Source of the DNA: an uncultured Acidobacteriota bacterium
GTDB lineage: Bacteria; Acidobacteriota; Vicinamibacteria; Vicinamibacterales; UBA2999
Direction of reading: 5' to 3'
DNA: 64,000 nt
NCBI GenBank assembly: GCA_963846425.1
Contig: CAWJVW010000005.1
Location: 2,843,732 to 2,907,731, forward strand
The translations under genes were made by a program, and so were the position numbers. The notes beneath the pieces were generated by a model. The model did not search any database and was not told the origin of the DNA. It saw only the letters and a list, made by a program, of their open reading frames with translations. Below, in pieces: positions 1 to 64,000 of this stretch (positions within the stretch are counted from its first letter, which is position 1; each line of letters starts with the position of its first letter).

Positions 1-1
1 G

Positions 2-556
2 TTCCTGGCAGCCCAGCCTCGCGTGCCGATCGTCGCGGGCGGCAGCGGCGCGGCCGTCACCGTCATCAAGTTCAACGACTATCAATGCCCGCCGTGCGGG
101 CAGACTTTCCGCGAATACAAACCGATCCTGGCGAAACTCCAGCAGCAGCATCCTGGCAAGATTGCGTTCATCACGCGCGATTTTCCACTCGATCCCGAAT
201 GCAACACGCTCGGGGGCGGACACCAGGCGGCGTGCGAGGCTGCAGTGGCCGTTCGGCTCGCCAGAGAAAAGGGCCGCGCCCCCGAAATGGAGGACTGGCT
301 GTTCGCGAACCAGCCCACACTCACACCCGACTCGGTGCGTCAGGGCGTCTCAACGGTAGCCGGCGTGTCGGATTTCGACGCGCGCTATCCGAAAACGTTG
401 GAACTGGTTCGCGGAGATATTGCGCAGGGACAACAACTGGGAGTGCGAGGGACTCCGACGTTTTTCATGAACGGCATTCGGTTGCCCAATCTGCGTGGCG
501 AGTTTTTCGAGGCGGCGGTGGCCTGGGAGTTACGGCGGGTCGAAGCCGCGCGCTAG
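2..556 (+). CDS. DsbA-family thiol:disulfide oxidoreductase, 5'-partial (continues upstream of window)
   Basis: Frame open from base 2 with no stop. Thioredoxin-fold CPPC site (KFNDYQCPPCGQTF) and C-terminal GTPTFF motif. Stop TAG 554-556 abuts the next ATG. Confidence 0.75.
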   Translation, partial: FLAAQPRVPIVAGGSGAAVTVIKFNDYQCPPCGQTFREYKPILAKLQQQHPGKIAFITRDFPLDPECNTLGGGHQAACEAAVAVRLAREKGRAPEMEDWLFANQPTLTPDSVRQGVSTVAGVSDFDARYPKTLELVRGDIAQGQQLGVRGTPTFFMNGIRLPNLRGEFFEAAVAWELRRVEAAR

Positions 557-1516
557 ATGGCCGCGATCGAGACCGAGGCGCTTACCAAGGATTACTTCGT
601 CGGATTCTGGCGTCCGAAGCCGTCTCGTGCTCTTGATCGCCTGACCCTCTCAGTAGGGGAAGGCGAGGTCTTTGGGTTTCTTGGCCCGAATGGTGCCGGC
701 AAGAGCACCACGCTCAAGCTGCTCATGGGGCTGATGTTTCCCACCAGCGGCACGGCGCGGATCCTTGGCCAGCCGATCGGTGACCTGGCAATGCGCCGTC
801 GCATCGGCTTCCTTCCAGAAAACCCCTTCTTTTACGAGTACCTCAGTGCCGAAGAACTGCTCACGTACTACGCGGGCCTTTCCGGCATGCGCGGCCCTGG
901 CCGCGCACGACGGGTTGCAGCCGTGCTCGACGAAGTCGGTATAGGCGCAGAACGCCGTATGCGACTCCGCGCGTACTCCAAAGGCATGATTCAGCGTGTG
1001 GGCGTCGCCCAGGCGCTCGTCGGCGAGCCTGATGTGGTCTTCTTCGACGAGCCGATGTCCGGGCTCGATCCGTTCGGCCGCCGCGACCTTCGCCAGCTGA
1101 TGCTGCAGCTCCGCGATCGCGGCTGCACCGTTTTCTTCAGCTCGCACATTCTGGCCGACGCTGAGGCGTTATGCAGCCGCGTCGGCATACTCGCGCAAGG
1201 ACGTCTCGTGGCTGAGGGACGGCTCGCAGACATCGTGGCGTTCGAAACGCGCGGTTGGGAGCTGGTCTTGGCCGACGTTTCCGATGGTGTGAAGGCTCAG
1301 CTGCACGGACGCGTGCGATCGATGACGGCGCTCTCGCACAATCGCTACACCCTCGAACTCGCGCCGACCGAAGCTCCTGAGCGGCTGCTGCAGGACTTGT
1401 CCCCTCATGGCGTGCGCGTCGTGTCTCTCAACCCGATTCGGACGACGCTGGAGGACTATTTCGTGACGACTGTTCAACGAGCGGCGCAACGGGATCCAAG
1501 CGGCATCAACGGATGA
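557..1516 (+). CDS. ABC transporter ATP-binding protein (ABC-2 exporter type)
   Basis: Walker A GPNGAGKST, signature-like YSKGMIQRV, Walker B VVFFDEPMSGLD. 319 aa. ATGA overlap with the next gene. Confidence 0.9.
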   Translation: MAAIETEALTKDYFVGFWRPKPSRALDRLTLSVGEGEVFGFLGPNGAGKSTTLKLLMGLMFPTSGTARILGQPIGDLAMRRRIGFLPENPFFYEYLSAEELLTYYAGLSGMRGPGRARRVAAVLDEVGIGAERRMRLRAYSKGMIQRVGVAQALVGEPDVVFFDEPMSGLDPFGRRDLRQLMLQLRDRGCTVFFSSHILADAEALCSRVGILAQGRLVAEGRLADIVAFETRGWELVLADVSDGVKAQLHGRVRSMTALSHNRYTLELAPTEAPERLLQDLSPHGVRVVSLNPIRTTLEDYFVTTVQRAAQRDPSGING

Positions 1517-2319
1517 GAGCCATCGTCCTGGTCGCCTCCGCTGTGTTTCGCGAATCGGTTCGCGACCGCGTGCCGCTGGCGATTGCGGGGTTTGGCGTGG
1601 TGCTGGTGATGGCCTCCTATCTCATCAGCCAGATGACGGCCGGGCAGGATCTGAAGATCATCAAAGATCTCGGGCTCGCGGCGTTGAACCTTCTGGGGCT
1701 TCTCATCGCGGTGTTCATCGGCATTGGTCTGGTCGCGAAAGAGGTGGAGCGGCGCAGCATCTACAGTGTGCTCAGCCGACCACTGACGCGCGAACAATTC
1801 GTGCTGGGCAAGTTCTTCGGCGTTGCCATGACCTTGGCCGTTAATCTTGGCGCGATGTGCGTAGCCTTCTACGCGCTGCTCTTCTATCAGCAGCTGACCG
1901 TGACCGCCGCCGAGCAATCCGTCTGGCCAGCGCCGGCGGCCGATCCGCGGTTGATGGTCGCGGTGCTGCTGATGTTTGCCGAGCTGATGATCGTTACGGC
2001 CGTCGCCCTGTTCTTTTCCACGTTCAGCGGTCCTCTGACGGCCATCATGTTGACGCTCGGGTTGTGGATTGCGGGCCATTTCAACGCCGACCTGCGGAAT
2101 TTCGAAGAAGTGGTGGCGGCGCCGGCCGCGGTCTATGTCGCGCGGGGGCTCTATTACGTTCTTCCGAACCTGGCGCCGTTCAACGTGAGAGCAGAAGTCG
2201 TGCACGGCATTCCCGTTCCCGCGATGCACGTTGGGCTGACGCTTGCGTACGCTGCGGTGTACGTGTCGATGCTGTTGATTGGCGCGATAGCGATATTCCG
2301 CCGCCGGGACTTCAAATGA
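1513..2319 (+). CDS. ABC-2 family transporter permease
   Basis: 268 aa with about 6 hydrophobic segments, directly coupled to the ATPase (ATGA overlaps on both sides). NosY/ABC-2-like by composition. Confidence 0.8.
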   Translation: MRAIVLVASAVFRESVRDRVPLAIAGFGVVLVMASYLISQMTAGQDLKIIKDLGLAALNLLGLLIAVFIGIGLVAKEVERRSIYSVLSRPLTREQFVLGKFFGVAMTLAVNLGAMCVAFYALLFYQQLTVTAAEQSVWPAPAADPRLMVAVLLMFAELMIVTAVALFFSTFSGPLTAIMLTLGLWIAGHFNADLRNFEEVVAAPAAVYVARGLYYVLPNLAPFNVRAEVVHGIPVPAMHVGLTLAYAAVYVSMLLIGAIAIFRRRDFK

Positions 2320-3200
2320 AGGACCTGTTCGCAATTGCGCTTCTCATCGCGACGGCCGTCCCGCTGCAGGTATGGCGCGACCGCGGTTGGCGGGCTTACG
2401 AGCCCCCGACACCCGTGATCTGGCTGCACGCTGGATCCGCTATCCAGCGATTGGCACTCGGGTTCGATACCTTGATCGCTGATCTCTACTGGATTCGGGC
2501 CGTCGTGTATTTCGGGCGCCAACGGCTGTCGGAGGAGCCGGACAAAAACTACGATCTCCTGTATCCATTGCTCGAGGTCGTCACGACGCTCGATCCACGG
2601 TTCACTGTGGCCTACCGCTTCGGGGCGATCTTTTTGTCCGAACAACCTCCGAACGGTCCGGGTCGTTCCGATCTCGCAGTGGCTCTCCTGCAGCGCGGCG
2701 TCGCAGTGTCACCCGAACGATGGGAATATCTGCACGCCATTGGCTTTGTTCATTACTGGAGCCATCGTAATTACGCCGAAGCCGCCGAGTGGCTGGAGCG
2801 CGCCTCTCAGGTCCAGGGCGCTCCGATTTGGCTGAAATCAACGGCCGCCTTGATGCGGGCCGAGGCGGGCGATCGACAGTCGGCCCGCGTGCTGTGGAGG
2901 CAATTGCACGATAGCGCCGATGACGAGTCGCTCAGAAACCTGGCGGATATTCGGATCGCCCAATTCGACGCGCTGGATGCGATTGATGCGCTCAATGACA
3001 TGGTCGGGCGATTCGAGACTCGCACAGGACGTCAGGCGCGAGACTGGCAGGAGCTGATTGAGGCCGGGGTGGTGCCTCGCGTGCCTCTTGACCCTGCGGG
3101 TGTGCCCTACATCCTCGATGCCATCACTGATGATGTGCGCCTTTCGGAAAAATCGCCACTCTGGCCGCTTCCGACAGGACTCGAGTCGTCCGCCCCGTGA
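2316..3200 (+). CDS. Hypothetical membrane-anchored helical-repeat (TPR-like) protein
   Basis: Start taken at ATG 2316 (ATGA overlap with the permease stop); the 447-aa track ORF from 1857 is an over-extension. One N-terminal TM helix, then a helical-repeat region (YAEAAEWLERA...). No family recognised with certainty. Confidence 0.5.
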   Translation: MKDLFAIALLIATAVPLQVWRDRGWRAYEPPTPVIWLHAGSAIQRLALGFDTLIADLYWIRAVVYFGRQRLSEEPDKNYDLLYPLLEVVTTLDPRFTVAYRFGAIFLSEQPPNGPGRSDLAVALLQRGVAVSPERWEYLHAIGFVHYWSHRNYAEAAEWLERASQVQGAPIWLKSTAALMRAEAGDRQSARVLWRQLHDSADDESLRNLADIRIAQFDALDAIDALNDMVGRFETRTGRQARDWQELIEAGVVPRVPLDPAGVPYILDAITDDVRLSEKSPLWPLPTGLESSAP

Positions 3201-3967
3201 TGACGTCCCCATTCGGGTTGGCGCTCGCCGCCATCGGGGGGCTCATCGTCGGCAGCTTCCTTAACGTCTGCATTTATCGGCTCCCCCGTCGTGAGTCGAT
3301 CGTGTCGCCGGGGTCACGTTGCCGTGGCTGCGGCAAACCCGTTCGATGGTTTGACAATATCCCGATCATCAGTTGGCTGGCCTTACGCGGCCGATGCCGC
3401 GAGTGTGGAACGGCGATTTCGCTGCAATATCCGATCGTGGAAGCGCTCACGGCCCTGGTCGCGATGGCCATCGTGACGTTCACGCCGCCAGGCGCCCTGC
3501 TAATCAGTCGACTCGTACTGGGGGCCCTGTTGATCGTGTTGTTCATGATCGACCTCGAACACCAGATATTGCCCAATGCGGTCACGCTGCCGGGCATTGT
3601 CGTGGGATTCCTGCTGAGTTTCATCGGCTCACCGGGGCCGGTGAGCTCTCTGATTGGCATTGCGCTAGGGGCCGGTGTTCTCTATGCGATCTCGGCCGGG
3701 TATTACCTGGTTCGCAGGGAGGAAGGCATGGGCATGGGCGACGTCAAAATGCTCGCCATGATCGGTGCCTTTCTCGGGTGGCCCGCGGTGCTTGTCACGC
3801 TCGTGCTGTCGTCGCTGGCCGGCGCCGTCATCGGGGTGGCATTGATACTGTTCACGCGCGCCGATATGCGCCACGCCATGCCCTTCGGGACCTTTCTCGC
3901 GCTTGCCGCGCTGATTGCCATGCTGGCCGGAGATTCAATTGTGGCGTGGTACATAGGTCGCCTGTGA
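3197..3967 (+). CDS. pilD: Prepilin peptidase (A24 family, PilD-like)
   Basis: N-terminal Cys-rich domain (GSRCRGCGKPVRWFDNIPIISWLALRGRCRECG), polytopic membrane protein, conserved GMGMGDVK aspartyl-protease motif. Start overlaps the upstream stop. Confidence 0.9.
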   Translation: MMTSPFGLALAAIGGLIVGSFLNVCIYRLPRRESIVSPGSRCRGCGKPVRWFDNIPIISWLALRGRCRECGTAISLQYPIVEALTALVAMAIVTFTPPGALLISRLVLGALLIVLFMIDLEHQILPNAVTLPGIVVGFLLSFIGSPGPVSSLIGIALGAGVLYAISAGYYLVRREEGMGMGDVKMLAMIGAFLGWPAVLVTLVLSSLAGAVIGVALILFTRADMRHAMPFGTFLALAALIAMLAGDSIVAWYIGRL

Positions 3968-5205
3968 ATGCCACAGGATATGCGTTCCTTGCGGTGACGG
4001 CGATCGTGGGCGCGCTCGGGGCCGTATTGGCTTTTGTGCTCCTGCGGTACCTGGCGGGGGCACGCGATGCTCGGCGCATCGACGTCCACGACAGAGACTC
4101 CGCGACGCTCGAGGCTGTCATCGAGAAGTTGAAGGCACGAGAGCAGGAGATGGCCGCACGCGCCGAGGCTTCGGACCGGCTGCGCACCGAGATCGTCGCG
4201 AGCCTTTTGTCGGGGCTGATCGTCGTTGACAGCGCCGGCAACCTGCAAATCGTGAACCCCGCGGCGCGCCGTATCCTTCAGAGCGAAGATGTGGCTGACG
4301 GGACAGACGGCACGCTGCTGAACGACGCGGCGGCGCTCAGGAGCGTGATCGAAGAATCGCTGAAGACTGGCGAGCCGATTGTGCGTCGAACGGTGATTGT
4401 CGAACGTGCGAACGGACCGATGCATCTCGGCGTGACGGTTTCGCCGTTGACGGCGGCAAGCGGCGCCGGGGGCGCCATTTGCCTGTTCAGCGACTTGACC
4501 TCGGTTATCGCGCTCGAAGAGCAGCTGCAGATGAAGGAAGCGCTCGCGAGATTGGGAGAATTGACCGCGGGGCTCGCGCACGAGTTTCGAAACGGGCTCG
4601 CGACCATCCATGGATATGCCCGGCTGCTGGAGCCATCGGCCCTGCCACCATTACAGCGTCCATATCTCGAAGGCATCCGGGAAGAAACCGATTCGCTCGG
4701 CAAGATCGTCACCAACTTTCTCAACTTCGCAAAGCCCGATCCGCTCGTGCTCGCCCCGCTCGATTTGCGCCGTCTTATCGTGCAGGCGGCAGAGGATGTC
4801 GCGACTGCACGCGTCACCTGCTCCGGCGACTTTGGCGACGTGGACGGAGACGAGGTCTTGCTGCGACAGGCGCTCAGCAATTTATTCCGCAACAGCGTCG
4901 AGGCGTGCGGTGCAGCAGGAGTCCCCGCGGTCATCAGCGTAACCGGGACGATCGATCGCCCCCAGCACACGATCGCTCTCACGGTCACTGATAATGGACC
5001 AGGCATACAGGCCGAGGCACTACCCCGCCTTTTTCAGCCGTTTTTTACGACGCGCGCCGGGGGCACCGGTCTTGGACTGGCCATCGTTCAAAAAATCATC
5101 GTGAGTCACAACGGGCGCATTTCGGCGGGGAATAGACCCGAGGGCGGCGCGGTTTTTCATGTCGTACTGCCGCTGCCCTCCGTGCGCGGGTCCTTGGAAA
5201 ACTGA
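3964..5205 (+). CDS. Sensor histidine kinase (TM + PAS + HisKA + HATPase; PilS/NtrB-like)
   Basis: Start GTG 3964 (GTGA overlap with the pilD stop); the track ORF from 3373 is an over-extension. TM helix, PAS-like LIVVDSAGNLQIVNPAARRIL, H-box LAHEFRNGLATIHGY, N box NLFRNSVEA, G boxes DNGPGI / GGTGLGLAIV. Confidence 0.85.
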   Translation: MNATGYAFLAVTAIVGALGAVLAFVLLRYLAGARDARRIDVHDRDSATLEAVIEKLKAREQEMAARAEASDRLRTEIVASLLSGLIVVDSAGNLQIVNPAARRILQSEDVADGTDGTLLNDAAALRSVIEESLKTGEPIVRRTVIVERANGPMHLGVTVSPLTAASGAGGAICLFSDLTSVIALEEQLQMKEALARLGELTAGLAHEFRNGLATIHGYARLLEPSALPPLQRPYLEGIREETDSLGKIVTNFLNFAKPDPLVLAPLDLRRLIVQAAEDVATARVTCSGDFGDVDGDEVLLRQALSNLFRNSVEACGAAGVPAVISVTGTIDRPQHTIALTVTDNGPGIQAEALPRLFQPFFTTRAGGTGLGLAIVQKIIVSHNGRISAGNRPEGGAVFHVVLPLPSVRGSLEN

Positions 5206-5339
5206 AAGCGCCCCGAGCGCAGAAACCTCACGTCCTACACGGCGCACAGCGATCAGTTACTGCCTCCGACCAAGGTCATGCCAATTGGCGTGTGCCTGAA
5301 AGTCGAGAACTTCGGTGAATCGCACGCTGCAATGCGAGC

Positions 5340-5354
5340 GGTCTCAGCTTTGCA
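5340..5354 (+). promoter_or_regulatory. Weak candidate sigma54 (-24/-12) promoter upstream of the pseudopilin genes
   Basis: GGTCTCAGCTTTGCA has the correct GG-N10-GC spacing and a perfect -12 TTGCA, but a poor -24 (GGTCTC versus TGGCAC). It sits only about 16 nt before ATG 5370. A sigma54 activator is encoded downstream. Confidence 0.25.
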
Positions 5355-5369
5355 CTTTTCCGGGGCCTC

Positions 5370-5867
5370 ATGCCTGGCCGCCGTTACCCAAACGCCGCTG
5401 GATTCTCACTCGTGGAGGCACTGATCGCGTCCCTGCTCGCCGCATCAGCCATCGTCGGCCTGGCACACCTGGTGACGATGGCGGCGGAGCAGTCGCTTAC
5501 CAGCCGCCGCGCGGCGAGCGCGCTGACGATCGCTCAAGGCAAGCTCGAGCAGCTTCGACGATTGCCATTTTGGTACAGAAACGACGGAACGCGATTCACG
5601 AGCGCAGGTCTTGCGATCTCGCCTATGCAATCGATTCAGGAAGATACGTCGGGGTATGTCGAGTATCTGGACAGCTTTGGCGAAGTCGTTGCGCTGGACG
5701 GAAGTGTGGCACCTGATTTCGCGCGGCGCTGGTCTGTTTCGACCTTGGATTCAGGCGATTACGACACGTTGGTCCTGCATGTCTGTGTGTTTACGGTGCT
5801 CGGACCATCCGCACGCGGCGCGATGCCTGTGGCGTGCGCATCCGGAATTCGCACGAGGCAGCCGTGA
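5370..5867 (+). CDS. Prepilin-type N-terminal cleavage/methylation domain protein (PilV-like minor pilin/pseudopilin)
   Basis: Short basic leader ending in Gly, then FSLVEALIASLLAASAIVGL (class III signal, G|FSLVE). Confidence 0.8.
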   Translation: MPGRRYPNAAGFSLVEALIASLLAASAIVGLAHLVTMAAEQSLTSRRAASALTIAQGKLEQLRRLPFWYRNDGTRFTSAGLAISPMQSIQEDTSGYVEYLDSFGEVVALDGSVAPDFARRWSVSTLDSGDYDTLVLHVCVFTVLGPSARGAMPVACASGIRTRQP

Positions 5868-6997
5868 GCGATCGAGGGTTCACGTTGACCGAGCTACTGA
5901 TCGCGTGCCTGCTGCTCATGGCCGTGACGGCGGCCATTGCCGCACTTGCCGTGCCAGCTCGAAATGCATTCGATCGGACTCTGGGCGCTGCTGATCTCAG
6001 CGGGGGCAGTCGTGCGGCGCTCGAACGGATGATGCACGACGTGCGCGAGGCTGGCAGCAGTGCCGCGATCGAGGTTCGTCGCATCGGACTTGCCGATGTG
6101 ATGGCGACAGCCGTTCCGCTTGTCAGTCTCGATGATCCCAGCGTATCGGCGCCAGCCCGAGCTCTGAGAATTACGCGGATCGGTCTGGCGGCGCCACAAG
6201 GTGTCCTGAGTCAGACCGTCGGTGCTGGTGCAACGACGCTCCAACTCGACACGTCGCTGCGTTGCGCGAAGGTGGGTCTCGCGTGCGGTTTTGCGCCTGG
6301 CATGCCTGCTGTCATCTTCGATACGGCACGGTCCGCCACGGTTTCTATCGGGGCGATCGGCGTAGGAGGCTTCATCCAGCTGACATCGGGATTGCCGACG
6401 GGATTCGAACCGGGCGCCATCGTGGCTGCAATCGCCTCGGCGGCTTATGGGTTGCGGTCGAACGCCGATGGCAGTCAACGATTGGTGCGTATCTCGCCAG
6501 GCGGGGCCGAGCAACCCATCCTGCAGAATGTCGTCGATTTCGATGTGCACATCGAGGGTCGAAGTGCTGCGCCACAGCGTAGCGATGCAGCCGAACCGTG
6601 GCCGACCTACGGCCCGGCGCCGCCGGCACTGGACCAGGACGATCTTCGCGACGCATGGGGGGCAGGGGAGAACTGCACAATCGCGCGTGATGGAGAGGGG
6701 CAGCCGATTCCGCGACTTGCGACCCTTGCCTCAGATTCGGAGCCGGTGCCACTCACAACGGCGCTGATTACCGATGGGCCGTGGTGTGCCGACGTGTCGG
6801 ATTCTTCTCGATATGACGCTGACCTCCTGCGCGTCAGCGCGATCGAGGTGCGGCTCCGTGTGGAGGCCGCATCCGCCGTGCTGCGCGGTCCCGCGGGGCG
6901 GCTGTTCCGGCGACCCGGAACCGAGCGCAACGCCTCACGATGGGTGCCGGACGTCGAACTGCGACTGACGGTGAGGATTCGGAATGTTGTGCACTGA
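5864..6997 (+). CDS. Prepilin-type N-terminal domain protein (PilW-like minor pilin/pseudopilin)
   Basis: RG|FTLTELLIACLLLMAVTAAIAAL class III signal. GTG 5864 overlaps the upstream stop (GTGA); the alternative start is ATG 5834. Confidence 0.7.
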   Translation: MSDRGFTLTELLIACLLLMAVTAAIAALAVPARNAFDRTLGAADLSGGSRAALERMMHDVREAGSSAAIEVRRIGLADVMATAVPLVSLDDPSVSAPARALRITRIGLAAPQGVLSQTVGAGATTLQLDTSLRCAKVGLACGFAPGMPAVIFDTARSATVSIGAIGVGGFIQLTSGLPTGFEPGAIVAAIASAAYGLRSNADGSQRLVRISPGGAEQPILQNVVDFDVHIEGRSAAPQRSDAAEPWPTYGPAPPALDQDDLRDAWGAGENCTIARDGEGQPIPRLATLASDSEPVPLTTALITDGPWCADVSDSSRYDADLLRVSAIEVRLRVEAASAVLRGPAGRLFRRPGTERNASRWVPDVELRLTVRIRNVVH

Positions 6998-7694
6998 CCG
7001 TGGAATCGCGCTGATCGTGACGCTTTTGGCAATCAGCCTGTTCACCGCGCTGGGGCTCGGCCTTTCGCTGGCCTCGTCGGCTGCCCGCCTCGCAGACCAC
7101 AATCACGAGGACGCTGTGGCGCTGTTGAACGCGGCGGAATCTGCATTGGAGCTTGCGGCGCGCGACTTGTCAGCGATCGCCGACTGGAATCGTGTGCTGG
7201 ATGGGTCAGCACGATCGCCGGCGGTTGACGGTGTTCCGGGAGGCATTCGGACCATGCCGGCTGGCGGGAGTCTCGATCTCACTCGCCTCACGAATCAAGT
7301 GACGTGCGGTTCTGACACCCTGTGTTCGGACGCGCAGCGCGCAAGCAGCACTGCCGAGCGGCCGTGGGGCGCTGACAATCCGCGATGGGGCCTGTTCATG
7401 CACACCCCGCTCACGGCACTAAACAATGCGCGACTGCGCCAGGCCGTCTACATCATCGTCTGGATAGGCGATGATGCGGGAGAAACGGACGGTGATCCAG
7501 GTGTAGACGGCGGCAGTCCCGGCGGGGAAGGCCGACATGTGCTTCGAGCTCGCGCAGAGGCCTTTGGGGCAGATGGCGCCAGACGAGCAATTGAAGCGGA
7601 GCTTGTCCGTTTCTGTCGTCTCGAGGGAGTTGTCGAGATTTGCATGCCCGGCACCCGCGTGCGTTCCTGGCGCGTTGCCACGGCTGTCCCGTGA
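6984..7694 (+). CDS. PilX/GspK-like pseudopilin-associated protein
   Basis: N-terminus DRGIALIVTLLAISLFTALGLGL resembles the PilX_N/GspK-type hydrophobic segment (no Glu5). Overlaps the upstream gene by 14 nt. Confidence 0.55.
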   Translation: MLCTDRGIALIVTLLAISLFTALGLGLSLASSAARLADHNHEDAVALLNAAESALELAARDLSAIADWNRVLDGSARSPAVDGVPGGIRTMPAGGSLDLTRLTNQVTCGSDTLCSDAQRASSTAERPWGADNPRWGLFMHTPLTALNNARLRQAVYIIVWIGDDAGETDGDPGVDGGSPGGEGRHVLRARAEAFGADGARRAIEAELVRFCRLEGVVEICMPGTRVRSWRVATAVP

Positions 7695-7753
7695 TCTGTT
7701 GCATGGTCGCGTCGTTACGATCAATGGTTCGTAAGCAGCCATTCCACCGACGA

Positions 7754-8294
7754 ATGAAAGAAGTCCTCGTCCTCGGTCTTTCGCTCAGCGCACTATTCTT
7801 GCCATTGGCCGCAATCGCCCAATCCCTTGCTGATGTGGCGAGGGAGGAAGAGGCGCGACGAAAAACCGTGAAGCTGCCCGGCAGGGTCTACACGAACGCC
7901 GACCTGAAGCCGGTGGCCTCCACAGTCTCCGGTACTGGGCGCACCAGTTGGACCTCCGGACTTGTTATCGCCCGAGAAAGATAACGACTCCGATAAAGGC
8001 GATGAGCCCGACAAAGGCGAGGCGTACTGGAAGGCGTTAATCACGGCCGCTCGCGGTGCGCTGGATCGCAGCCGCGTCCTCGCCGATGCGCTGCAGAGTC
8101 GGTTGAATGCCTTAGCTACTGACATCGTGAACCGGGACGATCCCGCCGAGCGCGCGCAGCTCGAGATCGAACGTCGGCGAGCGTTGAGTGAGCTCGACAG
8201 AACGAACGCAGAAATCGCAGAGCAGACGAAGGCAATCGCCGACATTCAGGAAGACGCGCGCAAGGCCGGGGTACCGCCAGGTTGGTTGCGGTGA
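7754..8294 (+). pseudogene. Secreted coiled-coil protein, apparently split by a +1 frameshift (ORFs 7754-7984 and 7962-8294)
   Basis: ATG 7754 gives signal peptide MKEVLVLGLSLSALFLPLAAIAQS. The second frame is open from 7908 and encodes an acidic linker plus a coiled coil ending ...GVPPGWLR. GC3 switches frame near 7955. The two halves look like one protein. Confidence 0.5.
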
Positions 8295-9682
8295 CACACC
8301 CAGCGACGATTCTTCTCGTCGAGGACAAGGACTCGCTGCGTACCATGCTGCGTCTCGCCCTCGAGGCGCACGGGCATCAGGTGGTCGAGGCAAAGGACCA
8401 ACCCGACGCAGTGGAGCGGCTCAGGGACAGCGCTCCGGCCGTGGTGCTCTCCGATCTGCGTTTGCCCAAAGGAGACGGTCTCGGCGTCCTGAAGGCGGCC
8501 AAAGACACTGATCCCGAGTTGCCAGTCATCGTGATGACCGCGTTCGGAGGCATCCAGGATGCAGTGCAGGCGATGAAGGCCGGCGCGATGGACTTTCTAG
8601 CCAAGCCGGTCGACCCGGTGCACCTGCTGTTGCTGGTGGATCGCGCGCTTGCACAGCGGCGGCTGATGAGCGAAAACGTGCTCCTCAAAGAGGAGCTGGC
8701 CCAACGACGCGGCGCCCCGACGATCATCGGCGAAGCGGTGGCGATGAAGCGCGTTTCACAGGCCGTTCAACGTGCGGCTCGGGCCGATACCACTGTTTTG
8801 CTCGAAGGCGAGAGCGGCACTGGGAAGGAGCTGTTTGCGCGTGCTGTTCATTCGCTCAGCACGCGCTCGAACGCACCGTTCGTAGCCATCAACTGCGCTG
8901 CAATCCCGGACATGCTGCTTGAAGCGGAGCTTTTCGGGTATGAAAAGGGTGCCTTCACGGGCGCCACTCAACGCAAGCTCGGAAAGTTCGAGCTCGCGCA
9001 TCGAGGTACGCTGTTCCTCGATGAGATCGGCGAATTGCCCATGGCGCTACAGGGCAAGATTCTGCGCGCCCTGGAGGACCGCACGTTCGATCGACTCGGT
9101 AGCACCTCGACGGTGAAGGTCGACGTTCGGCTCGTCGCCGCCACGAATCGTCATTTGAAGCAAGCGGTCGCTGATCGCCAATTCAGGGAAGATTTGTATT
9201 TTCGCCTGTCAGTGTTTCCGATAACTGTGCCGCCGCTGCGGGAACGTAAGGACGACATTCCAATTCTTGCGCGGCACTTCGTCGAGAAACACAGTCGCGA
9301 GCTCGGCAAACCTATTCTGACGATCTCCACGGCCGCCCATGACGCGCTTCAGTCGTACCGCTGGCCTGGAAACGTGCGCGAGCTCCAGAATTGCCTCGAA
9401 CGCGCCGTTATTCTGACGGAGGGTGACACAATCCATCCGGCGCATCTCAACCTCAATGCGGAAAGCTTGTCGCCGGTCTCACACTCTTTCGCCGGGGTGG
9501 ATTTGGCCGGCCCGCTGGCGGACGTGACGGCACGGGCTGTTGCGGAAGTCGAGCGGCAGGCTATCCAACGGTCGCTTCGGGAGGCCAACGGGGATGTCGT
9601 GCGCGCTGCGCATCAACTGCAGATTGGTCACCAGGCACTGCTCGAGAAGATGCGGGCGCTCGGACTTTCTACGCCTTCCTGA
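8291..9682 (+). CDS. Sigma54-dependent response regulator (NtrC/PilR family)
   Basis: REC domain (ILLVEDKDSLR...), AAA+ activator motifs GESGTGKE and GAFTGA, C-terminal Fis-type HTH. GTG 8291 overlaps the upstream stop (GTGA). Confidence 0.9.
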   Translation: MTHPATILLVEDKDSLRTMLRLALEAHGHQVVEAKDQPDAVERLRDSAPAVVLSDLRLPKGDGLGVLKAAKDTDPELPVIVMTAFGGIQDAVQAMKAGAMDFLAKPVDPVHLLLLVDRALAQRRLMSENVLLKEELAQRRGAPTIIGEAVAMKRVSQAVQRAARADTTVLLEGESGTGKELFARAVHSLSTRSNAPFVAINCAAIPDMLLEAELFGYEKGAFTGATQRKLGKFELAHRGTLFLDEIGELPMALQGKILRALEDRTFDRLGSTSTVKVDVRLVAATNRHLKQAVADRQFREDLYFRLSVFPITVPPLRERKDDIPILARHFVEKHSRELGKPILTISTAAHDALQSYRWPGNVRELQNCLERAVILTEGDTIHPAHLNLNAESLSPVSHSFAGVDLAGPLADVTARAVAEVERQAIQRSLREANGDVVRAAHQLQIGHQALLEKMRALGLSTPS

Positions 9683-10757
9683 TTCCGATCGCCTTCATTG
9701 CGCCTTTGAGCTCTTTGGTCGTGACGTCCTTGAGTGTCGTGGTTGCACCAATCGTCGTCGCCGCGATGAAGTGGAGCTCTCCCTCAACAATTTTCTTGTC
9801 GTGACCGATCGCGCCAACGAGATCTTTCGCCGACAGATCGACGACCGGCGGTAGGGGACCGAGCATTGCGATGAGATCAGCGACGCGCCGGTACGCATCA
9901 GCCGGCGTCACTCCACGGTTTGCGCCCAGCGCCATGGCTGCGAGGATCCCGTAGGCGACGGCTTCGCCGTGCAAGAATCGTCGATACCTGGTCACTGCCT
10001 CGATCGCATGTCCCACCGTGTGTCCAAAGTTCAGAACGCGTCGGATTCCGGACTCGCGCTCGTCGGCCGACACGATCTCGGCTTTGATGCGGCATGATTC
10101 CGCAACGACTGCAGTCATCGTGTCGAGATCGCGTCCGAATAGCGCGGGCAGGAATGCGCTTACGCGATCGAACAATGACGGGCTCGCAATGATCCCGTAC
10201 TTGATCACTTCATAGAGGCCGGCACGAAACTCGCGGCGCGGCAGCGTGGCGAGCACTGTCTGATCCGCGAGTACGAGGCAGGGCGCATGAAACGCGCCGA
10301 TCAGGTTCTTTCCGAGGGCATGATTCACGCCCGTCTTGCCGCCAACAGCACTGTCGACCTGGGCCATCAGCGTGGTGGGCACGTGCACGAGGCGCAAGCC
10401 ACGCAGATATGTCGCCGCTGCGAAGCCAACCATATCGCCAATTACGCCGCCACCGGCAGCAATCACAACCGTCGATCGATCGGCTCCCATCTGAATCAAG
10501 GAGTCGTAAATCCGTGCGACGGTGGCCGTCGTCTTGAAGCGTTCGCCGTCGGGCACGAGAATCGGTTGGCGTTCGGTCGACACCTTGCGGAACCGTCCGC
10601 CGTGCAGTTGCCACACGAGCGGGCTCGACACGAGCACGCGACGCGGTCCCAGTCCGGACTGATCGAGCAGACGTGGCAGCGTGGCCACACTGTCAGGGCC
10701 GATGATGATGGGATAGGAACCGGCTGCGGTTGTGACTTCGATACGAGTCGGCGGCAT
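9669..10757 (-). CDS. aroB: 3-dehydroquinate synthase
   Basis: GGGVIGDMVGFAAATYLRG and metal-binding HG/HAIE motifs. Start taken at ATG 10757 (MPPTRIEV...); the track ORF to 10904 is an over-extension. 14-nt convergent overlap with the regulator gene. Confidence 0.9.
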   Translation of the reverse strand: MPPTRIEVTTAAGSYPIIIGPDSVATLPRLLDQSGLGPRRVLVSSPLVWQLHGGRFRKVSTERQPILVPDGERFKTTATVARIYDSLIQMGADRSTVVIAAGGGVIGDMVGFAAATYLRGLRLVHVPTTLMAQVDSAVGGKTGVNHALGKNLIGAFHAPCLVLADQTVLATLPRREFRAGLYEVIKYGIIASPSLFDRVSAFLPALFGRDLDTMTAVVAESCRIKAEIVSADERESGIRRVLNFGHTVGHAIEAVTRYRRFLHGEAVAYGILAAMALGANRGVTPADAYRRVADLIAMLGPLPPVVDLSAKDLVGAIGHDKKIVEGELHFIAATTIGATTTLKDVTTKELKGAMKAIGIRKA

Positions 10758-10782
10758 GGAGCAGGTGGTAGCATAGCCGACG

Positions 10783-12348
10783 GTGCACGGCGAGGCGGAC
10801 TTCCTCATTGTGGGCAGCGGCATTGCCGGTCTGCGCGCTGCCACCGACCTCGCTCGACATGGCCGTGTCACCATCCTCACGAAAGGTAATCCGGAGGAAA
10901 GCAATACTGGCTATGCGCAGGGCGGCATTGCTGCCGCAGTGGGCGCGGACGATTCTCCCGAAGAACATTTCGCCGACACGATGTCAGCCGGCGACGGACT
11001 CTGCGACGAAGACGCGGTGCGCGTCATGGTCGAGGACGGTGTGACCTACGTGCAGCAATTGCTCGACTGGGGCGCAGCGTTCGATCGCGACGCTGCCGGG
11101 CAACTTTCGCTCGGACGCGAGGGCGCGCATCGCGTGCGCCGCGTGTTGCATGCACGTGACGCCACCGGACGGGAACTCGGCAGGCTCCTGTGGTCGCGCG
11201 TGGCCGGCAACTCACGGGTCCGCGTGCTCAATCATGCGCGGGTGTTTGCCTTGATCGTTCGTGATAGCCGCTGTGCCGGCGCTCAGTATGTGGTCGCCTC
11301 GCACACCGATGTCGTCGAAGCGAAAGCTGTGCTGCTGGCGACAGGCGGCGCCGGGCAGGTATTCAGCGAAACCACCAATCCGTCGATTGCGACCGGTGAC
11401 GGAATCGCGTTGGCTTGGCGCGCTGGCGCTCGCGTTGCAGACCTCGAGTTCGTGCAGTTTCATCCAACGGCGCTCGCTGTTGACGGCGCCCCACGCTTTC
11501 TGCTGTCTGAGGCGCTGCGCGGTGAGGGCGCGCATCTGCTGAACAACAGGGGCGAGCGCTTCATGTCGCGATACCACAGGCTGGGTGAACTGGCCTCGCG
11601 TGATCTCGTATCGCGTGCGATCGTCCGCGAAGCAGCGGACACCGGCGGCCCGGTGTTTCTGTCGATGGGGCATCTCGACGCGGCCTGGGTGCGCGAGCGG
11701 TTCCCGACCATTGCCGCCGCGTGTCAGTCCGCGGGGCTCGACCTCGCACGCGACTTGGTTCCGGTCGGTCCCGCCGCGCATTACGTCATGGGAGGAGTAG
11801 AGACTGACATTTGGGGGCGCACAACCGTGCCCGGACTTTACGCAGCCGGTGAGGTGGCATGTACCGGAGTCCACGGCGCCAACCGGCTTGCGAGCAATTC
11901 GTTGCTGGAGGGTCTGGTGTTTGGTGCACGCGCCGCCAAAGCGATGCTGGACCCGCCACGCGAAGGCGGCATGTCGAACGTGCGCATCGTTGCGGAGGAC
12001 AGAGAGTCCGCCGCGACGCCGGTCTTGTCACGCCAACCCGTCGACGGCCCTTGGATTGACAAAACCATCCGATCCCTGATGTGGGAGGCAGTCGGCGTGA
12101 CGCGTCATGGCGGCACTCTTAACGCCGCGGTGCAGAAGCTGCGAGGGCTGCACCATCATTTTGAGCGCGTGGCCGCTCAATTTCCCGCAGATGAACTGTC
12201 GGCGCGGGCTTCGAGCCTCGGATCCGTCGGATGGCTCATGGCAAAGGCTGCGCTGCGTCGGGAAGAGTCGCGTGGCGCACATTTCCGCACCGACTTCCCA
12301 GCCAAAGACGATCTAAACTGGAAGATTCACGTCGCAGAAAATCGCTGA
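10783..12348 (+). CDS. nadB: L-aspartate oxidase
   Basis: FAD-binding DFLIVGSGIAGL, succinate dehydrogenase/fumarate reductase flavoprotein-like core, C-terminal ESRGAHFRTDFP. Confidence 0.9.
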   Translation: MHGEADFLIVGSGIAGLRAATDLARHGRVTILTKGNPEESNTGYAQGGIAAAVGADDSPEEHFADTMSAGDGLCDEDAVRVMVEDGVTYVQQLLDWGAAFDRDAAGQLSLGREGAHRVRRVLHARDATGRELGRLLWSRVAGNSRVRVLNHARVFALIVRDSRCAGAQYVVASHTDVVEAKAVLLATGGAGQVFSETTNPSIATGDGIALAWRAGARVADLEFVQFHPTALAVDGAPRFLLSEALRGEGAHLLNNRGERFMSRYHRLGELASRDLVSRAIVREAADTGGPVFLSMGHLDAAWVRERFPTIAAACQSAGLDLARDLVPVGPAAHYVMGGVETDIWGRTTVPGLYAAGEVACTGVHGANRLASNSLLEGLVFGARAAKAMLDPPREGGMSNVRIVAEDRESAATPVLSRQPVDGPWIDKTIRSLMWEAVGVTRHGGTLNAAVQKLRGLHHHFERVAAQFPADELSARASSLGSVGWLMAKAALRREESRGAHFRTDFPAKDDLNWKIHVAENR

Positions 12349-12413
12349 TTGAGCGACTGGCGACGTTTTGGGGCGCAGAAACTGCAAATAGACCCGACCC
12401 CTTTGTGGAAAAC

Positions 12414-13871
12414 ATGGCTGACATGAAGGCTCAGGACGCGTTCGTCACGGAAATTACTCCACAGTCCGACGATTTCTCGCGGTGGTACCTCGACGTCGTG
12501 CGCAAGGCGGAGCTCGCGGATTATTCGCCGGTCAAAGGCTGCATGGTCATTCGGCCTTACGGCTACGCGATCTGGGAGCACATCCAGCGGCAGCTTGACG
12601 ATCGCTTCAAGGCCACCGGCCATGTCAACGCGTACTTTCCGCTCTTCATTCCCGAAAGCCTCCTGAGGCGCGAGGCGGAGCATGTCGAAGGCTTCGCGCC
12701 ACAAGTTGCGTGGGTGACCAAAGGTGGAACCGAAGAGCTCGAGGAAAAGCTGATCATCCGTCCGACCTCCGAGACGATCTTCGGCGTGATGTATCAAAAG
12801 TGGATTCAGTCCTGGCGGGACCTGCCCATGCTCATCAACCAATGGGCCAATGTCGTGCGATGGGAAAAGGTGACGCGCCCCTTCCTGCGTACGACAGAGT
12901 TCCTGTGGCAAGAAGGACACACCGCTCACGAAACCGCCGACGAGGCGCAGGAAGAGACGCTCAAAATCCTGAATCTGTATACGGAGTTTTGCGAGAACGT
13001 CCTGGCCATGCCTGTGATACAGGGCCAGAAGAGCGAAACTGAAAAGTTTGCCGGCGCTGCGAAGACCTACTCGATCGAAGCGTTAGTGCGTGACGGCCGG
13101 GCGATGCAGGCTGGCACGTCACACAACCTGGGGCAGAACTTTGCGAAGGCGTTCGAGATTCAGTTCCAGGGCCGCGACAAGACGCTGCAGTACGTCTGGA
13201 CGACGTCCTGGGGGGTGTCCACGAGACTGGTTGGCGGCCTGATCATGACGCACGGCGATGACAGCGGACTGGTCCTCCCACCCATGGTCGCGCCATGGCA
13301 GGTGGTCATCGTGCCGATTCCACGGGGCAACTGGAAGGAAACGGTGCTTCCCAAGTGTGAGGAGATTCGGAGCGAGCTGGTCGCCGCCGGCGTGCGCGTG
13401 CGTCTCGACGCCGACGAAAGTCAGACACCGGGTTGGAAGTTCTCCGAGTACGAAATGCGCGGCGTGCCGCTGCGACTGGAAATCGGTCCGAAAGACATCG
13501 AGAAAAATGCCGTGTTCGCGGCGCGCCGCGATACGCGTGCGAAACAGTCACTGCCGATGGAGGGGATCGCCGATCGGGTCAGGCAGCTGTTAGCTGAGAT
13601 CCAGGTGTCGCTGTTGTCGAAGGCCCGCGCGTTCCGGGAGGACCACACCAGCCGCACGAGCAGCTATGACGAGTTCAAACAGATCATGGACGGCCGTCCC
13701 GGCTTCGTCATCTCGCCGTGGTGCGAGTCGCCACAGTGCGAGGCTGAGGTGAAAGCGGAAACGCAGGCCACCATCCGCAATATTCCCTTCAACCAGGGAA
13801 CGCCTACGGATCCCTGTATCAAGTGCGGGAAACCGGCCACGATGTACGCCTGGTTCGCGAAAGCGTATTAG
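12414..13871 (+). CDS. proS: Prolyl-tRNA synthetase (archaeal/eukaryote-like type, no insertion domain)
   Basis: Start ATG 12414 (MADMKAQDAFVTEITPQSDDFSRWY...). Class II motifs, C-terminal Zn-binding region ending ...WFAKAY. Confidence 0.9.
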   Translation: MADMKAQDAFVTEITPQSDDFSRWYLDVVRKAELADYSPVKGCMVIRPYGYAIWEHIQRQLDDRFKATGHVNAYFPLFIPESLLRREAEHVEGFAPQVAWVTKGGTEELEEKLIIRPTSETIFGVMYQKWIQSWRDLPMLINQWANVVRWEKVTRPFLRTTEFLWQEGHTAHETADEAQEETLKILNLYTEFCENVLAMPVIQGQKSETEKFAGAAKTYSIEALVRDGRAMQAGTSHNLGQNFAKAFEIQFQGRDKTLQYVWTTSWGVSTRLVGGLIMTHGDDSGLVLPPMVAPWQVVIVPIPRGNWKETVLPKCEEIRSELVAAGVRVRLDADESQTPGWKFSEYEMRGVPLRLEIGPKDIEKNAVFAARRDTRAKQSLPMEGIADRVRQLLAEIQVSLLSKARAFREDHTSRTSSYDEFKQIMDGRPGFVISPWCESPQCEAEVKAETQATIRNIPFNQGTPTDPCIKCGKPATMYAWFAKAY

Positions 13872-13914
13872 GGCAGGTAGGCCAAGTAGGGCGGGTGGGG
13901 CGGGGTAATAGGGC
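13871..13914. repeat. 9-nt-period degenerate tandem repeat (GGTAGG/GGCGGG type)
   Basis: ggcaggtag gccaagtag ggcgggtgg ggcggggta, immediately after the proS stop. Confidence 0.6.
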
Positions 13915-13928
13915 TAGTTTGAAAAACG

Positions 13929-13959
13929 AAGGGCGGCCGGTGCTTACCGGCCGCCCTTT
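13929..13959. terminator. Bidirectional intrinsic-terminator-like hairpin between convergent proS and the OmpA-family gene
   Basis: GGGCGGCCGG-tgctta-CCGGCCGCCC: perfect 10-bp GC stem flanked by AA (5') and TTT (3'). Confidence 0.6.
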
Positions 13960-13987
13960 AGTGTTTGCCGTTAGTCGGTTCGAAACG

Positions 13988-15673
13988 TTACTGCAACCTC
14001 ACGGTCAGAGCCGCACGGCGATTCAGCCGGCGCGTCTCTTCGCGCGAGTTGTCGTGCTTCGGACGCTCTTCGCCGTAGCTCACCGTGCTGAGCCGATCGG
14101 CGCCAATCCCGCGGCTGACCAGGTACTCGCGAACCGCGTTGCTGCGCCGCTCCCCAAGTGCCAGGTTGTATTCGGTCGTGCCGATGTTGCAGGTGTGGCC
14201 TTCCAGCGTGAGCCGGAGTGAGGTGTCGGCCTGCATCGCCTTTACGGCCTCGTCGAGGATGCGCGTCGCTTCAGGTCGCAGCGAGTAGCGATCGAAGTCG
14301 AAATGGACGTCTTCGAACGTGTATTCCTTCCGAGCCGGTGCCACGCACTGAATCGTGATCGTATCGCTCGCCGTTCCGCCCTTGCCGTCGTTGACCGTCA
14401 CGGTGACTGGCACCGAGCCTGGCGTTGCCGGGCACGTGAAGATCGTCTGACGCTCGGCCGGGTTCGCGAAGCTGCCGGTGGGCGCGCTCCACTTGTAGGA
14501 GAGCACGTCGCCATCGGGGTCAGAGGCGTCTGCGGTCACAGTGGACGTCCGGCCCACCTCGACCACGCACGGCTCGCAACGCGCCTTGACCGTCGGCGGT
14601 CGATTCACTACCGGCGGTGGTGGCGGAGGCGGCGGCGGAGGCGCTGGCGCCACGTAGATGCGCACGCCAGGGTGATACCCAATGCGTACCTGATTGCCCC
14701 AGCGGTCGAAGGTCTTTGGCTTGCTGAATGACGCACCAGGCACATCACTGCGGTTCGTCGTATTGAGGCCGTACGACGCGCCGTACCCGATGAAGAATCC
14801 ATTGGGGTGCTGATAAGTCAGTCCCAGGATGAAATCCGCCGGCGAGTCCACTTGCCACGAGGCCGGGGTTCCGTCGGCCGTCACCCCGGTGAACACGATC
14901 TCGTCATCAAAGTACATTTCGCCGGTGAGCTCGGTCGTGACACGGAGACGGCTGCGGCTTGGAAAGCCGGCACCTACACCCCAACGGAACCCATTACTCA
15001 GCTCGTACTGGTCCGGGTCAGCGCGGTACATGAAGCCACCGAACCCTGACAGTTCCACATTGCGCGCCGCTTCGCCGCTGATGATGGCATCGGCCAGGAA
15101 ATCAAACTTCCCGGTGCCGAGCCCTTCATCCGTGTCGGATGTGGGAATTTTCGCGATCGCGCGAATCGCGAACGCCGCCGGTTGCTGACGATACGGTGCC
15201 GTGATGTTGAACTTCGCGCCGAGTCGCACATCCCCAAACCCTGTTTGCCACTGCTGCCACACGAAGGGCTCGTCCATGGGCGTGCCCCCGGATCGCACGG
15301 GCCGTCGATCGGCATCGATCCGGCGCTGCGCGTCGATGCTGCCGAACAACTCGACGTGATCCGAGGCGCCGAATGCAAACGTGCCACGGAAGTTCGAAAT
15401 ATCAGTGAAGGCTTCGGTGCGGTCCCAGTTGACCCGGTACGCGCTCACAGACCACCGGCCCTTCGGCAATACCTCACCAGTGGGGACATACCAAAGGCCA
15501 GTGTCACCGAAGACCGTTGTAGTGGCCGGGCGGGTCGCCGAATCGTCGGGCGGCGGTTGTTGAGTACTCTGGGGCTGTTGAGCACTCTTGTTACCCGGCG
15601 TCTGCGCCCACGCGGGCGACGAGAACAGGGCGCAAAGCACCATGCCCGTGGCCAGCCGGCGATAAAGTCTCAT
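13988..15673 (-). CDS. OmpA-family outer-membrane protein (barrel-like N-domain, poly-Pro linker, Ig/PKD-like domain, OmpA_C)
   Basis: Start ATG 15673 with GGAGG about 10 nt upstream. Signal peptide MRLYRRLATGMVLCALFSSPAWA. Run of 10 Pro. DPDGDVLSYKWSAPTG Ig-like segment. C-terminal OmpA peptidoglycan-binding motif (GHTCNIGTTEYNLALGERRSNAV...NRR). Confidence 0.85.
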   Translation of the reverse strand: MRLYRRLATGMVLCALFSSPAWAQTPGNKSAQQPQSTQQPPPDDSATRPATTTVFGDTGLWYVPTGEVLPKGRWSVSAYRVNWDRTEAFTDISNFRGTFAFGASDHVELFGSIDAQRRIDADRRPVRSGGTPMDEPFVWQQWQTGFGDVRLGAKFNITAPYRQQPAAFAIRAIAKIPTSDTDEGLGTGKFDFLADAIISGEAARNVELSGFGGFMYRADPDQYELSNGFRWGVGAGFPSRSRLRVTTELTGEMYFDDEIVFTGVTADGTPASWQVDSPADFILGLTYQHPNGFFIGYGASYGLNTTNRSDVPGASFSKPKTFDRWGNQVRIGYHPGVRIYVAPAPPPPPPPPPPVVNRPPTVKARCEPCVVEVGRTSTVTADASDPDGDVLSYKWSAPTGSFANPAERQTIFTCPATPGSVPVTVTVNDGKGGTASDTITIQCVAPARKEYTFEDVHFDFDRYSLRPEATRILDEAVKAMQADTSLRLTLEGHTCNIGTTEYNLALGERRSNAVREYLVSRGIGADRLSTVSYGEERPKHDNSREETRRLNRRAALTVRLQ

Positions 15674-15722
15674 AAAGGACCAACCTCCACAGGAAAACGG
15701 GCGGAGCGATCGCACAACTGTC

Positions 15723-15751
15723 ATGGTAGGACCGCTACCGCCGGAAGTCAA
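15723..15751 (-). promoter_or_regulatory. Candidate sigma70-type promoter for the OmpA-family gene
   Basis: Minus-strand TTGACT-17 nt-TACCAT, about 45 nt upstream of the start codon. Confidence 0.35.
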
Positions 15752-15819
15752 ACTTAGCCATAAGTCAGTTTCGTGACGTTCTGGGCGACGCTGTGCAACA
15801 TCCGAGCCGAATTCGCACC

Positions 15820-16698
15820 TCAGCCGTTCGATTCGTCGTCGCGCGACTGTTTGCCGAAGACCCAGACAACCCCGATGCTGAGGAGATACAGCGCAATCAT
15901 CGATCCCGCCATGATCACCTGCGGGACGATGCTGGCGTCGGGTGTCACGATGGCCGCAATAATGAAGATGATTAGAACGGCGTACTTGAAATTCCGTGCA
16001 AGAAACCTCGGCGTCACCAGCCCGAAACGTGCAAGTACGAACATCAACATCGGTAACTGAAACACGAGACCCATGGCGAGCAGGAGCTTGACGTAAAGCG
16101 ACCACACCGGCTCGACCCGCGGCATGAACGACAGCGCCTCGTTAGAGAAGCTCGCAAAAAACTGCCAGGCGAACGGGAAGAGGATGTAGTGCGAGAACGC
16201 CGCGCCGCTCACGAACAGGGCCGACGCAAAGAAGACAAACGGGACAGCCAACCGCTTTTCGTTCGCGTACAAACCGGGCGCGATGAACAACCACACCTGA
16301 TACATCACGTACGGTGAGGCGATGAGCAGCCCCGCAATCGCCGCCATCTTGATGTACAGAAAGAAGGCTTCGCCGGGCTCTGTATAGATCAACTCTCCGC
16401 CAGGAATGTCGGCGGTGAGCCGCGCGAAGACGAAACTCCAGATCCGATCGATGAAGCCGAATGCGATGAGGAATCCAACGAGCAGCGCCGCCACGGCGTG
16501 TGTAATGCGCTTGCGTAGTTCGTCGAGGTGTTCGAGAAACGTCATCCGCCCTTCGGGCGGCTCGTCATCCTCAGGATCTCCACCGACCAACGGAGCGGTA
16601 GTGACGGGCGGAGGGCTGTTCACACGATAGGGCGTGACATCGCTTTGTTCGGGCTCGGGTTCCGGTGCAGCCGATCCGGGGAACGGTACAAGGGCCAT
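15820..16698 (-). CDS. tatC: Twin-arginine translocase subunit TatC
   Basis: MTFLEHLDELRKRI... core with 6 TM segments. Start uncertain: ATG 16698 chosen, 20 nt after the tatA stop; ATG 16764 is the alternative. Confidence 0.85.
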   Translation of the reverse strand: MALVPFPGSAAPEPEPEQSDVTPYRVNSPPPVTTAPLVGGDPEDDEPPEGRMTFLEHLDELRKRITHAVAALLVGFLIAFGFIDRIWSFVFARLTADIPGGELIYTEPGEAFFLYIKMAAIAGLLIASPYVMYQVWLFIAPGLYANEKRLAVPFVFFASALFVSGAAFSHYILFPFAWQFFASFSNEALSFMPRVEPVWSLYVKLLLAMGLVFQLPMLMFVLARFGLVTPRFLARNFKYAVLIIFIIAAIVTPDASIVPQVIMAGSMIALYLLSIGVVWVFGKQSRDDESNG

Positions 16699-16717
16699 CA
16701 GTCGACGCGTATCGCGG

Positions 16718-16996
16718 CTATTGGCGGTCGTCGTCCGCGCGTGGGACGGACGCGCCGGAGTCAACCCCGGGTGGCTCAGAGGACACGTCCTCCCGCTCCT
16801 TCACCTGCTTCTCTTTCTGCTCTTCGAGCCGGATTTCCTGCTCGAGGGTGTTTTGAAGGTCGGTGGACGCCCGCTTGAATTCGTTGAGACTTCGACCGAG
16901 GGACTTGCCGAGCTCGGGCAGCTTCCGCGGGCCAAAAATGATGAGCGCGATCACCAAAATGATGATCAGCTCGGGCATGCCGATGGAACCAAACAT
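16718..16996 (-). CDS. tatA: Twin-arginine translocase subunit TatA/E
   Basis: [34 protein letters not shown]: canonical TatA TM plus amphipathic helix. GAGGAG RBS 8 nt upstream. Confidence 0.85.
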
Positions 16997-17074
16997 GGAA
17001 CGCGCTCCTCAAAGCGAAAACCGCGCCGGCGCCCCCGCTCCAACCGGTGCGACTGCCCGGCAGTCTAATAGTGC

Positions 17075-17104
17075 AGTATAGAAACCGCTTTGGTCAGCGG
17101 TCAA
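17075..17104 (-). promoter_or_regulatory. Candidate sigma70-type promoter for tatA-tatC
   Basis: Minus-strand TTGACC-18 nt-TATACT, about 80 nt upstream of the tatA ATG. Confidence 0.4.
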
Positions 17105-17136
17105 GGCATTCGACCCTGCGAAATCCCCGGAAATCG

Positions 17137-17166
17137 TTGCCGGAACAGGTTTTATTCTGTTAGCAT
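17137..17166 (+). promoter_or_regulatory. Candidate promoter giving a leaderless S41-protease mRNA
   Basis: TTGCCG-18 nt-TAGCAT, with only 6 nt between the -10 and ATG 17173. No Shine-Dalgarno sequence. Confidence 0.3.
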
Positions 17167-17172
17167 TAAACA

Positions 17173-18792
17173 ATGCGCAGCTATAGATCGTTGACGGCCG
17201 CGACCCTCGCCATACTTCTGTCTGCCCTCGCTGGCGGCGTATTCGGCCGCAGTGCGCTGGCACGGGAAGATCGACTCCCCGAGCATTACAAGACCTTTAC
17301 GGCGGCCCTTAACGCGATCCAAACGAATTACGTCGACACAGTCGAAGCCGACCGCCTGGTTTACGGCGCCATCAACGGGATGTTGCAGACGCTCGACCCG
17401 CATTCGGCCTTCATGGACCCCCGCACGTACGCGCAGATGCGGGAGCGGCAAGAAGGCCGCTATTACGGTCTGGGCCTGACGATCGTCGCGGTCGATGGGG
17501 ATATCACTGTGATGCGGGTCTTCGAGGGCTCGCCGGCATTTGGGAAGGGCATTCGACGCGGTGACGTGATTGCGCGGATTGAAGGAGAGGACGCCAAGGG
17601 TTGGACGAGCGACCAGGCTGTTCGTCGCCTCAAGGGTCCCAAGGGCAGCTTCGTGTCAATCGGTGTCCGCCGCAAGGGGATGGACGACCTAATTCCCATG
17701 GACGTCATGCGGGATGAAATCACCATCCCGGCCGTAACCGCTCATTTCATGGTGGATGCGCAGACCGGCTACGTTCGCATCGACGACTTTGCCGAGCACA
17801 CAGAGGAAGAACTGACCAATGCGCTCGAAGCGATGCAGTCCAAAGGGATGAAGCGCCTCGTCCTCGACGTCCGAAGCAATCCCGGAGGACAGCTCGATCA
17901 AGCCATTAGGATGGTCAATTTGTTCGTTCAGCGCGGGTCGATGATCGTGTACACGCGCGGACGCGAGAAGAACGCCGATCAGGAATATCGCGCGACGGAA
18001 AACGGTCAGTTCCTGACCAATCCGATGATCGTGCTCGTCAACCGCAGCAGCGCCAGCGCCTCCGAGATCGTCGCCGGTGCACTGCAGGACTATGACCGCG
18101 CGCTGGTCGTTGGCGAAACGACGTTTGGAAAAGCGTTGGTGCAGTCGGTGTACCGGGTGAGCCAGGGTGCCGGGCTCGCACTCACGACCGCTCGCTACTT
18201 CACGCCGAGTGGCCGGCTGATCCAGCGGCCGTGGGACGGCTCGTTCGACGAGTACCTGACATACACGCTGAAGGATCAGTCAGAGCGTCCGCACACGGCC
18301 GAACAGTTGAAATACACCGCGGGCGGCCGCAAGGTCTACAGCGGCGGTGGCATTGAGCCGGATCGACGATTCGATGGACCATACGAGGGCTTCAGCCCAA
18401 CGATGTTCGGCCGTACCCTGTTCGCAAGGCAACTGTTTGCCAGCTACGCCGAGCAGTTTTCGGCAGAAGGCGACACACGCGCGGGCTCGCAGGGCAAGAA
18501 TCGCAAGTCCGTTCGTCGCGGCTTCACGGTGGACGATGCGATGATCCAGGACTTCAAGCAGTTTGTCGCCGGCCGCAAGATCACCGTCGATGAGGCAGCC
18601 TTTGCAAAGGACAAGGCCTTCGTCCGCGCGATCATTCGCTACGAGATCGATCTGGCGCTCTTCAGCGCCGCCTACGCGCGGCAGCGGTTGATGGCCGACG
18701 ATCCCCAGGCCCAGTTCGCCTTGAGCCTCTTTCCCGAAGCTGAGAAGCTGACGGAGCTGGCCAAGACCCGAACCACGAAAGTTGGGCAGTAG
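17173..18792 (+). CDS. Carboxyl-terminal processing (tail-specific) protease, S41 family, with PDZ domain
   Basis: Signal peptide, PDZ (GDVIARIEGEDAKGW), catalytic regions NRSSASASEIVAGALQD and GETTFGKALVQS. Confidence 0.9.
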   Translation: MRSYRSLTAATLAILLSALAGGVFGRSALAREDRLPEHYKTFTAALNAIQTNYVDTVEADRLVYGAINGMLQTLDPHSAFMDPRTYAQMRERQEGRYYGLGLTIVAVDGDITVMRVFEGSPAFGKGIRRGDVIARIEGEDAKGWTSDQAVRRLKGPKGSFVSIGVRRKGMDDLIPMDVMRDEITIPAVTAHFMVDAQTGYVRIDDFAEHTEEELTNALEAMQSKGMKRLVLDVRSNPGGQLDQAIRMVNLFVQRGSMIVYTRGREKNADQEYRATENGQFLTNPMIVLVNRSSASASEIVAGALQDYDRALVVGETTFGKALVQSVYRVSQGAGLALTTARYFTPSGRLIQRPWDGSFDEYLTYTLKDQSERPHTAEQLKYTAGGRKVYSGGGIEPDRRFDGPYEGFSPTMFGRTLFARQLFASYAEQFSAEGDTRAGSQGKNRKSVRRGFTVDDAMIQDFKQFVAGRKITVDEAAFAKDKAFVRAIIRYEIDLALFSAAYARQRLMADDPQAQFALSLFPEAEKLTELAKTRTTKVGQ

Positions 18793-18800
18793 CTACTGCC

Positions 18801-18820
18801 TTTTGGGGTTAACCCCAAAA
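18801..18820 (+). terminator. Perfect 20-nt palindrome / weak terminator-like hairpin after the S41 protease gene
   Basis: TTTTGGGGTTAACCCCAAAA, 9 nt after the stop. Confidence 0.35.
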
Positions 18821-18840
18821 TATAGCGCCCCCGAAGCGCC

Positions 18841-18869
18841 TTGCCACAACGGGCTGGGCTTGTTAGACT
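18841..18869 (+). promoter_or_regulatory. Candidate sigma70-type promoter for smc
   Basis: TTGCCA-17 nt-TAGACT, about 50 nt upstream of ATG 18919. Confidence 0.4.
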
Positions 18870-18918
18870 TGGCCCGCCCAATCCCCCAAACTCAACAAGT
18901 GGCAGGACCCGCCGCACC

Positions 18919-21900
18919 ATGCGTCTCGAACGTCTCGAAATAGCCGGTTTCAAGTCATTTTCTGACCGCTCCGAACTGTCGTTTGACCGCGGCGTAACGG
19001 CGATCGTCGGCCCGAACGGATGCGGCAAGAGCAACGTCGCCGACGCTCTCACCTGGGTGATGGGCGAACAGAGCGCGAAGAGCCTGCGCGGCGAGCGGAT
19101 GGAGGATGTCATCTTCAGCGGGTCGGATGCCAGAAAGCCGACCGGCGCGGCAGAAGTACGTCTTCGATTCAGCGGTGTGGCCGTGGCCCCGAGTGTGATT
19201 CCAGGGGTTGACGGTCCCGCCCATGAAGCTGAACCGCCTGTCCCTGCAAACGGCGGCGGCAACGGGAACGGCCACGGAAGCGGGCATCACGTTCAGGACT
19301 TGCTCGACGCGGTACGAGAGGTCGAAGTCACCCGCCGCTTGTACCGATCAGGCGAAAGCGAATACCTCATCGACGGTCACACCTGCCGCCTGCGCGATAT
19401 TCACGAGCTTCTGATGGACACGGGCCTCGGCGCAAAGGCCTACGCCATCATCGAGCAAGGAAAGATCGGGCTGATTCTGAGCTCGCGGCCAACTGATCGC
19501 CGTCAACTCATCGAAGAAGCAGCGGGCATCACCAAATACAAGTCACGTCGTCGGGCGGCGGAGCTCAAGCTCGAAGCCGCTCAGCAGAACCTGACGCGGA
19601 TCGACGACATCGTCTTCGAAGTGGAGAAGCAGCGCGGGTCGCTCAAGCGCCAGGCTGCGAAGGCGCGACGCTATACGCGGTTGCGCGATGAGATGCGCCG
19701 TTGGGAAAAGGTGTTGTTCGCGCGCCGCTACCGCTCGCTTGGCGAAGTCATCGAATCGACCCGCGGGCGGTTGAGCGAGACCCGCGCGCAGGAGGCGCGC
19801 GCGGCCGCACGCCTCGCGGAAGTTGAAAACGAACTGGGACGCGTACGAATCGAGCTTGCCGAAGCAGAGTCGGCCGCGACCGAGGCGCGCGAGACGGCCC
19901 ACGCGCGCGAACTCGACATGAATCGCCGTCAGCAACAAATCGCGCTCGACGCCCAGCAAGCCGCCATGCTTCAAGCGCGCGCTGACGAGCTCGAAGTCGA
20001 GCGGGTGAGTCTCGATGGGCGTCGTGAGCCTGAGCGGGTTGCACTCGAAGAGCGTCGCACCGCCGCCGCGGACGCCGAGCGAACACGCGACGAGTCGGCG
20101 GCGATTGTTGCAGCGGCCATCGCAGAGCACGCGCAGGCGCAACAGGTCATCGAGGCCGCGGAGCAGGATGTCGAGCGCGCACGCGGCGAAGTCTACGCGG
20201 TCATGAATACGATCACCGCGTTGACCGCGGCGCTGGAGGCCGCAACGGCGCAGCGCGAACGCTCTGCCGAGGCCTTGAGCCGGCTCGAGATGGAAGGCGC
20301 CGATTTGCGCACCGAATACGATCGCGCGGAGGCCGCGCGGCTGGCAGCCAGCGCTGGGCTGACCCGTGCACGCGAGGATTTGGATGAGACCACGCTTGCG
20401 CGGGCGGCGCGCGAATCCGAACTCGCAACTGCGCGCACCGAACACGAATGGCGCGCGCGCGAACTGCGCTCGGGCGAGCATCAACTGGCCTCGCTGACAG
20501 CCCGGCTCACCTCGCTCGAAGAACTCGATTCGCATCGCGCGGGGTTCAGCGATGCCGCGCGCATGGTGTTGGTCGAAGCCAACGGCCGCGTTGGACAAAT
20601 GGGCGCCCTGGCAGACGTCATCGACGTGGAGCCGCGGTTCGAACGTGCCGTCGAGGCCTGCCTCGGGGAACTACTCCAGCACGTGCTGGTGCTGCGCCAT
20701 GAGCGGGCCGAGGCCGGCCTTGCGCTGGTGCGTGAAAAGGACGCGGGACGCTGCGGCTTCATCGTGGTGGGGGCAGGTAGCGCTGGTGCCTCAGGTGCCT
20801 CAGGTGCCGCGGGTGCCGCGGGTGCCTCGAGACTTCCGGATGACGCCGTCCTGTTGTCGAGCGTCGTGCGCGTAGCTAGCGAGCATGAAGAAGCCCTTCG
20901 CGAGGCGATGGGCGAAGCCATCATCGTTGACACGTTCGGGCAGGCGCGCGAGCTATCGGCCCTCTCCTCCCTGCCGGTGGCGACCTTGGATGGCGACGTC
21001 CTCCGCGGCACGCGCCTGGTCGCCGGAGGCGGAAAGGTTGAATCGCGCGGGATCCTGGCCACCAAGCGAGAGATCAAAGAGCTGCGCGAGCGCGTCGCGG
21101 TTGAGCGCAACGTCCTACAACACCTCGTCGGAGAGACGACGGAGTTCCAGGAGGCGATCGCGCACGCGTCCGCCGCTGTGACGGCGCTGGCCGCCGAGCT
21201 GCATCGCCAGGAAAAGTCGATCGTTTCGGTGGAAGCCCTGGTGCAGCGGGCGTCCGAGGACGAGACCCGACTCTCCCATCGCCGCGAGCTCGTCTCGGCA
21301 GAAACGCACCGGGCGACCGAGGAAATCGCGACCCTTGATGCCAGGCAGACCGAAGCGCGCGAATCAATCGCGCGTCTCGACGGTGAACGAACTGCGGCCG
21401 AATCCGCGCTGGCCGACGCGCAACGTGTGTTGGCGACCGCCCGCGAACGCTCCGACGCGCTTGCGCAACGTGCCGCTGAAGCTCGCGCCATGCATGCCGC
21501 ACTTGTCGAGCGCACTGCTGGAGTCGTCGCGGACGTTCGTCGTCTCGAGGAGGGAGCGCGCGAACTGGAGCGCCGCGTGGAGACCTGTGCCAGCGACATC
21601 ACGTTGATGCGGGATCAGCGGGAGCGTCTCCTCGCGGTCGTGGCCGACGGACATACCCTGGTTGACGCCGATGTGCGCACGCTGGATGGACTTCGCGAGC
21701 ATATGCGTGAGGCCGATGACAAGGCGATGGCGCTCAAGGCTGCGACGGATCAGCAGGAAGAGATGATTCGCGACGCAAGGCGCGCCGTCGACGCCGTCAG
21801 GGCCCTTGGGGCAGAACTCGACGTGACGCGCGCGACTGCCGAGTCTGATCTCGCTCATCTCGGCCAGCAGTGCTTCGACGCCGTCAACCAACCGCTGGAG

Positions 21901-22728
21901 GACGTTCGCGTCGAGGTGGAGCAGATGGAAGCCGCCGGCGTCATCGAGCCCGATGCGAACGCTATTCGTGCAGTCGAGGCACCGGAACCCGATGAAGAGG
22001 AGGACGCTGCCGGCGTCGGCCTGGAACCGGTGACCGAACCCACGGGCTTGGAGGGCGAGCTCTCGGCTCCGCCAGCGCCCGTTCGCATGACCGCCGAAGA
22101 GGCAATCATCGAGCTCCGCGCCAAGATCGACAAGCTCGGTCCTGTCAACATGATGGCGATCGAACAGTTCGCCGAGCTCGATGAGCGTCACGGCTTCTTG
22201 ACGACTCAGCGGAAAGATTTGGTCGATTCAATCGCCCAGACCAACGAAGCAATCAAGCGCATCGACGAAACCACACACGCGCGATTCCGCGAAGCGTTCA
22301 CGGCCATCAACACGAACTTCCAAGAGACGTTCTCGACGTTGTTCGGCGGCGGCCGCGCCGGCCTCACGCTGCTCGATGAAGGCGACCCGCTCGAGAGTGG
22401 GATCGACATCGTCGCCTCGCCGCCCGGCAAGCGCCTCCAGAGCGTGATGCTCCTCTCGGGTGGTGAGAAAGCACTCACCGCCATCGCCCTGATGTTCGCG
22501 ATCTTCCAATACAAGCCCAGCCCGTTCTGCGTGCTCGACGAGATCGATGCGCCGCTCGACGATGCCAATATCGGCCGATTCGTGGAGATGCTGCGCGGCA
22601 TGCTGGATCGCACGCAGTTCATCATCATCACGCACAACCGGAAGACGATGGAGATTGCGGATCGCCTCTATGGGGTGACAATGGAGGAGCCGGGAGTGTC
22701 GAAGCTGATTTCGATACAGCTCAACTAA
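18919..22728 (+). CDS. smc: Chromosome segregation protein SMC
   Basis: Start ATG 18919 (MRLERLEIAGFKSF...GPNGCGKSN Walker A). Long coiled coils, hinge, C-terminal LSGGEKALTA and Walker B CVLDEIDAPLD. Confidence 0.95.
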   Translation: MRLERLEIAGFKSFSDRSELSFDRGVTAIVGPNGCGKSNVADALTWVMGEQSAKSLRGERMEDVIFSGSDARKPTGAAEVRLRFSGVAVAPSVIPGVDGPAHEAEPPVPANGGGNGNGHGSGHHVQDLLDAVREVEVTRRLYRSGESEYLIDGHTCRLRDIHELLMDTGLGAKAYAIIEQGKIGLILSSRPTDRRQLIEEAAGITKYKSRRRAAELKLEAAQQNLTRIDDIVFEVEKQRGSLKRQAAKARRYTRLRDEMRRWEKVLFARRYRSLGEVIESTRGRLSETRAQEARAAARLAEVENELGRVRIELAEAESAATEARETAHARELDMNRRQQQIALDAQQAAMLQARADELEVERVSLDGRREPERVALEERRTAAADAERTRDESAAIVAAAIAEHAQAQQVIEAAEQDVERARGEVYAVMNTITALTAALEAATAQRERSAEALSRLEMEGADLRTEYDRAEAARLAASAGLTRAREDLDETTLARAARESELATARTEHEWRARELRSGEHQLASLTARLTSLEELDSHRAGFSDAARMVLVEANGRVGQMGALADVIDVEPRFERAVEACLGELLQHVLVLRHERAEAGLALVREKDAGRCGFIVVGAGSAGASGASGAAGAAGASRLPDDAVLLSSVVRVASEHEEALREAMGEAIIVDTFGQARELSALSSLPVATLDGDVLRGTRLVAGGGKVESRGILATKREIKELRERVAVERNVLQHLVGETTEFQEAIAHASAAVTALAAELHRQEKSIVSVEALVQRASEDETRLSHRRELVSAETHRATEEIATLDARQTEARESIARLDGERTAAESALADAQRVLATARERSDALAQRAAEARAMHAALVERTAGVVADVRRLEEGARELERRVETCASDITLMRDQRERLLAVVADGHTLVDADVRTLDGLREHMREADDKAMALKAATDQQEEMIRDARRAVDAVRALGAELDVTRATAESDLAHLGQQCFDAVNQPLEDVRVEVEQMEAAGVIEPDANAIRAVEAPEPDEEEDAAGVGLEPVTEPTGLEGELSAPPAPVRMTAEEAIIELRAKIDKLGPVNMMAIEQFAELDERHGFLTTQRKDLVDSIAQTNEAIKRIDETTHARFREAFTAINTNFQETFSTLFGGGRAGLTLLDEGDPLESGIDIVASPPGKRLQSVMLLSGGEKALTAIALMFAIFQYKPSPFCVLDEIDAPLDDANIGRFVEMLRGMLDRTQFIIITHNRKTMEIADRLYGVTMEEPGVSKLISIQLN
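20782..20826 (+). repeat. In-frame 9-nt tandem repeat (NNNGGTGCC x5) inside the smc hinge region
   Basis: gctggtgcc tcaggtgcc tcaggtgcc gcgggtgcc gcgggtgcc, encoding AGASGASGAAGAAGA. Same core as the intergenic GGTGCC elements. Confidence 0.8.
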
Positions 22729-22758
22729 GGTTCTCCGGAACCTTGGCCCCCAGGAACC
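22727..22758. repeat. GGTTC/GGAACC inverted/tandem motif element (hairpin AAGGTTC-tccg-GAACCTT) after smc
   Basis: aaggttctccggaaccttggcccccaggaacc overlaps the smc stop codon. 7-bp stem plus a further GGAACC copy. Confidence 0.5.
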
Positions 22759-22786
22759 GTATGTACCCCTAAAGGTGGGCAGCTTT

Positions 22787-23623
22787 ATGTACGCCAGCGC
22801 TCGAAAAATCACACAATTTGCCATGATCGCTGCGGTCGCCGCAGCTCTTGCGGCCTGCGACATCGCGGTTGATGGACACGGCGGCTTCGGCTTCGACTTG
22901 GCGGTTGGCAAGGCGCAGGACGAGTGGACGCGTACCTATAAGGTGGCCGCTGGTGGGCGGCTCGAGATCATCAACGTCAACGGCCGGATTTCGGCCGAAC
23001 CCTCCGAGGGGCCTGACATCGAAGTGCGGGCCGAACGCAGCGCCAAATCGCTGAGCGATGATCAGGCCCGGGAGCTGCTCGCGAAACTCGAAATGCGTGA
23101 AGAGGTGGGCCCCGACCGCGTCCGCGTCGAAGTCCGCGCCCCTCGCTTCAATGGCCCGTCAGGTCACGAGATCAAGTGGACGATCAAGGTTCCAAAGGGT
23201 GTGGCCGTCGATCTGCGCACCGTCAATGGTGGCGTCCACATGTCAGCGCTGCAGGGCGACATTCGCGCCCGCAGCACCAACGGTGGGATCGTCGGATCAG
23301 GCCTTGCGGCTTCGAGCGTGGATGCCTCCGTGACCAATGGCGGCGTGGAAATCGAGCTGGCAACGGCCCCCTCCAGCGGGACGTTCGATCTCGAGAGCGT
23401 CAACGGCGGCGTGACCCTTTCGCTGCCCGCAGCAAGCAAGGCTGACATCGCTGCACGCTGCGTCAATGGCGGCATCTCCGTCACAGGTCTCGACGTCGAA
23501 GTCATCGGTGAAAAGACCCGTCGTCGGCTGGACGGCAAACTGAATGGCGGTGGGGGAGCACGGGTGTCGATGGAAACTGTCAACGGCGGTGTGAAGATCG
23601 GGCGTTCTGGCGGGACTACGTAA
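22787..23623 (+). CDS. DUF4097-like (putative adhesin/toast-rack) lipoprotein
   Basis: Lipobox ALAAC. Repeated VNGG-I/V beta-strand motif (VNGRIS, VNGGVHM, TNGGIV, VNGGVTL, VNGGISV, VNGGVKI). ATG 22787 has a better RBS than GTG 22775. Confidence 0.7.
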   Translation: MYASARKITQFAMIAAVAAALAACDIAVDGHGGFGFDLAVGKAQDEWTRTYKVAAGGRLEIINVNGRISAEPSEGPDIEVRAERSAKSLSDDQARELLAKLEMREEVGPDRVRVEVRAPRFNGPSGHEIKWTIKVPKGVAVDLRTVNGGVHMSALQGDIRARSTNGGIVGSGLAASSVDASVTNGGVEIELATAPSSGTFDLESVNGGVTLSLPAASKADIAARCVNGGISVTGLDVEVIGEKTRRRLDGKLNGGGGARVSMETVNGGVKIGRSGGTT

Positions 23624-23725
23624 GGTGCCTGAAGTGCCTAAGGTGCTTGGGTGCACCGGATCCCGGCGGCGGGCACTCTCGGCACGCATCGCACTCTAGG
23701 GACTCTAGGCACCCCAGGCACCTTG
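23622..23725. repeat. GGTGCC-type element: 4 direct 9-nt units, spacer, 6 inverted 9-nt units
   Basis: Left arm: aaggtgcct gaagtgcct aaggtgctt gggtgcacc. Right arm: ggcactctc ggcacgcat cgcactcta gggactcta ggcacccca ggcaccttg. Confidence 0.8.
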
Positions 23726-23752
23726 CCCGTGGCATACTGCCACCACGGGCCT

Positions 23753-24901
23753 GTGAACGAAGACAAAGCCTCCCATTATCATCGTCTGCGTCGCCGCACT
23801 GAAATCCTGGGCACCATCGTGGCCGCCGTAATCCTGGTGGCGCTGCTTCTGACTGGTGCGACGCTCCAACTGCGAGAACTCGGATCGATTGTCGGCAGTC
23901 TCATTGGCCGCGGCTATGAGGAGCCGGGCACGGTCGTCGGCTTCGCAGTCGCCCTCTCCGTTCTTCTCACCGTCATCGAGCTGCCGTTCGCGTACTACCA
24001 GGGCCATGTGCTCGAGCACCGTTACGGACTTTCGAACCAAACGTTCGGGCAATGGGCTCGCGACCACATGAAAGGCATCTTCATTTCCCTGGTGTTCGCA
24101 ACCGTTGGCGCGTCCATTGTTTATTCGACAATGCGGTGGAACCCGAATTTGTGGTGGGCTGCGTCTGCTGCGGCCCTGGCTCTCGTGATGATTGTCATCG
24201 TGCAGTTGGCCCCCGTGGTCCTGTTGCCGCTGTTTTACAGCTTCAAGCCTCTCGACCGCCCTGCGCTGGTCGACCGGCTGTTGGCCCTTGCCGCTCGCGC
24301 CCATACCCGTGTGGTGGGCGTGTATGAATGGGCGCTCAGTGCACATACCAAAAAAGCCAACGCGGCGCTGGCAGGAATGGGGCGAACCCGCCGCATCCTT
24401 CTGGCGGACACGCTGCTCGCCGATTATTCTGACGACGAGATTGAAGTGATCCTGGCGCACGAACTGTCACATCACGTCAATCATGACCTCTGGCGCGGAG
24501 TGGCCTTGCAGACGCTGCTGCTCTTCATCGGTTTCCTGGGTGCGCACCTGGCGCTTCTGGGTCTCAACGATCGGCTTGCGTTGCGTGGAATGGACGATCC
24601 CGCTGGCATGCCGCTGCTGCTGCTCGTGGCTGGCCTGTGCTCGTTCGTCTTCATGCCGCTCGCCAACGCCCTGTCACGCGCGCACGAGCGTCGCGCCGAC
24701 CGATTCGCGCTCGAGATGACCAATGAGGCCGGCCCATTCATCACAGCGATGAAGCGGCTGTCGCAGCAGAATCTGGCCGAAGAGCGCCCGTCACGAGTCG
24801 TTCAGTGGCTCTTCTATTCGCACCCTCCGATCCTCGAGCGCATCGAGGCGGCGCGCGCATGGGAAGCGCAAAAAGCAGGCCGCAGACCCGAAGTGGCATG
24901 A
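23753..24901 (+). CDS. M48 family zinc metallopeptidase (Ste24/HtpX-like), membrane protein
   Basis: HELSHHVNHD (HExxH), multiple TM helices. Start set to GTG 23753 because the track N-terminus (GTLGT...) merely translates the upstream repeat. Start uncertain. Confidence 0.8.
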   Translation: MNEDKASHYHRLRRRTEILGTIVAAVILVALLLTGATLQLRELGSIVGSLIGRGYEEPGTVVGFAVALSVLLTVIELPFAYYQGHVLEHRYGLSNQTFGQWARDHMKGIFISLVFATVGASIVYSTMRWNPNLWWAASAAALALVMIVIVQLAPVVLLPLFYSFKPLDRPALVDRLLALAARAHTRVVGVYEWALSAHTKKANAALAGMGRTRRILLADTLLADYSDDEIEVILAHELSHHVNHDLWRGVALQTLLLFIGFLGAHLALLGLNDRLALRGMDDPAGMPLLLLVAGLCSFVFMPLANALSRAHERRADRFALEMTNEAGPFITAMKRLSQQNLAEERPSRVVQWLFYSHPPILERIEAARAWEAQKAGRRPEVA

Positions 24902-24936
24902 CCGTCATATTTGGCTCTCGTTATTGGAGCGGACAT

Positions 24937-25851
24937 ATGAAACTCACTCGCGCGGCAGTCGTTGCCGTGTTATTTCTATCCGTCGTGTCCGTGCAGACGC
25001 AATCCATGCGCAAGACGAATGTCGCGCACAGAGGAGCATCTGCCTATGCTCCGGAGCACACACTGGCGTCCTATCGTCTGGCCCTCGAACAAGGCGCCGA
25101 TTTCGTCGAGCAGGACTTGGCAGTGACCAAAGACGGAGTGCTGATCTGCCTTCACGACCCCACGCTCGAGCGTACGACCAACGTCGAGGAGCTGTTCCCC
25201 GATCGCGTCTCACAGGTGACCTGGGAGGGAAAAACCGTCCAAGGCTGGCTCGCGAACGACCTGACGCTTGCCGAGATCAGACAGCTCGACGCAGGATCGT
25301 GGTTCGATCCGAAATTCAAGGGCGAGAAAATTCCGACCTTCGACGAAGCGGTGGCGCTCGTCAAGGGAAAGGCGGGAATGTTTCCGGAGCTCAAGACGCC
25401 GGAGGTCTATAAGGGGCGCAACGTGAACTTCGAGATGCTGGTCGCCGCCGCGCTTGACAAACACGGGCTGCGCGGCCCGAAGGCCGACCCCAAGACCCCG
25501 ATCATCCTGCAAACCTTCAGCGAGTCGAGCGCGAAGAAACTGGCCACGATGAAAATTGGGGTGCCGGTGGTGTTGCTGATGTCGAACGGGAAAGGCTGGG
25601 AATCGGCGGCGAAGGTGAAGGAGTGGAAGGCCCATGTGCAGGGCCTCGGTCCTGCCAAGGCTATTGTGGAGTCCAACCCCGATCTCGTGAAGTGGGCGCA
25701 TGCCGAGGGCCTGACGGTCGTGCCCTACACATTTCGATCGTCCAACTCGGGGAAGCATCCCACGGTGAAGGCCGAGATGGAGCACTTCCTCTACACGCTC
25801 GGCGTTGACGGCTTGTTTACAGACAACCCGGATCAATTCCCACGACGATAA
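24937..25851 (+). CDS. Glycerophosphodiester phosphodiesterase (GlpQ-like, secreted)
   Basis: Start ATG 24937 with GGAG upstream. Signal peptide. HRGASAYAPEHT and E/D catalytic motifs of the GDPD family. Confidence 0.85.
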   Translation: MKLTRAAVVAVLFLSVVSVQTQSMRKTNVAHRGASAYAPEHTLASYRLALEQGADFVEQDLAVTKDGVLICLHDPTLERTTNVEELFPDRVSQVTWEGKTVQGWLANDLTLAEIRQLDAGSWFDPKFKGEKIPTFDEAVALVKGKAGMFPELKTPEVYKGRNVNFEMLVAAALDKHGLRGPKADPKTPIILQTFSESSAKKLATMKIGVPVVLLMSNGKGWESAAKVKEWKAHVQGLGPAKAIVESNPDLVKWAHAEGLTVVPYTFRSSNSGKHPTVKAEMEHFLYTLGVDGLFTDNPDQFPRR

Positions 25852-25853
25852 AC

Positions 25854-25896
25854 GGAAGCTGCACAGAAGCACAGATGCTTCCACGCTTCTGGCTGC
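25854..25896. repeat. GAAGC-type element (GGAAGC..CAGAAGCAC / GCTTCC..GCTTCTG) between convergent genes
   Basis: ggaagctgcacagaagcacagatgcttccacgcttctggctgc. Same architecture as the element at 30003-30063. Confidence 0.65.
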
Positions 25897-25904
25897 GTTC
25901 GTGG

Positions 25905-26258
25905 TTATTTCGGATTCACGACGAGTGCGCCCTTCATGTCGCGGCACTGCGGATCGCTGGTCAGATTGCAGTAGAACGTGAACGTCCCCGCCTGATCGGC
26001 ACGAAACTCGAAGACGATCGTCTGGCCCCCTCCGACCCGCTTCAAGATGCGATACGCATCGATGCCGAAGCTATAAGGCCGATCTTCGCTGGTCAGCGAG
26101 ATGCGCACGAGGTCGTCCTGCACGACCTCAATGCGATTGGGCTTGAAAGTGTGCTCGCGGGCGGTGAGCACGACCTCGCGTCGATTGGGCGTTTGATCCT
26201 GGGCGGTGACCGCTATCACCGTGAACACAACCAGCAGCAATGCCCGGAATAGTGCCAT
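25905..26258 (-). CDS. Small secreted cupredoxin-like protein
   Basis: Signal peptide. Beta-sandwich-like pattern ending GTFTFYCNLTSDPQCRDMKGALVV, which resembles a cupredoxin C-terminal ligand loop. The canonical His ligands are not evident. Confidence 0.55.
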   Translation of the reverse strand: MALFRALLLVVFTVIAVTAQDQTPNRREVVLTAREHTFKPNRIEVVQDDLVRISLTSEDRPYSFGIDAYRILKRVGGGQTIVFEFRADQAGTFTFYCNLTSDPQCRDMKGALVVNPK

Positions 26259-26271
26259 GTCGTCTCGAGCA

Positions 26272-26291
26272 GGCGGGCCCGAGGGCCCGCC
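26272..26291 (-). terminator. GC-rich stem-loop just after the pnp stop
   Basis: GGCGGGCCC-ga-GGGCCCGCC with no clear T-tract. May be a processing/stability hairpin rather than a terminator. Confidence 0.4.
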
Positions 26292-26298
26292 TCATCTC

Positions 26299-28536
26299 TT
26301 ACTCGCGATCGCGACGGGGACCGCGGCCGCGGCCGCCGCGGTGACCGCTGTCGCGGCCTCCCTCTCGACGGCCCTGACCTTCGCGAGGAGCGCCGGCGGC
26401 GGCGCCGGCTTCTTCGCGAGGCTCGCTACTTCCCGGCGGTGGCGCTGTGCCCTCATCGGGCGATAAGAGCGCCTTTCGGGATAGCCGGATCTTGCCGGTG
26501 GGATCGATGTTGATGACCTTTACCAGGACCTGCTGGCCTTCTTTCAGCTCGTCGCGCACGTCCTTGACGCGATAGTTCGCAATTTCTGACACGTGCAGCA
26601 GACCGTCGGTGCCTTGCATGATTTCGACGAACGCGCCGAAATCGGTGATGCGCTGGACTTTGCCCAGGTAGGTTTTGTTGAGCTCTGGTGTCGCCGTGAG
26701 CTCCTGAATGATATCCAGGGCTCTTTTCGCCGCGGCCTCGTCCGACGAGGCGACGTTCACGCGGCCATCGTCTTCGACGTCTATCTTGACACCCGTTTTC
26801 TCGATGATGCTGCGAATCATCTTGCCGCCTGGCCCGATGACGTCGCGAATCTTGTCCACGGGGATCTTGATGGTAACGATGCGTGGTGCGTACGCCGAGA
26901 TGTTGGTGCGTGAGGACGGCAGCGATTCCATCATCCTGTCGAGGATGAACAATCGGCCCTGCCGTGCCTGTGTGAGTGCCGTGCGCATGATTTCGGACGA
27001 AATGCCCGACACCTTGATGTCCATCTGCAAGGCGGTGATGCCGTCCGCCGTGCCGGCCACCTTGAAATCCATGTCGCCGTAATGGTCCTCGGCACCAGCG
27101 ATGTCGCTGAGAACCGCATACTTCCCGGTTTTCTCATCGAGGATGAGGCCCATCGCCACACCGGCGACCGGCTTCTTGATCGGCACGCCCGCATCCATCA
27201 TTGCCAGTGCGCCACCGCACACCGACGCCATCGACGAACTGCCGTTCGACTCCAGAATGTCGGACACGATGCGAACGGTGTACGGAAATTCCTCTTCGCT
27301 CGGCATCATCGCCGCGAGCGAACGTTCGGCGAGCGCGCCGTGTCCAATCTCGCGGCGGCCGGGACCACGCAGGAACTGGACTTCACCGACCGAGAAAGGC
27401 GGGAAGTTGTAATGGAGCATGAAGCGCTTCCAGGTCTCGCCATCCACCGTCTCGATTTTTTGCTGGTCGTCGGCCGTGCCGAGCGTTGCCGTCACGAGCG
27501 CCTGGGTCTCGCCCCGCGTGAACACCGCGGATCCATGGACACGCGGCAGCACGCTCGTCTCGATCCAGATGGGGCGGATTTCATCGAACTTGCGGCCATC
27601 GAGCCGCACGCCGCGGTCGAGAACCTCGTCGCGCATCACCTTTTCCTGCAGCGACTTGAAGATGCCCTTGATTTCGCCTTTGCGCTCGACCTGATCCTCA
27701 GGCATCGACGCGATCAGCTCTTTGAGCACTTCGTCAACACTGCCGTAATTTTCCAGCTTGTCCCTGATGCGCATGGCATTGGTCAGCGGTTCGAGGACTT
27801 TGTTCTCGATGCCACGCTGGAATTCGGAGTCGGCGGTCTGCTCTGGGTTCGGCAGCTTCTTACGGCCGGCTTCTTGGGCGAGTATGTCGATAGTGTCGCA
27901 AATCTGACGGATGGCGGCGTGGCCGGCCTCGAGGGCCTGCACAGCCTCTTCCTCGGTGACTTCGTCGGCACCGGCTTCGACCATTACGATGCTGTCCTTG
28001 CTGCCCGCGACGACGAGATCGAGACGGCTCTGCTTGCGCTGAGCAAACGTCGGATTGATCACGTACTGACCGTCGATGAGTCCAACCCGTACCCCGGCAA
28101 TAGTCTTTTCGAAGGGCATCTCCGACAGCGCCAGCGCCGCTGAGGCGCCGCTGATTGCCAGCACATCGCCATCGTTCTCGTCGTCGGCGGAAATCACGAA
28201 GGCGATAACCTGCGTCTCGAAGTGCCAGCCGACGGGGAACAGCGGTCGAATTGGGCGATCGATGCAGCGGCTGGTCAGAACTTCCTTCTCTGTCGCCTTG
28301 CCTTCGCGCTTGAAAAACCCGCCTGGGATGCGCCCGGACGCGTAGGTATATTCCCGATAGTCGACGGTCAGCGGCAGGAAGTCGATCCCCTCCCGCGCGC
28401 TGGACGCATGACAGGCCGTGACGAGCACCATGGTGTCGCCCAGGCGGACGATGACGGACCCGTCTGCCTGTTTGGCCAGTTTGCCTGTCTCGAACGACAG
28501 AGTGCTTTGGCCGATCTGAATCTCACGCTTGTGCAT
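26299..28536 (-). CDS. pnp: Polynucleotide phosphorylase (PNPase) with Arg/Gly-rich C-terminal tail
   Basis: Two RNase PH domains, KH (IRDVIGPGGKMIRSI) and S1 domain. 745 aa. GAGG RBS. Confidence 0.95.
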   Translation of the reverse strand: MHKREIQIGQSTLSFETGKLAKQADGSVIVRLGDTMVLVTACHASSAREGIDFLPLTVDYREYTYASGRIPGGFFKREGKATEKEVLTSRCIDRPIRPLFPVGWHFETQVIAFVISADDENDGDVLAISGASAALALSEMPFEKTIAGVRVGLIDGQYVINPTFAQRKQSRLDLVVAGSKDSIVMVEAGADEVTEEEAVQALEAGHAAIRQICDTIDILAQEAGRKKLPNPEQTADSEFQRGIENKVLEPLTNAMRIRDKLENYGSVDEVLKELIASMPEDQVERKGEIKGIFKSLQEKVMRDEVLDRGVRLDGRKFDEIRPIWIETSVLPRVHGSAVFTRGETQALVTATLGTADDQQKIETVDGETWKRFMLHYNFPPFSVGEVQFLRGPGRREIGHGALAERSLAAMMPSEEEFPYTVRIVSDILESNGSSSMASVCGGALAMMDAGVPIKKPVAGVAMGLILDEKTGKYAVLSDIAGAEDHYGDMDFKVAGTADGITALQMDIKVSGISSEIMRTALTQARQGRLFILDRMMESLPSSRTNISAYAPRIVTIKIPVDKIRDVIGPGGKMIRSIIEKTGVKIDVEDDGRVNVASSDEAAAKRALDIIQELTATPELNKTYLGKVQRITDFGAFVEIMQGTDGLLHVSEIANYRVKDVRDELKEGQQVLVKVINIDPTGKIRLSRKALLSPDEGTAPPPGSSEPREEAGAAAGAPREGQGRREGGRDSGHRGGRGRGPRRDRE

Positions 28537-28580
28537 AAAGCCTCGATGGGGTCACGTTCCCCGTTGCTGGTAGGACTGCT

Positions 28581-28673
28581 GAAAGGCAAAAGTCAGAAGT
28601 CGAAAGGCAAAACAAAGTGCGGCGGGAGAGCCTTGACACGTTCTGCCTTGTGCCTTGTGCCTTCTGCCTTTTG
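28581..28673. repeat. AAGGCA-type element with inverted arms in the rpsO-pnp spacer (pnp leader)
   Basis: gaaaggcaaaagtcagaagtcgaaaggcaaaac ... gttctgccttgtgccttgtgccttctgccttttg. Confidence 0.7.
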
Positions 28674-28678
28674 TTATG

Positions 28679-28948
28679 TTACTTGCGGATCCCAAGTCTC
28701 TTGATGAGCTCAGCGTAGCGGTCGGTGTCTTTGCTCTTGAGATAGTCGAGCAGGCGTCGGCGCTGTCCGACGAGTTTCAGAAGCCCGCGACGCGAGTGAT
28801 GGTCTTTCGCGTGTGACTTGAAGTGCTCGGTCAAATAGTTGATGCGTTCGCTGAGCAGCGCGACCTGAACTTCAGGGGACCCCGTGTCCTTGTCGTGTGT
28901 CCGATAGCTGCCAATGAGGGTGTCTTTCTTGTCTTTCGTCAATGCCAC
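28679..28948 (-). CDS. rpsO: 30S ribosomal protein S15
   Basis: 89 aa from GTG 28948 ([37 protein letters not shown]...), GGAGGA RBS. The track ORF to 29062 is over-extended. Confidence 0.95.
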
Positions 28949-28977
28949 GGTGTCCTCCACGCACGGCCCAGAATTTT

Positions 28978-29020
28978 CAGGTTCCAAAGTTCCAAGGTTC
29001 GAACGTTGGAACTGTTCCAG
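28978..29020. repeat. GTTCCA/TGGAAC tandem-inverted motif element in the truB-rpsO spacer
   Basis: caggttccaaagttccaaggttcgaacgttggaactgttccag. Contains the hairpin GTTCCAAgGTTCGAACgTTGGAAC. Confidence 0.6.
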
Positions 29021-29058
29021 CCCGCCGTATACGGCGATTTCAGGCTCGCCGAGAATCC

Positions 29059-29973
29059 TCAATTGTAGCTGAAAACCACGGTAGGGTGCAAAAATCCGCG
29101 CATTTTTGCGGGTTCGGCCAGTCCGACGATTCGCTCGTCAGGGCCAATCATTCGCACCATCGGGGGGATTATCGGGAGCGGCGTCCGCAGCTCGTGAGGC
29201 CCGAGATCGCGCCCGTGCAGCGCCCACCTGACGCCTTCATGTGTGAGCCGCGCGACGGGGATCTCGGTCAAGAGAGCCTCGATGGGTTGGACCTGTGACC
29301 TGAGTTCGGCACGAGGGGCCGTAACCAGAGTTTCGAATGGGATCGCGTCTGCGAGCGTGAATCCCGCCGCGACTGTTCGAACGAGGCCGTCGAGGATGGC
29401 GCCCACGCCGAGTGCCGCACCGAGATCGTGCGCGAGCGATCGGACATAAAACCCCGCGGAGCAACGCAGCCGGATCCTGGCGCGTGCGCCGTCGAGCGAG
29501 GCGAGCTCGAGCGCATGAACGGTCACCTGAACGGGTTGTGGTTGGATAGGCTTGCCGGAACGGGCGCGGACGTAGGATCGCTCGCCGCCGACCATTTTTG
29601 CCGAGTAAAGCGGCGGTGTCTGATCGAACGTGCCGACGAAACGCCCCAGTGCGCTTGCCAGCTGCGCCTTCGACGGGACCCGGTCGGTTGCCTCCAGCAC
29701 CTCCCCTGCGGCGTCGTGCGTATCAGTGACCACGCCAAAGCGAATGGTGGCTTCGTACTCCTTGTCCGAACCCGTCAAGTGCTGTGCGAGGCGTGTGGCC
29801 TGGCCGAGCACGAGCGGCAGGACGCCGGATGCCTGGGGATCGAGCGTGCCGGTATGACCGATACGACTGACGCCGAGCGACCGTCGTGCACAGATGACGA
29901 CGTCGTGGGACGTCGGTCCGACCGGTTTGTGAACGACGAGAACGCCGTCGATCTTATGCTTGGTTTCGGCCAC
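29059..29973 (-). CDS. truB: tRNA pseudouridine(55) synthase
   Basis: [17 protein letters not shown] and [15 protein letters not shown] motifs. Start GTG 29973 (GAGGG RBS) preferred; ATG 30006 is the alternative. Confidence 0.9.
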
Positions 29974-30002
29974 GCTACGAGAGCCCTCAAAGTGCGGACG
30001 CT

Positions 30003-30063
30003 GCACGGAAGCACAGAAGCACTGAACAGTTGATCAAGCTTCCGTGTTTCCGCGCTTCTGCGC
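30003..30063. repeat. GAAGC-type element (CACGGAAGC..CAGAAGCAC / GCTTCCGTG..GCTTCTG), overlaps the last codons of nrnA
   Basis: gcacggaagcacagaagcactgaac...gcttccgtgtttccgcgcttctgcgc. 9-bp complementarity CACGGAAGC/GCTTCCGTG. Confidence 0.65.
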
Positions 30064-31017
30064 GACGTCCGTCGCGACGACGAGCAGGTCAAGGAAGGTT
30101 TGCTGGAGCAATGCGAGCTCGCCACTCGCCGAACACCCGGCTGCGTTCCTGTGGCCGCCGCCTCCATACGACCGTGCGATCGCGCCGACGTCAACCACGT
30201 CCTTCGACCGCATGCTGACGCGCCACTCACCCGGCCCTGCTTCCTTCAGGAACGCGACGGCCTGAATGTCTTTGACGCTCAGCGGAAAGTTGATGATGCC
30301 ATCGGTATCGTCAAAGCTGCCGCCGGCGGCGGCGGCGGCCTCTTGGGTAAGGGTGAGAAGGGCTACACGTCCCGAATGATCGAGCTGCATGGCGTTCAAG
30401 ACGGACCCGAAAAGCTTGACGCGCGCCAGCGTGCTGCTGTCGTAATGAGTCCGCGCAATCCACTGTGGATCGGCGCCGGCTTCGACACATCGCCGCGCGA
30501 TCTCGAAGCTCCGCGGCGTGATGTGCGAGAAATGGAACGATCCCGTGTCGGTCAGCAGAGCCAGATAGACGTGCGTCGCAATCTCTGGAGTGAGCGGCGC
30601 CCCAAGGCCCTCGACGAGCGTGTAGACCATCTCACCGCAGGCTGCTGCCGATTCGTCGACCCAGTTGATGGCGCCGTAGCCCGTGTTGCCGACGTGATGA
30701 TCGATATTGAAAACGGGTGATCGGTCGAGCCCGGCGATGCCGGTGCGATCGAGCGCGCTGCATTCCATGACCAGCGCGCCATCATATGAGTCGGCAATCT
30801 CGCGCGTGATCTGAATCTCGCTGACGTGAGGGAAGGGTTGCAGAAAGTACGGCGGGAGGGCATCCATGACAACGTCAGCCGTTTTGCCCATTGCGCGGAG
30901 GGCAAGGGTCATCCCGACCGCGGAGCCAATGGCGTCGCCGTCAGGCCGCTGATGCGAGGAGACCACAAAGCGATTGCCGGCGCGGAGGCGCGTGAGCAGA
31001 CGATCGAATTCAGACAC
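30034..31017 (-). CDS. DHH/DHHA1 phosphoesterase (NrnA-like oligoribonuclease/pAp phosphatase)
   Basis: HQRPDGDAIGS, NIDHHVGN and GGGH motifs. Start GTG 31017 (8-nt overlap with the rbfA stop); the Arg-rich track N-terminus to 31167 was rejected. Confidence 0.8.
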   Translation of the reverse strand: MSEFDRLLTRLRAGNRFVVSSHQRPDGDAIGSAVGMTLALRAMGKTADVVMDALPPYFLQPFPHVSEIQITREIADSYDGALVMECSALDRTGIAGLDRSPVFNIDHHVGNTGYGAINWVDESAAACGEMVYTLVEGLGAPLTPEIATHVYLALLTDTGSFHFSHITPRSFEIARRCVEAGADPQWIARTHYDSSTLARVKLFGSVLNAMQLDHSGRVALLTLTQEAAAAAGGSFDDTDGIINFPLSVKDIQAVAFLKEAGPGEWRVSMRSKDVVDVGAIARSYGGGGHRNAAGCSASGELALLQQTFLDLLVVATDVAQKRGNTEA

Positions 31018-31450
31018 GCGGCGTCTTCGGCGGCTCCGTCGCGCCGTCTTCCGGTGGGGAATCGCCCGTGACCGACGCGTCAACCTCGGCCTGCCGCGTA
31101 GCCTCCTCGGCTTTGAGCTCCTGCAGGATCTGCTCGACGCGATCTTGTGCGGCGACCGACTGATCAAACACGAATTGAACTTCGGGTGACCGGCGCAGCG
31201 TCATCCGAGTGCTCAAGAGATGCCGCACGTAGCCGGCAGCGCTCGACAGCGCCTTGATGGTCTGCTTTCGCTCGGTCACCTCGCCCATCATCGTCCAGTA
31301 GATGCGTGCGAGCGAGAGATCAGGGGTCACCTTCACGCGGGTGACGGTCACGAGGCCGATCCGGGGATCGGCCACCTCGGTGGCGAGAATCTGGCTGACC
31401 TCTTCACGGATCTGTTCGGCAACGCGCTCGGTACGATGGGAAAGAGGCAT
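31010..31450 (-). CDS. rbfA: Ribosome-binding factor A
   Basis: RTERVAEQIREEVSQIL...DPRIGLVTVTRVKVTPDLSLARIYW, typical RbfA. Acidic/Pro-rich tail. Confidence 0.9.
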   Translation of the reverse strand: MPLSHRTERVAEQIREEVSQILATEVADPRIGLVTVTRVKVTPDLSLARIYWTMMGEVTERKQTIKALSSAAGYVRHLLSTRMTLRRSPEVQFVFDQSVAAQDRVEQILQELKAEEATRQAEVDASVTGDSPPEDGATEPPKTPRV

Positions 31451-31458
31451 ATATCAGT

Positions 31459-31490
31459 GGTCAGTGGCCAGCAATCGATGGTCAGTGGCC
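31459..31490. repeat. Direct repeat GGTCAGTGGCC x2 (21-nt spacing, with internal 7-nt CAGTGGT periodicity)
   Basis: cagtGGTCAGTGGCCagcaatcgatGGTCAGTGGCC in the DUF503-rbfA spacer. Confidence 0.6.
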
Positions 31491-31521
31491 TAGGACCTGA
31501 CGTTTGTAGCCCGAGGCCTGA

Positions 31522-31803
31522 TCATGTCAGGAACTCGATCTCGATGCGACTCACGAGTCCCGGTTCGAGTCGCTCGATCTCTGCAGCAACCGACTGCAAC
31601 TCTCGATCCGCGTGATCTTGCGCCGTGCTGATGGTCACGACGCCAAGCCCGGCGCGCTGCCAGACGTCGTGGTGCTCGACCTCAGCGATGGAAATGTTGA
31701 ATTTTTTCAGGCGGTCTTTCAGCCCGCGCAGGACCATTCGCTTCTCTTTGAGCGACTGCGCGTACGGAATGTGAAGCTCTACGCTCAGGAGGCCGACGAC
31801 CAT
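31522..31803 (-). CDS. DUF503 (YlxP-like) protein
   Basis: 93 aa, MVVGLLSVELHIPYAQSLKEKRMVL... Conserved position between infB and rbfA, as in Firmicutes ylxP. Confidence 0.8.
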   Translation of the reverse strand: MVVGLLSVELHIPYAQSLKEKRMVLRGLKDRLKKFNISIAEVEHHDVWQRAGLGVVTISTAQDHADRELQSVAAEIERLEPGLVSRIEIEFLT

Positions 31804-31812
31804 GTTCTACTC

Positions 31813-31898
31813 GGTCTGGTAGGTCTGGTGGGTCTGGTAGGTCTGGTGGGAGACGGTTCCACGCCAACCTACCTGACCAACCCGACTTACCCAACCCC
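31813..31898. repeat. GGTCTGGTR x4 (9-nt period) with an imperfect inverted arm (CCAACCTAC CTGACCAAC CCGACTTAC CCAACCCC)
   Basis: ggtctggta ggtctggtg ggtctggta ggtctggtg ... ccaacctacctgaccaacccgacttacccaacccc. Fills the infB-DUF503 spacer. Confidence 0.8.
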
Positions 31899-31900
31899 TT

Positions 31901-34699
31901 TCAGACTGCTGCCGCGACCCGCTCCATCGCGAAGACTTCGATGACGTCGCCAACCTTGATGTCATTGAAGTTCTGCAGCCCGATGCCGCACTCGAACCCC
32001 GTCTTCACTTCGGCGACATCGTCCTTGAAACGGCGGAGCGACGCGAGCTTGCCTTCCCAGACGACGACGTTGTCGCGGAGGAGGCGCGCCTGGGCGTCGC
32101 CCGAGCGTGTGATGCGGCCGTCCTGCACCAGACACCCGGCAATGGTGCCGACCTTCGGGACTTTGAACGTTTCCCGCACGGCCGCGCTGCCGAGCCGCTG
32201 TTCCTTGAACGTGGGATCAAGCAGACCAGCCATGGCTTTCTTGATCTCGTCGGTCACGTTGTAGATGACCGAGTGATGGCGGATATCGACCTTCTCACGT
32301 TCCGCGACGTCGGCGGCGTTGCGATCGGGCCGGACGTTGAAGCCAATGATGATTGCGTTCGACGCGGCGGCCAGCAGGACGTCGGATTCGTTGATCGCCC
32401 CAACCGCCGAGTGGATGATTTTGATTTTCGTCTTGTCATCCGTCAGCTTCGACAGCGTCGAGGCGAGTACCTCGGCCGAGCCCTGCACGTCAGCCTTGAT
32501 GATGATCGGCAGTTCTTTCACGTCGCCTTCGGCCAGTTGCGCCTGCAACGATTCCAGGGTCAGCCGCCCGCCTTTGGCGCCCAATGCGCGTTCTTTGGCC
32601 TGGGTCTGGCGGAACGTAGCAATCTGCCGCGCCTTCGCCGCATCGCCAACCGACTGGAATGAATCGCCGGGCGACGGGAGGTTCTCGAGTCCCAGCACTT
32701 CGACGGGAGTTGACGGACCTGCGACTTTGAGCGCACGCCCGCGGTCGTCGATGAGCGCGCGCACGCGTCCGACAACAGGCCCTGCAATGATGTTGTCGCC
32801 GACCCGCAGCGAGCCGTCCTGGACGAGCACGGTGGCGACAGGGCCACGGCCGCGATCGAGCTTGGTTTCGAGCACCGTGCCGATCGCTGCCCGCTTCGGA
32901 TTGGCCTTGTGCTCGCCGATCTCCGTCACGAGAAGAATCATCTCGAGCAGCAGATCGAGACCCTGTTTCTTCTTGGCAGAGACTTCCACGAAGACGGTGG
33001 TCCCGCCCCATTCCTCGGGCACCAGATTCAGGTCCGCGAGCTGACGCTTGACCGTCTCCGGATTCGAGCCTGGCTTGTCGATCTTGTTCACTGCCACGAT
33101 GATCGGCACGTTCGCCGCCCGTGCGTGATCGATTGCCTCTTTCGTCTGCGGCATCACGCCATCATCGGCCGCCACCACAAGGACGACCACATCGGTAACC
33201 CTCGATCCGCGCGCACGCATCAAGGTAAACGCCTCGTGACCGGGCGTGTCGAGGAAGACGATGTGTTTCTCGCCCTGTTCGCCGACGGGCACCAGGTAGG
33301 CGCCAATGTGCTGGGTGATACCGCCGGCCTCGCGCTCGGCGACGCGCGTCGTGCGAATCGAATCGAGCAGTGTCGTTTTGCCGTGGTCCACGTGACCCAT
33401 CACCGTGACGACCGGTGCGCGCCCGACCTGGTCGGCCGCGTCAGCTGCCTCGGATTCAACATCCATCAGCTCTTCTTCGAAGCTGCGCGTTTGCACGTCT
33501 GCGCCAAACTGCCGCGCGACCTCGCGCGCCGTATCCATGTCGATCGTTGAATTAATGGTCATCATCATCCGACGATCAAGAAGGGACTTCAGTACGTCCT
33601 TCACACGCACGTCGAGCTTGTCCGACAGGTCCTTGACCGTCATCCCTTCGGCGAGGGTGATCGTCCGAGACACAGGCGGGAGTTCGACGGGTTGCGGCGC
33701 GGGACGGCTGGCTGGTGCTTCGCGCCGCGGCCCGGACGGGCGAGGCCCCGCCGGCCGGAACTGCTGACCTCCAGGACGGTGATACGTGCCGCCCGGACGT
33801 TGCGGCATGCCTGGTCGCTGCGGATAGGCCCCAGGGCGTGGCGGCAGATTCGTCGGCCGAACAGGCTGCGCCGGGAGGGGTCGCGGGCCGCCGATCATCG
33901 CTGGCGTTGTGCCTGCGGCAGGTCTCGCTGCGGCCGGATACGCGGGCCGCGGCGAACCCGGTGATGCCGGACGACTCTGCGCGGGTGGCGTTGGACGAGG
34001 TGCTGCTGGCGCCACTCGAGGCTGCTGCGGAACGACGGCACGTCGCGGTTGCAGTGGAGGAGCCTTCGGCGGGGCCTTGCCTGGCTCTTCGACGCGCAAG
34101 CGGATGCTCGGCGGCACGAATCGGCCCGACGCTGGCGACGGCTTTGCGGCAATCGGAGCATCCGTCTGAGCGGCAGGTTCGTCAATCGCTGGCTCTGAGC
34201 CGGAAGCAGGCTCCTCAATTGGAGGAGGCGCTGCTTCGCCCGCTGATGGCTCAGCGAAAGTCTCCAGCGAGGGAGTCGCGGCCGCGACCGCGGGCAGCGG
34301 TGCTTCGACCGGGAATTCTGCCAGCGAAGGTGCCTCAGGTTCGTCAGCCGGAGCTGGCGCGGGAGGAGTTGGCGGTCGGACTGTCTTGATCAGTCGGGGC
34401 GGCGGCAGTGCCTGGGCGGCCGGTTTGACCGGCTCCGCCGGGGCGGCGGCCTTCTTAGCGCCGGCGCCGCTCCCCTTCTTGACGGATTTTGCAGCCGCCT
34501 CTGAAAAGATGTCGCCTTTTGGCAGCTCGATGCCCCGCTGTCGCGCGAGCCGCTCCACGAATTGGCGCGCAACGATCTCCTCGAGCGTGCTGGACGCGCT
34601 CTTCAGCTCGATGCCGTGATTCTGCTTGAGCAGCTGCAGCACTTCCTGGCTGGTGGTGTTCAGCAGTTCAGCGACTTTGTAGATCCGGACTGTTGCCAA
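31901..34699 (-). CDS. infB: Translation initiation factor IF-2
   Basis: 932 aa. Pro/Ala-rich N-terminal region. GTPase motifs [18 protein letters not shown]. Confidence 0.95.
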
Positions 34700-34739
34700 A
34701 ATGGTTCCTTCGTGTGGACGCTTTCAAGCGTCAACTAGT

Positions 34740-35987
34740 TCAGCTCTCTCGCTGCTCGTCAAGCGACGGCTCTGACTCGCTACCTTCTTCGGTGGCAGGC
34801 TCTGTCTCGACGATGACGTCATCGGTTGTCTGCACCGAGTCTTCGGCCGTTTGTACGGTCTGGTCAGTTGTCTCCGCCGTTTCCGTTGGCTCTTCCGCCG
34901 GGATTTCGAGCGCACCAAGCTGCGCCTCGACTTCCTTGCGCTTTTCCTCTTCGCTCTTGATGTCGATCCGCCAGCCTGTCAGTTTGGCCGCGAGTCGTAC
35001 GTTCTGTCCTTTCTTACCAATGGCGAGGGACAACTGTTTGTCCTCGACCACGACCTCCATGACTTTTTCCTGATCGCTCACGATCGTGACGCGTTGTACC
35101 TTGGCCGGCGACAACGCGTTGGTGACGAACGCCACCGGGTCGTCCGACCATTCGACGATGTCGATTTTTTCACCGCGCAGCTCGCGAATGATCGCCTGAA
35201 CCCGCGTTCCTTTCATGCCGACGCATGCGCCGACAGGATCGACATCGCGCTCGCGCGAAAACACGGCAACCTTGGCGCGGTCGCCCGCCTCGCGCACTGC
35301 GCCACGAATCATGACTGTCCCGTCGTAAATCTCGGGGACCTCCTGTTCGAACAACTTGATCAACAGCGCCGGGTCCGTGCGGGACAGCACAATCTGCGGG
35401 CCTTTGGCGCTCTTGCTGACGCCCTTGATCACCGCGCGGAGCCTGTCGCCCTGCGTATAGCTTTCGGCCCGCGACTGTTCCTTGCGCGCCAGGATTGCTT
35501 CGACGCGCCCGACCTCGACAATGATGTCGCCCTGCTCGAAGCGCTTGACGATACCGTTCATGACCTCGCCGACGCGCTGGTTGTACTCGGCATAGATGAT
35601 TTCGCGCTCGGCCTCGCGCACCTTCTGGAAGATGACTTGCTTGGCCGTCTGCGCGGCGATGCGTCCGAGCACATCGGTGCGCTTGGGAAACTCGATCTGG
35701 TAGCCCACTTCAACTTCGGCATCGTCCCCGTACATGTCTTTCGCTTCGGAAATCGAAATCTCCGTCGCAGGGTTAGCCACCTCGTCAACGATGGTCTTGA
35801 CTGCAAACAACTCAATCTGCCCGTTCTCGGGGTTGAACTTGGCGCGCAGGTCCTCGGTCGACTTGTAGTATTTGCGCGAGGCAGTGAGGACGGCTTCTTC
35901 CATCGCCTGGATCACGACATCGGGTTCGATGCCCTTCTCCTTCGCGAGGGCCTCAATGGTCTGCTGCAATGGATTGCTGCTCGTCAT
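34740..35987 (-). CDS. nusA: Transcription termination/antitermination factor NusA
   Basis: N-terminal domain, S1, two KH domains ([29 protein letters not shown]). Acidic C-terminal tail without obvious AR repeats. Confidence 0.95.
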
Positions 35988-35992
35988 GTCTT

Positions 35993-36469
35993 TCAGAACT
36001 CCACCTCTAAGCGCGCCCGGCTGATCAGATCGAGGGGCAACCGCACCAGCTTGCCGCCTTCCGACTCGAACAGCACGTCTTCCCCCTCCACACCACGGAG
36101 GCGTCCGGCAAACGCGGTCTGCCGGTTGATCGGCTCACGCGTGACGATCTTTGCCAGCCGTCCGGCAAATCGCCGGTAATCGTCCGCGTGACGGAGCGGC
36201 CGATCCAGGCCCGGCGATGACACTTCCAACGTGAAGCTCGCGGGGATGAGATCCTCGACATCGAGAATCGTCCCGAGTTCATGGCTCACGCGCTCGCAGT
36301 CCGCGATGCTGACCGATTCTCCTGCCGTCGATCCGGGACCAGGCCGATCCAGCACGACGCGCAAGACGTCCTGGCCGCCCTCACGTCGCATCGTCACCTC
36401 ATCGATCAGCAGGTCGTAGTCGCCCGCCACGCGGACAGCGATTTCCCGTATGCGCTCGAGCGGGGTCAA
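35993..36469 (-). CDS. rimP: Ribosome maturation factor RimP
   Basis: 158 aa directly upstream of nusA. LEVSSPGLDRPL motif. Confidence 0.85.
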   Translation of the reverse strand: MTPLERIREIAVRVAGDYDLLIDEVTMRREGGQDVLRVVLDRPGPGSTAGESVSIADCERVSHELGTILDVEDLIPASFTLEVSSPGLDRPLRHADDYRRFAGRLAKIVTREPINRQTAFAGRLRGVEGEDVLFESEGGKLVRLPLDLISRARLEVEF

Positions 36470-36480
36470 AAGGCCGCCTT

Positions 36481-36509
36481 AAACACAAAAAGTGGGCTAA
36501 AGGCCCACT
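36481..36509 (-). terminator. Rho-independent terminator after rimO (minus strand)
   Basis: Minus strand AGTGGGC-cttta-GCCCACT followed by TTTTTGTGTTT. Confidence 0.6.
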
Positions 36510-36563
36510 CTGGTCTCCCAGACTTCGACCGGACTCTACATTTTAGCATGGACGACTGAACCC

Positions 36564-36616
36564 TCGGGTGGGACCGCCGTTCGGGTGGCAGGACCCCTTC
36601 GAGGTTGGACCGGCGC
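36564..36616. repeat. 17-18-nt-period tandem repeat x3 (TCGgGTGGnAGGACC-type), ending at the rimO stop
   Basis: tcgggtgggaccgccgt / tcgggtggcaggacccct / tcgaggttggaccggcgc. The adjacent palindrome CCGGCGC-ttaac-GCGCCGG spans the stop codon. Confidence 0.6.
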
Positions 36617-38095
36617 TTAACGCGCCGGTGGGGCGGTTACGCGGATTCCGGTCTTACCGCGCACTTTGAGGCGCACAGGGTGCGGTCCCTCGGGGAGGGG
36701 CCTCGCAACCAGGTCATACCCCTTCGCCCCGATTATCTCGACGTCCAGGAAATCCCCGGCCGCGACACGTTCCGGGTCGCAATCGGTGAGATAGACAACG
36801 GGGTCGACATCAGGCGCCTGACCCTGCAGACGCCCTCGCAGCACGAGGTCGTGTTCCGGCGACAAGCCATCGACCAGCAAGCGCGCGCGGTCCCCGATGC
36901 GTCCCAAGTGCCGAGTCTCGACAAGCTGTTTCTGGTGCTCCATCAATCGCGATTGCCGCCGCTTCTTGGTTGCGGCCGGTACATCATCGGGGAAGCCAAA
37001 TGCGGTTGTGCCTTCCTCGTGCGAATACGTGAAGACACCGAGGTGGTCGAACCTGACCTCATCGACAAATCCGAGAAGGTCGCGGAAGTCTCGCTCGGTC
37101 TCGCCCGGAAACCCGACGATAAACGTCGTGCGAAGCGTAACACCTGGCATGCGGCTGCGAATGCGGGCAAGGAGCTTTTCGTAGGTTGCGCGCGTGCCGG
37201 GCCGCTTCATGCGTTGGAGTACGCCGTCTGCGGCGTGCTGCAAGGGCAGGTCAATGTACTTGCAGACCTTGTCACATTCAGCGATCGCATCGATCACATC
37301 GTCGGAGATCGTGGTCGGGTACAGATAAAGCAGTCGAATCCACTCGAGTCCCTCGACCGTATTCAACTCGCGCAGAAGGCGGGGCAAGGCGCCACGCTCT
37401 TTGCGATCGATGCCGTAGAAAGTCGTATCCTGCGAAATCAGGAGCAGTTCTTTGACACCGCGCGAGACGAGTGACCGCGCTTCTTGGACAATCGACGTGG
37501 CCGTGCGGCTGCGGTAATGGCCGCGCATTTTCGGGATGATACAGAAGGCGCACTTGTAGTCGCAGCCTTCCGCGATCTTGAGATACGCGTAGTGCCCTGG
37601 CGTCGCGAGTCGTCGCGGCGTGTCGGCGTCGTAGAGATAGTCCGGCAGATCGACGCCGAACAGTGGCGTTTCGCTGACAGTTCGTGGACTTCCAGGATCC
37701 CGACGGTAGAACGTCAGTGGTGTTGCCGTGGCCCGTCTACCGTGGACCGTAGGCCACGCGAGCGCATCGAGAATTTGCGGCACTTCGCCCGTGCCGAGAA
37801 CCGCGTCAATCTCGGGGATCTCCTTCTTCAACTCGTCGCGATATCGTTCGGCCAGGCATCCGGTGACGACGAGCCGTCGTCCCGACCGCTGTTGTTTCAG
37901 TTCTGCCATCTCCAGGATGGTGTCGATCGATTCCTGTTTGGCGCGATCGATGAAGGCACACGTGTTGACCACGAGCACATCCGCGGCGTCAGCGTCCGCG
38001 ACAATTTCGTGTCCGGCCTGCTCGGCAAGGCCCAGCATGACCTCTGCGTCAACGAGGTTCTTGGGACAACCGAGAGAGATAAAGCCTATTTTCAT
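36617..38095 (-). CDS. rimO: Ribosomal protein S12 methylthiotransferase RimO (radical SAM + TRAM)
   Basis: MKIGFISLGCPKNLVDAEVMLG N-terminus typical of RimO. Radical-SAM CDYKCAFC. C-terminal TRAM domain. Confidence 0.85.
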   Translation of the reverse strand: MKIGFISLGCPKNLVDAEVMLGLAEQAGHEIVADADAADVLVVNTCAFIDRAKQESIDTILEMAELKQQRSGRRLVVTGCLAERYRDELKKEIPEIDAVLGTGEVPQILDALAWPTVHGRRATATPLTFYRRDPGSPRTVSETPLFGVDLPDYLYDADTPRRLATPGHYAYLKIAEGCDYKCAFCIIPKMRGHYRSRTATSIVQEARSLVSRGVKELLLISQDTTFYGIDRKERGALPRLLRELNTVEGLEWIRLLYLYPTTISDDVIDAIAECDKVCKYIDLPLQHAADGVLQRMKRPGTRATYEKLLARIRSRMPGVTLRTTFIVGFPGETERDFRDLLGFVDEVRFDHLGVFTYSHEEGTTAFGFPDDVPAATKKRRQSRLMEHQKQLVETRHLGRIGDRARLLVDGLSPEHDLVLRGRLQGQAPDVDPVVYLTDCDPERVAAGDFLDVEIIGAKGYDLVARPLPEGPHPVRLKVRGKTGIRVTAPPAR

Positions 38096-38132
38096 GATGT
38101 CTTACGTGTCAGTTTCAATTACCGGCAACTTG

Positions 38133-39428
38133 TCATGGATACAGCCGATAAAGCATCCGCGGGTACGGGATGCTTTCGCGAAGATGCTCCAGCCCGCAGA
38201 TCCATGTCACCGCCCGCTCGATACCCATGCCGAACCCGCCATGCGGCACACTACCGTAGCGGCGGAGGTCGAGGTACCACTCGAATGCCTCGGTCGGCAG
38301 GTTGTGCTCCTTGATGCGCTGCATGAGCAGGTCGTAGTCGTCAAGTCGTTGGCCACCGCCAATGATCTCGCCGTATCCTTCCGGCGCCAAGACGTCCACG
38401 CACAGCGCACGATCCGGCTGTTCTGGATCGGGTTTCATGTAGAACGCCTTGATCGCTGCCGGGTAGTGCGTCACGCAGACAGGGCGGTCGAAATGTTCTG
38501 ACAACACAGTTTCGTCAGTACCGCCGAGATCGCCGCCCACCTCAAAGGGCACGCCCTTGTCGTGAAGGATCTTCGCGGCCTCGTCGTAACGGATCCTCGG
38601 AAACGGGGCTTTCACCGACTCGAGCTTCGCGATATCGCGCTCCAGCACCTTCAACTCAGCCTGCCGCCGATCGAGAACCCGCCCGACGACGGACGTGATC
38701 AGCCCTTCGGCCAGAGCGATGACGTCGTTGAGATCTGCGTATGCCATCTCAGGCTCGACCATCCAGAACTCGGTGAGGTGACGTCGTGTCTTGCTCTTCT
38801 CCGCGCGGAACGTCGGTCCGAAGCAGTACACCTTCCCCAGCGCCATCGCGTTGGCTTCGTTGTACAACTGCCCGCTCTGCGTCAGAAACGCCGTGTTGTC
38901 CTCGAAGTATTGCACTGGGAACAGTGTCGTCGTGCCTTCGCACGCCGCCGGAGTGAAGATGGGCGTGTCGGCGAGGATGAAGCCCTGGCTGTTGAAGAAG
39001 TTGCGCACCGCGTCAATAACTTCGTGCCTGACACGCAGGATGGCCGTCTGCCGCTCGGCACGAATCCACAGGTGCCGTCGATCGAGCAGATAGTCAACGC
39101 CGTGCTCCTTGGGGGTGATGGGATAATCGTGCGCAGGCGCAACGACCTCGAGCGCGTTGGCAGTCAGTTCATAGCCCCCTTTTGCCCGCTTGTCCTCGCG
39201 CACCGTGCCCGTGACGATGACGGCACTCTCCTGCGACAGGTGGTCAGCGGCCCTGAACGTTTCTTCGGGGACGTCGTTTCTGCCCATCACAACCTGTAGA
39301 AATCCCGTGCCGTCCCGCACGACCAGAAAGTGAATCTTGCCGCTCGAACGCCGGTTGTGCAGCCACCCTTTGATGCTGACGGTCTCGCTGACGTGGTCGC
39401 CAATTTTGTCGATGGAAACGTGGGGCAT
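38133..39428 (-). CDS. asnS: Asparaginyl-tRNA synthetase (class IIb)
   Basis: 431 aa. OB-fold N-domain. [27 protein letters not shown] matches the AsnRS rather than the AspRS pattern. Motif 3 GGFGMGIER. Confidence 0.8.
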
Positions 39429-39433
39429 TTATT

Positions 39434-39515
39434 GAGTGCCTAAAGTGCCTGAGGTGCCAAGTGTGCCAAGGGTGCTAAGCGTGTGCCAGATGGTGCTGAC
39501 GGTGCCGCATGTGCT
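39434..39515. repeat. About 10 direct 9-nt units with GTGCC core (no inverted arm)
   Basis: gagtgccta aagtgcctg aggtgccaa gtgtgccaa gggtgctaa gcgtgtgcca gatggtgct gacggtgcc gcatgtgct. Fills the whole spacer. Confidence 0.8.
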
Positions 39516-40399
39516 CAGGCGCCCTGCTCAGTGAGGAGTTTTTCGAATTGGCGTCGCGCCTTTTCAGTCTTCTCGAGGACGGCTTCAGGTGTGGACGTGT
39601 TGGCGACTTCGAACAGCCACGTACCATCGTAGCCAATCTTCTGAAGCGACATGAGCGTCGAGGGCCAGTTGATTGAGCCGGCACCTGGCGTCAGGTGATC
39701 GTCGGTCTTGCCGCGATTGTCATGGAGGTGCGTCGTGACCAGGTGACCTGAGCAGGCTTCGATGGCGTCACCGAGGTCGCCCATGATGAAAGCGTGGCCG
39801 ACGTCCATGCAGATGCCCACGTTGCTCCCATCGAGGTCATTTTCGATGAACGAGACGAGTGCTTCTGCGCTGGACAGCTTGTTTGGGATGACTTCGAGAG
39901 CCAATTGCACGCCAGCTCTCTCGGCCATCTCGAGCATCGCCACGATGCTCTTCCGCGCGGCGTCTCTGCTGTTGTCCGACGCGGCAGGCTTTGTGGAATC
40001 GGGGACGCCCAAGTGCACCACCAGGTGCCGATACGGAATCGTCTGCGCCACCGCCAGTGCGGTCTCGGTCTCGGTCAGCGCTTTGCGCCGCCGGTGGTCA
40101 TCGGTGATGGCATTTGAGAATGCCTCACCCCATTCGCTGTTGACCAGGCTGGCACAAATCGGTGCGTGCATCGAGTTCAGCGTCAAGCGTGTGTCGTCGA
40201 GCCACTCGGCCAACGATTGGACGGCGACACTGTCGTGGTAGTCGAAGTGGGTACGAGTTGCAAAAACCTCGACGCAGTCAAACCCGTGCGCGGCGATCTC
40301 CACGAGATGCTCCCGGTCGAGACGCTGTTCGTGATAGAGGTGCGTCGAAACGCCAAAGCGGAGACTGCTCACGGAACCTTCCTCGGGCGCGAATGCCAA
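39515..40399 (-). CDS. Sugar phosphate isomerase/epimerase (xylose isomerase-like TIM barrel)
   Basis: 294 aa with AP_endonuc_2-like pattern (...HLVVHLG..., ...LALEVIPN..., ...CMDVGHAF..., ...HLHDN...). Confidence 0.7.
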   Translation of the reverse strand: MAFAPEEGSVSSLRFGVSTHLYHEQRLDREHLVEIAAHGFDCVEVFATRTHFDYHDSVAVQSLAEWLDDTRLTLNSMHAPICASLVNSEWGEAFSNAITDDHRRRKALTETETALAVAQTIPYRHLVVHLGVPDSTKPAASDNSRDAARKSIVAMLEMAERAGVQLALEVIPNKLSSAEALVSFIENDLDGSNVGICMDVGHAFIMGDLGDAIEACSGHLVTTHLHDNRGKTDDHLTPGAGSINWPSTLMSLQKIGYDGTWLFEVANTSTPEAVLEKTEKARRQFEKLLTEQGA

Positions 40400-40408
40400 A
40401 CGACTATT

Positions 40409-41434
40409 CTACCGAACCTCGTCGACGAGGTCGGCCAGCAGGCCCTGGAGGCGGCCAAACCGCGGATATCTGGCCAGGTTGGCGCGAACGTAATTCAGCG
40501 TTCGCGGGATGTACTGGATGTAGACGGGATTTCCGCGTGCGACTGTCATGTACCCGAACGTGCCGAGCGCTTTGAAGTTTCGCTGAAGCGCCATCACGTC
40601 GAACCGACGTCGAAACTCCGTCGCCTGCGCGGCCGTCACGCCGGCGCTGCCATGCCTCACCGCGAGGAAATATGCGATGAGGTCATCAACTTGTTGCGGA
40701 ATCAGGTCAACGTAGGAGTCGCGAAGGAGGGAGACGAGGTCATACGTATCAGGGCCCATGCGAGCATCCTGAAAATCGATGATGTAGAGGCCACCGTCGT
40801 GCAACATCAGATTGCGGCTGTGGTAATCGCGGTGGCACAGCACGCGCGGTTCGGCCGCGAGCTCGTTGACGATCTCGGACCACTCCGCAGACAGGGCCTT
40901 TTGCACCTCGACTGACGGAGTCGCGCCGCGATACGCCCGGAGAAAATGCTTGTAGAAGAATTCGAATTCCCACGAGAGCTTGTTCGTGTCGAAGGCGATC
41001 GAGTACGGCGGATATTCGTCCGACGCGAGCTCCGCTCCGCGCTGCTGGAGTCTCGCGATGAAAGACACGGCTTCGCGATACAGCGCATGGTGTTCTTCGA
41101 GTGTTTCTGCCCCCACGTGCGCCTGCAAGGTCACATCGCCAAGATCCTGGAGACCGATGATCCCGAGCGCGTTGGAATGATGCAGGATCGTCGGAACCGG
41201 CAAAGGCACATGCGTCATCAACCGCGCGACGGACACGAACGACATCGTGTCGAACTCGATAGCGCCCCCGTGCAGGGCCAGTACGATTGACGCGCAGTCG
41301 CCATCGCGAAGGAGCACCCGGAAGTACCGGCGGTCCGACGCGTCGCCGGTAAGCGGTAAGACCTTCGCGACGATCGGCGTGAGTTGCTGTTCGTCGAGAT
41401 ATTGGTCGATGCGCGCCTGCCAAGAGTCGTGCAC
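40409..41434 (-). CDS. Aminoglycoside-phosphotransferase-fold kinase (AmgK-like anomeric sugar kinase?)
   Basis: Catalytic loop CHRDYHSRNLM and IIDFQDA (DFG-equivalent). Adjacent to a sugar-1-P nucleotidyltransferase, as for amgK-murU. Confidence 0.7.
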   Translation of the reverse strand: MHDSWQARIDQYLDEQQLTPIVAKVLPLTGDASDRRYFRVLLRDGDCASIVLALHGGAIEFDTMSFVSVARLMTHVPLPVPTILHHSNALGIIGLQDLGDVTLQAHVGAETLEEHHALYREAVSFIARLQQRGAELASDEYPPYSIAFDTNKLSWEFEFFYKHFLRAYRGATPSVEVQKALSAEWSEIVNELAAEPRVLCHRDYHSRNLMLHDGGLYIIDFQDARMGPDTYDLVSLLRDSYVDLIPQQVDDLIAYFLAVRHGSAGVTAAQATEFRRRFDVMALQRNFKALGTFGYMTVARGNPVYIQYIPRTLNYVRANLARYPRFGRLQGLLADLVDEVR

Positions 41435-41458
41435 AGGGCCGATTCTACAGGTGCGCAG

Positions 41459-42421
41459 TCAAAACTGCGTGAGGACGAGGCTGTGGCCGTCCGCAACGAT
41501 CGCGCACCGTTCGAAGCGCTCGCCCGGTGGGACGTGAACGCCGTCGGTAACGATGCAATTGATGAGCTGACTTTTTGCCGGGACGACCACGCGATCCCAG
41601 AGGATGGAATCACGAACCTCCGCGGCAGTGTCGATCTGGCAGCCGGTTCCGACGTCAAAGGGCACGCGCTCGCGACGGCTGACGGCCGCGACTGTTTGCA
41701 GATAGTCGGCCGCCGTTCCCACGTCCAGAAACTCGGCGTTGCTCTCAAAAGCGACGATGGCGTTCGCATCTTCCGCGATCAGGCGCGGATACAGCGTCCG
41801 TACGGTTTCGCTCGTCTTGTCGTCCGGCAGCGCCTCAAATACCTGGGCGTTGACAGCTTGAACGCCTATGAAGTGCAGGGCGTTTGGGGCAGGTGGGGCA
41901 GGGAGGGTTGATTTCGCAGATTGCAGCGATCTCGCGCGCGCGAATCCCATGACGCGCCCGTTTGGGCCCACCAGTACGCCGCCGTATCGACCTACGTTGC
42001 CGGGGACGACAGCCATCGTGACGCGTGCGTGTGTGTCGAGATGTCGCTGCACGACTGCTCGCGGATCGCAATCCGTCAGCGTGTCGCCATTGACGATGAG
42101 GAAGCGCTCGGCGTCGATCAGCGAAAGGGCGCGGCGCGGACCGCCGGCCGACCCGAGGACTTGCGCCTCCCAGGAGTACTGGACCTCAACGCCCCACTCT
42201 GCACCATCACCAACGGTCCGCGTGATTGTTTCCGGCCGATGATGGAGATTCAACACCACGCGGCGGACCCCCGCAGCAGCCAGCCATTCGAGAATGCGGC
42301 CGATCAGGGGCTTGCCGGCGACGGGCATTCCCGCCTTTGCCCGGACCGTTGAAACCGGTCGCAGTCGGGTCGCGATGCCAGCGGTGAGGACCAGCGCTGG
42401 CCACGCCGACAGGTCATTCAT
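41459..42421 (-). CDS. Sugar-phosphate nucleotidyltransferase with C-terminal left-handed beta-helix (MurU/GlmU-like)
   Basis: LTAGIATRLRP (GxGTRL-type) motif, NTP_transferase core, hexapeptide-like C-terminus. 8-nt overlap with the CYTH gene. Confidence 0.75.
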   Translation of the reverse strand: MNDLSAWPALVLTAGIATRLRPVSTVRAKAGMPVAGKPLIGRILEWLAAAGVRRVVLNLHHRPETITRTVGDGAEWGVEVQYSWEAQVLGSAGGPRRALSLIDAERFLIVNGDTLTDCDPRAVVQRHLDTHARVTMAVVPGNVGRYGGVLVGPNGRVMGFARARSLQSAKSTLPAPPAPNALHFIGVQAVNAQVFEALPDDKTSETVRTLYPRLIAEDANAIVAFESNAEFLDVGTAADYLQTVAAVSRRERVPFDVGTGCQIDTAAEVRDSILWDRVVVPAKSQLINCIVTDGVHVPPGERFERCAIVADGHSLVLTQF

Positions 42422-43004
42422 TCGACGAGGGAACGCTGACGGCGGCTGGCGCGTTGATCGACCCGAAGATCATGTCGCTTTCGTCGAGACCGTGTTCGGT
42501 GCAATAGCGCACGAACAAAGTGCGATAAGAATCGGTAATGTAGTCTGCAGTTGACTTGCCGAGCGCGGCGGCGGTCCGGTGAATATGATCCTCGCCGCCT
42601 TCGATTTCCACGAACGTGCCGACCGGGGTTTCGTCGATCGCAATCACCACGTCCTCCGCGGAAAACTCCTCGCGATATTTCTCATAGCGGAACCAGATAC
42701 GCAGTCCAAGCTCGTGGAGGATGGTCAACAGCGTGCCCCCGTCGGCGACGACGGTCTCAAATTCTTCTCGCGTCTTCATCAAGCCGGCTTGAACGGGACC
42801 CTTGAAGGTCAGCAGACTCTTGCCGCTTTCGTTGCGCACGCGTAGCACGCAGCGGCGGCGATAGAGGCCGTCGTCAATGGCATCGAGCAGGCAATCTTCC
42901 TGTAGCCGCCGTCCACGCAGCGGCGTGGCGCCGATGGAAAGCACACGCTGGCGGGCCTCCTGTGCATTTTCGAACCGGAGCTTTATCTCGCGTTCGACCG
43001 CCAT
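42414..43004 (-). CDS. CYTH domain protein (triphosphate tunnel metalloenzyme / class IV adenylate cyclase-like)
   Basis: N-terminal ExExK signature (MAVEREIKLRF) and beta-barrel-like pattern. 196 aa. Confidence 0.75.
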   Translation of the reverse strand: MAVEREIKLRFENAQEARQRVLSIGATPLRGRRLQEDCLLDAIDDGLYRRRCVLRVRNESGKSLLTFKGPVQAGLMKTREEFETVVADGGTLLTILHELGLRIWFRYEKYREEFSAEDVVIAIDETPVGTFVEIEGGEDHIHRTAAALGKSTADYITDSYRTLFVRYCTEHGLDESDMIFGSINAPAAVSVPSSNE

Positions 43005-43031
43005 TCACCACGGATGATAGAGGAATTTGTC

Positions 43032-43113
43032 GGTGCAGGGGTTCACAAGTTCAGGGGTTCAGAGGTTCAGGAGCTCCTAACCCCTGAACTGCTGAACCCT
43101 TGAACCTCTGAAC
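43032..43113. repeat. GTTCAG-type palindromic element: about 4 direct 8-nt units, GAGCTC centre, 4 inverted units
   Basis: gttcacaa gttcaggg gttcagag gttcagga gctcctaa cccctgaac tgctgaac ccttgaac ctctgaac. Confidence 0.85.
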
Positions 43114-43117
43114 TTCG

Positions 43118-44671
43118 CTATTCTTTGCGGATCGTCACGAAATTCTGTTGACCATTCCTCAGAATCAGGAGAAATGCCGTCCCCCCGCTTGGCACCTGCG
43201 CGAGTGCGCGGCTGGCCTCCTGCGGCGAGGTCACGGGGCGACGATTGACCTGCAGAATGATGTCCCCGCGGCCAATGCCAGCCCGCTGAGCGGCGCTACC
43301 CACCTCGACATCGGACACCAACACGCCCTGGGTGTCAGGTGGCACGCGCAACCTCCGCGCCGTGTCCGCCGTCAACGCGCTGACTTCCATGCCGAATCCG
43401 GTTGTCTCTTCGATGTCCGGATCATCCGTACCGCTACGTGCGGTAACGCCAGCCTCACTTTCGAGATCCAGCTCATTGACGGTGACGGTCAGCGAACGTT
43501 CCTGTTTGTCGCGCAGCACCTTGATGGGGACTGACGATCCAGGTTTTGTCGCGACCACCATCGACACGAGCTGATCGCGGCGCTGTATTGGCTTGCCGTT
43601 GAATTCGATGATTACGTCGCCGGGTTCGAGGCCTGCTTTGTCAGCTGGGCCGCCGCTGTTCACGCTTCCCACGAGCGCGCCACGGCGTTCCTTGAGACCG
43701 AATTCTGCCAGCGCGCTCAACGGCACGTCCTGGACGGTCACGCCAATGACTCCGCGTGTGATCTTGCCGCCCCGCAACTGCGGAAGCAGATCGCGCACAA
43801 CGTTGATCGGAATCGCGAACCCGATGCCGAGGTTGCCTTGCTGACGCGAATCCGAATAAATGGCCGTGTTGATCCCGACGACCTCGCCGCGCACGTTCAG
43901 GAGCGGTCCGCCGGAGTTGCCCGGATTGATGGCCGCGTCCGTTTGAATCACGTCTGCCCACCGGCCCGTGCTGACGGGCAGGCCACCGGGACGTGCGGCG
44001 CTGACCACGCCCACGCTGACCGTATGGGCGAGATTAAATGGATTGCCGATGGCCATCACCCAATCGCCAGGGGCGATCTGCGCAGAGTCGCCGAACTTGA
44101 CTTCCGCAAGCGCGGTCTTCGGCTTCTCGGTGAGCTCGATGAGCGCGCTGTCGGTCAGCGGATCTCGCCCGACAACCTTCGCCTGGTAGCTGATTTCCTC
44201 GTCCCCGTACATGAAGACCTCGATTTTGGTCGCGCCTTCGACGACGTGGTTGTTGGTGAGGATGTAGCCATCCTTGCTGATGATGAAACCGGTGCCGGCG
44301 GCAACGGCAACCTGCTCGCGCGGCCGCTGCTGTTGGCCTTGGCCCTGGCCCTGGCCTCGGCCAGGCTGGCCGCCGAAAAAGCGCTCGAAGAGGTCATCAC
44401 CGCCGAAAAACTCCGTGAGCTCTGTGGCGCGCTGACGCGATTCGGTGCGGATGTTGACGACCGATGGGCTCACGACCTTGGCGATGTTGCGAAAGGTGCT
44501 CGCGTCAACGGGCCCGCTCAGCGGCGCGCTGTTGGTCGCTGGTGCGGAGATGGCCTGCTGCGCCATCGAAGGCGGCGACAGGTCGAGACGCGACGCGATC
44601 ACCATCCCGACGGCCAGCGATGCCACACCAATCAGCAGCCCGTAGAACACCGTCGTTTTACGACTAGACAT
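43118..44671 (-). CDS. HtrA/DegP/DegQ-family periplasmic serine protease with two PDZ domains
   Basis: Catalytic triad context (TNNHVV, DSALIEL, GNSGGPLL). Two PDZ segments. N-terminal TM/signal anchor. Confidence 0.9.
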   Translation of the reverse strand: MSSRKTTVFYGLLIGVASLAVGMVIASRLDLSPPSMAQQAISAPATNSAPLSGPVDASTFRNIAKVVSPSVVNIRTESRQRATELTEFFGGDDLFERFFGGQPGRGQGQGQGQQQRPREQVAVAAGTGFIISKDGYILTNNHVVEGATKIEVFMYGDEEISYQAKVVGRDPLTDSALIELTEKPKTALAEVKFGDSAQIAPGDWVMAIGNPFNLAHTVSVGVVSAARPGGLPVSTGRWADVIQTDAAINPGNSGGPLLNVRGEVVGINTAIYSDSRQQGNLGIGFAIPINVVRDLLPQLRGGKITRGVIGVTVQDVPLSALAEFGLKERRGALVGSVNSGGPADKAGLEPGDVIIEFNGKPIQRRDQLVSMVVATKPGSSVPIKVLRDKQERSLTVTVNELDLESEAGVTARSGTDDPDIEETTGFGMEVSALTADTARRLRVPPDTQGVLVSDVEVGSAAQRAGIGRGDIILQVNRRPVTSPQEASRALAQVPSGGTAFLLILRNGQQNFVTIRKE

Positions 44672-44684
44672 TGACGTCCTCCAG

Positions 44685-45866
44685 CTAGATCAACGAGACG
44701 ATTTCCTTCTGGCGTGGCCCGGTCACTTCGGGTCCGGACTTGCCCCAGACCATATTGATTTCCGTCCGCACACCAAAGCGTTCGAAATAGATGCCCGGCT
44801 CGATCGTGAAGCCGGTCCCGGGCAAGAGCCGGCGTTCGTCGTGTGTTTCGTAGTCGTCCAGATGCGCGCCATTGCCGTGCACGGTCTCGCCCAGGCTATG
44901 CCCGGTGCGATGCAGGATGTAGTCCCCGTAACCAGCGGCTTGGATCACTGCGCGCGCCGCACGGTCGAGCTCGAAGCCGCGAACTTCGCGGTCCTCTCGC
45001 GCAGCACCCTCCACGACGACGACAGCCGCGTCGCGCGCATCCCGTACCGCAGCAAACGCCTTGGACATTTCATCAGGCACCTGACGGCCTGTAAACCCTA
45101 CCCACGTGATGTCGGCAAACACGGCGCCCGGTCTGTCGAGCTTCCCCCATAGGTCCAGGAGCAACAATTCATCCGGCCGCACTGTGCGGCTGCGTCGCTC
45201 GCTGGGAAGATAATGGGGATTCCCGGCATTTTCCTGAGCGGACACGTTGGGGGCCGAATCGCTAACCAGCCCTTCCTCTGCAAACCACTGCCACATCAAC
45301 TGTTGCAAATCGAATTCCGTCGTCGGCACGCTGTCTTTCAAGCGCTTTGCCGCCGCCTCAAAGGCTTGGTCCTTCACACGGTACAGTTTCTCGGCTGCTT
45401 GATAGTGCGACGAGATGGCCTCGTCGCTCCAGTGCGCCTCGAACTGCTGAATCAGATCCCCGGACGACACAACGTCGACGCCTTGTGCCCGCACCAGTTC
45501 GATCGTGCCCGCATCGACCCGAGATACGTACGGGATCGCGCCCTTGGGCGAGTATTCCATCGCGATGCGACGAGTCCCCGACAGCAATGTTTTCAGCCCC
45601 GATTCCAACTGCGCTCGCCCCGCGTAAGGGTTCTTCTGACCCGGCAATCGATCGAGGTTGTGCCGCTCGATCGCGTGCACCAGCCCGCGAGGCTCGCCCG
45701 AGGCCGGAATAAGGTAGAACCACCGCCGGGAGGCGAGATGGTGCCCGCCCCCGAGGCCTGCCAGACGTTGTGCAATGGGATTGGCGCCCTGAAAATCGTA
45801 CCAAAGCCAGCCATCCAGCCCTTGTTCGCGAAGTGCCTGCTGGACGGCGGCGACGTCAACGGCCAT
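44685..45866 (-). CDS. M24 family metallopeptidase (Xaa-Pro aminopeptidase-like)
   Basis: Pita-bread fold motifs (DITWVGF, HRTGHSLG, GFTIEPGIY). Confidence 0.85.
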   Translation of the reverse strand: MAVDVAAVQQALREQGLDGWLWYDFQGANPIAQRLAGLGGGHHLASRRWFYLIPASGEPRGLVHAIERHNLDRLPGQKNPYAGRAQLESGLKTLLSGTRRIAMEYSPKGAIPYVSRVDAGTIELVRAQGVDVVSSGDLIQQFEAHWSDEAISSHYQAAEKLYRVKDQAFEAAAKRLKDSVPTTEFDLQQLMWQWFAEEGLVSDSAPNVSAQENAGNPHYLPSERRSRTVRPDELLLLDLWGKLDRPGAVFADITWVGFTGRQVPDEMSKAFAAVRDARDAAVVVVEGAAREDREVRGFELDRAARAVIQAAGYGDYILHRTGHSLGETVHGNGAHLDDYETHDERRLLPGTGFTIEPGIYFERFGVRTEINMVWGKSGPEVTGPRQKEIVSLI

Positions 45867-45996
45867 AGTCCTTCAGTATAGCGAGGTGCCGCCCTCTGAG
45901 CTTGCCCAAGCAGCGACCAGGGGCATTTGCACCACTATTGGGTTCGACGTCGAAGTCGTCGGCAAAGTTTGTGCCCATGTTAAGGATTCGCAAAAC

Positions 45997-46419
45997 ATGG
46001 CTTACCGTTTCTTCGACCACACCGGTGACATCGGAGTAACGCTGACGGGGAAGACCCGCGAGGCGCTGTTTGCCTCCGCCGCAATTGCGTTCACCGACAC
46101 CCTTACAGCGGTTTCCAATGTCGAACCGCGTCGGCCTGAAGAGGTGGCTCTAGACGCCCCAGAGCTCGATCTGTTGCTCGTAGACTTTCTGAGTGAGCTG
46201 CTGTATCGGTTCGACACGCGCGGATGGCTGTCCCGGGATGCTCAAGTTGACGTGCGTGAGCGTGATGGTGGCTGGGCCCTCGAGGGCACCTTGAGCGGTG
46301 AGAAACTCGATCCAGAGCGGCACAAGGTCAAGATTCTGATCAAGGCGGTCACGTATCACGGTCTGCACGTGATTGAACGCAATGGAGAATGGCACGCGAA
46401 CGTCGTGTTCGATGTCTAA
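45997..46419 (+). CDS. Archease (RtcB activator)
   Basis: Start ATG 45997: MAYRFFDHTGDIGVTL (FDHTaDiG motif), 140 aa, directly upstream of rtcB. Confidence 0.85.
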   Translation: MAYRFFDHTGDIGVTLTGKTREALFASAAIAFTDTLTAVSNVEPRRPEEVALDAPELDLLLVDFLSELLYRFDTRGWLSRDAQVDVRERDGGWALEGTLSGEKLDPERHKVKILIKAVTYHGLHVIERNGEWHANVVFDV

Positions 46420-46452
46420 ATCGCCAAAGCCTCTGAGGCGCATTCTTGCTAT

Positions 46453-47907
46453 ATGAAACTCCAGCAAATCGATCCTTATCGCTGGCGCATCCCTCGTGAA
46501 GGGAAGATGCTCGTCGAGGGGATCGTCTATGCCGACGCGTCGATGATGGCGGATCTTCGCGAGGATCAAGCGCTGCAGCAGGTGGCCAACGTCGCGCACC
46601 TGCCGGGGATCGTCAGGGCCTCGATGGCGATGCCCGATATCCATTGGGGTTACGGGTTTCCCATCGGCGGCGTTGCGGCGATGGATGCCGAGGACGGCGT
46701 CGTCTCGCCGGGTGGCGTCGGTTACGACATCAATTGAGGAGTACGGCTGGTCGGCTCAGGTCTGAGCCGCACGGACGTGTTACCGCGGCTCCGCGAGATC
46801 GTGAATGCGATGTACGCGCGAGTCCCGACTGGTGTCGGCGCTCACCGGCGCGACCTTCGCCTGTCGCGGGACGACCTCACTCACGTGTTGCAAGGCGGGG
46901 CCGCTTGGGCCATCGATCGCGGATTCGGAGCGCCGAGTGACCTCGACTACATTGAGGAACGCGGCGCGCTGCCCGGGGCCGATCCCGCATTGGTATCGGA
47001 TCGCGCGTACGAGCGCGGTTACTCACAGTTGGGAACGCTCGGCTCGGGGAATCACTTCGTCGAGCTGCAATACGTCTCCGAGATTTACGACGAGGTGGTT
47101 GCCGCGGCGTTCGGCTTGAGGCTCGATCAGGTGACGGCGATGATTCACAGTGGCTCGCGTGGGCTTGGGCATCAAGTCTGCGAGGATCACCTGCGGATCA
47201 TGATCAGGGCCTCGCAAACTTACGGCATCGAGTTGCCGGATCGTCAACTGTGTTGTGCACCGCTGAAGTCCCACGAGGGCCGCCAGTATCTCGCGGCGAT
47301 GAGCGCAGCGGCCAACTACGCCTTTGCAAATCGGCAGGTGATGGCGCATTGGGTGCGTGAGTCGATTTCCGATGCGCTCGGGATGACGTCTGAGGCGACT
47401 GGCATTCGGACCGTTTACGACGTTTGTCACAACATCGCCAAGTTTGAGGAGTTTCCGAGCGCCCGGGTCAAAGGCGGGTCTTCTCACGCGTCGACGCTTT
47501 GCGTTCATCGCAAGGGCGCGACGCGCGCATATCCGCCAAATCACCCGCAGGTTCCAGCTGCCTATCGGCCAGTCGGGCAGCCCGTCCTGATCCCCGGCGA
47601 CATGGGCCGCTACTCGTACGTGCTGGTTGGAACCGAACTGGCGTTCTACGAAACGTTTGGCTCGAGTTGCCACGGCGCGGGGCGGCGATGGAGCCGGTCA
47701 CACGCGAAGCGCCAGGCAAAAGGGCATGCCGTCGTGAAGGATCTCGCGGCACGGGGTGTTGTCGTGAAGGCCGCAGGCCTCGCGACCCTCGCCGAGGAAA
47801 TGCCCGACGCCTACAAAGACGTCGCTGACGTCGTCCGCATCGTTCACGAGGCGGGGTTGGCGCGACGTGTCGCGCAACTGCGGCCCATGGGGGTGATCAA
47901 GGGGTAA
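46453..47907 (+). CDS. rtcB: RNA 3'-phosphate ligase RtcB with in-frame TGA (46735-46737) at the conserved metal-binding Cys: candidate selenoprotein, or internal-stop pseudogene
   Basis: Track ORFs 46453-46737 and 46777-47907 are in the same frame. Read-through gives ...PGGVGYDIN[TGA]GVRLVGSG...VPTGVG..., matching the RtcB motif GxDINCGVRL. Total 484 codons, the normal RtcB length. Confidence 0.85.
46741..46780 (+). promoter_or_regulatory. Putative bacterial SECIS stem-loop downstream of the rtcB UGA
   Basis: Upper stem C52-G69..A58-U63 (CGGCUCA/UGAGCCG) closing loop GGUC (46759-46762). Bulged U 46751. Lower interrupted stem pairs 46742-46750 with 46770-46779. Apex CAGGUCUG is identical to the E. 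coli fdhF SECIS apex as I recall it. Confidence 0.55.
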
Positions 47908-47935
47908 AAGAACTGCGGTTACGTGGATGCCGTCT

Positions 47936-47941
47936 TATAAT
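47936..47941 (+). promoter_or_regulatory. Perfect TATAAT -10-like hexamer upstream of the VWA gene
   Basis: TATAAT in a GC-rich spacer, 38 nt before ATG 47980. No convincing -35. Confidence 0.25.
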
Positions 47942-47979
47942 GTGAGGTTGGCCAGCACCAGCTGATTGTCCGTAACCCT

Positions 47980-50529
47980 ATGAAACAAAACATTTTTGTA
48001 CTGTTGCTTGCGTCGCTTCTCTCAGGCGCGGTGACACTCACCGGCCAGGGAGCGCAGACGCCGCCTTCCGAACCCCAGGCGCAGCCGGGAGTGACGTTCC
48101 GCGCCGAGGTCAATTATGTCGAGGTGGATGCGCGCGTCCTTGACGCTCAAGGCAAGTTCGTCCCCGGTCTTGGGCAGAGCGACTTCCAGGTCCTCGAGGA
48201 CGGCAAGCCGCAACAGATCACCATCTTCTCGTTGGTCAATCTGCCCGTCGAGCGCGCCACGCGACCGCTGTTTGCGAGCAAGCCAATCGAACCCGATGTG
48301 CAGACGAACCTGGCAGGGTACAACGGCCGCGTGTACCTGATCGTGTTGGATGACTCGCATACGCATGCTTTGCGCTCTGCGCGGGTGCGGCGGGCGGCGC
48401 ATGAGTTCATCGAGCGCCATATGGGCGCGAACGACGTTGCCGCAATCGTGCATACGAGCGGACGCGCTGACGCCGCGCAGGAGTTCACCAGCAATCAGCG
48501 GCTGCTGTTGAACGCGGTGGACAAATTCATGGGGCGGAAGCTGCGCTCCTCGTTGATGAACCGCTTGGAGGAAGAGTCGAGAACACGCGGGACTCGGAGC
48601 GCCGGCGAACGCATCAACGATCCCGACACCCTCGAACGCGGCTATCACGCGCGCAACACGCTCGAGTCGCTCAAAAACTTTGCCGACATCATGGCGGGCG
48701 TGCGCGGCCGCCGCAAGGCGCTTGTGTATTTCAGCGAAGGCGTGGACTACGACATCAACGATCCCTTCAACAACCGCGATGCGACCGACATTCTCGACCG
48801 TACGCGCGAGCTCATCGCCGCCGCAACGCGAGCGAACGTATCCATTTACGGGATGGACGTTCGGGGCTTGGGTGCGGGAACCGACGACGCAATCGAAATT
48901 CAGTCGTTCCCTGATGACCCGACGCTTGGTCTGACCTCCAGCGCGCTGAACGACGAAGTGCGGATGGGGCAGGACAGCCTGCGCGTCCTATCCGACGAGA
49001 CCGGTGGTTTTGCCACGGTCAACAACAACGATATCGCAGGTGCGTTCACCAGGCTGGTCGAGGAAAACAGCTCGTACTACGTGCTGGGGTATTACGCGTC
49101 CAATGAACGGCGCGACGGACGTTTTCGGAAGATCGAAGTGCGGGTTAACAAGCCAGGCCTCACCGTGCGCGCGCGTCGTGGCTACTTTGCACCTCGCGGC
49201 CGCGTCCAGGAGGCCAAGCTCAGTGGACCCGGTGAGGCCTCTGCCGAACTGCGCGAGGCGATGAGCAGCCCGGTGCCCGTCAGCGGATTACCGCTCGCGA
49301 CAACCGCCAGCGTCTTCAAGGGCCCCGACCGCAATGGATCAGTCGTGGTCTCCACGCTGATCGGCGGCAGGGATTTGCCGCTCGTCGAACGAGACGGCAC
49401 GTTCCGCAACGATCTCGAAGTGGTATTTCTGGCTGTCGATGCGAAGGGCAAGACCTTCCCGGGCGACCGGAATACGCTGAACCTTCAACTCAAACCTGAT
49501 TCGGTGGCCCGCGTGCGCAACGCGGGCTTCAGGGTCATATCTTCGCTGGAACTGCCGCCGGGGCGCTACCAGCTGCGCGTGGCGGCGCGAGAGGCGAACA
49601 GTCGCCGCTCCGGTCTGGTGCTCCACGATTTCGAGGTGCCGGACTTCGCCAAGGAAACATTGTCGATTAGCAGCATTGCACTGACGTCGATGGCGAGCAG
49701 CCTGGTGCCGACGGCACGTCCGAAAGATCCGCTGGTCAAGCTGATGCCTGGCCCGCTGTCTACGTATCGCGACTTCGGGCAGAACGACGAGCTCGCACTT
49801 TTTACCGAGGTGTACGAGGCCGGCGGCGGTCCCGCGCACAAGGTTGAAATCAACCTGACGATGAAGGCAGAGGGTGGGCAGACGGTCTTCCAGACGCGCG
49901 AAGAACGCGACAGCAGCGAGCTCGGTGGATCGAGCGGCGGCTACGGTTTCTCTGCGAAGGTGCCGCTTCGGGATCTGTCTCCGGGGCTCTACGTGCTTCG
50001 CGTAGAGGCGCAGTCACGAGTCGGCGATCGACCAGCCGTGTTCCGCGAAACGATTGTCAATGTCGTGGCCGCGCCGCCCGGAACGGAGGCGCCGGCCGCG
50101 CCGCGACCTTCAGTGGGAAAGCCCGTGCCGCCGCAGGCGACACCACCAGCGCCTGCCGGTCGGACCGTTTCTATGACCCCCATCAACAGCGACAGGATGA
50201 GCGGCATCGATCGAGCGCAGCAGACCGTGGTGCGCACCGACGAGGAGTGGCGCACCTTGTGGCAGCAGCACGCAGCCGGCCGCCCGGTGCCTGCAGTCGA
50301 TTTCAAACAGAACATGGTGCTTGCCGTGTTTCTGGGCAGCCGCCCGTCAGGTGGATATGGCGTGGCAATAACTGGCGTACGGTCCGAGGCCGGCGGCCTC
50401 GTTGTCGAATGGGCGGAAACCCGTCCTGCGCCCGGCACGTCGGCGGTAACCGTCATGACGGCGCCGTCGCACCTGGTTTCGGTGCCGCGCCAGGACGGTC
50501 CTGTACGATTCGAGAAGGTGGAGCGCTAG
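47980..50529 (+). CDS. VWA domain protein (acidobacterial VWFA-related N-terminus) fused to a C-terminal PrcB_C-like domain
   Basis: Signal peptide. FRAEVNYVEVDARVLDAQGKFVPGLGQSDFQVLEDGKPQ N-terminal module. VWA core with MIDAS-like DDSHTH. C-terminal ...TDEEWRTLWQQH...VDFKQNMVLAVFLGSRPSGGYGVAI... resembles PrcB_C (from memory). Confidence 0.8.
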   Translation: MKQNIFVLLLASLLSGAVTLTGQGAQTPPSEPQAQPGVTFRAEVNYVEVDARVLDAQGKFVPGLGQSDFQVLEDGKPQQITIFSLVNLPVERATRPLFASKPIEPDVQTNLAGYNGRVYLIVLDDSHTHALRSARVRRAAHEFIERHMGANDVAAIVHTSGRADAAQEFTSNQRLLLNAVDKFMGRKLRSSLMNRLEEESRTRGTRSAGERINDPDTLERGYHARNTLESLKNFADIMAGVRGRRKALVYFSEGVDYDINDPFNNRDATDILDRTRELIAAATRANVSIYGMDVRGLGAGTDDAIEIQSFPDDPTLGLTSSALNDEVRMGQDSLRVLSDETGGFATVNNNDIAGAFTRLVEENSSYYVLGYYASNERRDGRFRKIEVRVNKPGLTVRARRGYFAPRGRVQEAKLSGPGEASAELREAMSSPVPVSGLPLATTASVFKGPDRNGSVVVSTLIGGRDLPLVERDGTFRNDLEVVFLAVDAKGKTFPGDRNTLNLQLKPDSVARVRNAGFRVISSLELPPGRYQLRVAAREANSRRSGLVLHDFEVPDFAKETLSISSIALTSMASSLVPTARPKDPLVKLMPGPLSTYRDFGQNDELALFTEVYEAGGGPAHKVEINLTMKAEGGQTVFQTREERDSSELGGSSGGYGFSAKVPLRDLSPGLYVLRVEAQSRVGDRPAVFRETIVNVVAAPPGTEAPAAPRPSVGKPVPPQATPPAPAGRTVSMTPINSDRMSGIDRAQQTVVRTDEEWRTLWQQHAAGRPVPAVDFKQNMVLAVFLGSRPSGGYGVAITGVRSEAGGLVVEWAETRPAPGTSAVTVMTAPSHLVSVPRQDGPVRFEKVER

Positions 50530-50533
50530 GAGC

Positions 50534-50923
50534 GTGACCGAGTCCGAGGTCACAGACCTGGCGGGTCCGACGAGCACGGGGGTCGAGCCGCGTTTGTCGG
50601 CCCTGCTTTGCTATACCGCCTGGTGGCTCTCGGCGCTTGTTTTCCTCGTCATCGAGCAACAGCACCGCGGCGTGCGGTTCCATGCGGCGCAGTCGCTGGT
50701 GCTGTTTGGGGGCCTGTCGGTGCTGATCGCACTGCTGTCGGGTCTCAGCGTCGCCATGCTAGTCGTGTCCGCTGGCGCGTTTCAGGCAGTTCGCATGCTC
50801 GTGTATCTAGTGTGGATCGGAGCCGTGGGCATCTGGTTGGTGCTGATGCTCCGCACATTCAAGGGAGACACGTGGCGCGTGCCGTTTGTGGCGGACCTCG
50901 CGGATCGCCTCGCAGCGCTGTGA
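50534..50923 (+). CDS. Small integral membrane protein (DUF4870-like)
   Basis: 129 aa with 3-4 TM helices. LCYTAWWLSALVFLVIEQQHRGVRFHAAQSLVLFG pattern. 4 nt after the VWA gene stop. Confidence 0.5.
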   Translation: MTESEVTDLAGPTSTGVEPRLSALLCYTAWWLSALVFLVIEQQHRGVRFHAAQSLVLFGGLSVLIALLSGLSVAMLVVSAGAFQAVRMLVYLVWIGAVGIWLVLMLRTFKGDTWRVPFVADLADRLAAL

Positions 50924-50936
50924 CCCAGCTCGTGAG

Positions 50937-51383
50937 CTATTTCGTGGGCTTCGGTGGCGGCTTCGGCAAATCCAGCTTCGGCACGACTTTCGTCTTAATC
51001 TCGCCGTTGGCGTGCGTGAAATTGTAGCGGTTGTCCCCCATGCCGGGCTTGCGCGGCGTGGTCAACTTGATTTCGATCACTTCACCGGCTGGCAGTGGGC
51101 GCGGGTGTCGGTATATATCGCCTGGCACCGGCTGCCGGGATCTGTCAAACCAGTTTTCCTCGATCCGGAATCCGGCGATCGGTCCCGATGACACGTTCTT
51201 GACGCGGATCGTGGTCACGACGTTACCGCCGACGACCTTCGTATCTGGGGCCGTCAGCTCCACATTGGCGACACCGCGCACAGGCGCTACGAGCTTGCGC
51301 GGAGCATCCTGCTCGCCGAAGACCGACCCGGTCGAGAGGCCTACACCGACGGCGACAACCAACATCGAACCAAGGCGCATCAT
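50937..51383 (-). CDS. Hypothetical secreted protein (Ig-like beta-sandwich?)
   Basis: Start ATG 51383 with GGAGG RBS. Signal peptide MMRLGSMLVVAVGVGLSTGSVFG. Pro/Lys-rich C-terminus. Confidence 0.5.
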   Translation of the reverse strand: MMRLGSMLVVAVGVGLSTGSVFGEQDAPRKLVAPVRGVANVELTAPDTKVVGGNVVTTIRVKNVSSGPIAGFRIEENWFDRSRQPVPGDIYRHPRPLPAGEVIEIKLTTPRKPGMGDNRYNFTHANGEIKTKVVPKLDLPKPPPKPTK

Positions 51384-51423
51384 GCCAAAACCCTCCGGGC
51401 CGTGAATTATATCAGGCCGCACG

Positions 51424-51885
51424 TTACATCTCGCCGTTCCAGTCCTCGGGTTCAGCAGCCGTCGCGCGAAACACTTCGAGGTGCCACTTGCCGCCGCCCC
51501 ATGGCTCGATGACTTCCGTGGCGACGACGTCAACCAGGAGCTCCGCAAAGGTGCGGCCTTCAGGATCGCCCTCGAGGTGATACGCGGGCTCGTCCCACGC
51601 GAAGTTGGGATAGATCATCATGGTGAGAAACAAATCGTAGCCATCGTCCACCACGACCAGTTGACCGCACGGGCGCTTCTGCGTCGAATGGTAAATCAGG
51701 TACTTCTCCGCGCTGTGCGCTCGGATGTACCGCTTGAGAGCAAATTCACGGGCGACGATCTCTTCGACGGCGATCTTCTTGTCCCAGCAGTCGCGGCAAT
51801 ATCGTTCTTCGCCGCGGGGCTCAGAGACTTCTTTTGCACCACACAGCGCGCAGCCGGGCTTCTTCGCAATGGACTTACGGGACAT
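51424..51885 (-). CDS. Hypothetical protein with N-terminal CxxC...CxxC zinc-ribbon
   Basis: 153 aa. CALCGAKEVSEPRGEERYCRDCW. Good GC3 bias. No family recognised. Confidence 0.5.
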   Translation of the reverse strand: MSRKSIAKKPGCALCGAKEVSEPRGEERYCRDCWDKKIAVEEIVAREFALKRYIRAHSAEKYLIYHSTQKRPCGQLVVVDDGYDLFLTMMIYPNFAWDEPAYHLEGDPEGRTFAELLVDVVATEVIEPWGGGKWHLEVFRATAAEPEDWNGEM

Positions 51886-51999
51886 GACGGATGGATTGTA
51901 CTAAACTCCTGAAGCGGACGAACCGCCTCCGCCCGGGCGACGGCGATTCGTCATGCCTTAACGCGCAGGCGGAAGTCCCGCGCTGTCCGAAAGCACTTC

Positions 52000-53646
52000 A
52001 TGATGCCACTCGAAAGAGTCCCGCGTTACGTCTTCGCGGTCGTTGCGATGGTGGGGCTCGGCGCAACCACGCAGGAGCCGCGGTTACATCTGCCGCCGCT
52101 CGACCGGGTGCTGCCACCGCGCGCGGAGACGATCTACCGCGCCGTCGCCCCGCTGGTCGACACGCGGGTGGCGATGGAGACCGTGAGCTTCATGAGCCCT
52201 CTGTGGCGCCTCGCCGGGAATCCGAGCTACGACCGCTCGCTCGACCACATTGCTGCCGCACTCACTCGCGGCGGGTTCGCCTCGTCGTCTGCTCACCAGG
52301 CAGCGCGGCATTGGATCGATGCATTCGACAACGCCGGCCACGGGTGGGAACAGGAACGAGGGACGCTGGCGATTGAAGGCAGCTCGCGCGAAGTCGTGTT
52401 GTCACGCGATCAGGATCGACTGGCGCTCTGCATCAACTCGTTCTCGACAGAACCCGGAGGTGTCGTGCTGCCGCTCGTGGACGTGGGAGCCGGCCAACCG
52501 GCCGACTTCGAGGGCAAGGACGTCAAGGGCACGGTCGTGCTTGGCGATGCGGCCGTCGGCGATTTGTGGACGCGCGCGGTGCGTGAACGGGGCGCGGCCG
52601 GCGTCATCTCGACTGACATTGCCATCTATACGAGGCCCGAACAGACGCCCAATGTCCTGCAGTGGGGAAGCATTCCTTATGACGACGCACGTCGATCGTT
52701 TGGCTTCAAAGCTACCCCTCGAGCCGCGGGTCTACTCCGCACGGCGGCCGCGTCAGGGCATGTCCGGGTCCACGTCGACGTGGCGACGACATTTCACCGT
52801 GGCCGCAACCGCACGCTGACTGCGGAGATTCCAGGCAGCCAACGCGCAGACGAGCGGGTGGTGCTCGTTGCGCACGTCCAGGAGCCCGGCGCGAACGACA
52901 ACGCCAGCGGCTCGGGAACGCTGCTCGCGACTGCGCTCGCCCTTCGCAATGCGATCGCCAAAGGCGCGATTTCAGCCCCTCGGCGCACGCTGACGTTCAT
53001 GTGGCTTGACGAGATCCGCGGAAGCGAACAATGGATCAAGGCTGATCCCGAGAGGGCGCGCCGCGTCGTCGCGATGATGTCGCTCGACATGACTGGCCAG
53101 GACACTCCAAAAACCGGCGGCACGTTTCTGATCGAGAAATCACCAGACCCCTCAGCTATCTGGCCGCGGCCGTCAGACCCACATTCGGAGTGGGGCGCTG
53201 GGGAGGTCGATCGGACGCTCGTCCGCGGGCACTTCCTCAATGACTTCCACCTCGCGGTGGCGCTGCGACGCGCGCGTGACACAGGCTGGATTGTCCGTAC
53301 GAATCCTTACGAAGGGGGGAGTGATCACACAGTCTTTACGCAGGCTGCGGTACCGGCGTTGCTCAACTGGCATTTCACCGATCGCTACTACCACACCAAC
53401 CTGGACACGCCTGACAAGACGAGCCCGGTGACCATGGGGCATGTTGGGACGGCGGTGGGGACGTCGGCGATGTTTCTGGCGGCGGCCGATTCGTCAGACG
53501 GCCCGGCGCTCGCTCGGCTGGTTGAGGCGGCAGAGCGCGCCCGCCTGGAAACCGAGGGCCGAAACGCCGCCAGCGCAGAAATTCTCGCCGCGTGGAAGCA
53601 GTGGTATCAGGAGGCGCGGGCGAGCGTCACGGCTCTCGCACGCTGA
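52000..53646 (+). CDS. M28 family metallo-aminopeptidase with PA-like insert
   Basis: VLVAHVQEPGANDNASGSGTLL (Zn ligand region), MSLDMTG, GGSDHTVF motifs. Confidence 0.8.
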   Translation: MMPLERVPRYVFAVVAMVGLGATTQEPRLHLPPLDRVLPPRAETIYRAVAPLVDTRVAMETVSFMSPLWRLAGNPSYDRSLDHIAAALTRGGFASSSAHQAARHWIDAFDNAGHGWEQERGTLAIEGSSREVVLSRDQDRLALCINSFSTEPGGVVLPLVDVGAGQPADFEGKDVKGTVVLGDAAVGDLWTRAVRERGAAGVISTDIAIYTRPEQTPNVLQWGSIPYDDARRSFGFKATPRAAGLLRTAAASGHVRVHVDVATTFHRGRNRTLTAEIPGSQRADERVVLVAHVQEPGANDNASGSGTLLATALALRNAIAKGAISAPRRTLTFMWLDEIRGSEQWIKADPERARRVVAMMSLDMTGQDTPKTGGTFLIEKSPDPSAIWPRPSDPHSEWGAGEVDRTLVRGHFLNDFHLAVALRRARDTGWIVRTNPYEGGSDHTVFTQAAVPALLNWHFTDRYYHTNLDTPDKTSPVTMGHVGTAVGTSAMFLAAADSSDGPALARLVEAAERARLETEGRNAASAEILAAWKQWYQEARASVTALAR

Positions 53647-55780
53647 GCGCGGCGGCCGACGCCGGCGCGTACATCTCCGTGATGTACTGCTTCAGCATGC
53701 GTCGCGCGGAGAACCGAGGCAAGTTGGAGCGAATGGCTTCGCGCACGATCTGGATCCAGCGCCTTGGTACCAGGCGCTCGTCACGTTCATAGAACGCCGG
53801 GACGATCTGCTCTTCCAACAGTCGATAGAGCGCTTCGGCATCGGCCGCATCGGTCGCAGGATGGTCGTCCGGGTTTGTGTGGCTTTCTATGAGCCAGCCA
53901 TTTCGCCCGTTGAACCCCTCGGCCCACCACCCGTCTCCGATGCTCAGATGCGGGACGCCGTTCAGCGAGGCTTTCATACCGCTCGTCCCGCTCGCTTCGA
54001 GCGGCTTGCGCGGGTTGTTGAGCCACACGTCACAGCCCCCGACGAGACAGTGCGCGACGTGCAAGTCATAGTCGTCGATGAAGGCCACGCGTCCCGCGTA
54101 TGTCGGATCCAGCGTGCGCCGGAAGACCTGCTGTAAGTGGTGCTTGGCTGGATCGTCGGCGGGATGCGCTTTGCCCGCAAACACGATCTGCACCGGGCGA
54201 TTTGCCGCCGTGAGGATGCGGGCGAGCCGTACCGGGTCGTGAAAAATGAGCTCAGGGCGCTTGTACGCCGTAAAGCGCCTGGCATAGCCGATCGTCAGAG
54301 CATGTGCATCGAGCATGGCACCACCTCGAACGATCTGTGGTGGAGCGACGCGATCGGCCGCCCAACGTTGGCGCAGGCGTTCGCGAATGAACGTGAACAA
54401 CTCTGCGCGCAGCGTCTGGCGTGCGGCCCAGATATCCTCGTCCGGGATGTCGGTCAGCTGATCCCAGAACGATTGATCATCGTGACGGTCCAACCACGAG
54501 GGTCCGAGGTGCCGGTTGAAGAGATCCAGCATGGGACCGGCTATCCAGGTCGGGACGTGGACGCCATTGGTGATCGACTTGACGGGCACGCTGTCTGGCG
54601 TCAGCTCTGGCCAGATTGGCTGCCACATCTTGCGCGTGACCTCGCCGTGCAGCGCACTCACGCCGTTGACGTGTGCGGCCGTGCGCATGGCGAGCGCCGT
54701 CATGTTGAACTGCGGGCCGTTGCCATTGTCGTATTCGCCAAGGGCCAGGAAACGTTGGCGATATTGGCCGATGTCCCCCCAACAACCCGCAAGGTGCTTT
54801 TCGACCAACTGGAATGGAAAGGCATCATGGCCGGCTGGCACTGGCGTGTGGGTCGTGAATACCGTGCTGCTCCGCACTTCGTCCAGAGCGCTGTCAAACG
54901 ACGATCCGCGCTCGAGGAGCTCGCGAATTCGCTGAAGCGCCACAAAGGCGGCGTGACCCTCGTTGAGGTGCCAGACGGCAGGCTCGATCCCGAGCGCACG
55001 GAGGACACGCACGCCGCCGATGCCGAGGATGATTTCCTGCTGCACGCGCGTTTCACGGTCGCCACCATACAGCCGTGCCGACAACTCGCGATCCCACGGC
55101 GCGTTCTCTTCCAAATCGGTGTCGAGGAGAAACAGTCGCACGCGGCCGACACGGACGCGCCAGACCGCCGCCAGCACCGTTCGATCGCCGAGCGGCACTG
55201 CGGTGAGAGCTGGTTTCCCGTCGCGGGTGATTGCCGTATCAATAGGTGTGTCTGTCCAGGTCAGGCGTTCGTAATGCTCCTGCTGCCACCCCTCATTCGA
55301 GATGCGCTGGTGGAAGTAGCCCTGGGGATACATGAACCCCACGCCTACCAGCGGCACGCCCAGATCACTGGCTTCCTTGCAGTGATCGCCAGCCAAAACG
55401 CCAAGGCCGCCGGCATAAATGGGTAACGATTGGTGCAAGGCGAACTCTGCCGAGAAGTACGCGATGACCTTTCCGTTGAGCGCCGGCCCGTTTTGCGCCC
55501 ACCATGTGCCCTTGGCAGCACGGGCCTGGTCGAGACCTGCGAGTGCCGCGTCGTACAACGCCACGAACTCAGGATCCTCCGCAGCCGAACGCAAGCGCTC
55601 TTCGTCGATGTTGATGAGCATGCGCACCGGGTTGTGCGACGAAAGTTGCCACAGCGGATAGTCGAGGCGCCGAAACACTTGACGGGCGGCGGGAGTCCAA
55701 CTCCACCACAGGTCGAGCGAGAGCTCGGGCAGACGGTGAATGCGGCTGGGTACCGGGGCGGCGAGCGCGAAGCGTTCCAT
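53627..55780 (-). CDS. glgP: Alpha-glucan (glycogen/maltodextrin) phosphorylase, GT35
   Basis: 717 aa. LEASGTSGMKASLNGV PLP-lysine motif. 20-nt convergent overlap with the M28 gene. Confidence 0.9.
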   Translation of the reverse strand: MERFALAAPVPSRIHRLPELSLDLWWSWTPAARQVFRRLDYPLWQLSSHNPVRMLINIDEERLRSAAEDPEFVALYDAALAGLDQARAAKGTWWAQNGPALNGKVIAYFSAEFALHQSLPIYAGGLGVLAGDHCKEASDLGVPLVGVGFMYPQGYFHQRISNEGWQQEHYERLTWTDTPIDTAITRDGKPALTAVPLGDRTVLAAVWRVRVGRVRLFLLDTDLEENAPWDRELSARLYGGDRETRVQQEIILGIGGVRVLRALGIEPAVWHLNEGHAAFVALQRIRELLERGSSFDSALDEVRSSTVFTTHTPVPAGHDAFPFQLVEKHLAGCWGDIGQYRQRFLALGEYDNGNGPQFNMTALAMRTAAHVNGVSALHGEVTRKMWQPIWPELTPDSVPVKSITNGVHVPTWIAGPMLDLFNRHLGPSWLDRHDDQSFWDQLTDIPDEDIWAARQTLRAELFTFIRERLRQRWAADRVAPPQIVRGGAMLDAHALTIGYARRFTAYKRPELIFHDPVRLARILTAANRPVQIVFAGKAHPADDPAKHHLQQVFRRTLDPTYAGRVAFIDDYDLHVAHCLVGGCDVWLNNPRKPLEASGTSGMKASLNGVPHLSIGDGWWAEGFNGRNGWLIESHTNPDDHPATDAADAEALYRLLEEQIVPAFYERDERLVPRRWIQIVREAIRSNLPRFSARRMLKQYITEMYAPASAAALSVREP

Positions 55781-55793
55781 CGGGGATCAGATT

Positions 55794-55828
55794 AAAGGCA
55801 AAAGGCCAAAGGCAAAAAGCAGAAAGTG
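55794..55828. repeat. AAGGCA-type direct repeat element (same family as 28581-28673)
   Basis: aaaggcaaaaggccaaaggcaaaaagcagaaagtg, filling the spacer between the dehydratase stop and the glgP start. Confidence 0.65.
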
Positions 55829-55829
55829 A

Positions 55830-56810
55830 CTACGCCGATCGCGAAGGGCAGGCATCGACGAGATCGGCAAATCGGGCCAAGTCGATGTTGCCGCCGGACA
55901 CGACCGCAACTATTTTCTGTCCACTCACGCGTCCACTGAGCGCGGCGGCGATGGCGCACCCCGCCGCGCCTTCTGCAATGACGTGCACACGCTCGGCCGT
56001 TCGCTTCATCGCACTGCGGACCTCATCAAGTGACACTACGATTGAATCACTCACGACCGTCTTGAGCAACGGCCACATTGTCGGCAGCACCGAACGCCCA
56101 CCCGCGCCGTCAACGAACGAAGCCCTCCACTGGTCGAAGTAAACCGGCTCGCCGCGGGCAAACGACGTCGCGAGCGGCGCCGCCGTCTCTGGCTCTGCGG
56201 CATACAGCTTGACGCTGGGCTTCAGTGCCCTGGCCGCGGAACCAATGCCCGCCAGCAGGCCGCCTCCCCCAAGCGGAGCGATGATGGCGTCCACGTCCGG
56301 CAGATCTTCGAGAATCTCGAGGCCTGCCGTGCCGTTGCCTGCAATGAACAAATCGTTATCGAACGGATGCACGAAGTGCCCGCGCATGCGATCCGACCGA
56401 TGCTGCTCGACCGTCTTCCAGCATTCATCGTATGTGGCCGGGACAATGGTGGCGCCCAGCCGCTCGATGGAACGCAGTTTGGTCTGTGGCGCAGTGTCGA
56501 TGACCATCACCGAGCACGGCACGCCCGCGCGACGCGCGGCAAATGCAACCCCCTGCGCCGCATTCCCGGCGCTGACCGTCCACACGCCCTCTGCGAGGGT
56601 TTCGCGAGACATGGCACGCACGGCATTCCAGGCGCCCCGAATCTTGAATGAACCGATTGGCTGCAAAGCTTCGAGCTTCAAGTAGATCTCTTGTGAGGGA
56701 GCACCGTCGGCCGGAAACGGCAACTCGAGTCGCACGAGCGGCGTGCGGATCGCGGCTTCGTACGCAAACTTGGCGGCATCCTCGATTGCCGACAGCGAGA
56801 TCACACGCAT
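55830..56810 (-). CDS. PLP-dependent threonine/serine dehydratase-like enzyme
   Basis: Start ATG 56810 (MRVISLSAIEDAAKF...). PLP-lysine motif GSFKIRGA, GGGGLLAG glycine loop. The track ORF to 57077 is over-extended. Confidence 0.8.
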   Translation of the reverse strand: MRVISLSAIEDAAKFAYEAAIRTPLVRLELPFPADGAPSQEIYLKLEALQPIGSFKIRGAWNAVRAMSRETLAEGVWTVSAGNAAQGVAFAARRAGVPCSVMVIDTAPQTKLRSIERLGATIVPATYDECWKTVEQHRSDRMRGHFVHPFDNDLFIAGNGTAGLEILEDLPDVDAIIAPLGGGGLLAGIGSAARALKPSVKLYAAEPETAAPLATSFARGEPVYFDQWRASFVDGAGGRSVLPTMWPLLKTVVSDSIVVSLDEVRSAMKRTAERVHVIAEGAAGCAIAAALSGRVSGQKIVAVVSGGNIDLARFADLVDACPSRSA

Positions 56811-56837
56811 AGGGCGCGCGATCGTATCATGCTCACC

Positions 56838-57966
56838 ATGTCCGTCCGATTTGCCGCGATTCTGATGTTGGCCTTCAGCGCACCCGCGCTCGTGGGCCAG
56901 ACAAGACGTCCGCGCGCGCGCGACCTTGGATTGGCTCCAGGGGTTCTCGCACCAGGACCACTCAACGCCATTACTGATGTCAATGGTGTGCGCGTTGGGC
57001 ATACGACGCTCACCACCGGCGACAACGTTCGCACCGGCGTCACCGTCGTCATCCCGCATGGTGGAAATATCTTTCAAGAGAAAGTTCCTGGCGCTGTTTT
57101 CGTGGGCAATGCCTTTGGCAAGTTAGCCGGGTCCACGCAGGTAGACGAACTCGGCACGATCGAAACGCCGATTGCGTTGACCAATACGTTGAGCGTCGGC
57201 GCTGCAATTGAAGGCCTTGTGCAGTGGACGCTGAAGCAGAACGGGAACGCGGAGGTTCGATCCGTCAATGCGCTGGTGGGGGAAACCAACGACGGCGGCC
57301 TCAATGACATTCGAGGATTGCACGTCCGTCCGGAACACGTCCTAGCCGCACTCTCGGCTGCACAGGAAGGCCCCGTTGAGGAGGGCAGCGTCGGCGCAGG
57401 GACGGGCACACGCGCATTCGCCTGGAAAGGCGGCGTCGGCACAACGTCCCGTCGACTCGATGCGCGGAACGGAAGCTACACGCTCGGCGTTTTGGTGCAA
57501 AGCAATTATGGCGGTTACCTGACAATGGGCGGGGCGCCAGTCGGAAGGGAATTGTCTCCCACGCGCAAAGTTGCGGGGGCTGATGCCGACGGCTCCTGCA
57601 TGATCGTCGTTGCGACCGATGCGCCACTCGACGCACGTGACCTGAAGCGCCTGGCGGCACGCGCAGTGTTCGGGCTCGCGCGGACCGGGTCTTCCTACAG
57701 CAACGGCAGCGGTGACTTTGCGATAGCGTTCTCGACCGCCACAGGCTTACGCGTAAAGTTCGGTGAGTCCTCGCCGCAGCCCCGCACAGGTCCTGCCGAC
57801 CGATGGCGTGTCCGCGCTATTCCAGGCGGCGCTCGAAGCCACGGAAGAAGCTGTTTACAATTCGATGTTGACAGCGACGACGGTGACGAGTCGCATAGGG
57901 ATGGCTGAAGCCATCCCCATCGACAAACTTACAGAAGTGCTACGAAAGTACCGAGTGATTCAGTGA
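56838..57966 (+). pseudogene. P1/S58 (DmpA-like) aminopeptidase with apparent +1 frameshift near the C4 run at 57780-57783
   Basis: Signal peptide MSVRFAAILMLAFSAPALVGQ. The family-typical C-terminus (LPTDGVSALFQAALEATEEAVYNSML...) is in the +1 frame (track ORF 57763-57966). Deleting one C restores ...SSPQPAQVLPTDG... Confidence 0.7.
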
Positions 57967-57979
57967 GCCGCATTCGTGA

Positions 57980-58270
57980 TTACGCAGCGGATGGGCGGCG
58001 GGTGCGCAGCCGCTCAGGGTTGGCGGGCAGCACGCGCGCGAGGCGCGGAGATCCAACTTCCCAACCCGGTGATCGATGACCACAGGCAACACACCGCAAC
58101 GCCATCCGTTCGGGTTCGGTGTGGAGCACCTTGTAGTGCCCGCCATTGATCACGCACCACGTGCTACAAAGCCAGCTCGTCAATCGCTTCCCGAGCGACG
58201 CAGCCTGCGCGCTCGGATCGATGCTCGTGAGTGTCCGCGGTCCGGGGATTCTGATCGAGATCGTCGTCAT
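57980..58270 (-). CDS. Hypothetical small Cys-containing protein
   Basis: Decent GC3. AGGAG 13 nt upstream of ATG 58270 (alternative ATG 58351). CSTWC...CVACG possible zinc ribbon. Confidence 0.4.
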   Translation of the reverse strand: MTTISIRIPGPRTLTSIDPSAQAASLGKRLTSWLCSTWCVINGGHYKVLHTEPERMALRCVACGHRSPGWEVGSPRLARVLPANPERLRTRRPSAA

Positions 58271-58525
58271 ATCGGCCTCGTTACTCCTGCGTCGCTTTAC
58301 TGCAAGGTTTGGACCGCCAATCTCTTCGGGTTGGCGAAGCTCGACCGTCATTGTTGAGTAGTGTGTTACTCACTCATATGTAACCGATTGCCGCCGATGA
58401 GATGAGCCGATTACTCCTTACATTTCTAGGATTTCAGAAGTGTTATCGGTCTTTGTCCGAGATGGGTTACACCGCGCTTCGGGTCTGTGGAGAGCCGATC
58501 CAAAAATCAGTGGAGACTATTTCGA

Positions 58526-59263
58526 TCAGCGGCCGGCAACGAGTTGACTCAGCAGTGGGACGCTGCGGCCGTTGACTTCGCTGTACCGGTAACGCATCGT
58601 GAACGTCGACTCGCCAACCATCTTCACGTCTGCGCATGACTCGATGGCGGTGGGCAAGGCAACCCCGGCAAATCTGCCGTAGTGTTTGATGATGGTGACG
58701 GACTTCACCCAGAACGAGGGTGATTTTGCGAGCCTGCCTTCGAGACGCAGCGGATAGCCATCCGCGCTCACCGTCAAGGTCCCATCGATCAGCCTCGAAT
58801 CGGATCGCCGTGGCTTGAGCTGGATCTGCAGGTCGCCGACCCGCGCGCCGGGCAACGCGTGAAACTCATAGTTCTCGAGTGTCAAGGCCGCCGCTTCCTG
58901 TGAGCCGTCGCGCCACGACGCCGCTTCACTTTGCAGCAGCTCACGAAAGATCTTGTTGCGGGTGCGTTCGGACCCGCCTTCTTCGATCACATTCCACGTG
59001 AAGGCGCCGGATGGACTCAGCATCGTTTCAACCTCCATCCATCCCTGATGCTTGCCGCTGCGTGTGCCAGCCCGCAATTCACGAATGGCGCGAACCGCGA
59101 CCGCTTCGCGGCCCGTCAGCGCGATGACACGTTGTATTAGCTCTTGTGCCGAGGCATCCGCCGCGTCGAGATTTGCGTTCAACGTGGAAGCTAGCCCGAC
59201 CATCGCCACCACGCACAGCGCGGCAACCTTTGGCGGATTACACGATGTCGTCAGGCTTTCCAC
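58526..59263 (-). CDS. Hypothetical secreted protein (possibly LolA-like fold)
   Basis: Start set to GTG 59263 to give signal peptide ...KVAALCVVAMVGLASTLNA and avoid overlap with the divergent BON gene. Family assignment is tentative. Confidence 0.45.
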   Translation of the reverse strand: MESLTTSCNPPKVAALCVVAMVGLASTLNANLDAADASAQELIQRVIALTGREAVAVRAIRELRAGTRSGKHQGWMEVETMLSPSGAFTWNVIEEGGSERTRNKIFRELLQSEAASWRDGSQEAAALTLENYEFHALPGARVGDLQIQLKPRRSDSRLIDGTLTVSADGYPLRLEGRLAKSPSFWVKSVTIIKHYGRFAGVALPTAIESCADVKMVGESTFTMRYRYSEVNGRSVPLLSQLVAGR

Positions 59264-59368
59264 GCGATTGATGTATGGCAAGACACGCGCCAATGAACGT
59301 GTGGTCGCGCTTGGCACCTTTTTGGCACGCCCACGCACGTGGCAACACGGGAAATACTCAGCTTGTGT

Positions 59369-59722
59369 ATGAGAGCAACACGGTGGGCGATCGCAGCGCT
59401 CATCGCTTCTGCCATGACTGCAATCGGCTGTGCGTCGCCGATTGAAGAGGTTAGAGATCCCGCCATGCGGGTTCCCATCGTTTCCGACGACAGCCTTGTG
59501 CACGCCTTGGATACGAGCGTGGAAATGCGCGCGGTGGACCGACTCGAGTTGGACACCCTGCTTCGCGACCGCGAGATCTACATCGATGTCGTCGATGGCG
59601 TGGTGGTTATCGTTGGCGAAGTGTGGACACCCCTTGAGAAAGAACGCGTGGGGAACCTCGTGCGGAGCGTGGCGGGGATGATCGATGTCGTCAACGAACT
59701 CGATGTCCGACCGCCAATGTGA
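59369..59722 (+). CDS. BON domain lipoprotein
   Basis: Lipobox MTAIGC. BON-like ...IDVVDGVVVIVGEVWTPLEKERVGNLVRSVAGMIDVVNEL. Confidence 0.7.
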   Translation: MRATRWAIAALIASAMTAIGCASPIEEVRDPAMRVPIVSDDSLVHALDTSVEMRAVDRLELDTLLRDREIYIDVVDGVVVIVGEVWTPLEKERVGNLVRSVAGMIDVVNELDVRPPM

Positions 59723-60533
59723 AGTCGATCCCGCGCCTTGCCCCGGGGTGGCACGGATCGGGTGTTCGGGCTGGCACTACAAGAGTTGGCGCGGCACGAT
59801 TTATCCCGATCGCGTGCCGAGCACATCATGGCTGCGGGTCTACGCGAGACGTTTTTGTACCGTTGAGCTCAACAACAGTTTCTATCGTTTGCCCGCCGAA
59901 CAGACGTTTGCCAGCTGGCGTGAGCAGGTGCCTCGCGGCTTCCTGTTTTCGGTCAAGGCCAGCCGTTTTCTGACGCATATCAAGCGTCTGCGCGATCCAG
60001 ACGAGCCGCTCACCAGGTTGCTGACACACGCCCGCCCGCTTGGTGCCTCGATTGGCGCACTGCTGTATCAATTGCCGCCTGGATGGTTTCCAGACGCTGA
60101 ACGTCTCGAAGCGTTCCTCGCGGCGCTCCCCGAACGATTGACCGGCGCACGCCATCGCCTAAGCCATGTCATCGAGATGCGAGATCCCCGCGGCTACGAC
60201 GGATGGGTCATCGATCTGCTCCGTCGATATGACGTGAGCCTGTGTGTGCACGACATGGCAGGGCTCGAGTCCCCCTTGGTGATAGTGGGGCCAATCATTT
60301 ACGTGCGGTTTCATGGGTATGGCGTGAAGTACGGGGGCAGTTATCCGAGCGCTGTGCTCGAGAAGTGGGCCACCTGGCTTCGGGGGGCTCTGGCGACGGG
60401 TCGCGATGCCTACGTTTACTTCAACAACGACGTCAATGGCTACGCCGTTCACGACGCCGAGCGCTTCAAAATCCTCGTGAATGGCGAGCCACCGGGTCGC
60501 GTCCCTGGTGGCAGAGCCATTGCAACACCTTAG
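59703..60533 (+). CDS. DUF72 (UPF0759) family protein
   Basis: IGCSGWHYKSWRGTIYP...VELNNSFYRLP signature. Start uncertain (ATG 59703 or GTG 59748). Confidence 0.8.
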   Translation: MSDRQCEVDPAPCPGVARIGCSGWHYKSWRGTIYPDRVPSTSWLRVYARRFCTVELNNSFYRLPAEQTFASWREQVPRGFLFSVKASRFLTHIKRLRDPDEPLTRLLTHARPLGASIGALLYQLPPGWFPDAERLEAFLAALPERLTGARHRLSHVIEMRDPRGYDGWVIDLLRRYDVSLCVHDMAGLESPLVIVGPIIYVRFHGYGVKYGGSYPSAVLEKWATWLRGALATGRDAYVYFNNDVNGYAVHDAERFKILVNGEPPGRVPGGRAIATP

Positions 60534-60548
60534 CGGGGGAGATCACAC

Positions 60549-60779
60549 ATGAGCCGCTTTGATTCGACGACATTTCTCACGGGCTTGCTCGTTGGCTCAG
60601 CTGCTGGCGCGGTCGCCGGTTTGCTTTATGCGCCGAGGCCTGGCGCCGCGCTGAACGCGATGCGCCATCCTAACGCGCTCGACACTGAGGAGCCGCGTGT
60701 TGACGAGGAGATCGATCAGTCATTTCCGGCGAGCGACCCTCCGTCATGGACGTCGGCGACAAGCACGACCGATCGTTGA
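60549..60779 (+). CDS. YtxH-like small membrane-associated protein
   Basis: FLTGLLVGSAAGAVAGLLYAPRPG N-terminal helix typical of the YtxH domain. GGGGGAG RBS. Confidence 0.6.
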   Translation: MSRFDSTTFLTGLLVGSAAGAVAGLLYAPRPGAALNAMRHPNALDTEEPRVDEEIDQSFPASDPPSWTSATSTTDR

Positions 60780-60844
60780 GACGATGCGCCTTGAAAACCG
60801 TCAGTCAGACTTCCAACCAGTTGAAACACCGTCAGCGGTCCACC

Positions 60845-61714
60845 GTGACGGATAACAGGCCGGAGCCGCCGTTTCCGCCGCAGCATCAGGAACCTCCGGG
60901 TCTCGAAGGCGCGATGACACCCAAGCCGGAGTTTCGTGGAAGGCAGTATCGGCCTGCGGGCAAGCTCGTTGACAAGGTCGCGCTCGTCACCGGTGGTGAC
61001 TCGGGCATTGGCCGGGCAGTGGCCTATCTGTTTGCGCGCGAGGGCGCGGATGTCGCCATCGTGTATCTCGAGGCAGAGCGATCGGATGCGATTGAGGTGC
61101 GCGACGAGATTCACAAGCTAGGTCAGCGCGTGCAGATGATTCAGGGAGACGTCAGCGACTCGAACTTTTGCGAGGGCGCGGTCCGGCAGACGGTCGAGAC
61201 GTTTGGCCGGTTGAACATACTCGTCAACAACGCTGCGTACCAGAGTCGCAAGAAATCGATCGACGACATCAGCGACGAGGAGTGGGACCACACCTTTCGC
61301 GTCAACATTCACGGGTATTTCTACATGGCGCGTGCCGCGCTGAAGTATCTGCAGAAGGGCGATGCGATCATCAACTGCGGATCGATTACCGGGCTTGAAG
61401 GAAGCCGGGAGCTCCTCGACTACTCGTCCACCAAGGGCGCCATTCATGCCTTTACCAAGTCGCTGGCGCAGAACCTGGTCGACAAGGGAATTCGCGTGAA
61501 CTGCGTCTCTCCAGGCCCGGTGTGGACGCCGCTCAACGTCGCGGACAAGCCTGCGAACGAGGCTGGTCAGCATGGCGCGGACACTCCCATGCATCGTCCT
61601 GCGCAGCCTGACGAGATCGCGCCTGCGTTTGTGTTTTTCGCGTCTGCCGGGGATTCGAGTTACATCACGGGAGAGATTCTCACCCTGCTGGGGGGTGAAA
61701 CGACGGCCGCCTAG
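60845..61714 (+). CDS. SDR family oxidoreductase (YhdF/YhxC-like general-stress type)
   Basis: PPQHQEPPGLEGAMTPKP N-terminus typical of this subgroup. TGGDSGIGRA, NNAA, YSSTKGA motifs. Start GTG 60845 chosen. Confidence 0.85.
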   Translation: MTDNRPEPPFPPQHQEPPGLEGAMTPKPEFRGRQYRPAGKLVDKVALVTGGDSGIGRAVAYLFAREGADVAIVYLEAERSDAIEVRDEIHKLGQRVQMIQGDVSDSNFCEGAVRQTVETFGRLNILVNNAAYQSRKKSIDDISDEEWDHTFRVNIHGYFYMARAALKYLQKGDAIINCGSITGLEGSRELLDYSSTKGAIHAFTKSLAQNLVDKGIRVNCVSPGPVWTPLNVADKPANEAGQHGADTPMHRPAQPDEIAPAFVFFASAGDSSYITGEILTLLGGETTAA

Positions 61715-61821
61715 CCGCCTACGCCATCGCTTCGGATTGACACGGTCTTCGGTCCCGCGACATCATCGCCATCGCATATTCCTCGCTTTGGGTGAGCCCC
61801 CCACGCGAACTGGAGGATGTT

Positions 61822-62670
61822 ATGCGGTCAGCCGGTTGTGTCGGCCTCGTTCTGCTCGTTTCCGTTCTCTGCAGTAGCCCCGTGGAGGCGGCGGCGCCCT
61901 ACGGACTCACCTTCGGCATGTCGGGACAGTTCGTTTCATTGCGGTGGCAAGGCGACGGCTCGACGTGGCTTCTCGAAGCCGGTTCAGCCTCGGGATTGTC
62001 CGACCTGGTGCGGCAACCGGTCGTCTCGACCACGCGACTGCTGTCGTTCGCTAACGTGCCTCCCGGCACGTACTACGTTCGGGTTCGTGCGCTGGTCAAT
62101 GGAGTGCCGAGTGCACCGACCAACGAAGTCGTAATCAAGGTCGTATGCACCATTGGAGAACTTGATTTGCGCTCAACGAAGAGTGGTCTGAACGTCCAGT
62201 TCAACTGGTCGCCGATCGGCGTTGTCCCCGCACTCCAAGTGGAGGTCGGGAGCGCGCCGGGACTCAGCAATCTTGCGGTTGTGCCGCTCCCCACCTTCCC
62301 GACGCAATTGATCGCCACTGGAGCCCCCGGCACCTACTACGTCCGCGTCCGCGGCAAGAGCGGTTGTGGCTTCGGACAACCGTCAAACGAGGTTCGTCTC
62401 GATCTGGGTTCCTCGAGTCATTGCGTGCCCACGCTCTCGCCATTCAATCGAAATGTCAGTTTCTCGGGAGTCTACACTGTCAGCGTTTCGGTCTCGGGCG
62501 GCTGCGCCTGGACTGTCTTCACACGGGATACGGGATGGATTACACCCATCACGCTGAATGGAGTCGGCTCCGGGACCATTTCCTACCGCGTCACCTTACC
62601 TGGAGGGGGGACAGGTCAGATCTATGTGACGACCTCGAGCGGCCGGTACTACGTGAACGTCACATCGTAG
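61822..62670 (+). CDS. Secreted protein with two FN3/Ig-like repeats and a C-terminal Ig-like (BACON-like?) domain
   Basis: GGAGGA RBS, signal peptide. Internal duplication (...GSASGLSDL...PPGTYYVRVRA...PSAPTNEV / ...GSAPGLSNL...APGTYYVRVRG...GQPSNEV). Confidence 0.6.
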   Translation: MRSAGCVGLVLLVSVLCSSPVEAAAPYGLTFGMSGQFVSLRWQGDGSTWLLEAGSASGLSDLVRQPVVSTTRLLSFANVPPGTYYVRVRALVNGVPSAPTNEVVIKVVCTIGELDLRSTKSGLNVQFNWSPIGVVPALQVEVGSAPGLSNLAVVPLPTFPTQLIATGAPGTYYVRVRGKSGCGFGQPSNEVRLDLGSSSHCVPTLSPFNRNVSFSGVYTVSVSVSGGCAWTVFTRDTGWITPITLNGVGSGTISYRVTLPGGGTGQIYVTTSSGRYYVNVTS

Positions 62671-62716
62671 GGACAGCCTTCGTGTGGCATCGGACCCGGC
62701 TGGCTTGCCAACCGAA

Positions 62717-62733
62717 GCTCGCCGAAAGCGAGC
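62717..62733. terminator. Small hairpin between the FN3-like gene and the tRNA 3' end
   Basis: GCTCGC-cgaaa-GCGAGC. On the minus strand it is followed by TTCGGTT. Weak. Confidence 0.3.
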
Positions 62734-62739
62734 GAAGGT

Positions 62740-62826
62740 TGGTGCGGAAGAGAGGACTCGAACCTCCACGCCCTTGCGGGCACAAGCTCCTGAGGCTTGC
62801 GCGTCTGCCAATTCCGCCACTTCCGC
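62740..62826 (-). tRNA. tRNA-Leu (anticodon CAG), type II with long variable arm, CCA encoded
   Basis: Minus strand GCGGAAG-TG-GCGGAATTGGCAGACGC-G-CAAGC-CTCAGGA-GCTTG-TGCCCGCAAGGGCG-TGGAGGTTCGAGTCCTCT-CTTCCGC-A-CCA. Full cloverleaf traced by hand. Confidence 0.9.
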
Positions 62827-62923
62827 ACGAAGTGCTGATCACGAAGGCAGGACTTCTGATTATAGAGGACCGTTTGATTACGGTCTAGCTTGCGCTTGGA
62901 GCGGCGCTTGCTGTACTCCGAGA

Positions 62924-64000
62924 GTGAGGACGAAGCGTTTGCTGCCAACTCTTTTCGGGATCATGATCGCACTGCTGGCCGCGCAGATCGGCGTGCCTGC
63001 TGCCGCAGGTACTCCTCCATGGTCGGGCCGGTTGCAGATCACGCGATCGCGCATTCGTCGACGGGGCGGGGCAGCCTGTCCTGCCTCTCTGCGCGCATTT
63101 CGGCGAGGCGTTCAGCGCCTGGGTGCGCCGCCCGGCGGACGTCGAAGCGCAGCTTCGCATCATCAGAGACGCGGGCTACGACTGCATCCGCTTCTGGGAC
63201 AACCTCGGCGAGTACTCGGAAGCCTGGCGCGGCAAAGAGGTGAGCCCTTTCAGTTGGACCAACGGCGACGGCATCCGCGTGGACGCGACGCCAGCTTATT
63301 ACGACAAGCTGCGGCAATTTCTCGAGCTGCTCAAACGTGTCGGGTTGACGGCGCACCATAGCCGCGGGGATCTCGGACGCGGAAAGCCAGCGGTCCCGCT
63401 TGCGTCCGTTGTCGAGCACTCGAAGCGCATCGCCACGATTTACGACGCTATCGGCTGGCACGTGCTTGCGTTGTACGAAGGCAACAACGAGGATTTTCAG
63501 AACGGCAGTTTCGGCCCGGCAGGGCTGTTGCAGATCGTCGAGCCGTTGAAGGCACGCGGAGCGATTGTCGCTTCGTCATGCGCGGCTGCCTGTTCGGATG
63601 ACCGGGCGGACATGGTGAGTTACTCGCGAGGTTTCTCCGTGCGGTACTACCATGGTCCGCGCGGCGGCGATGCCGTCGAGCGACTCGCGCAAAAATTTTC
63701 CACCGGGTATGCGCGGACGGACGACCTGCCGTACCTCGGGTGGGAGGGCGAGCCGATTGGACCCAAACACGACCCCGGTCCAGGCGTCACGATCAACCAC
63801 ACCAACGACGCGGAGGAGATCGCACTCTTCCACGCGATGACTCTGGTTGGCGGCCGCTCGGCGGCGACCTACATGTCGCAACACGGTGTCTATTGGAAAG
63901 GCCCCATCGAACGCCAGGCTGGTTTTTTCGGCACGCCACGTCTTCGAGCCGTGCTTCGCGAATTCGCACCAGACGTGATGCGCTGGCCCCTGTATCATGG
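62924..64000 (+). pseudogene. Secreted TIM-barrel glycoside-hydrolase-like protein, 3'-partial, with apparent +1 frameshift near 63040-63050
   Basis: GTG 62924 gives signal peptide (M)RTKRLLPTLFGIMIALLAAQIGVPAAA in frame 2. Frame 0 is open from 62967 to the window end, so it is absent from the ORF track. It encodes ...RDRAFVDGAGQPVLPL..AHFGEAFSAWVRRPADVEAQLRIIRDAGYDCIRFWDNLGEY... The family call is tentative. Confidence 0.55.

Follow-up and report, generated by a model that had tools for sequence, protein, structure and literature searches.

Cyanobacterial STRR sequences are hairpin-forming tandem heptamers that lie between cistrons, for example between hupS and hupL, where transcript stabilization or translational coupling has been proposed for the hairpins (PMC2670836). 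Prokaryotic long simple-sequence repeats (SSRs) have units of 5–11 nt, with heptamers the commonest (as reported in PMC4679880), and slippage has been proposed as the cause of the heptamer excess (PMC4679880; PMC4692102). Geobacter metallireducens carries GTTGCTYN x 4, TCTCCGTS[Y] x 3 and MTYCTGA x 5 sites as well as a GGGACCG x 4 family, and its paired repeat sites have been proposed as sites of a global regulator (PMC2700814).

Here, we analyze a 64,000-nt stretch of DNA (the window) from a soil acidobacterium of the Vicinamibacterales (Acidobacteriota), in which an initial annotation had listed 13 repeat-filled spacers. We find that these elements are of the same kind as the cyanobacterial heptamer STRR repeats and are not a new class. 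The suggestion that no such class had been described does not hold, given the STRR (PMC2670836), Geobacter (PMC2700814), Xanthomonas (PMC4692102) and long SSR (PMC4679880) precedents.

Short-period arrays and their hairpins

Tandem Repeats Finder (TRF) and a lag-identity scan of the window revealed arrays of period 7–9 starting at 23622, 28581, 28978, 30003, 31813, 39434, 43032 and 55794. Among the 28 window spacers of 25–400 nt, eight reached a lag score of at least 10, compared with 0.07 on average (at most 1) across 200 shuffles that preserved dinucleotides, and seven reached at least 12 (shuffle mean 0.01), bearing out the predicted enrichment over shuffled controls. The tandem-repeat observation is real but overstated, and is confirmed in part. 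Rather than most spacers, 8 of the 23 spacers between 13871 and 55828 have strong arrays and 3 have weaker ones, and each arm holds 2.5–5 copies instead of the 3–10 first counted. Of the 13 listed loci, five or six form hairpins whose arms are periodic; the remainder comprise two direct-only arrays, two weak ones, one decayed remnant and two loci lacking short-period repeats.

Units are degenerate, 7–10 nt long (7–9 nt within the window) and arranged head to tail. More than half of the non-coding elements continue into an array of the reverse complement, giving imperfect 20–35-bp stems with several pairing registers. Six window loci have such inverted arms, with 1–5 alternative registers each (z values refer to sense-strand folds):

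23622–23725, + strand: hairpin of period 9, unit AAGGTGCC/GGCACCYY (TRF; minimum free energy (MFE) −56.9, z −5.0; five inverted registers), between a hypothetical gene and an M48-like peptidase gene, its first unit including the TAA stop codon
28581–28673, − strand: hairpin of period 7, AAGGCAN/NTGCCTT (TRF score 47; five registers; z −4.4), in the rpsO-pnp spacer, beginning 5–8 nt past the rpsO stop codon
28978–29020, − strand: palindromic array of period 8, GGAAC/GTTCC (lag score 14; z −2.6), in the truB-rpsO spacer, flanked by two conserved segments of the rpsO leader
30003–30063, − strand: hairpin of period 8, GAAGCRC (TRF; z −4.9), its 5' arm covering the final 30 nt of an nrnA-like DHH gene and its loop holding the stop codon (gene ends as called in L081)
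31813–31898, − strand: hairpin of period 9, GGTCTGGTR (TRF score 63–76; z −3.9), with 30-nt arms 80% complementary, filling the spacer between infB and a DUF503 gene
43032–43113, − strand: hairpin of period 8, GGTTCAGR (TRF; MFE −47.2, z −6.5), with five registers of 77–85% complementarity, between htrA and a CYTH-domain gene, 4 nt past the htrA stop codon

The other members are direct-only, weak or decayed:

39434–39515, − strand: direct-only array of period 9 with a GTGCC core in about nine copies (TRF; z +2.0), between a sugar-phosphate isomerase gene and asnS
55794–55828, − strand: direct-only array of period 7, AAAGGCA x 4.6 (TRF score 43; lag score 16), 1–3 nt past the stop codon of a PLP-dependent enzyme gene
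13871–13914, + strand: weak G-rich array of period 9 (TRF score 30; lag score 9.5; z −0.1), immediately past the proS stop codon and followed by a canonical bidirectional terminator at 13929–13958
25854–25896, no strand assigned: weak GAAGC element of period 8 with a small hairpin (lag score 7.5; z −1.3), in the convergent spacer of the GDPD and cupredoxin genes
22727–22758, + strand: GGTTCC hairpin reduced to a short remnant, following smc

The hairpin potential originally ascribed to the elements applies to about half of them and not to the two direct-only arrays. At 39434–39515, there is no inverted repeat, the sense RNA is C-rich and unstructured, and none of 200 shuffles folds less well; an inverted-register search of 55794–55828 likewise found no hairpin (z −0.3). 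The remnant at 22727–22758 gave no array score in the lag-identity scan of the window. A complete hairpin, GGTTCCA x 5 plus inverted TGGAAC copies, occupies the ortholog of this spacer in L083.

Two listed loci are not members. At 31459–31490 (− strand; lag score 8.5; z −1.8), the 11-mer GGTCAGTGGCC is repeated once at a spacing of 21 nt, and 36564–36616 (− strand; lag score 4.5; z +0.9), which lies 3' of rimO and 5' of the rimP promoter and leader, holds three weak copies of about 17–18 nt.

Period 7 prevails among non-coding arrays, and coding arrays have mainly period 6 or 9. Most non-coding arrays of period 7–10 have an inverted partner (z 4–37), and none of the coding period 6/9 arrays does. 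The arms pair by near-perfect Watson–Crick complementarity and resemble each other more closely (0.86) than do adjacent units within one arm (0.76). Stem energy and G-U count show no sense/antisense asymmetry (about nine elements favor the sense strand, eight the antisense and eight neither), so nothing here speaks specifically for selection at the RNA level.

As first described, the elements occupy extragenic positions, either 3' to genes or intercistronic, and begin close to stop codons: across the window and its relatives, whose gene maps are crude open reading frame (ORF) calls, they start a median of 6 nt past the stop codon, and within 9 nt in 29 of 43 cases. An element is present in 7 of 11 spacers between convergent genes and in 20 of 78 between co-directional genes; none of 15 divergent spacers has one. 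Also correct were the readings that T-tracts are few and that these are neither simple U-tailed terminators nor CRISPR arrays; the sole U-tailed call within the elements is a weak sub-hairpin at 25859–25874, and the ordinary terminator at 13929–13958, a GC stem with a U-tail, is built differently from the arrays. No Rfam family was matched by the elements. Since they lack an Rfam match, U-tails and a long common consensus, they are neither REP elements nor CRISPR arrays nor canonical terminators.

Turnover and unit sharing among related genomes

The elements are not confined to the window: one lies 9 kb to its left on the contig, and many occur in the nearest relatives, whose spacers are filled by the same architecture, built mostly of heptamers. 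Arrays are dense in seven related loci (L001, L002, L006, L008, L024, L048 and L012); in most other Acidobacteriota loci they are rare, and the tandem-repeat hairpins are specific to this lineage.

The proposed comparison of orthologous spacers did reveal presence/absence and unit changes: between related genomes, elements are acquired or lost, change in size and give way to others. In the rpsO-pnp spacer, L084, L086 and L083 have a TTNCCAG hairpin instead and L082 a AAGTTCAAAGTGCC hairpin, L005, L006, L013 and L048 have no hairpin, and the pnp leader downstream is conserved while the hairpin unit is swapped. The truB-rpsO array is kept in L081 and L084, missing in L086 and different in L082 and L083. 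The spacer orthologous to 23622–23725 has direct GGCACCT copies in L083 and an unrelated GGGATCAGG hairpin in L082; that of GDPD and cupredoxin has GGAAGCGC units in L083 and a CAAGTTN hairpin in L082; and the counterpart of 30003–30063 is a larger CACGGAGA hairpin in L082 and is lacking in L083. Downstream of infB, unrelated heptamer hairpins occur in L008 (AGGGCTC) and L048 (GAGTTMA).

Repeats inside genes change as well. An in-frame array lies in smc:

20785–20829, + strand: in-frame repeat of period 9, GGTGCCTCA (Gly-Ala-Ser; TRF score 60), with no inverted partner

L081 has one 9-nt unit fewer here, the sole indel across 20 kb of 99.95% identical sequence, showing that a change in unit number is segregating; the smc repeat would be the coding-region counterpart of the slippage process in the spacer arrays. 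In the rimO linker, inverted arms surround a conserved peptide motif in three genomes, with a different unit in each, and the window has no rimO-internal arrays.

That unit families recur at distant sites was a further claim, for which the window gives weak evidence: 4 pairs of its loci have common 9-mers and 2 have common 10-mers, where random segments of the window give 3.4 and 1.1. Only two matches stand out, the 12-mer GCACAGAAGCAC common to 25854–25896 and 30003–30063 and the 11–12-mer AAAGGCAAAAG common to 28581–28673 and 55794–55828. An excess does emerge across 80 related loci, where 25 pairs of distant sites use one heptamer, against 6.1 (maximum 15) under a unit-shuffle null. Within single genomes, CCAGTTG and AGGGCTC each occur twice in L008 and CATCTGC twice in L024. 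Across genomes, GGAAC is found in both the smc-hypothetical gene and truB-rpsO spacers, and GAAGC in both the GDPD-cupredoxin and nrnA-truB spacers. Together with within-genome sharing that is not significantly above between-genome sharing (p = 0.13), these cross-genome pairs point to vertical inheritance and not to recent spread.

Origin and possible role

We give an even chance to the reading that the elements are slippage-built, hairpin-forming long SSRs of STRR type that probably serve as stem-loops at the 3' ends of mRNAs or between cistrons. Replication slippage would gain and lose whole units and, because both arms are periodic, a unit added on either arm could extend the stem with no need for a compensating change at a specific position. 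Either selection for a stem or intrastrand template switching may keep the arms complementary, and direct-only arrays would be the same raw material without a partner arm. Transcribed within the 3' end of the upstream gene, the stem-loops would most likely block 3'-to-5' exonucleases or be double-strand processing sites, which could uncouple the stability of adjacent cistrons. An exonuclease-barrier or processing role has long been proposed for REP and STRR hairpins.

Some observations count against this slippage-and-stem-loop reading. The elements are dispensable at given sites (truB-rpsO in L086, rpsO-pnp in four relatives and rimO in the window), and several members are direct-only and unstructured. 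The 3'-end bias is also expected if insertions are merely tolerated there.

It is somewhat unlikely, in our judgment, that the elements are a neutral by-product lacking any function, with a slippage-prone lineage gathering 7–10-nt SSRs wherever these are harmless (3' spacers, protein linkers and in-frame sites) and with inverted arms both arising and being homogenized by quasi-palindrome template switching during replication. Presence/absence and replacement among genomes 92–95% identical, and the lack of a hairpin at orthologous sites in several relatives, agree with this reading, as do the in-frame versions in smc and the rimO linker and arrays that extend as far as gene ends and into them, as though constraint alone set their limits. 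The absence of G-U strand asymmetry and the near-perfect arms also agree, and the greater likeness between arms than between neighboring units fits arm-to-arm copying. However, about 6 of the 15 divergent spacers would be expected to hold an element from the density elsewhere, and none does. Moreover, hairpins of different units recur in several relatives at rpsO-pnp, downstream of infB and in the rimO linker, and the arms flanking the rimO motif, with three units in three genomes, are unlikely to reflect independent slippage.

The remaining explanations each assign the arrays to a specific machinery. Intrinsic, possibly bidirectional, terminators working without a U-tract could account for positions directly past stop codons, for the enrichment in convergent spacers and for 25854–25896, the sole hairpin-like structure in its spacer. 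We regard them as very improbable, because many elements sit in the conserved rimP-nusA-infB-rbfA-truB-rpsO-pnp train and strong termination at each of its gene junctions is implausible, because direct-only members could not act in this way, and because U-tails are lacking apart from the weak sub-hairpin, whereas the window has a classical terminator at 13929–13958. Miniature mobile DNA of REPIN or MITE type, mobilized by a transposase from another part of the genome, such as a REP-associated tyrosine transposase, and with unit families as mobile lineages, is very improbable. It would explain the identical units at distant spacers in L008 and L024 and the two shared 11–12-mers, and the inverted-doublet hairpin architecture resembles REPINs (PMC3116915), but there is no common consensus beyond about 12 nt, presence/absence alleles show no terminal repeats or target duplications, the annotated genes of the window include no transposase, and same-unit pairs are shared across genomes without a significant within-genome excess. 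Arrays of protein-binding sites, with one protomer per unit, are the least credible: unit spacing is regular and sites are paired as in Geobacter metallireducens (PMC2700814), and cold-shock proteins bind heptamer direct repeats (PMC4679880), yet unit and period (7, 8, 9 or 10) vary among loci and between orthologous spacers, so that no sequence-specific binder fits, and the elements are absent from divergent (promoter) spacers.

Comparison with described repeats

The likeness to REP and BIME elements noted at the outset stands as regards position. As in REP, BIME and REPIN elements, the arrays are extragenic, favor 3' ends and intra-operon spacers, and form inverted doublets with predicted hairpins in single-stranded DNA or mRNA (PMC3116915). 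Membership in a REP-like superfamily fails, because REPs are a conserved sequence, over-represented genome-wide, with a RAYT transposase and arms that are not micro-tandem, whereas here no consensus extends beyond 11–12 nt and no REP-associated transposase could be linked to the elements.

Among heptamer repeats, the TAACTGA arrays of Beggiatoaceae are also intergenic (2–6 copies there) and obey a strong positional rule relative to ORFs (PMC4679880), but they use one conserved unit, are direct only and lie just upstream of start codons rather than after stops. Xanthomonas GGGAATC and Nostoc GGGGAYT resemble the arrays in being intergenic, nearer the upstream ORF end and mostly co-directional or convergent, with lengths that vary among related species and some Xanthomonas arrays in inverted pairs (PMC4692102); theirs is a single G-rich, quadruplex-prone unit, whereas in the window only 13871–13914 is G-rich. 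Geobacter metallireducens likewise has 3–5 tandem 7–9-nt units in opposite-strand pairs at variable distance (PMC2700814), and its GGGACCG heptamer also occurs in arrays of L024 and L012, but its classes have a conserved consensus in 16–49 copies and are read as regulator sites, whereas here nearly every locus has its own unit. Long SSRs match in unit sizes, in the heptamer excess and in allowing only multiples of three inside genes; that class is defined by direct repeats only, whereas most non-coding arrays here are paired with an inverted array.

Overall, the cyanobacterial STRR sequences are the kind to which these elements belong, with tandem repeats of about 7 nt that are intergenic or intercistronic, comprise several unit types per genome and can form hairpins (PMC2670836). 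High-copy unit families are a feature of the cyanobacterial STRR for which there is as yet no evidence here. The elements described here differ further in their acidobacterial host, in periods that span 7–10 nt (7–9 in the window) and in units that are more degenerate and far more varied.

Periodic arrays in the spacers of the window

PNPase (26299-28536, minus strand) has its best relatives, at 72-80% amino-acid identity, in MAGs labelled Vicinamibacterales or, more broadly, Acidobacteriota. Looking up the exact S15 protein led to L081, a 3.3-Mb metagenomic contig 99.95% identical to 18670-38948 of the window, and to the relatives L082-L086, at 80-95% nucleotide identity. The gene map was built from family searches together with the gene tables of L081 and of L087, the DNA left of the window on the same contig.

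Table. Gene map of the window (position, strand, gene)
12405-13871, plus, proS
13988-15448, minus, OmpA/Pal-like
17173-18792, plus, S41 peptidase
18919-22728, plus, smc
22775-23623, plus, hypothetical
about 23753-24901, plus, M48-like peptidase
24898-25851, plus, GDPD
25905-26258, minus, cupredoxin
26299-28536, minus, pnp
28679-28948, minus, rpsO
29059-29973, minus, truB
30034-31017, minus, nrnA-like DHH
31010-31450, minus, rbfA
31522-31803, minus, DUF503
31901-34699, minus, infB
34740-35987, minus, nusA
35993-36469, minus, rimP
36617-38095, minus, rimO
38133-39428, minus, asnS
39515-40399, minus, sugar-phosphate isomerase
42414-43004, minus, CYTH
43118-44671, minus, htrA
53627-55780, minus, glucan phosphorylase-like
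55830-57077, minus, PLP enzyme

All 28 window spacers of 25-400 nt were given a lag-p identity score and compared with 200 dinucleotide-preserving shuffles, and the enrichment that the initial annotation had proposed to check was evident: a score of at least 10 was reached in 8 of 28 spacers, against a shuffle mean of 0.07, and a score of at least 12 in 7 of 28, against 0.01 (shuffle maximum, 1). That annotation had ascribed such arrays to most spacers, which overstates the case, as 8 of the 23 spacers in the range concerned hold strong arrays and 3 hold weaker ones. Its 13 loci, named here by start coordinate, are a mixed set: Tandem Repeats Finder returned arrays of period 7, 8 or 9 at most of them and the sequences match their description, but 31459 (two copies of an 11-mer at 21-nt spacing) and 36564 (three copies of about 17-18 nt) are not short-period repeats. 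The elements at 13871 and 25854 are weak, and that at 22727 is a mere remnant in the window genome.

Inverted arms, likewise claimed at the outset, were recovered by repeat search and folding at six loci, whereas 39434 and 55794 are direct-only. At these six, repeat search gave 74-92% complementarity and one to five alternative pairing registers each, and the sense-strand fold energy, expressed as z against shuffles (negative being more structured), was -5.0 at 23622, -4.4 at 28581, -2.6 at 28978, -4.9 at 30003, -3.9 at 31813 and -6.5 at 43032. Of the 13 loci, 5-6 can form a hairpin or inverted doublet (z -2.6 to -6.5); folds and the inverted-repeat search gave none at 39434, 55794, 13871, 36564 or 31459. 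The direct-only GGCAC array at 39434-39515 (sense strand minus) yields a C-rich RNA whose fold is weaker than that of every one of 200 shuffles (z +2.0), and this unstructured tract may, in our reading, resemble Rho loading sites.

Three leader regions, all with minus as the sense strand, were also noticed. At 28537-28580 lies the pnp leader segment CGGGGAACGTGACCCCATCGAGGCTTTATG, a small hairpin with a Shine-Dalgarno sequence. L082-L085 have kept this segment while the periodic hairpin adjoining it upstream has been replaced, and it may be a PNPase regulatory element. In the rpsO leader at 28949-29058 a variable GGAAC array separates two conserved portions, a 5' hairpin (CTCGGCGAGCCTGAAATCGCCG...) and a 3' portion ending GGAGGACACC-GTG; this region is a candidate S15 autoregulatory leader, and it had no match to the Rfam S15-leader families. 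Upstream of rimP, 36470-36560 carries a TAAAAT box; after it, immediately ahead of the start codon, comes a U-tailed hairpin, GTGGGCCTTTAGCCCAC-TTTTTGTGTTT. L083 has kept this hairpin, which may be an attenuator of the rimP-nusA-infB operon.

Spread across the lineage and placement relative to genes

The arrays are not confined to the window; confinement would have counted against the original proposal. About 7-9 kb to its left on the same contig (L087, 2946-2979), TCGTTCT x 4.9 spans the TAG stop of a type II secretion ATPase gene and occupies the whole spacer up to the following gene. Among 80 Acidobacteriota loci fetched around pnp and scanned with an ad hoc array detector, the nearest relatives L001, L002, L006, L008, L024 and L048 carry 2-7 arrays per kb of non-coding DNA and L012 carries 0.9 per kb; coding DNA of these array-rich loci has about 0.1 per kb, and most other Acidobacteriota loci have zero arrays. 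Given these array-dense relatives and the array left of the window, the feature is lineage-wide rather than local, and it is no assembly artefact, because it is present in contigs with MEGAHIT-, SPAdes- and long-read-assembler-style names.

The heptamer is the usual unit in the array-rich relatives, where the hairpin architecture is clearer than in the window; in L001, for example, CAGCTTC x 3.7 is followed by a 46-nt loop and then GAAGCTG x 8. Period 7 accounts for 27 of the 47 non-coding arrays in array-rich loci, and in-gene arrays are mostly of period 6 or 9. Most non-coding arrays of period 7-10 have a significant inverted partner within 300 nt (z 4-37), as does no coding array of period 6 or 9. 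L024 also has inverted array pairs at 12593/12855 and 533/661, with loops of 228 and 103 nt, and a CATCTGC array (18212-18242) whose reverse complement stands 3.9 kb away (22095-22116), the two bracketing two genes.

Across the window and eight array-rich relatives, arrays occupy none of 15 divergent spacers, 20 of 78 co-directional spacers and 7 of 11 convergent ones. They start close to stop codons, as first described from the window (median 6 nt past the stop, interquartile range 2-28, in window and relatives), and some take in the stop or last codons of the gene.

Inverted arrays also occur in rimO. In L001 (1128-1242), L008 (988-1089) and L024 (1054-1184) the linker of RimO, which runs between GTGEV and LPxYxYD, has a conserved PLTFF-like motif flanked by heptamer arrays in frame and by their inverted counterparts. 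No two of these genomes use the same unit, and fold z is -2.8, -6.2 and -4.8, respectively; the window rimO (37600-37770) has no such hairpin (z 0.48). Because three genomes carry them in this linker, the inverted-array architecture can arise within coding sequence too.

Turnover, origin and possible function

Orthologous spacers, which the initial annotation had suggested comparing, differ in the presence, unit and size of their arrays. Within smc, an in-frame GGTGCCTCA array (20785-20829, Gly-Ala-Ser) has five copies in the window and four in L081, this 9-nt unit being the sole indel in 20 kb at 99.95% identity; intergenic arrays show no unit-number variation between the two. At greater divergence, array units are replaced wholesale at orthologous spacers while the flanks are conserved. 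The rpsO-pnp spacer hairpin is built of AAGGCAN in the window, L081 and L085, of TTNCCAG in L084, L086 and L083, and of AAGTTCAAAGTGCC in L082; the truB-rpsO array is missing in L086; where the window has the small motif at 22727, the orthologous spacer of L083 holds a full GGTTCCA x 5 hairpin; and the asnS-rimO spacer, array-free in the window, has a CAGTTGC hairpin in L083, whose orthologous arrays also differ in copy number. The E. coli pnp leader had suggested that all rpsO-pnp spacers would hold a hairpin, but those of four relatives are short and unstructured, so a hairpin at any given site is not obligatory.

As to the unit families reported to recur at distant sites, the same heptamer appears at distant sites in 25 pairs across all loci, against 6.1 in a unit-shuffle null, but within the window the sharing of 9-10-mers is about that expected by chance, not above random window segments. 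The longest words common to loci, in the 64-kb window plus related loci, are 11-12 nt. Same-unit spacer pairs are common to several genomes (GGAAC in smc-hyp and truB-rpsO, GAAGC in GDPD-cupredoxin and nrnA-truB), and sharing within genomes (window, L082, L083) is not significantly above that between them (p = 0.13), so the unit vocabulary looks inherited rather than recently spread.

The elements are hairpin-forming long simple-sequence repeats (SSRs). Their origin and remodelling by slippage is supported by the segregating smc unit indel, the excess of heptamers, the occurrence of only multiples of three in genes, and the variation of orthologous arrays in size and unit. With periodic arms that pair in several registers, a unit gained on either arm could lengthen the stem, and such hairpins would therefore evolve easily.

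As to function, the best fit would be stem-loops in the transcript that hinder exonucleases or serve as processing sites, as has been suggested for REP and STRR hairpins, given the strict 3'-end placement, the absence from divergent spacers and the repeated presence, in several relatives, of hairpins of unrelated units in the same spacers. Neutral slippage with template switching, tolerated only at 3' sites, is the main rival and a plausible one. Minimum free energy and G-U pairs in 25 oriented elements showed no sense/antisense bias, and so give no specific sign of RNA-level selection. Pairing between the arms is nearly all Watson-Crick, and arm-to-arm similarity, a figure biased by best-register choice, is 0.86 versus 0.76 between adjacent units within an arm, which is suggestive of mirrored arms. 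Readings as mobile elements, terminators or protein sites fit the data less well. On a further reading, which we think rather improbable, the inverted-array architecture would be more than a passive result of slippage: a lineage-specific process, or selection on the nucleic acid, would build and symmetrise same-unit arrays around a point, even in coding sequence as in rimO, and could also connect such arrays over a distance, for instance by long-range RNA pairing that brackets cistrons (L024 18212/22095). Were this true, modular RNA or DNA hairpins would be made to order by a mechanism that is as yet undescribed.

Should the hairpins determine mRNA ends or the stability of single cistrons, they would constitute a major, easily evolved layer of Acidobacteriota operon regulation, relevant to terminator and gene-start annotation in Acidobacteriota MAGs. 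If they are neutral, they provide a clear natural example of slippage and template-switch mutagenesis shaping compact genomes.

Comparison with known repeat classes

In lying outside genes, at 3' ends and within operons, the elements resemble REP/BIME/REPIN sequences, but the REP-like superfamily proposed initially fails on consensus: the loci share no conserved ~20-40-nt sequence, units vary by locus and by orthologous spacer, and shared words do not exceed 11-12 nt. REP/BIME/REPIN elements, in contrast, have a conserved consensus of ~20-40 nt across many copies, with over-represented 16-mers, and an associated RAYT gene (PMC3116915); no transposase, RAYT included, is among the annotated genes of the 64-kb window. 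The distinction from simple intrinsic terminators holds, in that none of the elements has a U-tail: a scan for GC-rich stem-loops with U-tracts called no periodic hairpin save a weak sub-hairpin at 25859-25874, the scan's total calls equalling the shuffle expectation. Between the convergent proS and OmpA-like genes, at 13929-13958, there is a classical bidirectional terminator, its 13-bp GC-rich stem bordered by runs of A and of T, so ordinary terminators coexist with the periodic hairpins.

The arrays were also rightly set apart from CRISPR, with its identical 24-48-nt repeats and similarly long unique spacers, as their 7-9-nt units abut directly; the sole Rfam CRISPR-DR match falls within the pnp coding sequence (E = 0.91). 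A MITE, which would show terminal inverted repeats, a target-site duplication and conserved copies, was rejected, since the truB-rpsO presence/absence alleles consist of 41 nt replaced by 9 nt with no duplicated flanks, and no conserved copies were found. The only match in the window at the Rfam 15 gathering threshold is a tRNA, with nothing relevant at E <= 1 in 22600-32000.

Cyanobacterial STRR heptamers are the nearest known counterpart. Repeats of this type have been known since 1990, and their function and origin are not understood. Like STRRs and other long SSRs, which are built of 5-11-nt units (typically 7), the present elements consist of short units (7, 8 or 9 nt in the window) placed head to tail, are enriched in non-coding DNA, with window coding arrays of period 6 or 9, multiples of three, and vary in unit number in the manner of slippage (the one-unit smc difference and the L083 copy numbers). 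STRRs in the strict sense comprise a few unit families, each found at many loci of one genome; here distant same-unit pairs exceed the null, but recurrence within the window is near chance. STRR heptamers form hairpins between cistrons, with function unresolved (PMC2670836), and heptamers are reported to dominate prokaryotic long SSRs (PMC4679880). In Geobacter metallireducens tandem 7-9-mers make up arrays that are paired on opposite strands, and its 49-copy four-repeat element has the GGGACCG heptamer (PMC2700814) that also makes up arrays at L024 12593-12623 and L012 8062-8092. Heptamer repeats near ORF ends are described in Xanthomonas and Nostoc (PMC4692102).

Our literature search found no description of such elements for Vicinamibacterales, but the suggestion that they represent no described element class does not survive these STRR-, Geobacter- and Xanthomonas-type precedents. 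STRRs were originally named from cyanobacteria, whereas the host here is an acidobacterium, and a soil lineage, abundant and unrelated, that has this architecture offers an independent system for testing STRR-type repeats, one in which the elements are dense, strictly at 3' ends, quick to turn over at orthologous sites and present in in-frame versions within genes. Overall, the arrays are a real, statistically strong and lineage-specific feature that belongs to a known, poorly understood kind of repeat rather than to a new class.

Follow-up and report, generated by a model that had tools for sequence, protein, structure and literature searches.

The question raised by this locus is what an in-frame TGA is doing in rtcB, the gene of an RNA ligase, at the very codon where solved members of the family have a metal-binding cysteine. 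In the 64-kb stretch of DNA that was analysed (the window), rtcB occupies positions 46453-47907 of the plus strand, with 484 codons including the UGA and TAA as the stop. An earlier note, made from the sequence alone, had described a single continuous frame interrupted once, and translation indeed gives one internal stop, the TGA at 46735-46737 (plus strand; codon 94), which we propose to be a selenocysteine (Sec) codon, U94. When this codon is read through, the protein aligns over residues 3-484 with both Thermus thermophilus TTHA1785 (PDB 2epg; E = 1.5e-181) and Pyrococcus horikoshii RtcB (1uc2/4dwq; E = 1.5e-161). In both alignments the TGA falls on the Cys of the 'ydinCgvrl' motif, as the note had placed it. 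The role that the note gave to this residue also agrees with the RtcB review (PMC10630183), according to which Mn1 is bound by Cys98, His234 and His329 and Mn2 by Asp95, Cys98 and His203, Cys98 being common to both Mn2+ ions. The remaining members of the P. horikoshii ligand set (Asp95, His203, His234, His329) together with His404 have their counterparts in the window protein, and only the Cys position is taken by UGA. The alignment shows conservation of D91, the H of GNHF, SGSRGLGH, CHN and the guanylyl-His motif SSCHGAGR. PF01139 is matched by both halves of the gene, so that the RtcB domain extends over the full length; NCBIfam RtcB models also match, but the narrower sub-family models do so with scores under their cut-offs. 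Directly upstream, as had been noticed before, lies the gene of the RtcB activator archease (45997-46419, plus strand; 140 aa; NF001617, E = 1.1e-32), separated from rtcB by 33 nt. Elsewhere the window contains core chromosomal genes (SMC, ProRS, TatC, PNPase, TruB, IF-2, NusA, RimP, HtrA and others). TGA is a normal stop there, since many genes of the window end in it, and a scan of the 64 kb found no TGA-split gene besides rtcB. Judging by its closest homologues, whose names are Vicinamibacterales-like, the window probably comes from Acidobacteriota.

The simplest explanation would be a sequencing or assembly error, with TGC or TGT as the true codon. The window resembles a long-read metagenome assembly, and in a neighbouring gene one indel separates two assemblies, both of which lend this explanation some plausibility. 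Nonetheless, the same TGA is found in an ENA contig from farmland soil (HeB_farmland, here L001; 97.5% nucleotide identity to the window), in a 3.33-Mb ENA contig from another assembly (contig_5182, here L003; 99.97% identical; its gene table assigns PF01951 to the archease) and also in a Logan assembly. In other words, it is present in short-read as well as long-read assemblies from different samples, and it recurs in hundreds of independent assemblies. We therefore give an error at this codon next to no chance.

A real TGA might still mark a pseudogene, in which a nonsense mutation has inactivated rtcB and the hairpin that follows is an incidental structure of GC-rich DNA. Gene callers do treat the gene as broken: an ORF listing divides the window rtcB into pieces of 94 and 376 aa, and the gene calls of L001 and L003 split it into fragments of 94 and 365/376 aa. 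A dead gene would also be in keeping with the lack of sel genes in the 64-kb window and with the unremarkable overall folding energy of the region. The substitution pattern, however, is that of a maintained protein. Between the window and L001, rtcB has 36 differences, only 13 of which are nonsynonymous, none of these 13 lying between the TGA and +55, and neutrality is rejected (P about 1e-6). Four Sec-type orthologues give dN/dS values of 0.13-0.17 before the TGA and likewise after it; a ratio of about 0.15 on both sides shows that purifying selection acts on the whole frame. Comparisons of Sec with Cys forms give similar values (0.09-0.12). Other lesions, which the earlier note had named as a possible sign of decay, are absent from the window rtcB. 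Moreover, the same TGA stands within intact frames in at least 240 loci of several phyla, extra disruptions occur in only 4 of 240 loci, and the hairpin is maintained by selection at synonymous sites, all of which makes a pseudogene highly improbable. As far as such comparisons can tell, the in-frame TGA is neither a sequencing or assembly error nor the mark of a pseudogene.

The recurrence of the arrangement was assessed with a degenerate DNA pattern, GGNTWYGAYATHAAYTGAGGNGTNMG, which corresponds to G-[YF]-D-I-N-TGA-G-V-R and which, by its information content, should match by chance only a handful of times. The pattern was matched in at least 120 JGI metagenome contigs and in at least 120 GTDB species-representative genomes. 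The genome matches listed belong to Thermodesulfobacteriota, Nitrospirota (including Ca. Magnetobacterium casense MYR-1) and Acidobacteriota (Vicinamibacterales, Thermoanaerobaculia and others), and further ones to Binatia, Eisenbacteria, Gemmatimonadales (Gemmatimonadota), Planctomycetota and Polyangiaceae MAGs. Complete chromosomes with a Sec-type rtcB include OZ252293.1, OZ245365.1 and CP070669.1. Every listed match lies in an RtcB frame that, where the contig permits, is open for ~100 aa before and ~383 aa after the TGA. The extra frame disruptions in four loci (three frameshifts and one masked/N gap) look like assembly indels. Sec-type proteins are 49-80% identical to the window protein, and of 186 Sec-type rtcB loci, 150 have archease as the next gene upstream in the same orientation. 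Viral contigs yielded no TGA-type match and a single Cys-type match, and were unfit as controls. Since the same arrangement is found in at least 240 other bacterial sequences, RtcB looks like a selenoprotein family absent from current catalogues.

The RNA downstream of the UGA offers a candidate SECIS. In the window, both the minimum-energy and the centroid structures of RNAfold contain a 7-bp stem, CGGCUCA/UGAGCCG (the core, 46752-46769, plus strand), with a GGUC loop at 46759-46762, that is, at +25 to +28 from the U of UGA. This stem and this loop stand as they were first described. The overall extent had to be revised: instead of some 40 nt starting 5 nt after the UGA, the supported span is +13 to +40 (46747-46774, plus strand), where a 3-bp lower helix (C13-G40, U14-G39, G15-C38) and a 2x2 internal loop lie below the core. 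Nor does the minimum-energy fold retain the bulged U that had been drawn beneath the upper stem; its place is taken by the internal loop, formed by G16 U17 and C36 A37. In these models the core stem is better supported than the lower helix. RNAfold of +11 to +45 gives -15.5 kcal/mol. The bSECIS model (PMC13188914) specifies an apical loop of 3-9 nt, an upper stem of 4-16 bp, G in the first two loop positions, a spacing of 16-37 nt and an MFE of at most -7.5 kcal/mol. The window hairpin fits it with a 4-nt loop starting with GG, 7 bp, a spacing of 21 nt and -10.6 kcal/mol, and the distance from the UGA is within the bacterial range, as had been supposed. Applied to Sec sequences in general, the test was passed by 79 of 231 compared with 87 of 1155 codon-order shuffles, and in the form used it permits no bulges and under-calls the commonest hairpin type, which has a bulged C. 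Folding against randomised controls, which the earlier note had suggested, gave a result that depends on the control. Compared with dinucleotide shuffles, the folding energy of a 61-nt stretch is unremarkable for GC-rich DNA (z = -0.76), but such shuffles are uninformative in DNA of this composition, and tests with synonymous recodings were used instead. In these, the local hairpin has -13.0 kcal/mol compared with -5.7 +/- 2.5 kcal/mol for recodings of the same peptide (p = 0.01). Rfam SECIS families produced no match to the window at the gathering score or at E <= 10.

If the hairpin has a function, it should have left traces in related genes, and the sequences downstream of the TGA sort into three structural classes. 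In the long hairpin class (Nitrospirota type, 46 sequences), 85.5% of cells are paired compared with 41-59% when the partner is slid, double changes are found in 10 of 16 pairs, none of 500 shuffles did as well, and stability relative to synonymous recodings is high (z = -4.1). For this alignment RNAalifold returned a trivial 4-pair structure, and the pairing figures come from an explicit count on the named structure. The second class, short hairpins in register 54 with a 5-nt GGUCU loop (35 sequences), has double changes in 6 of 8 pairs and 95.7% pairing, a percentage that is partly circular because the set was picked on pairing in 5 of the 8 pairs. The window belongs to the third and commonest class of 128 sequences, whose core, GCUCA-GGUY-UGAGC, is invariant and which is 90.7% paired compared with 25-44% after sliding. 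Covariation within these 128 sequences is nil; the stem being invariant, the support for this class consists of conservation and codon bias. Thus, the covariation that the earlier note had proposed to look for is present in two of the three classes and lacking in the window's own. Relative to the consensus of its class, the window shows a GC-to-CG swap at +18/+19 by which the bulged stem becomes a perfect 7-bp stem. Across the short classes the mean energy is -9.65 kcal/mol compared with -4.34 kcal/mol in recodings (mean z = -2.4). Codon choice follows the structure as well. For the Gly in the loop, 84 of 109 codons are GGT where each gene's own usage predicts 17.3, and for the Ser in the stem 82 of 122 are TCA (14.4 expected on the same basis), although binomial P values for this bias overstate its significance because the sequences are related. 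Judged by codon usage and pairing, the RNA element downstream of the TGA is under selection at synonymous sites.

It is instructive to set this element beside the SECIS of Escherichia coli fdhF. The fdhF sequence used (TGACACGGCCCATCGGTTGCAGGTCTGCACC...) is present at 99% or higher identity in 5413 E. coli records, annotated as fdhF, and at 100% in the three listed. The 8-mer CAGGTCTG is common to fdhF and the window; the apex 8-mer with its GGUC loop, CAGGUCUG, is identical in the two, just as the earlier note had stated. In both genes an in-frame UGA is followed by a hairpin in the coding region, and in both Sec stands in the place of a metal-ligand residue, for the window as a proposal. The metals and chemistries differ: fdhF has Mo in an oxidoreductase, whereas RtcB is a GTP-dependent RNA ligase with a binuclear Mn2+ site. 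The window hairpin displays the GGUC apical loop with exposed G and U that characterises the fdhF type, and U27 is retained at a synonymous site in most short-class sequences. On the other hand, it departs from the remainder of the fdhF type, namely a single bulged U, a short upper stem and a loop at +22 to +25. The window loop is one codon (3 nt) further from the UGA, and beneath its 7-bp stem there is a 2x2 internal loop where fdhF has the single bulged U. By its predicted structure, the window element is one that would work like the fdhF SECIS, yet it is no copy of it.

Two further readings dispense with selenocysteine. In the first, the UGA ends translation, a new start further down (GTG 46777 or ATG 46810, for example) yields a second polypeptide, and the two assemble into an enzyme without the bridging Cys. 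Start codons are indeed available downstream of the TGA in the window, but across loci there is none in register after the TGA. Such a restart would also sacrifice the codons right after the TGA (G-V-R-L...), which are protein-conserved in every locus, along with an essential metal ligand, and it has no use for a hairpin with a SelB-type GGU loop at SECIS distance. We regard a split enzyme as very unlikely. In the second, the UGA is read through without Sec, by near-cognate insertion of Trp or Cys or, in a Sec-less lineage, by leaky readthrough. The best argument for it comes from the decoding machinery. We found no selA, selB, selD or tRNA-Sec within the 64-kb window (Pfam annotation included), the only tRNA of which is a tRNA-Leu, and soil Acidobacteriota are outside the selenoprotein-rich groups. 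In 1.5 Mb of related loci, ARAGORN and motif searches for SelA, SelD and SelB likewise detected neither tRNA-Sec nor sel genes. Nevertheless, a SECIS-like hairpin and a biased loop codon are left unexplained without SelB. A lineage abandoning Sec seems to do so by a single change, to TGC or TGT, which makes the long-term retention of TGA without Sec unlikely. Readthrough of this kind thus keeps a slim chance at best.

Some of the evidence on decoding comes from the carriers themselves. The phyla in which Sec-type rtcB is found are known users of Sec. One 13.4-kb contig (L016) has, ~8 kb from its Sec-type rtcB, a DsbA/DsbG-like gene with a TGA in a U-P-H-C motif. The Pfam domain Thioredoxin_4 spans this TGA, and the best NCBIfam match is the '(seleno)lipoprotein' model NF041057 (E = 1.6e-25, below the model cutoff). 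The DsbG-like family is a listed selenoprotein family in the 2026 inventory, and this gene would count as indirect evidence that a carrier of Sec-type rtcB decodes Sec. It was the only one to hold after motif and composition filters in a loose scan of the loci that had produced 955 candidates, mostly spurious. As to rtcB itself, the hallmarks of a selenoprotein gene are in place: a UGA aligned to the Cys of homologues, a frame that continues to a normal stop, and conservation of the UGA under purifying selection. On this sequence evidence, we consider it very probable that UGA codon 94 encodes Sec and that the gene is functional.

If this is the case, the hairpin 21 nt downstream would serve as a bacterial SECIS at the moment when the UGA is decoded on the ribosome. 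By recruiting SelB-GTP-Sec-tRNA(Sec) it would lead to Sec insertion in place of termination; both SelB binding and selenium incorporation are predicted steps. The predicted product is a full-length ligase of RNA 3'-phosphate and 5'-OH ends, made together with archease, its activator. At the guanylylation/ligation site, the bridge between the two Mn2+ ions would then be a selenolate and no longer a thiolate. The family is otherwise familiar. Cys-type RtcBs (P. horikoshii PH1602, T. thermophilus TTHA1785, human RTCB) have the same length, His ligands, GMP-His motif and archease partner, and they differ in the bridging Cys (Cys98 / C122), which is a UGA codon in the window gene.

As for the advantage of such a replacement, it is tempting to think of protection: an active-site chalcogen is prone to oxidation, and Sec may allow the site to resist irreversible inactivation. 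In [NiFeSe] hydrogenases Sec takes the place of a Cys ligand of the catalytic metal, with protection from irreversible oxidation as the proposed benefit, and from this analogy we infer that a selenolate ligand in RtcB would resist irreversible over-oxidation. These hydrogenases and similar selenoproteins are redox enzymes, whereas RtcB performs nucleotidyl transfer and phosphodiester formation. The same weak point has been met differently in metazoans, where metals can bring about oxidative inactivation at the active-site Cys of RTCB and where PYROXD1 and thioredoxin protect this residue. There a separate protein does the protecting; in Sec-RtcB it would be the ligand atom that has changed, and we infer a link between the two. 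Other possible benefits are a coupling of RtcB supply to selenium status and a tuning of metal affinity. Sec at exactly this position has been made before: the engineered P. horikoshii C98U protein (U98) underwent spontaneous self-cleavage (Haruna et al. 2014, PMC4150793), so that Sec at the position of Cys98 is not trivially tolerated. That protein was artificial, UAG-directed, EF-Tu-dependent and made without a SECIS, whereas natural Sec-type RtcBs are conserved and presumably stable.

The mechanism (UGA, in-frame SECIS and SelB) is standard and the enzyme family well known, but their combination appears to be unreported. The earlier note did not count RtcB among the classical selenoprotein families, and neither RtcB nor any RNA ligase is among the 119 prokaryotic selenoprotein families of the 2026 inventory (a review of May 2026). 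Among the models of NCBIfam release 20 there is none for an RtcB selenoprotein, RtcB goes unmentioned in the deep-Sep paper and its supplements, and RtcB reviews of 2023 and 2026 contain no word beginning with 'selen'. In the full-text literature searched, the only Sec-RtcB was the engineered P. horikoshii U98, and reports outside that literature are possible. A Sec-containing GTP-dependent RNA ligase would extend the use of selenium to RNA repair, tRNA processing and a binuclear Mn site; to our knowledge, nearly all known selenoproteins are oxidoreductases. It would also touch on an active question of the RtcB field, that of the active-site Cys as a weak point under oxidative, metal-catalysed stress. 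In practical terms, rtcB in at least 240 other genomes or contigs may be mis-annotated, either split as in L001 and L003 or as pseudogenes, and a new entry would be due in selenoprotein catalogues and in annotation rules (NCBIfam, BSepDB).

The Cys and Sec forms of RtcB seem to be closely interwoven. The earlier note had proposed to see whether relatives have Cys or TGA in this column, and both are found: Cys in all of the closest 119 full-length homologues of the window protein, TGA in at least 240 other loci. The closest relatives of a Thermodesulfovibrio Sec-type protein have Cys in 119 of 120 cases, and none of the listed closest relatives of either protein is annotated with U. When 149 Sec and 110 Cys forms are placed on a rough neighbour-joining tree, at least 23 switches between Sec and Cys are needed under parsimony. 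In the two closest Cys genes (94% and 90% to Sec genes) the codon is TGC or TGT, yet the hairpin is intact; such hairpins are apparently fossil SECIS elements left by repeated and recent replacement of Sec with Cys. Taking all this together, we lean, with some reserve, towards a broader picture. RtcB would be a widespread, uncatalogued bacterial selenoprotein family and the first selenoenzyme with a non-redox action on nucleic acids, with selenium bridging a binuclear Mn2+ site. Sec would be ancestral in several clades and repeatedly replaced by Cys, leaving fossil SECIS elements behind, and the selenolate would be nature's alternative to protection of the PYROXD1 type. Natural Sec/Cys pairs at 90-94% identity provide material for questions about oxidation resistance and metal or NTP specificity. 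More distant Cys genes look different. In four Cys orthologues that are syntenic and share about 70-81% identity with the window, no hairpin reaches significance (z from +0.76 to -1.59). As a control, Cys orthologues without a hairpin therefore hold in part: the distant ones have lost it and the closest retain it. One of the four syntenic orthologues, L245, still retains the flanks GTCGGCTC...AGCCG.

The best NCBIfam match at the window rtcB, which carries the in-frame TGA at 46735-46737, is NF038162, a model of intein-containing RtcB. In Pyrococcus horikoshii RtcB, an intein is inserted exactly at the equivalent cysteine, which constitutes the +1 extein residue (PMC4150793). Intein insertion and Sec recoding thus affect one and the same RtcB residue, making it a hot spot for unusual genetic events of two kinds. 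Two Cys-type rtcB genes (TGC or TGT at this position), 90-94% identical to Sec-type ones, keep the complete downstream hairpin (L248:1001-2446 and L249:1001-2437), and a more distant Cys-type orthologue (L245:3001-4425) retains only the hairpin flanks. They resemble fossil SECIS elements, which genes recently converted from Sec to Cys would have retained.

Additional frame disruptions downstream of the TGA are present in four of the 240 Sec-type rtcB loci, namely three frameshifts (L010, L162 and L191) and a masked or N-filled gap (L189). In all four the RtcB sequence picks up again in a different frame past the disruption, which fits assembly indels or masking better than decay. The HtrA-like protease (Trypsin and PDZ domains) is a single 517-aa ORF in the window (43118-44671, minus strand), whereas the gene calls of L003, a contig 99.97% identical to the window, split it into two overlapping genes of 364 and 171 aa (6667-8219). 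A single gap separates the two assemblies here, and one of them probably contains an indel error from long reads.

The order HtrA, M24 peptidase (minus strand), archease, rtcB and PrcB_C-domain protein is conserved (window 44685-50529; L002, L245, L246 and L247) and is common to Acidobacteriota carrying either form of rtcB, Sec or Cys. Downstream of rtcB, the large PrcB_C protein (47980-50529) has 849 aa, and its length is highly variable among relatives (257-851 aa). At E <= 1e-5, Pfam gives no match for several sizeable window ORFs of 165-387 aa (5370-7694, 22775-23623, 58526-59503 and 61792-62670).

The 13.4-kb metagenome contig L016 holds, in addition to a Sec-type rtcB, a gene for a DsbA/DsbG-like thioredoxin-fold lipoprotein (9977-10591, minus strand), whose in-frame TGA (10415-10417) falls in a U-P-H-C active-site motif. 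Its top match is NF041057, '(seleno)lipoprotein', and the Pfam Thioredoxin_4 match extends across the TGA.
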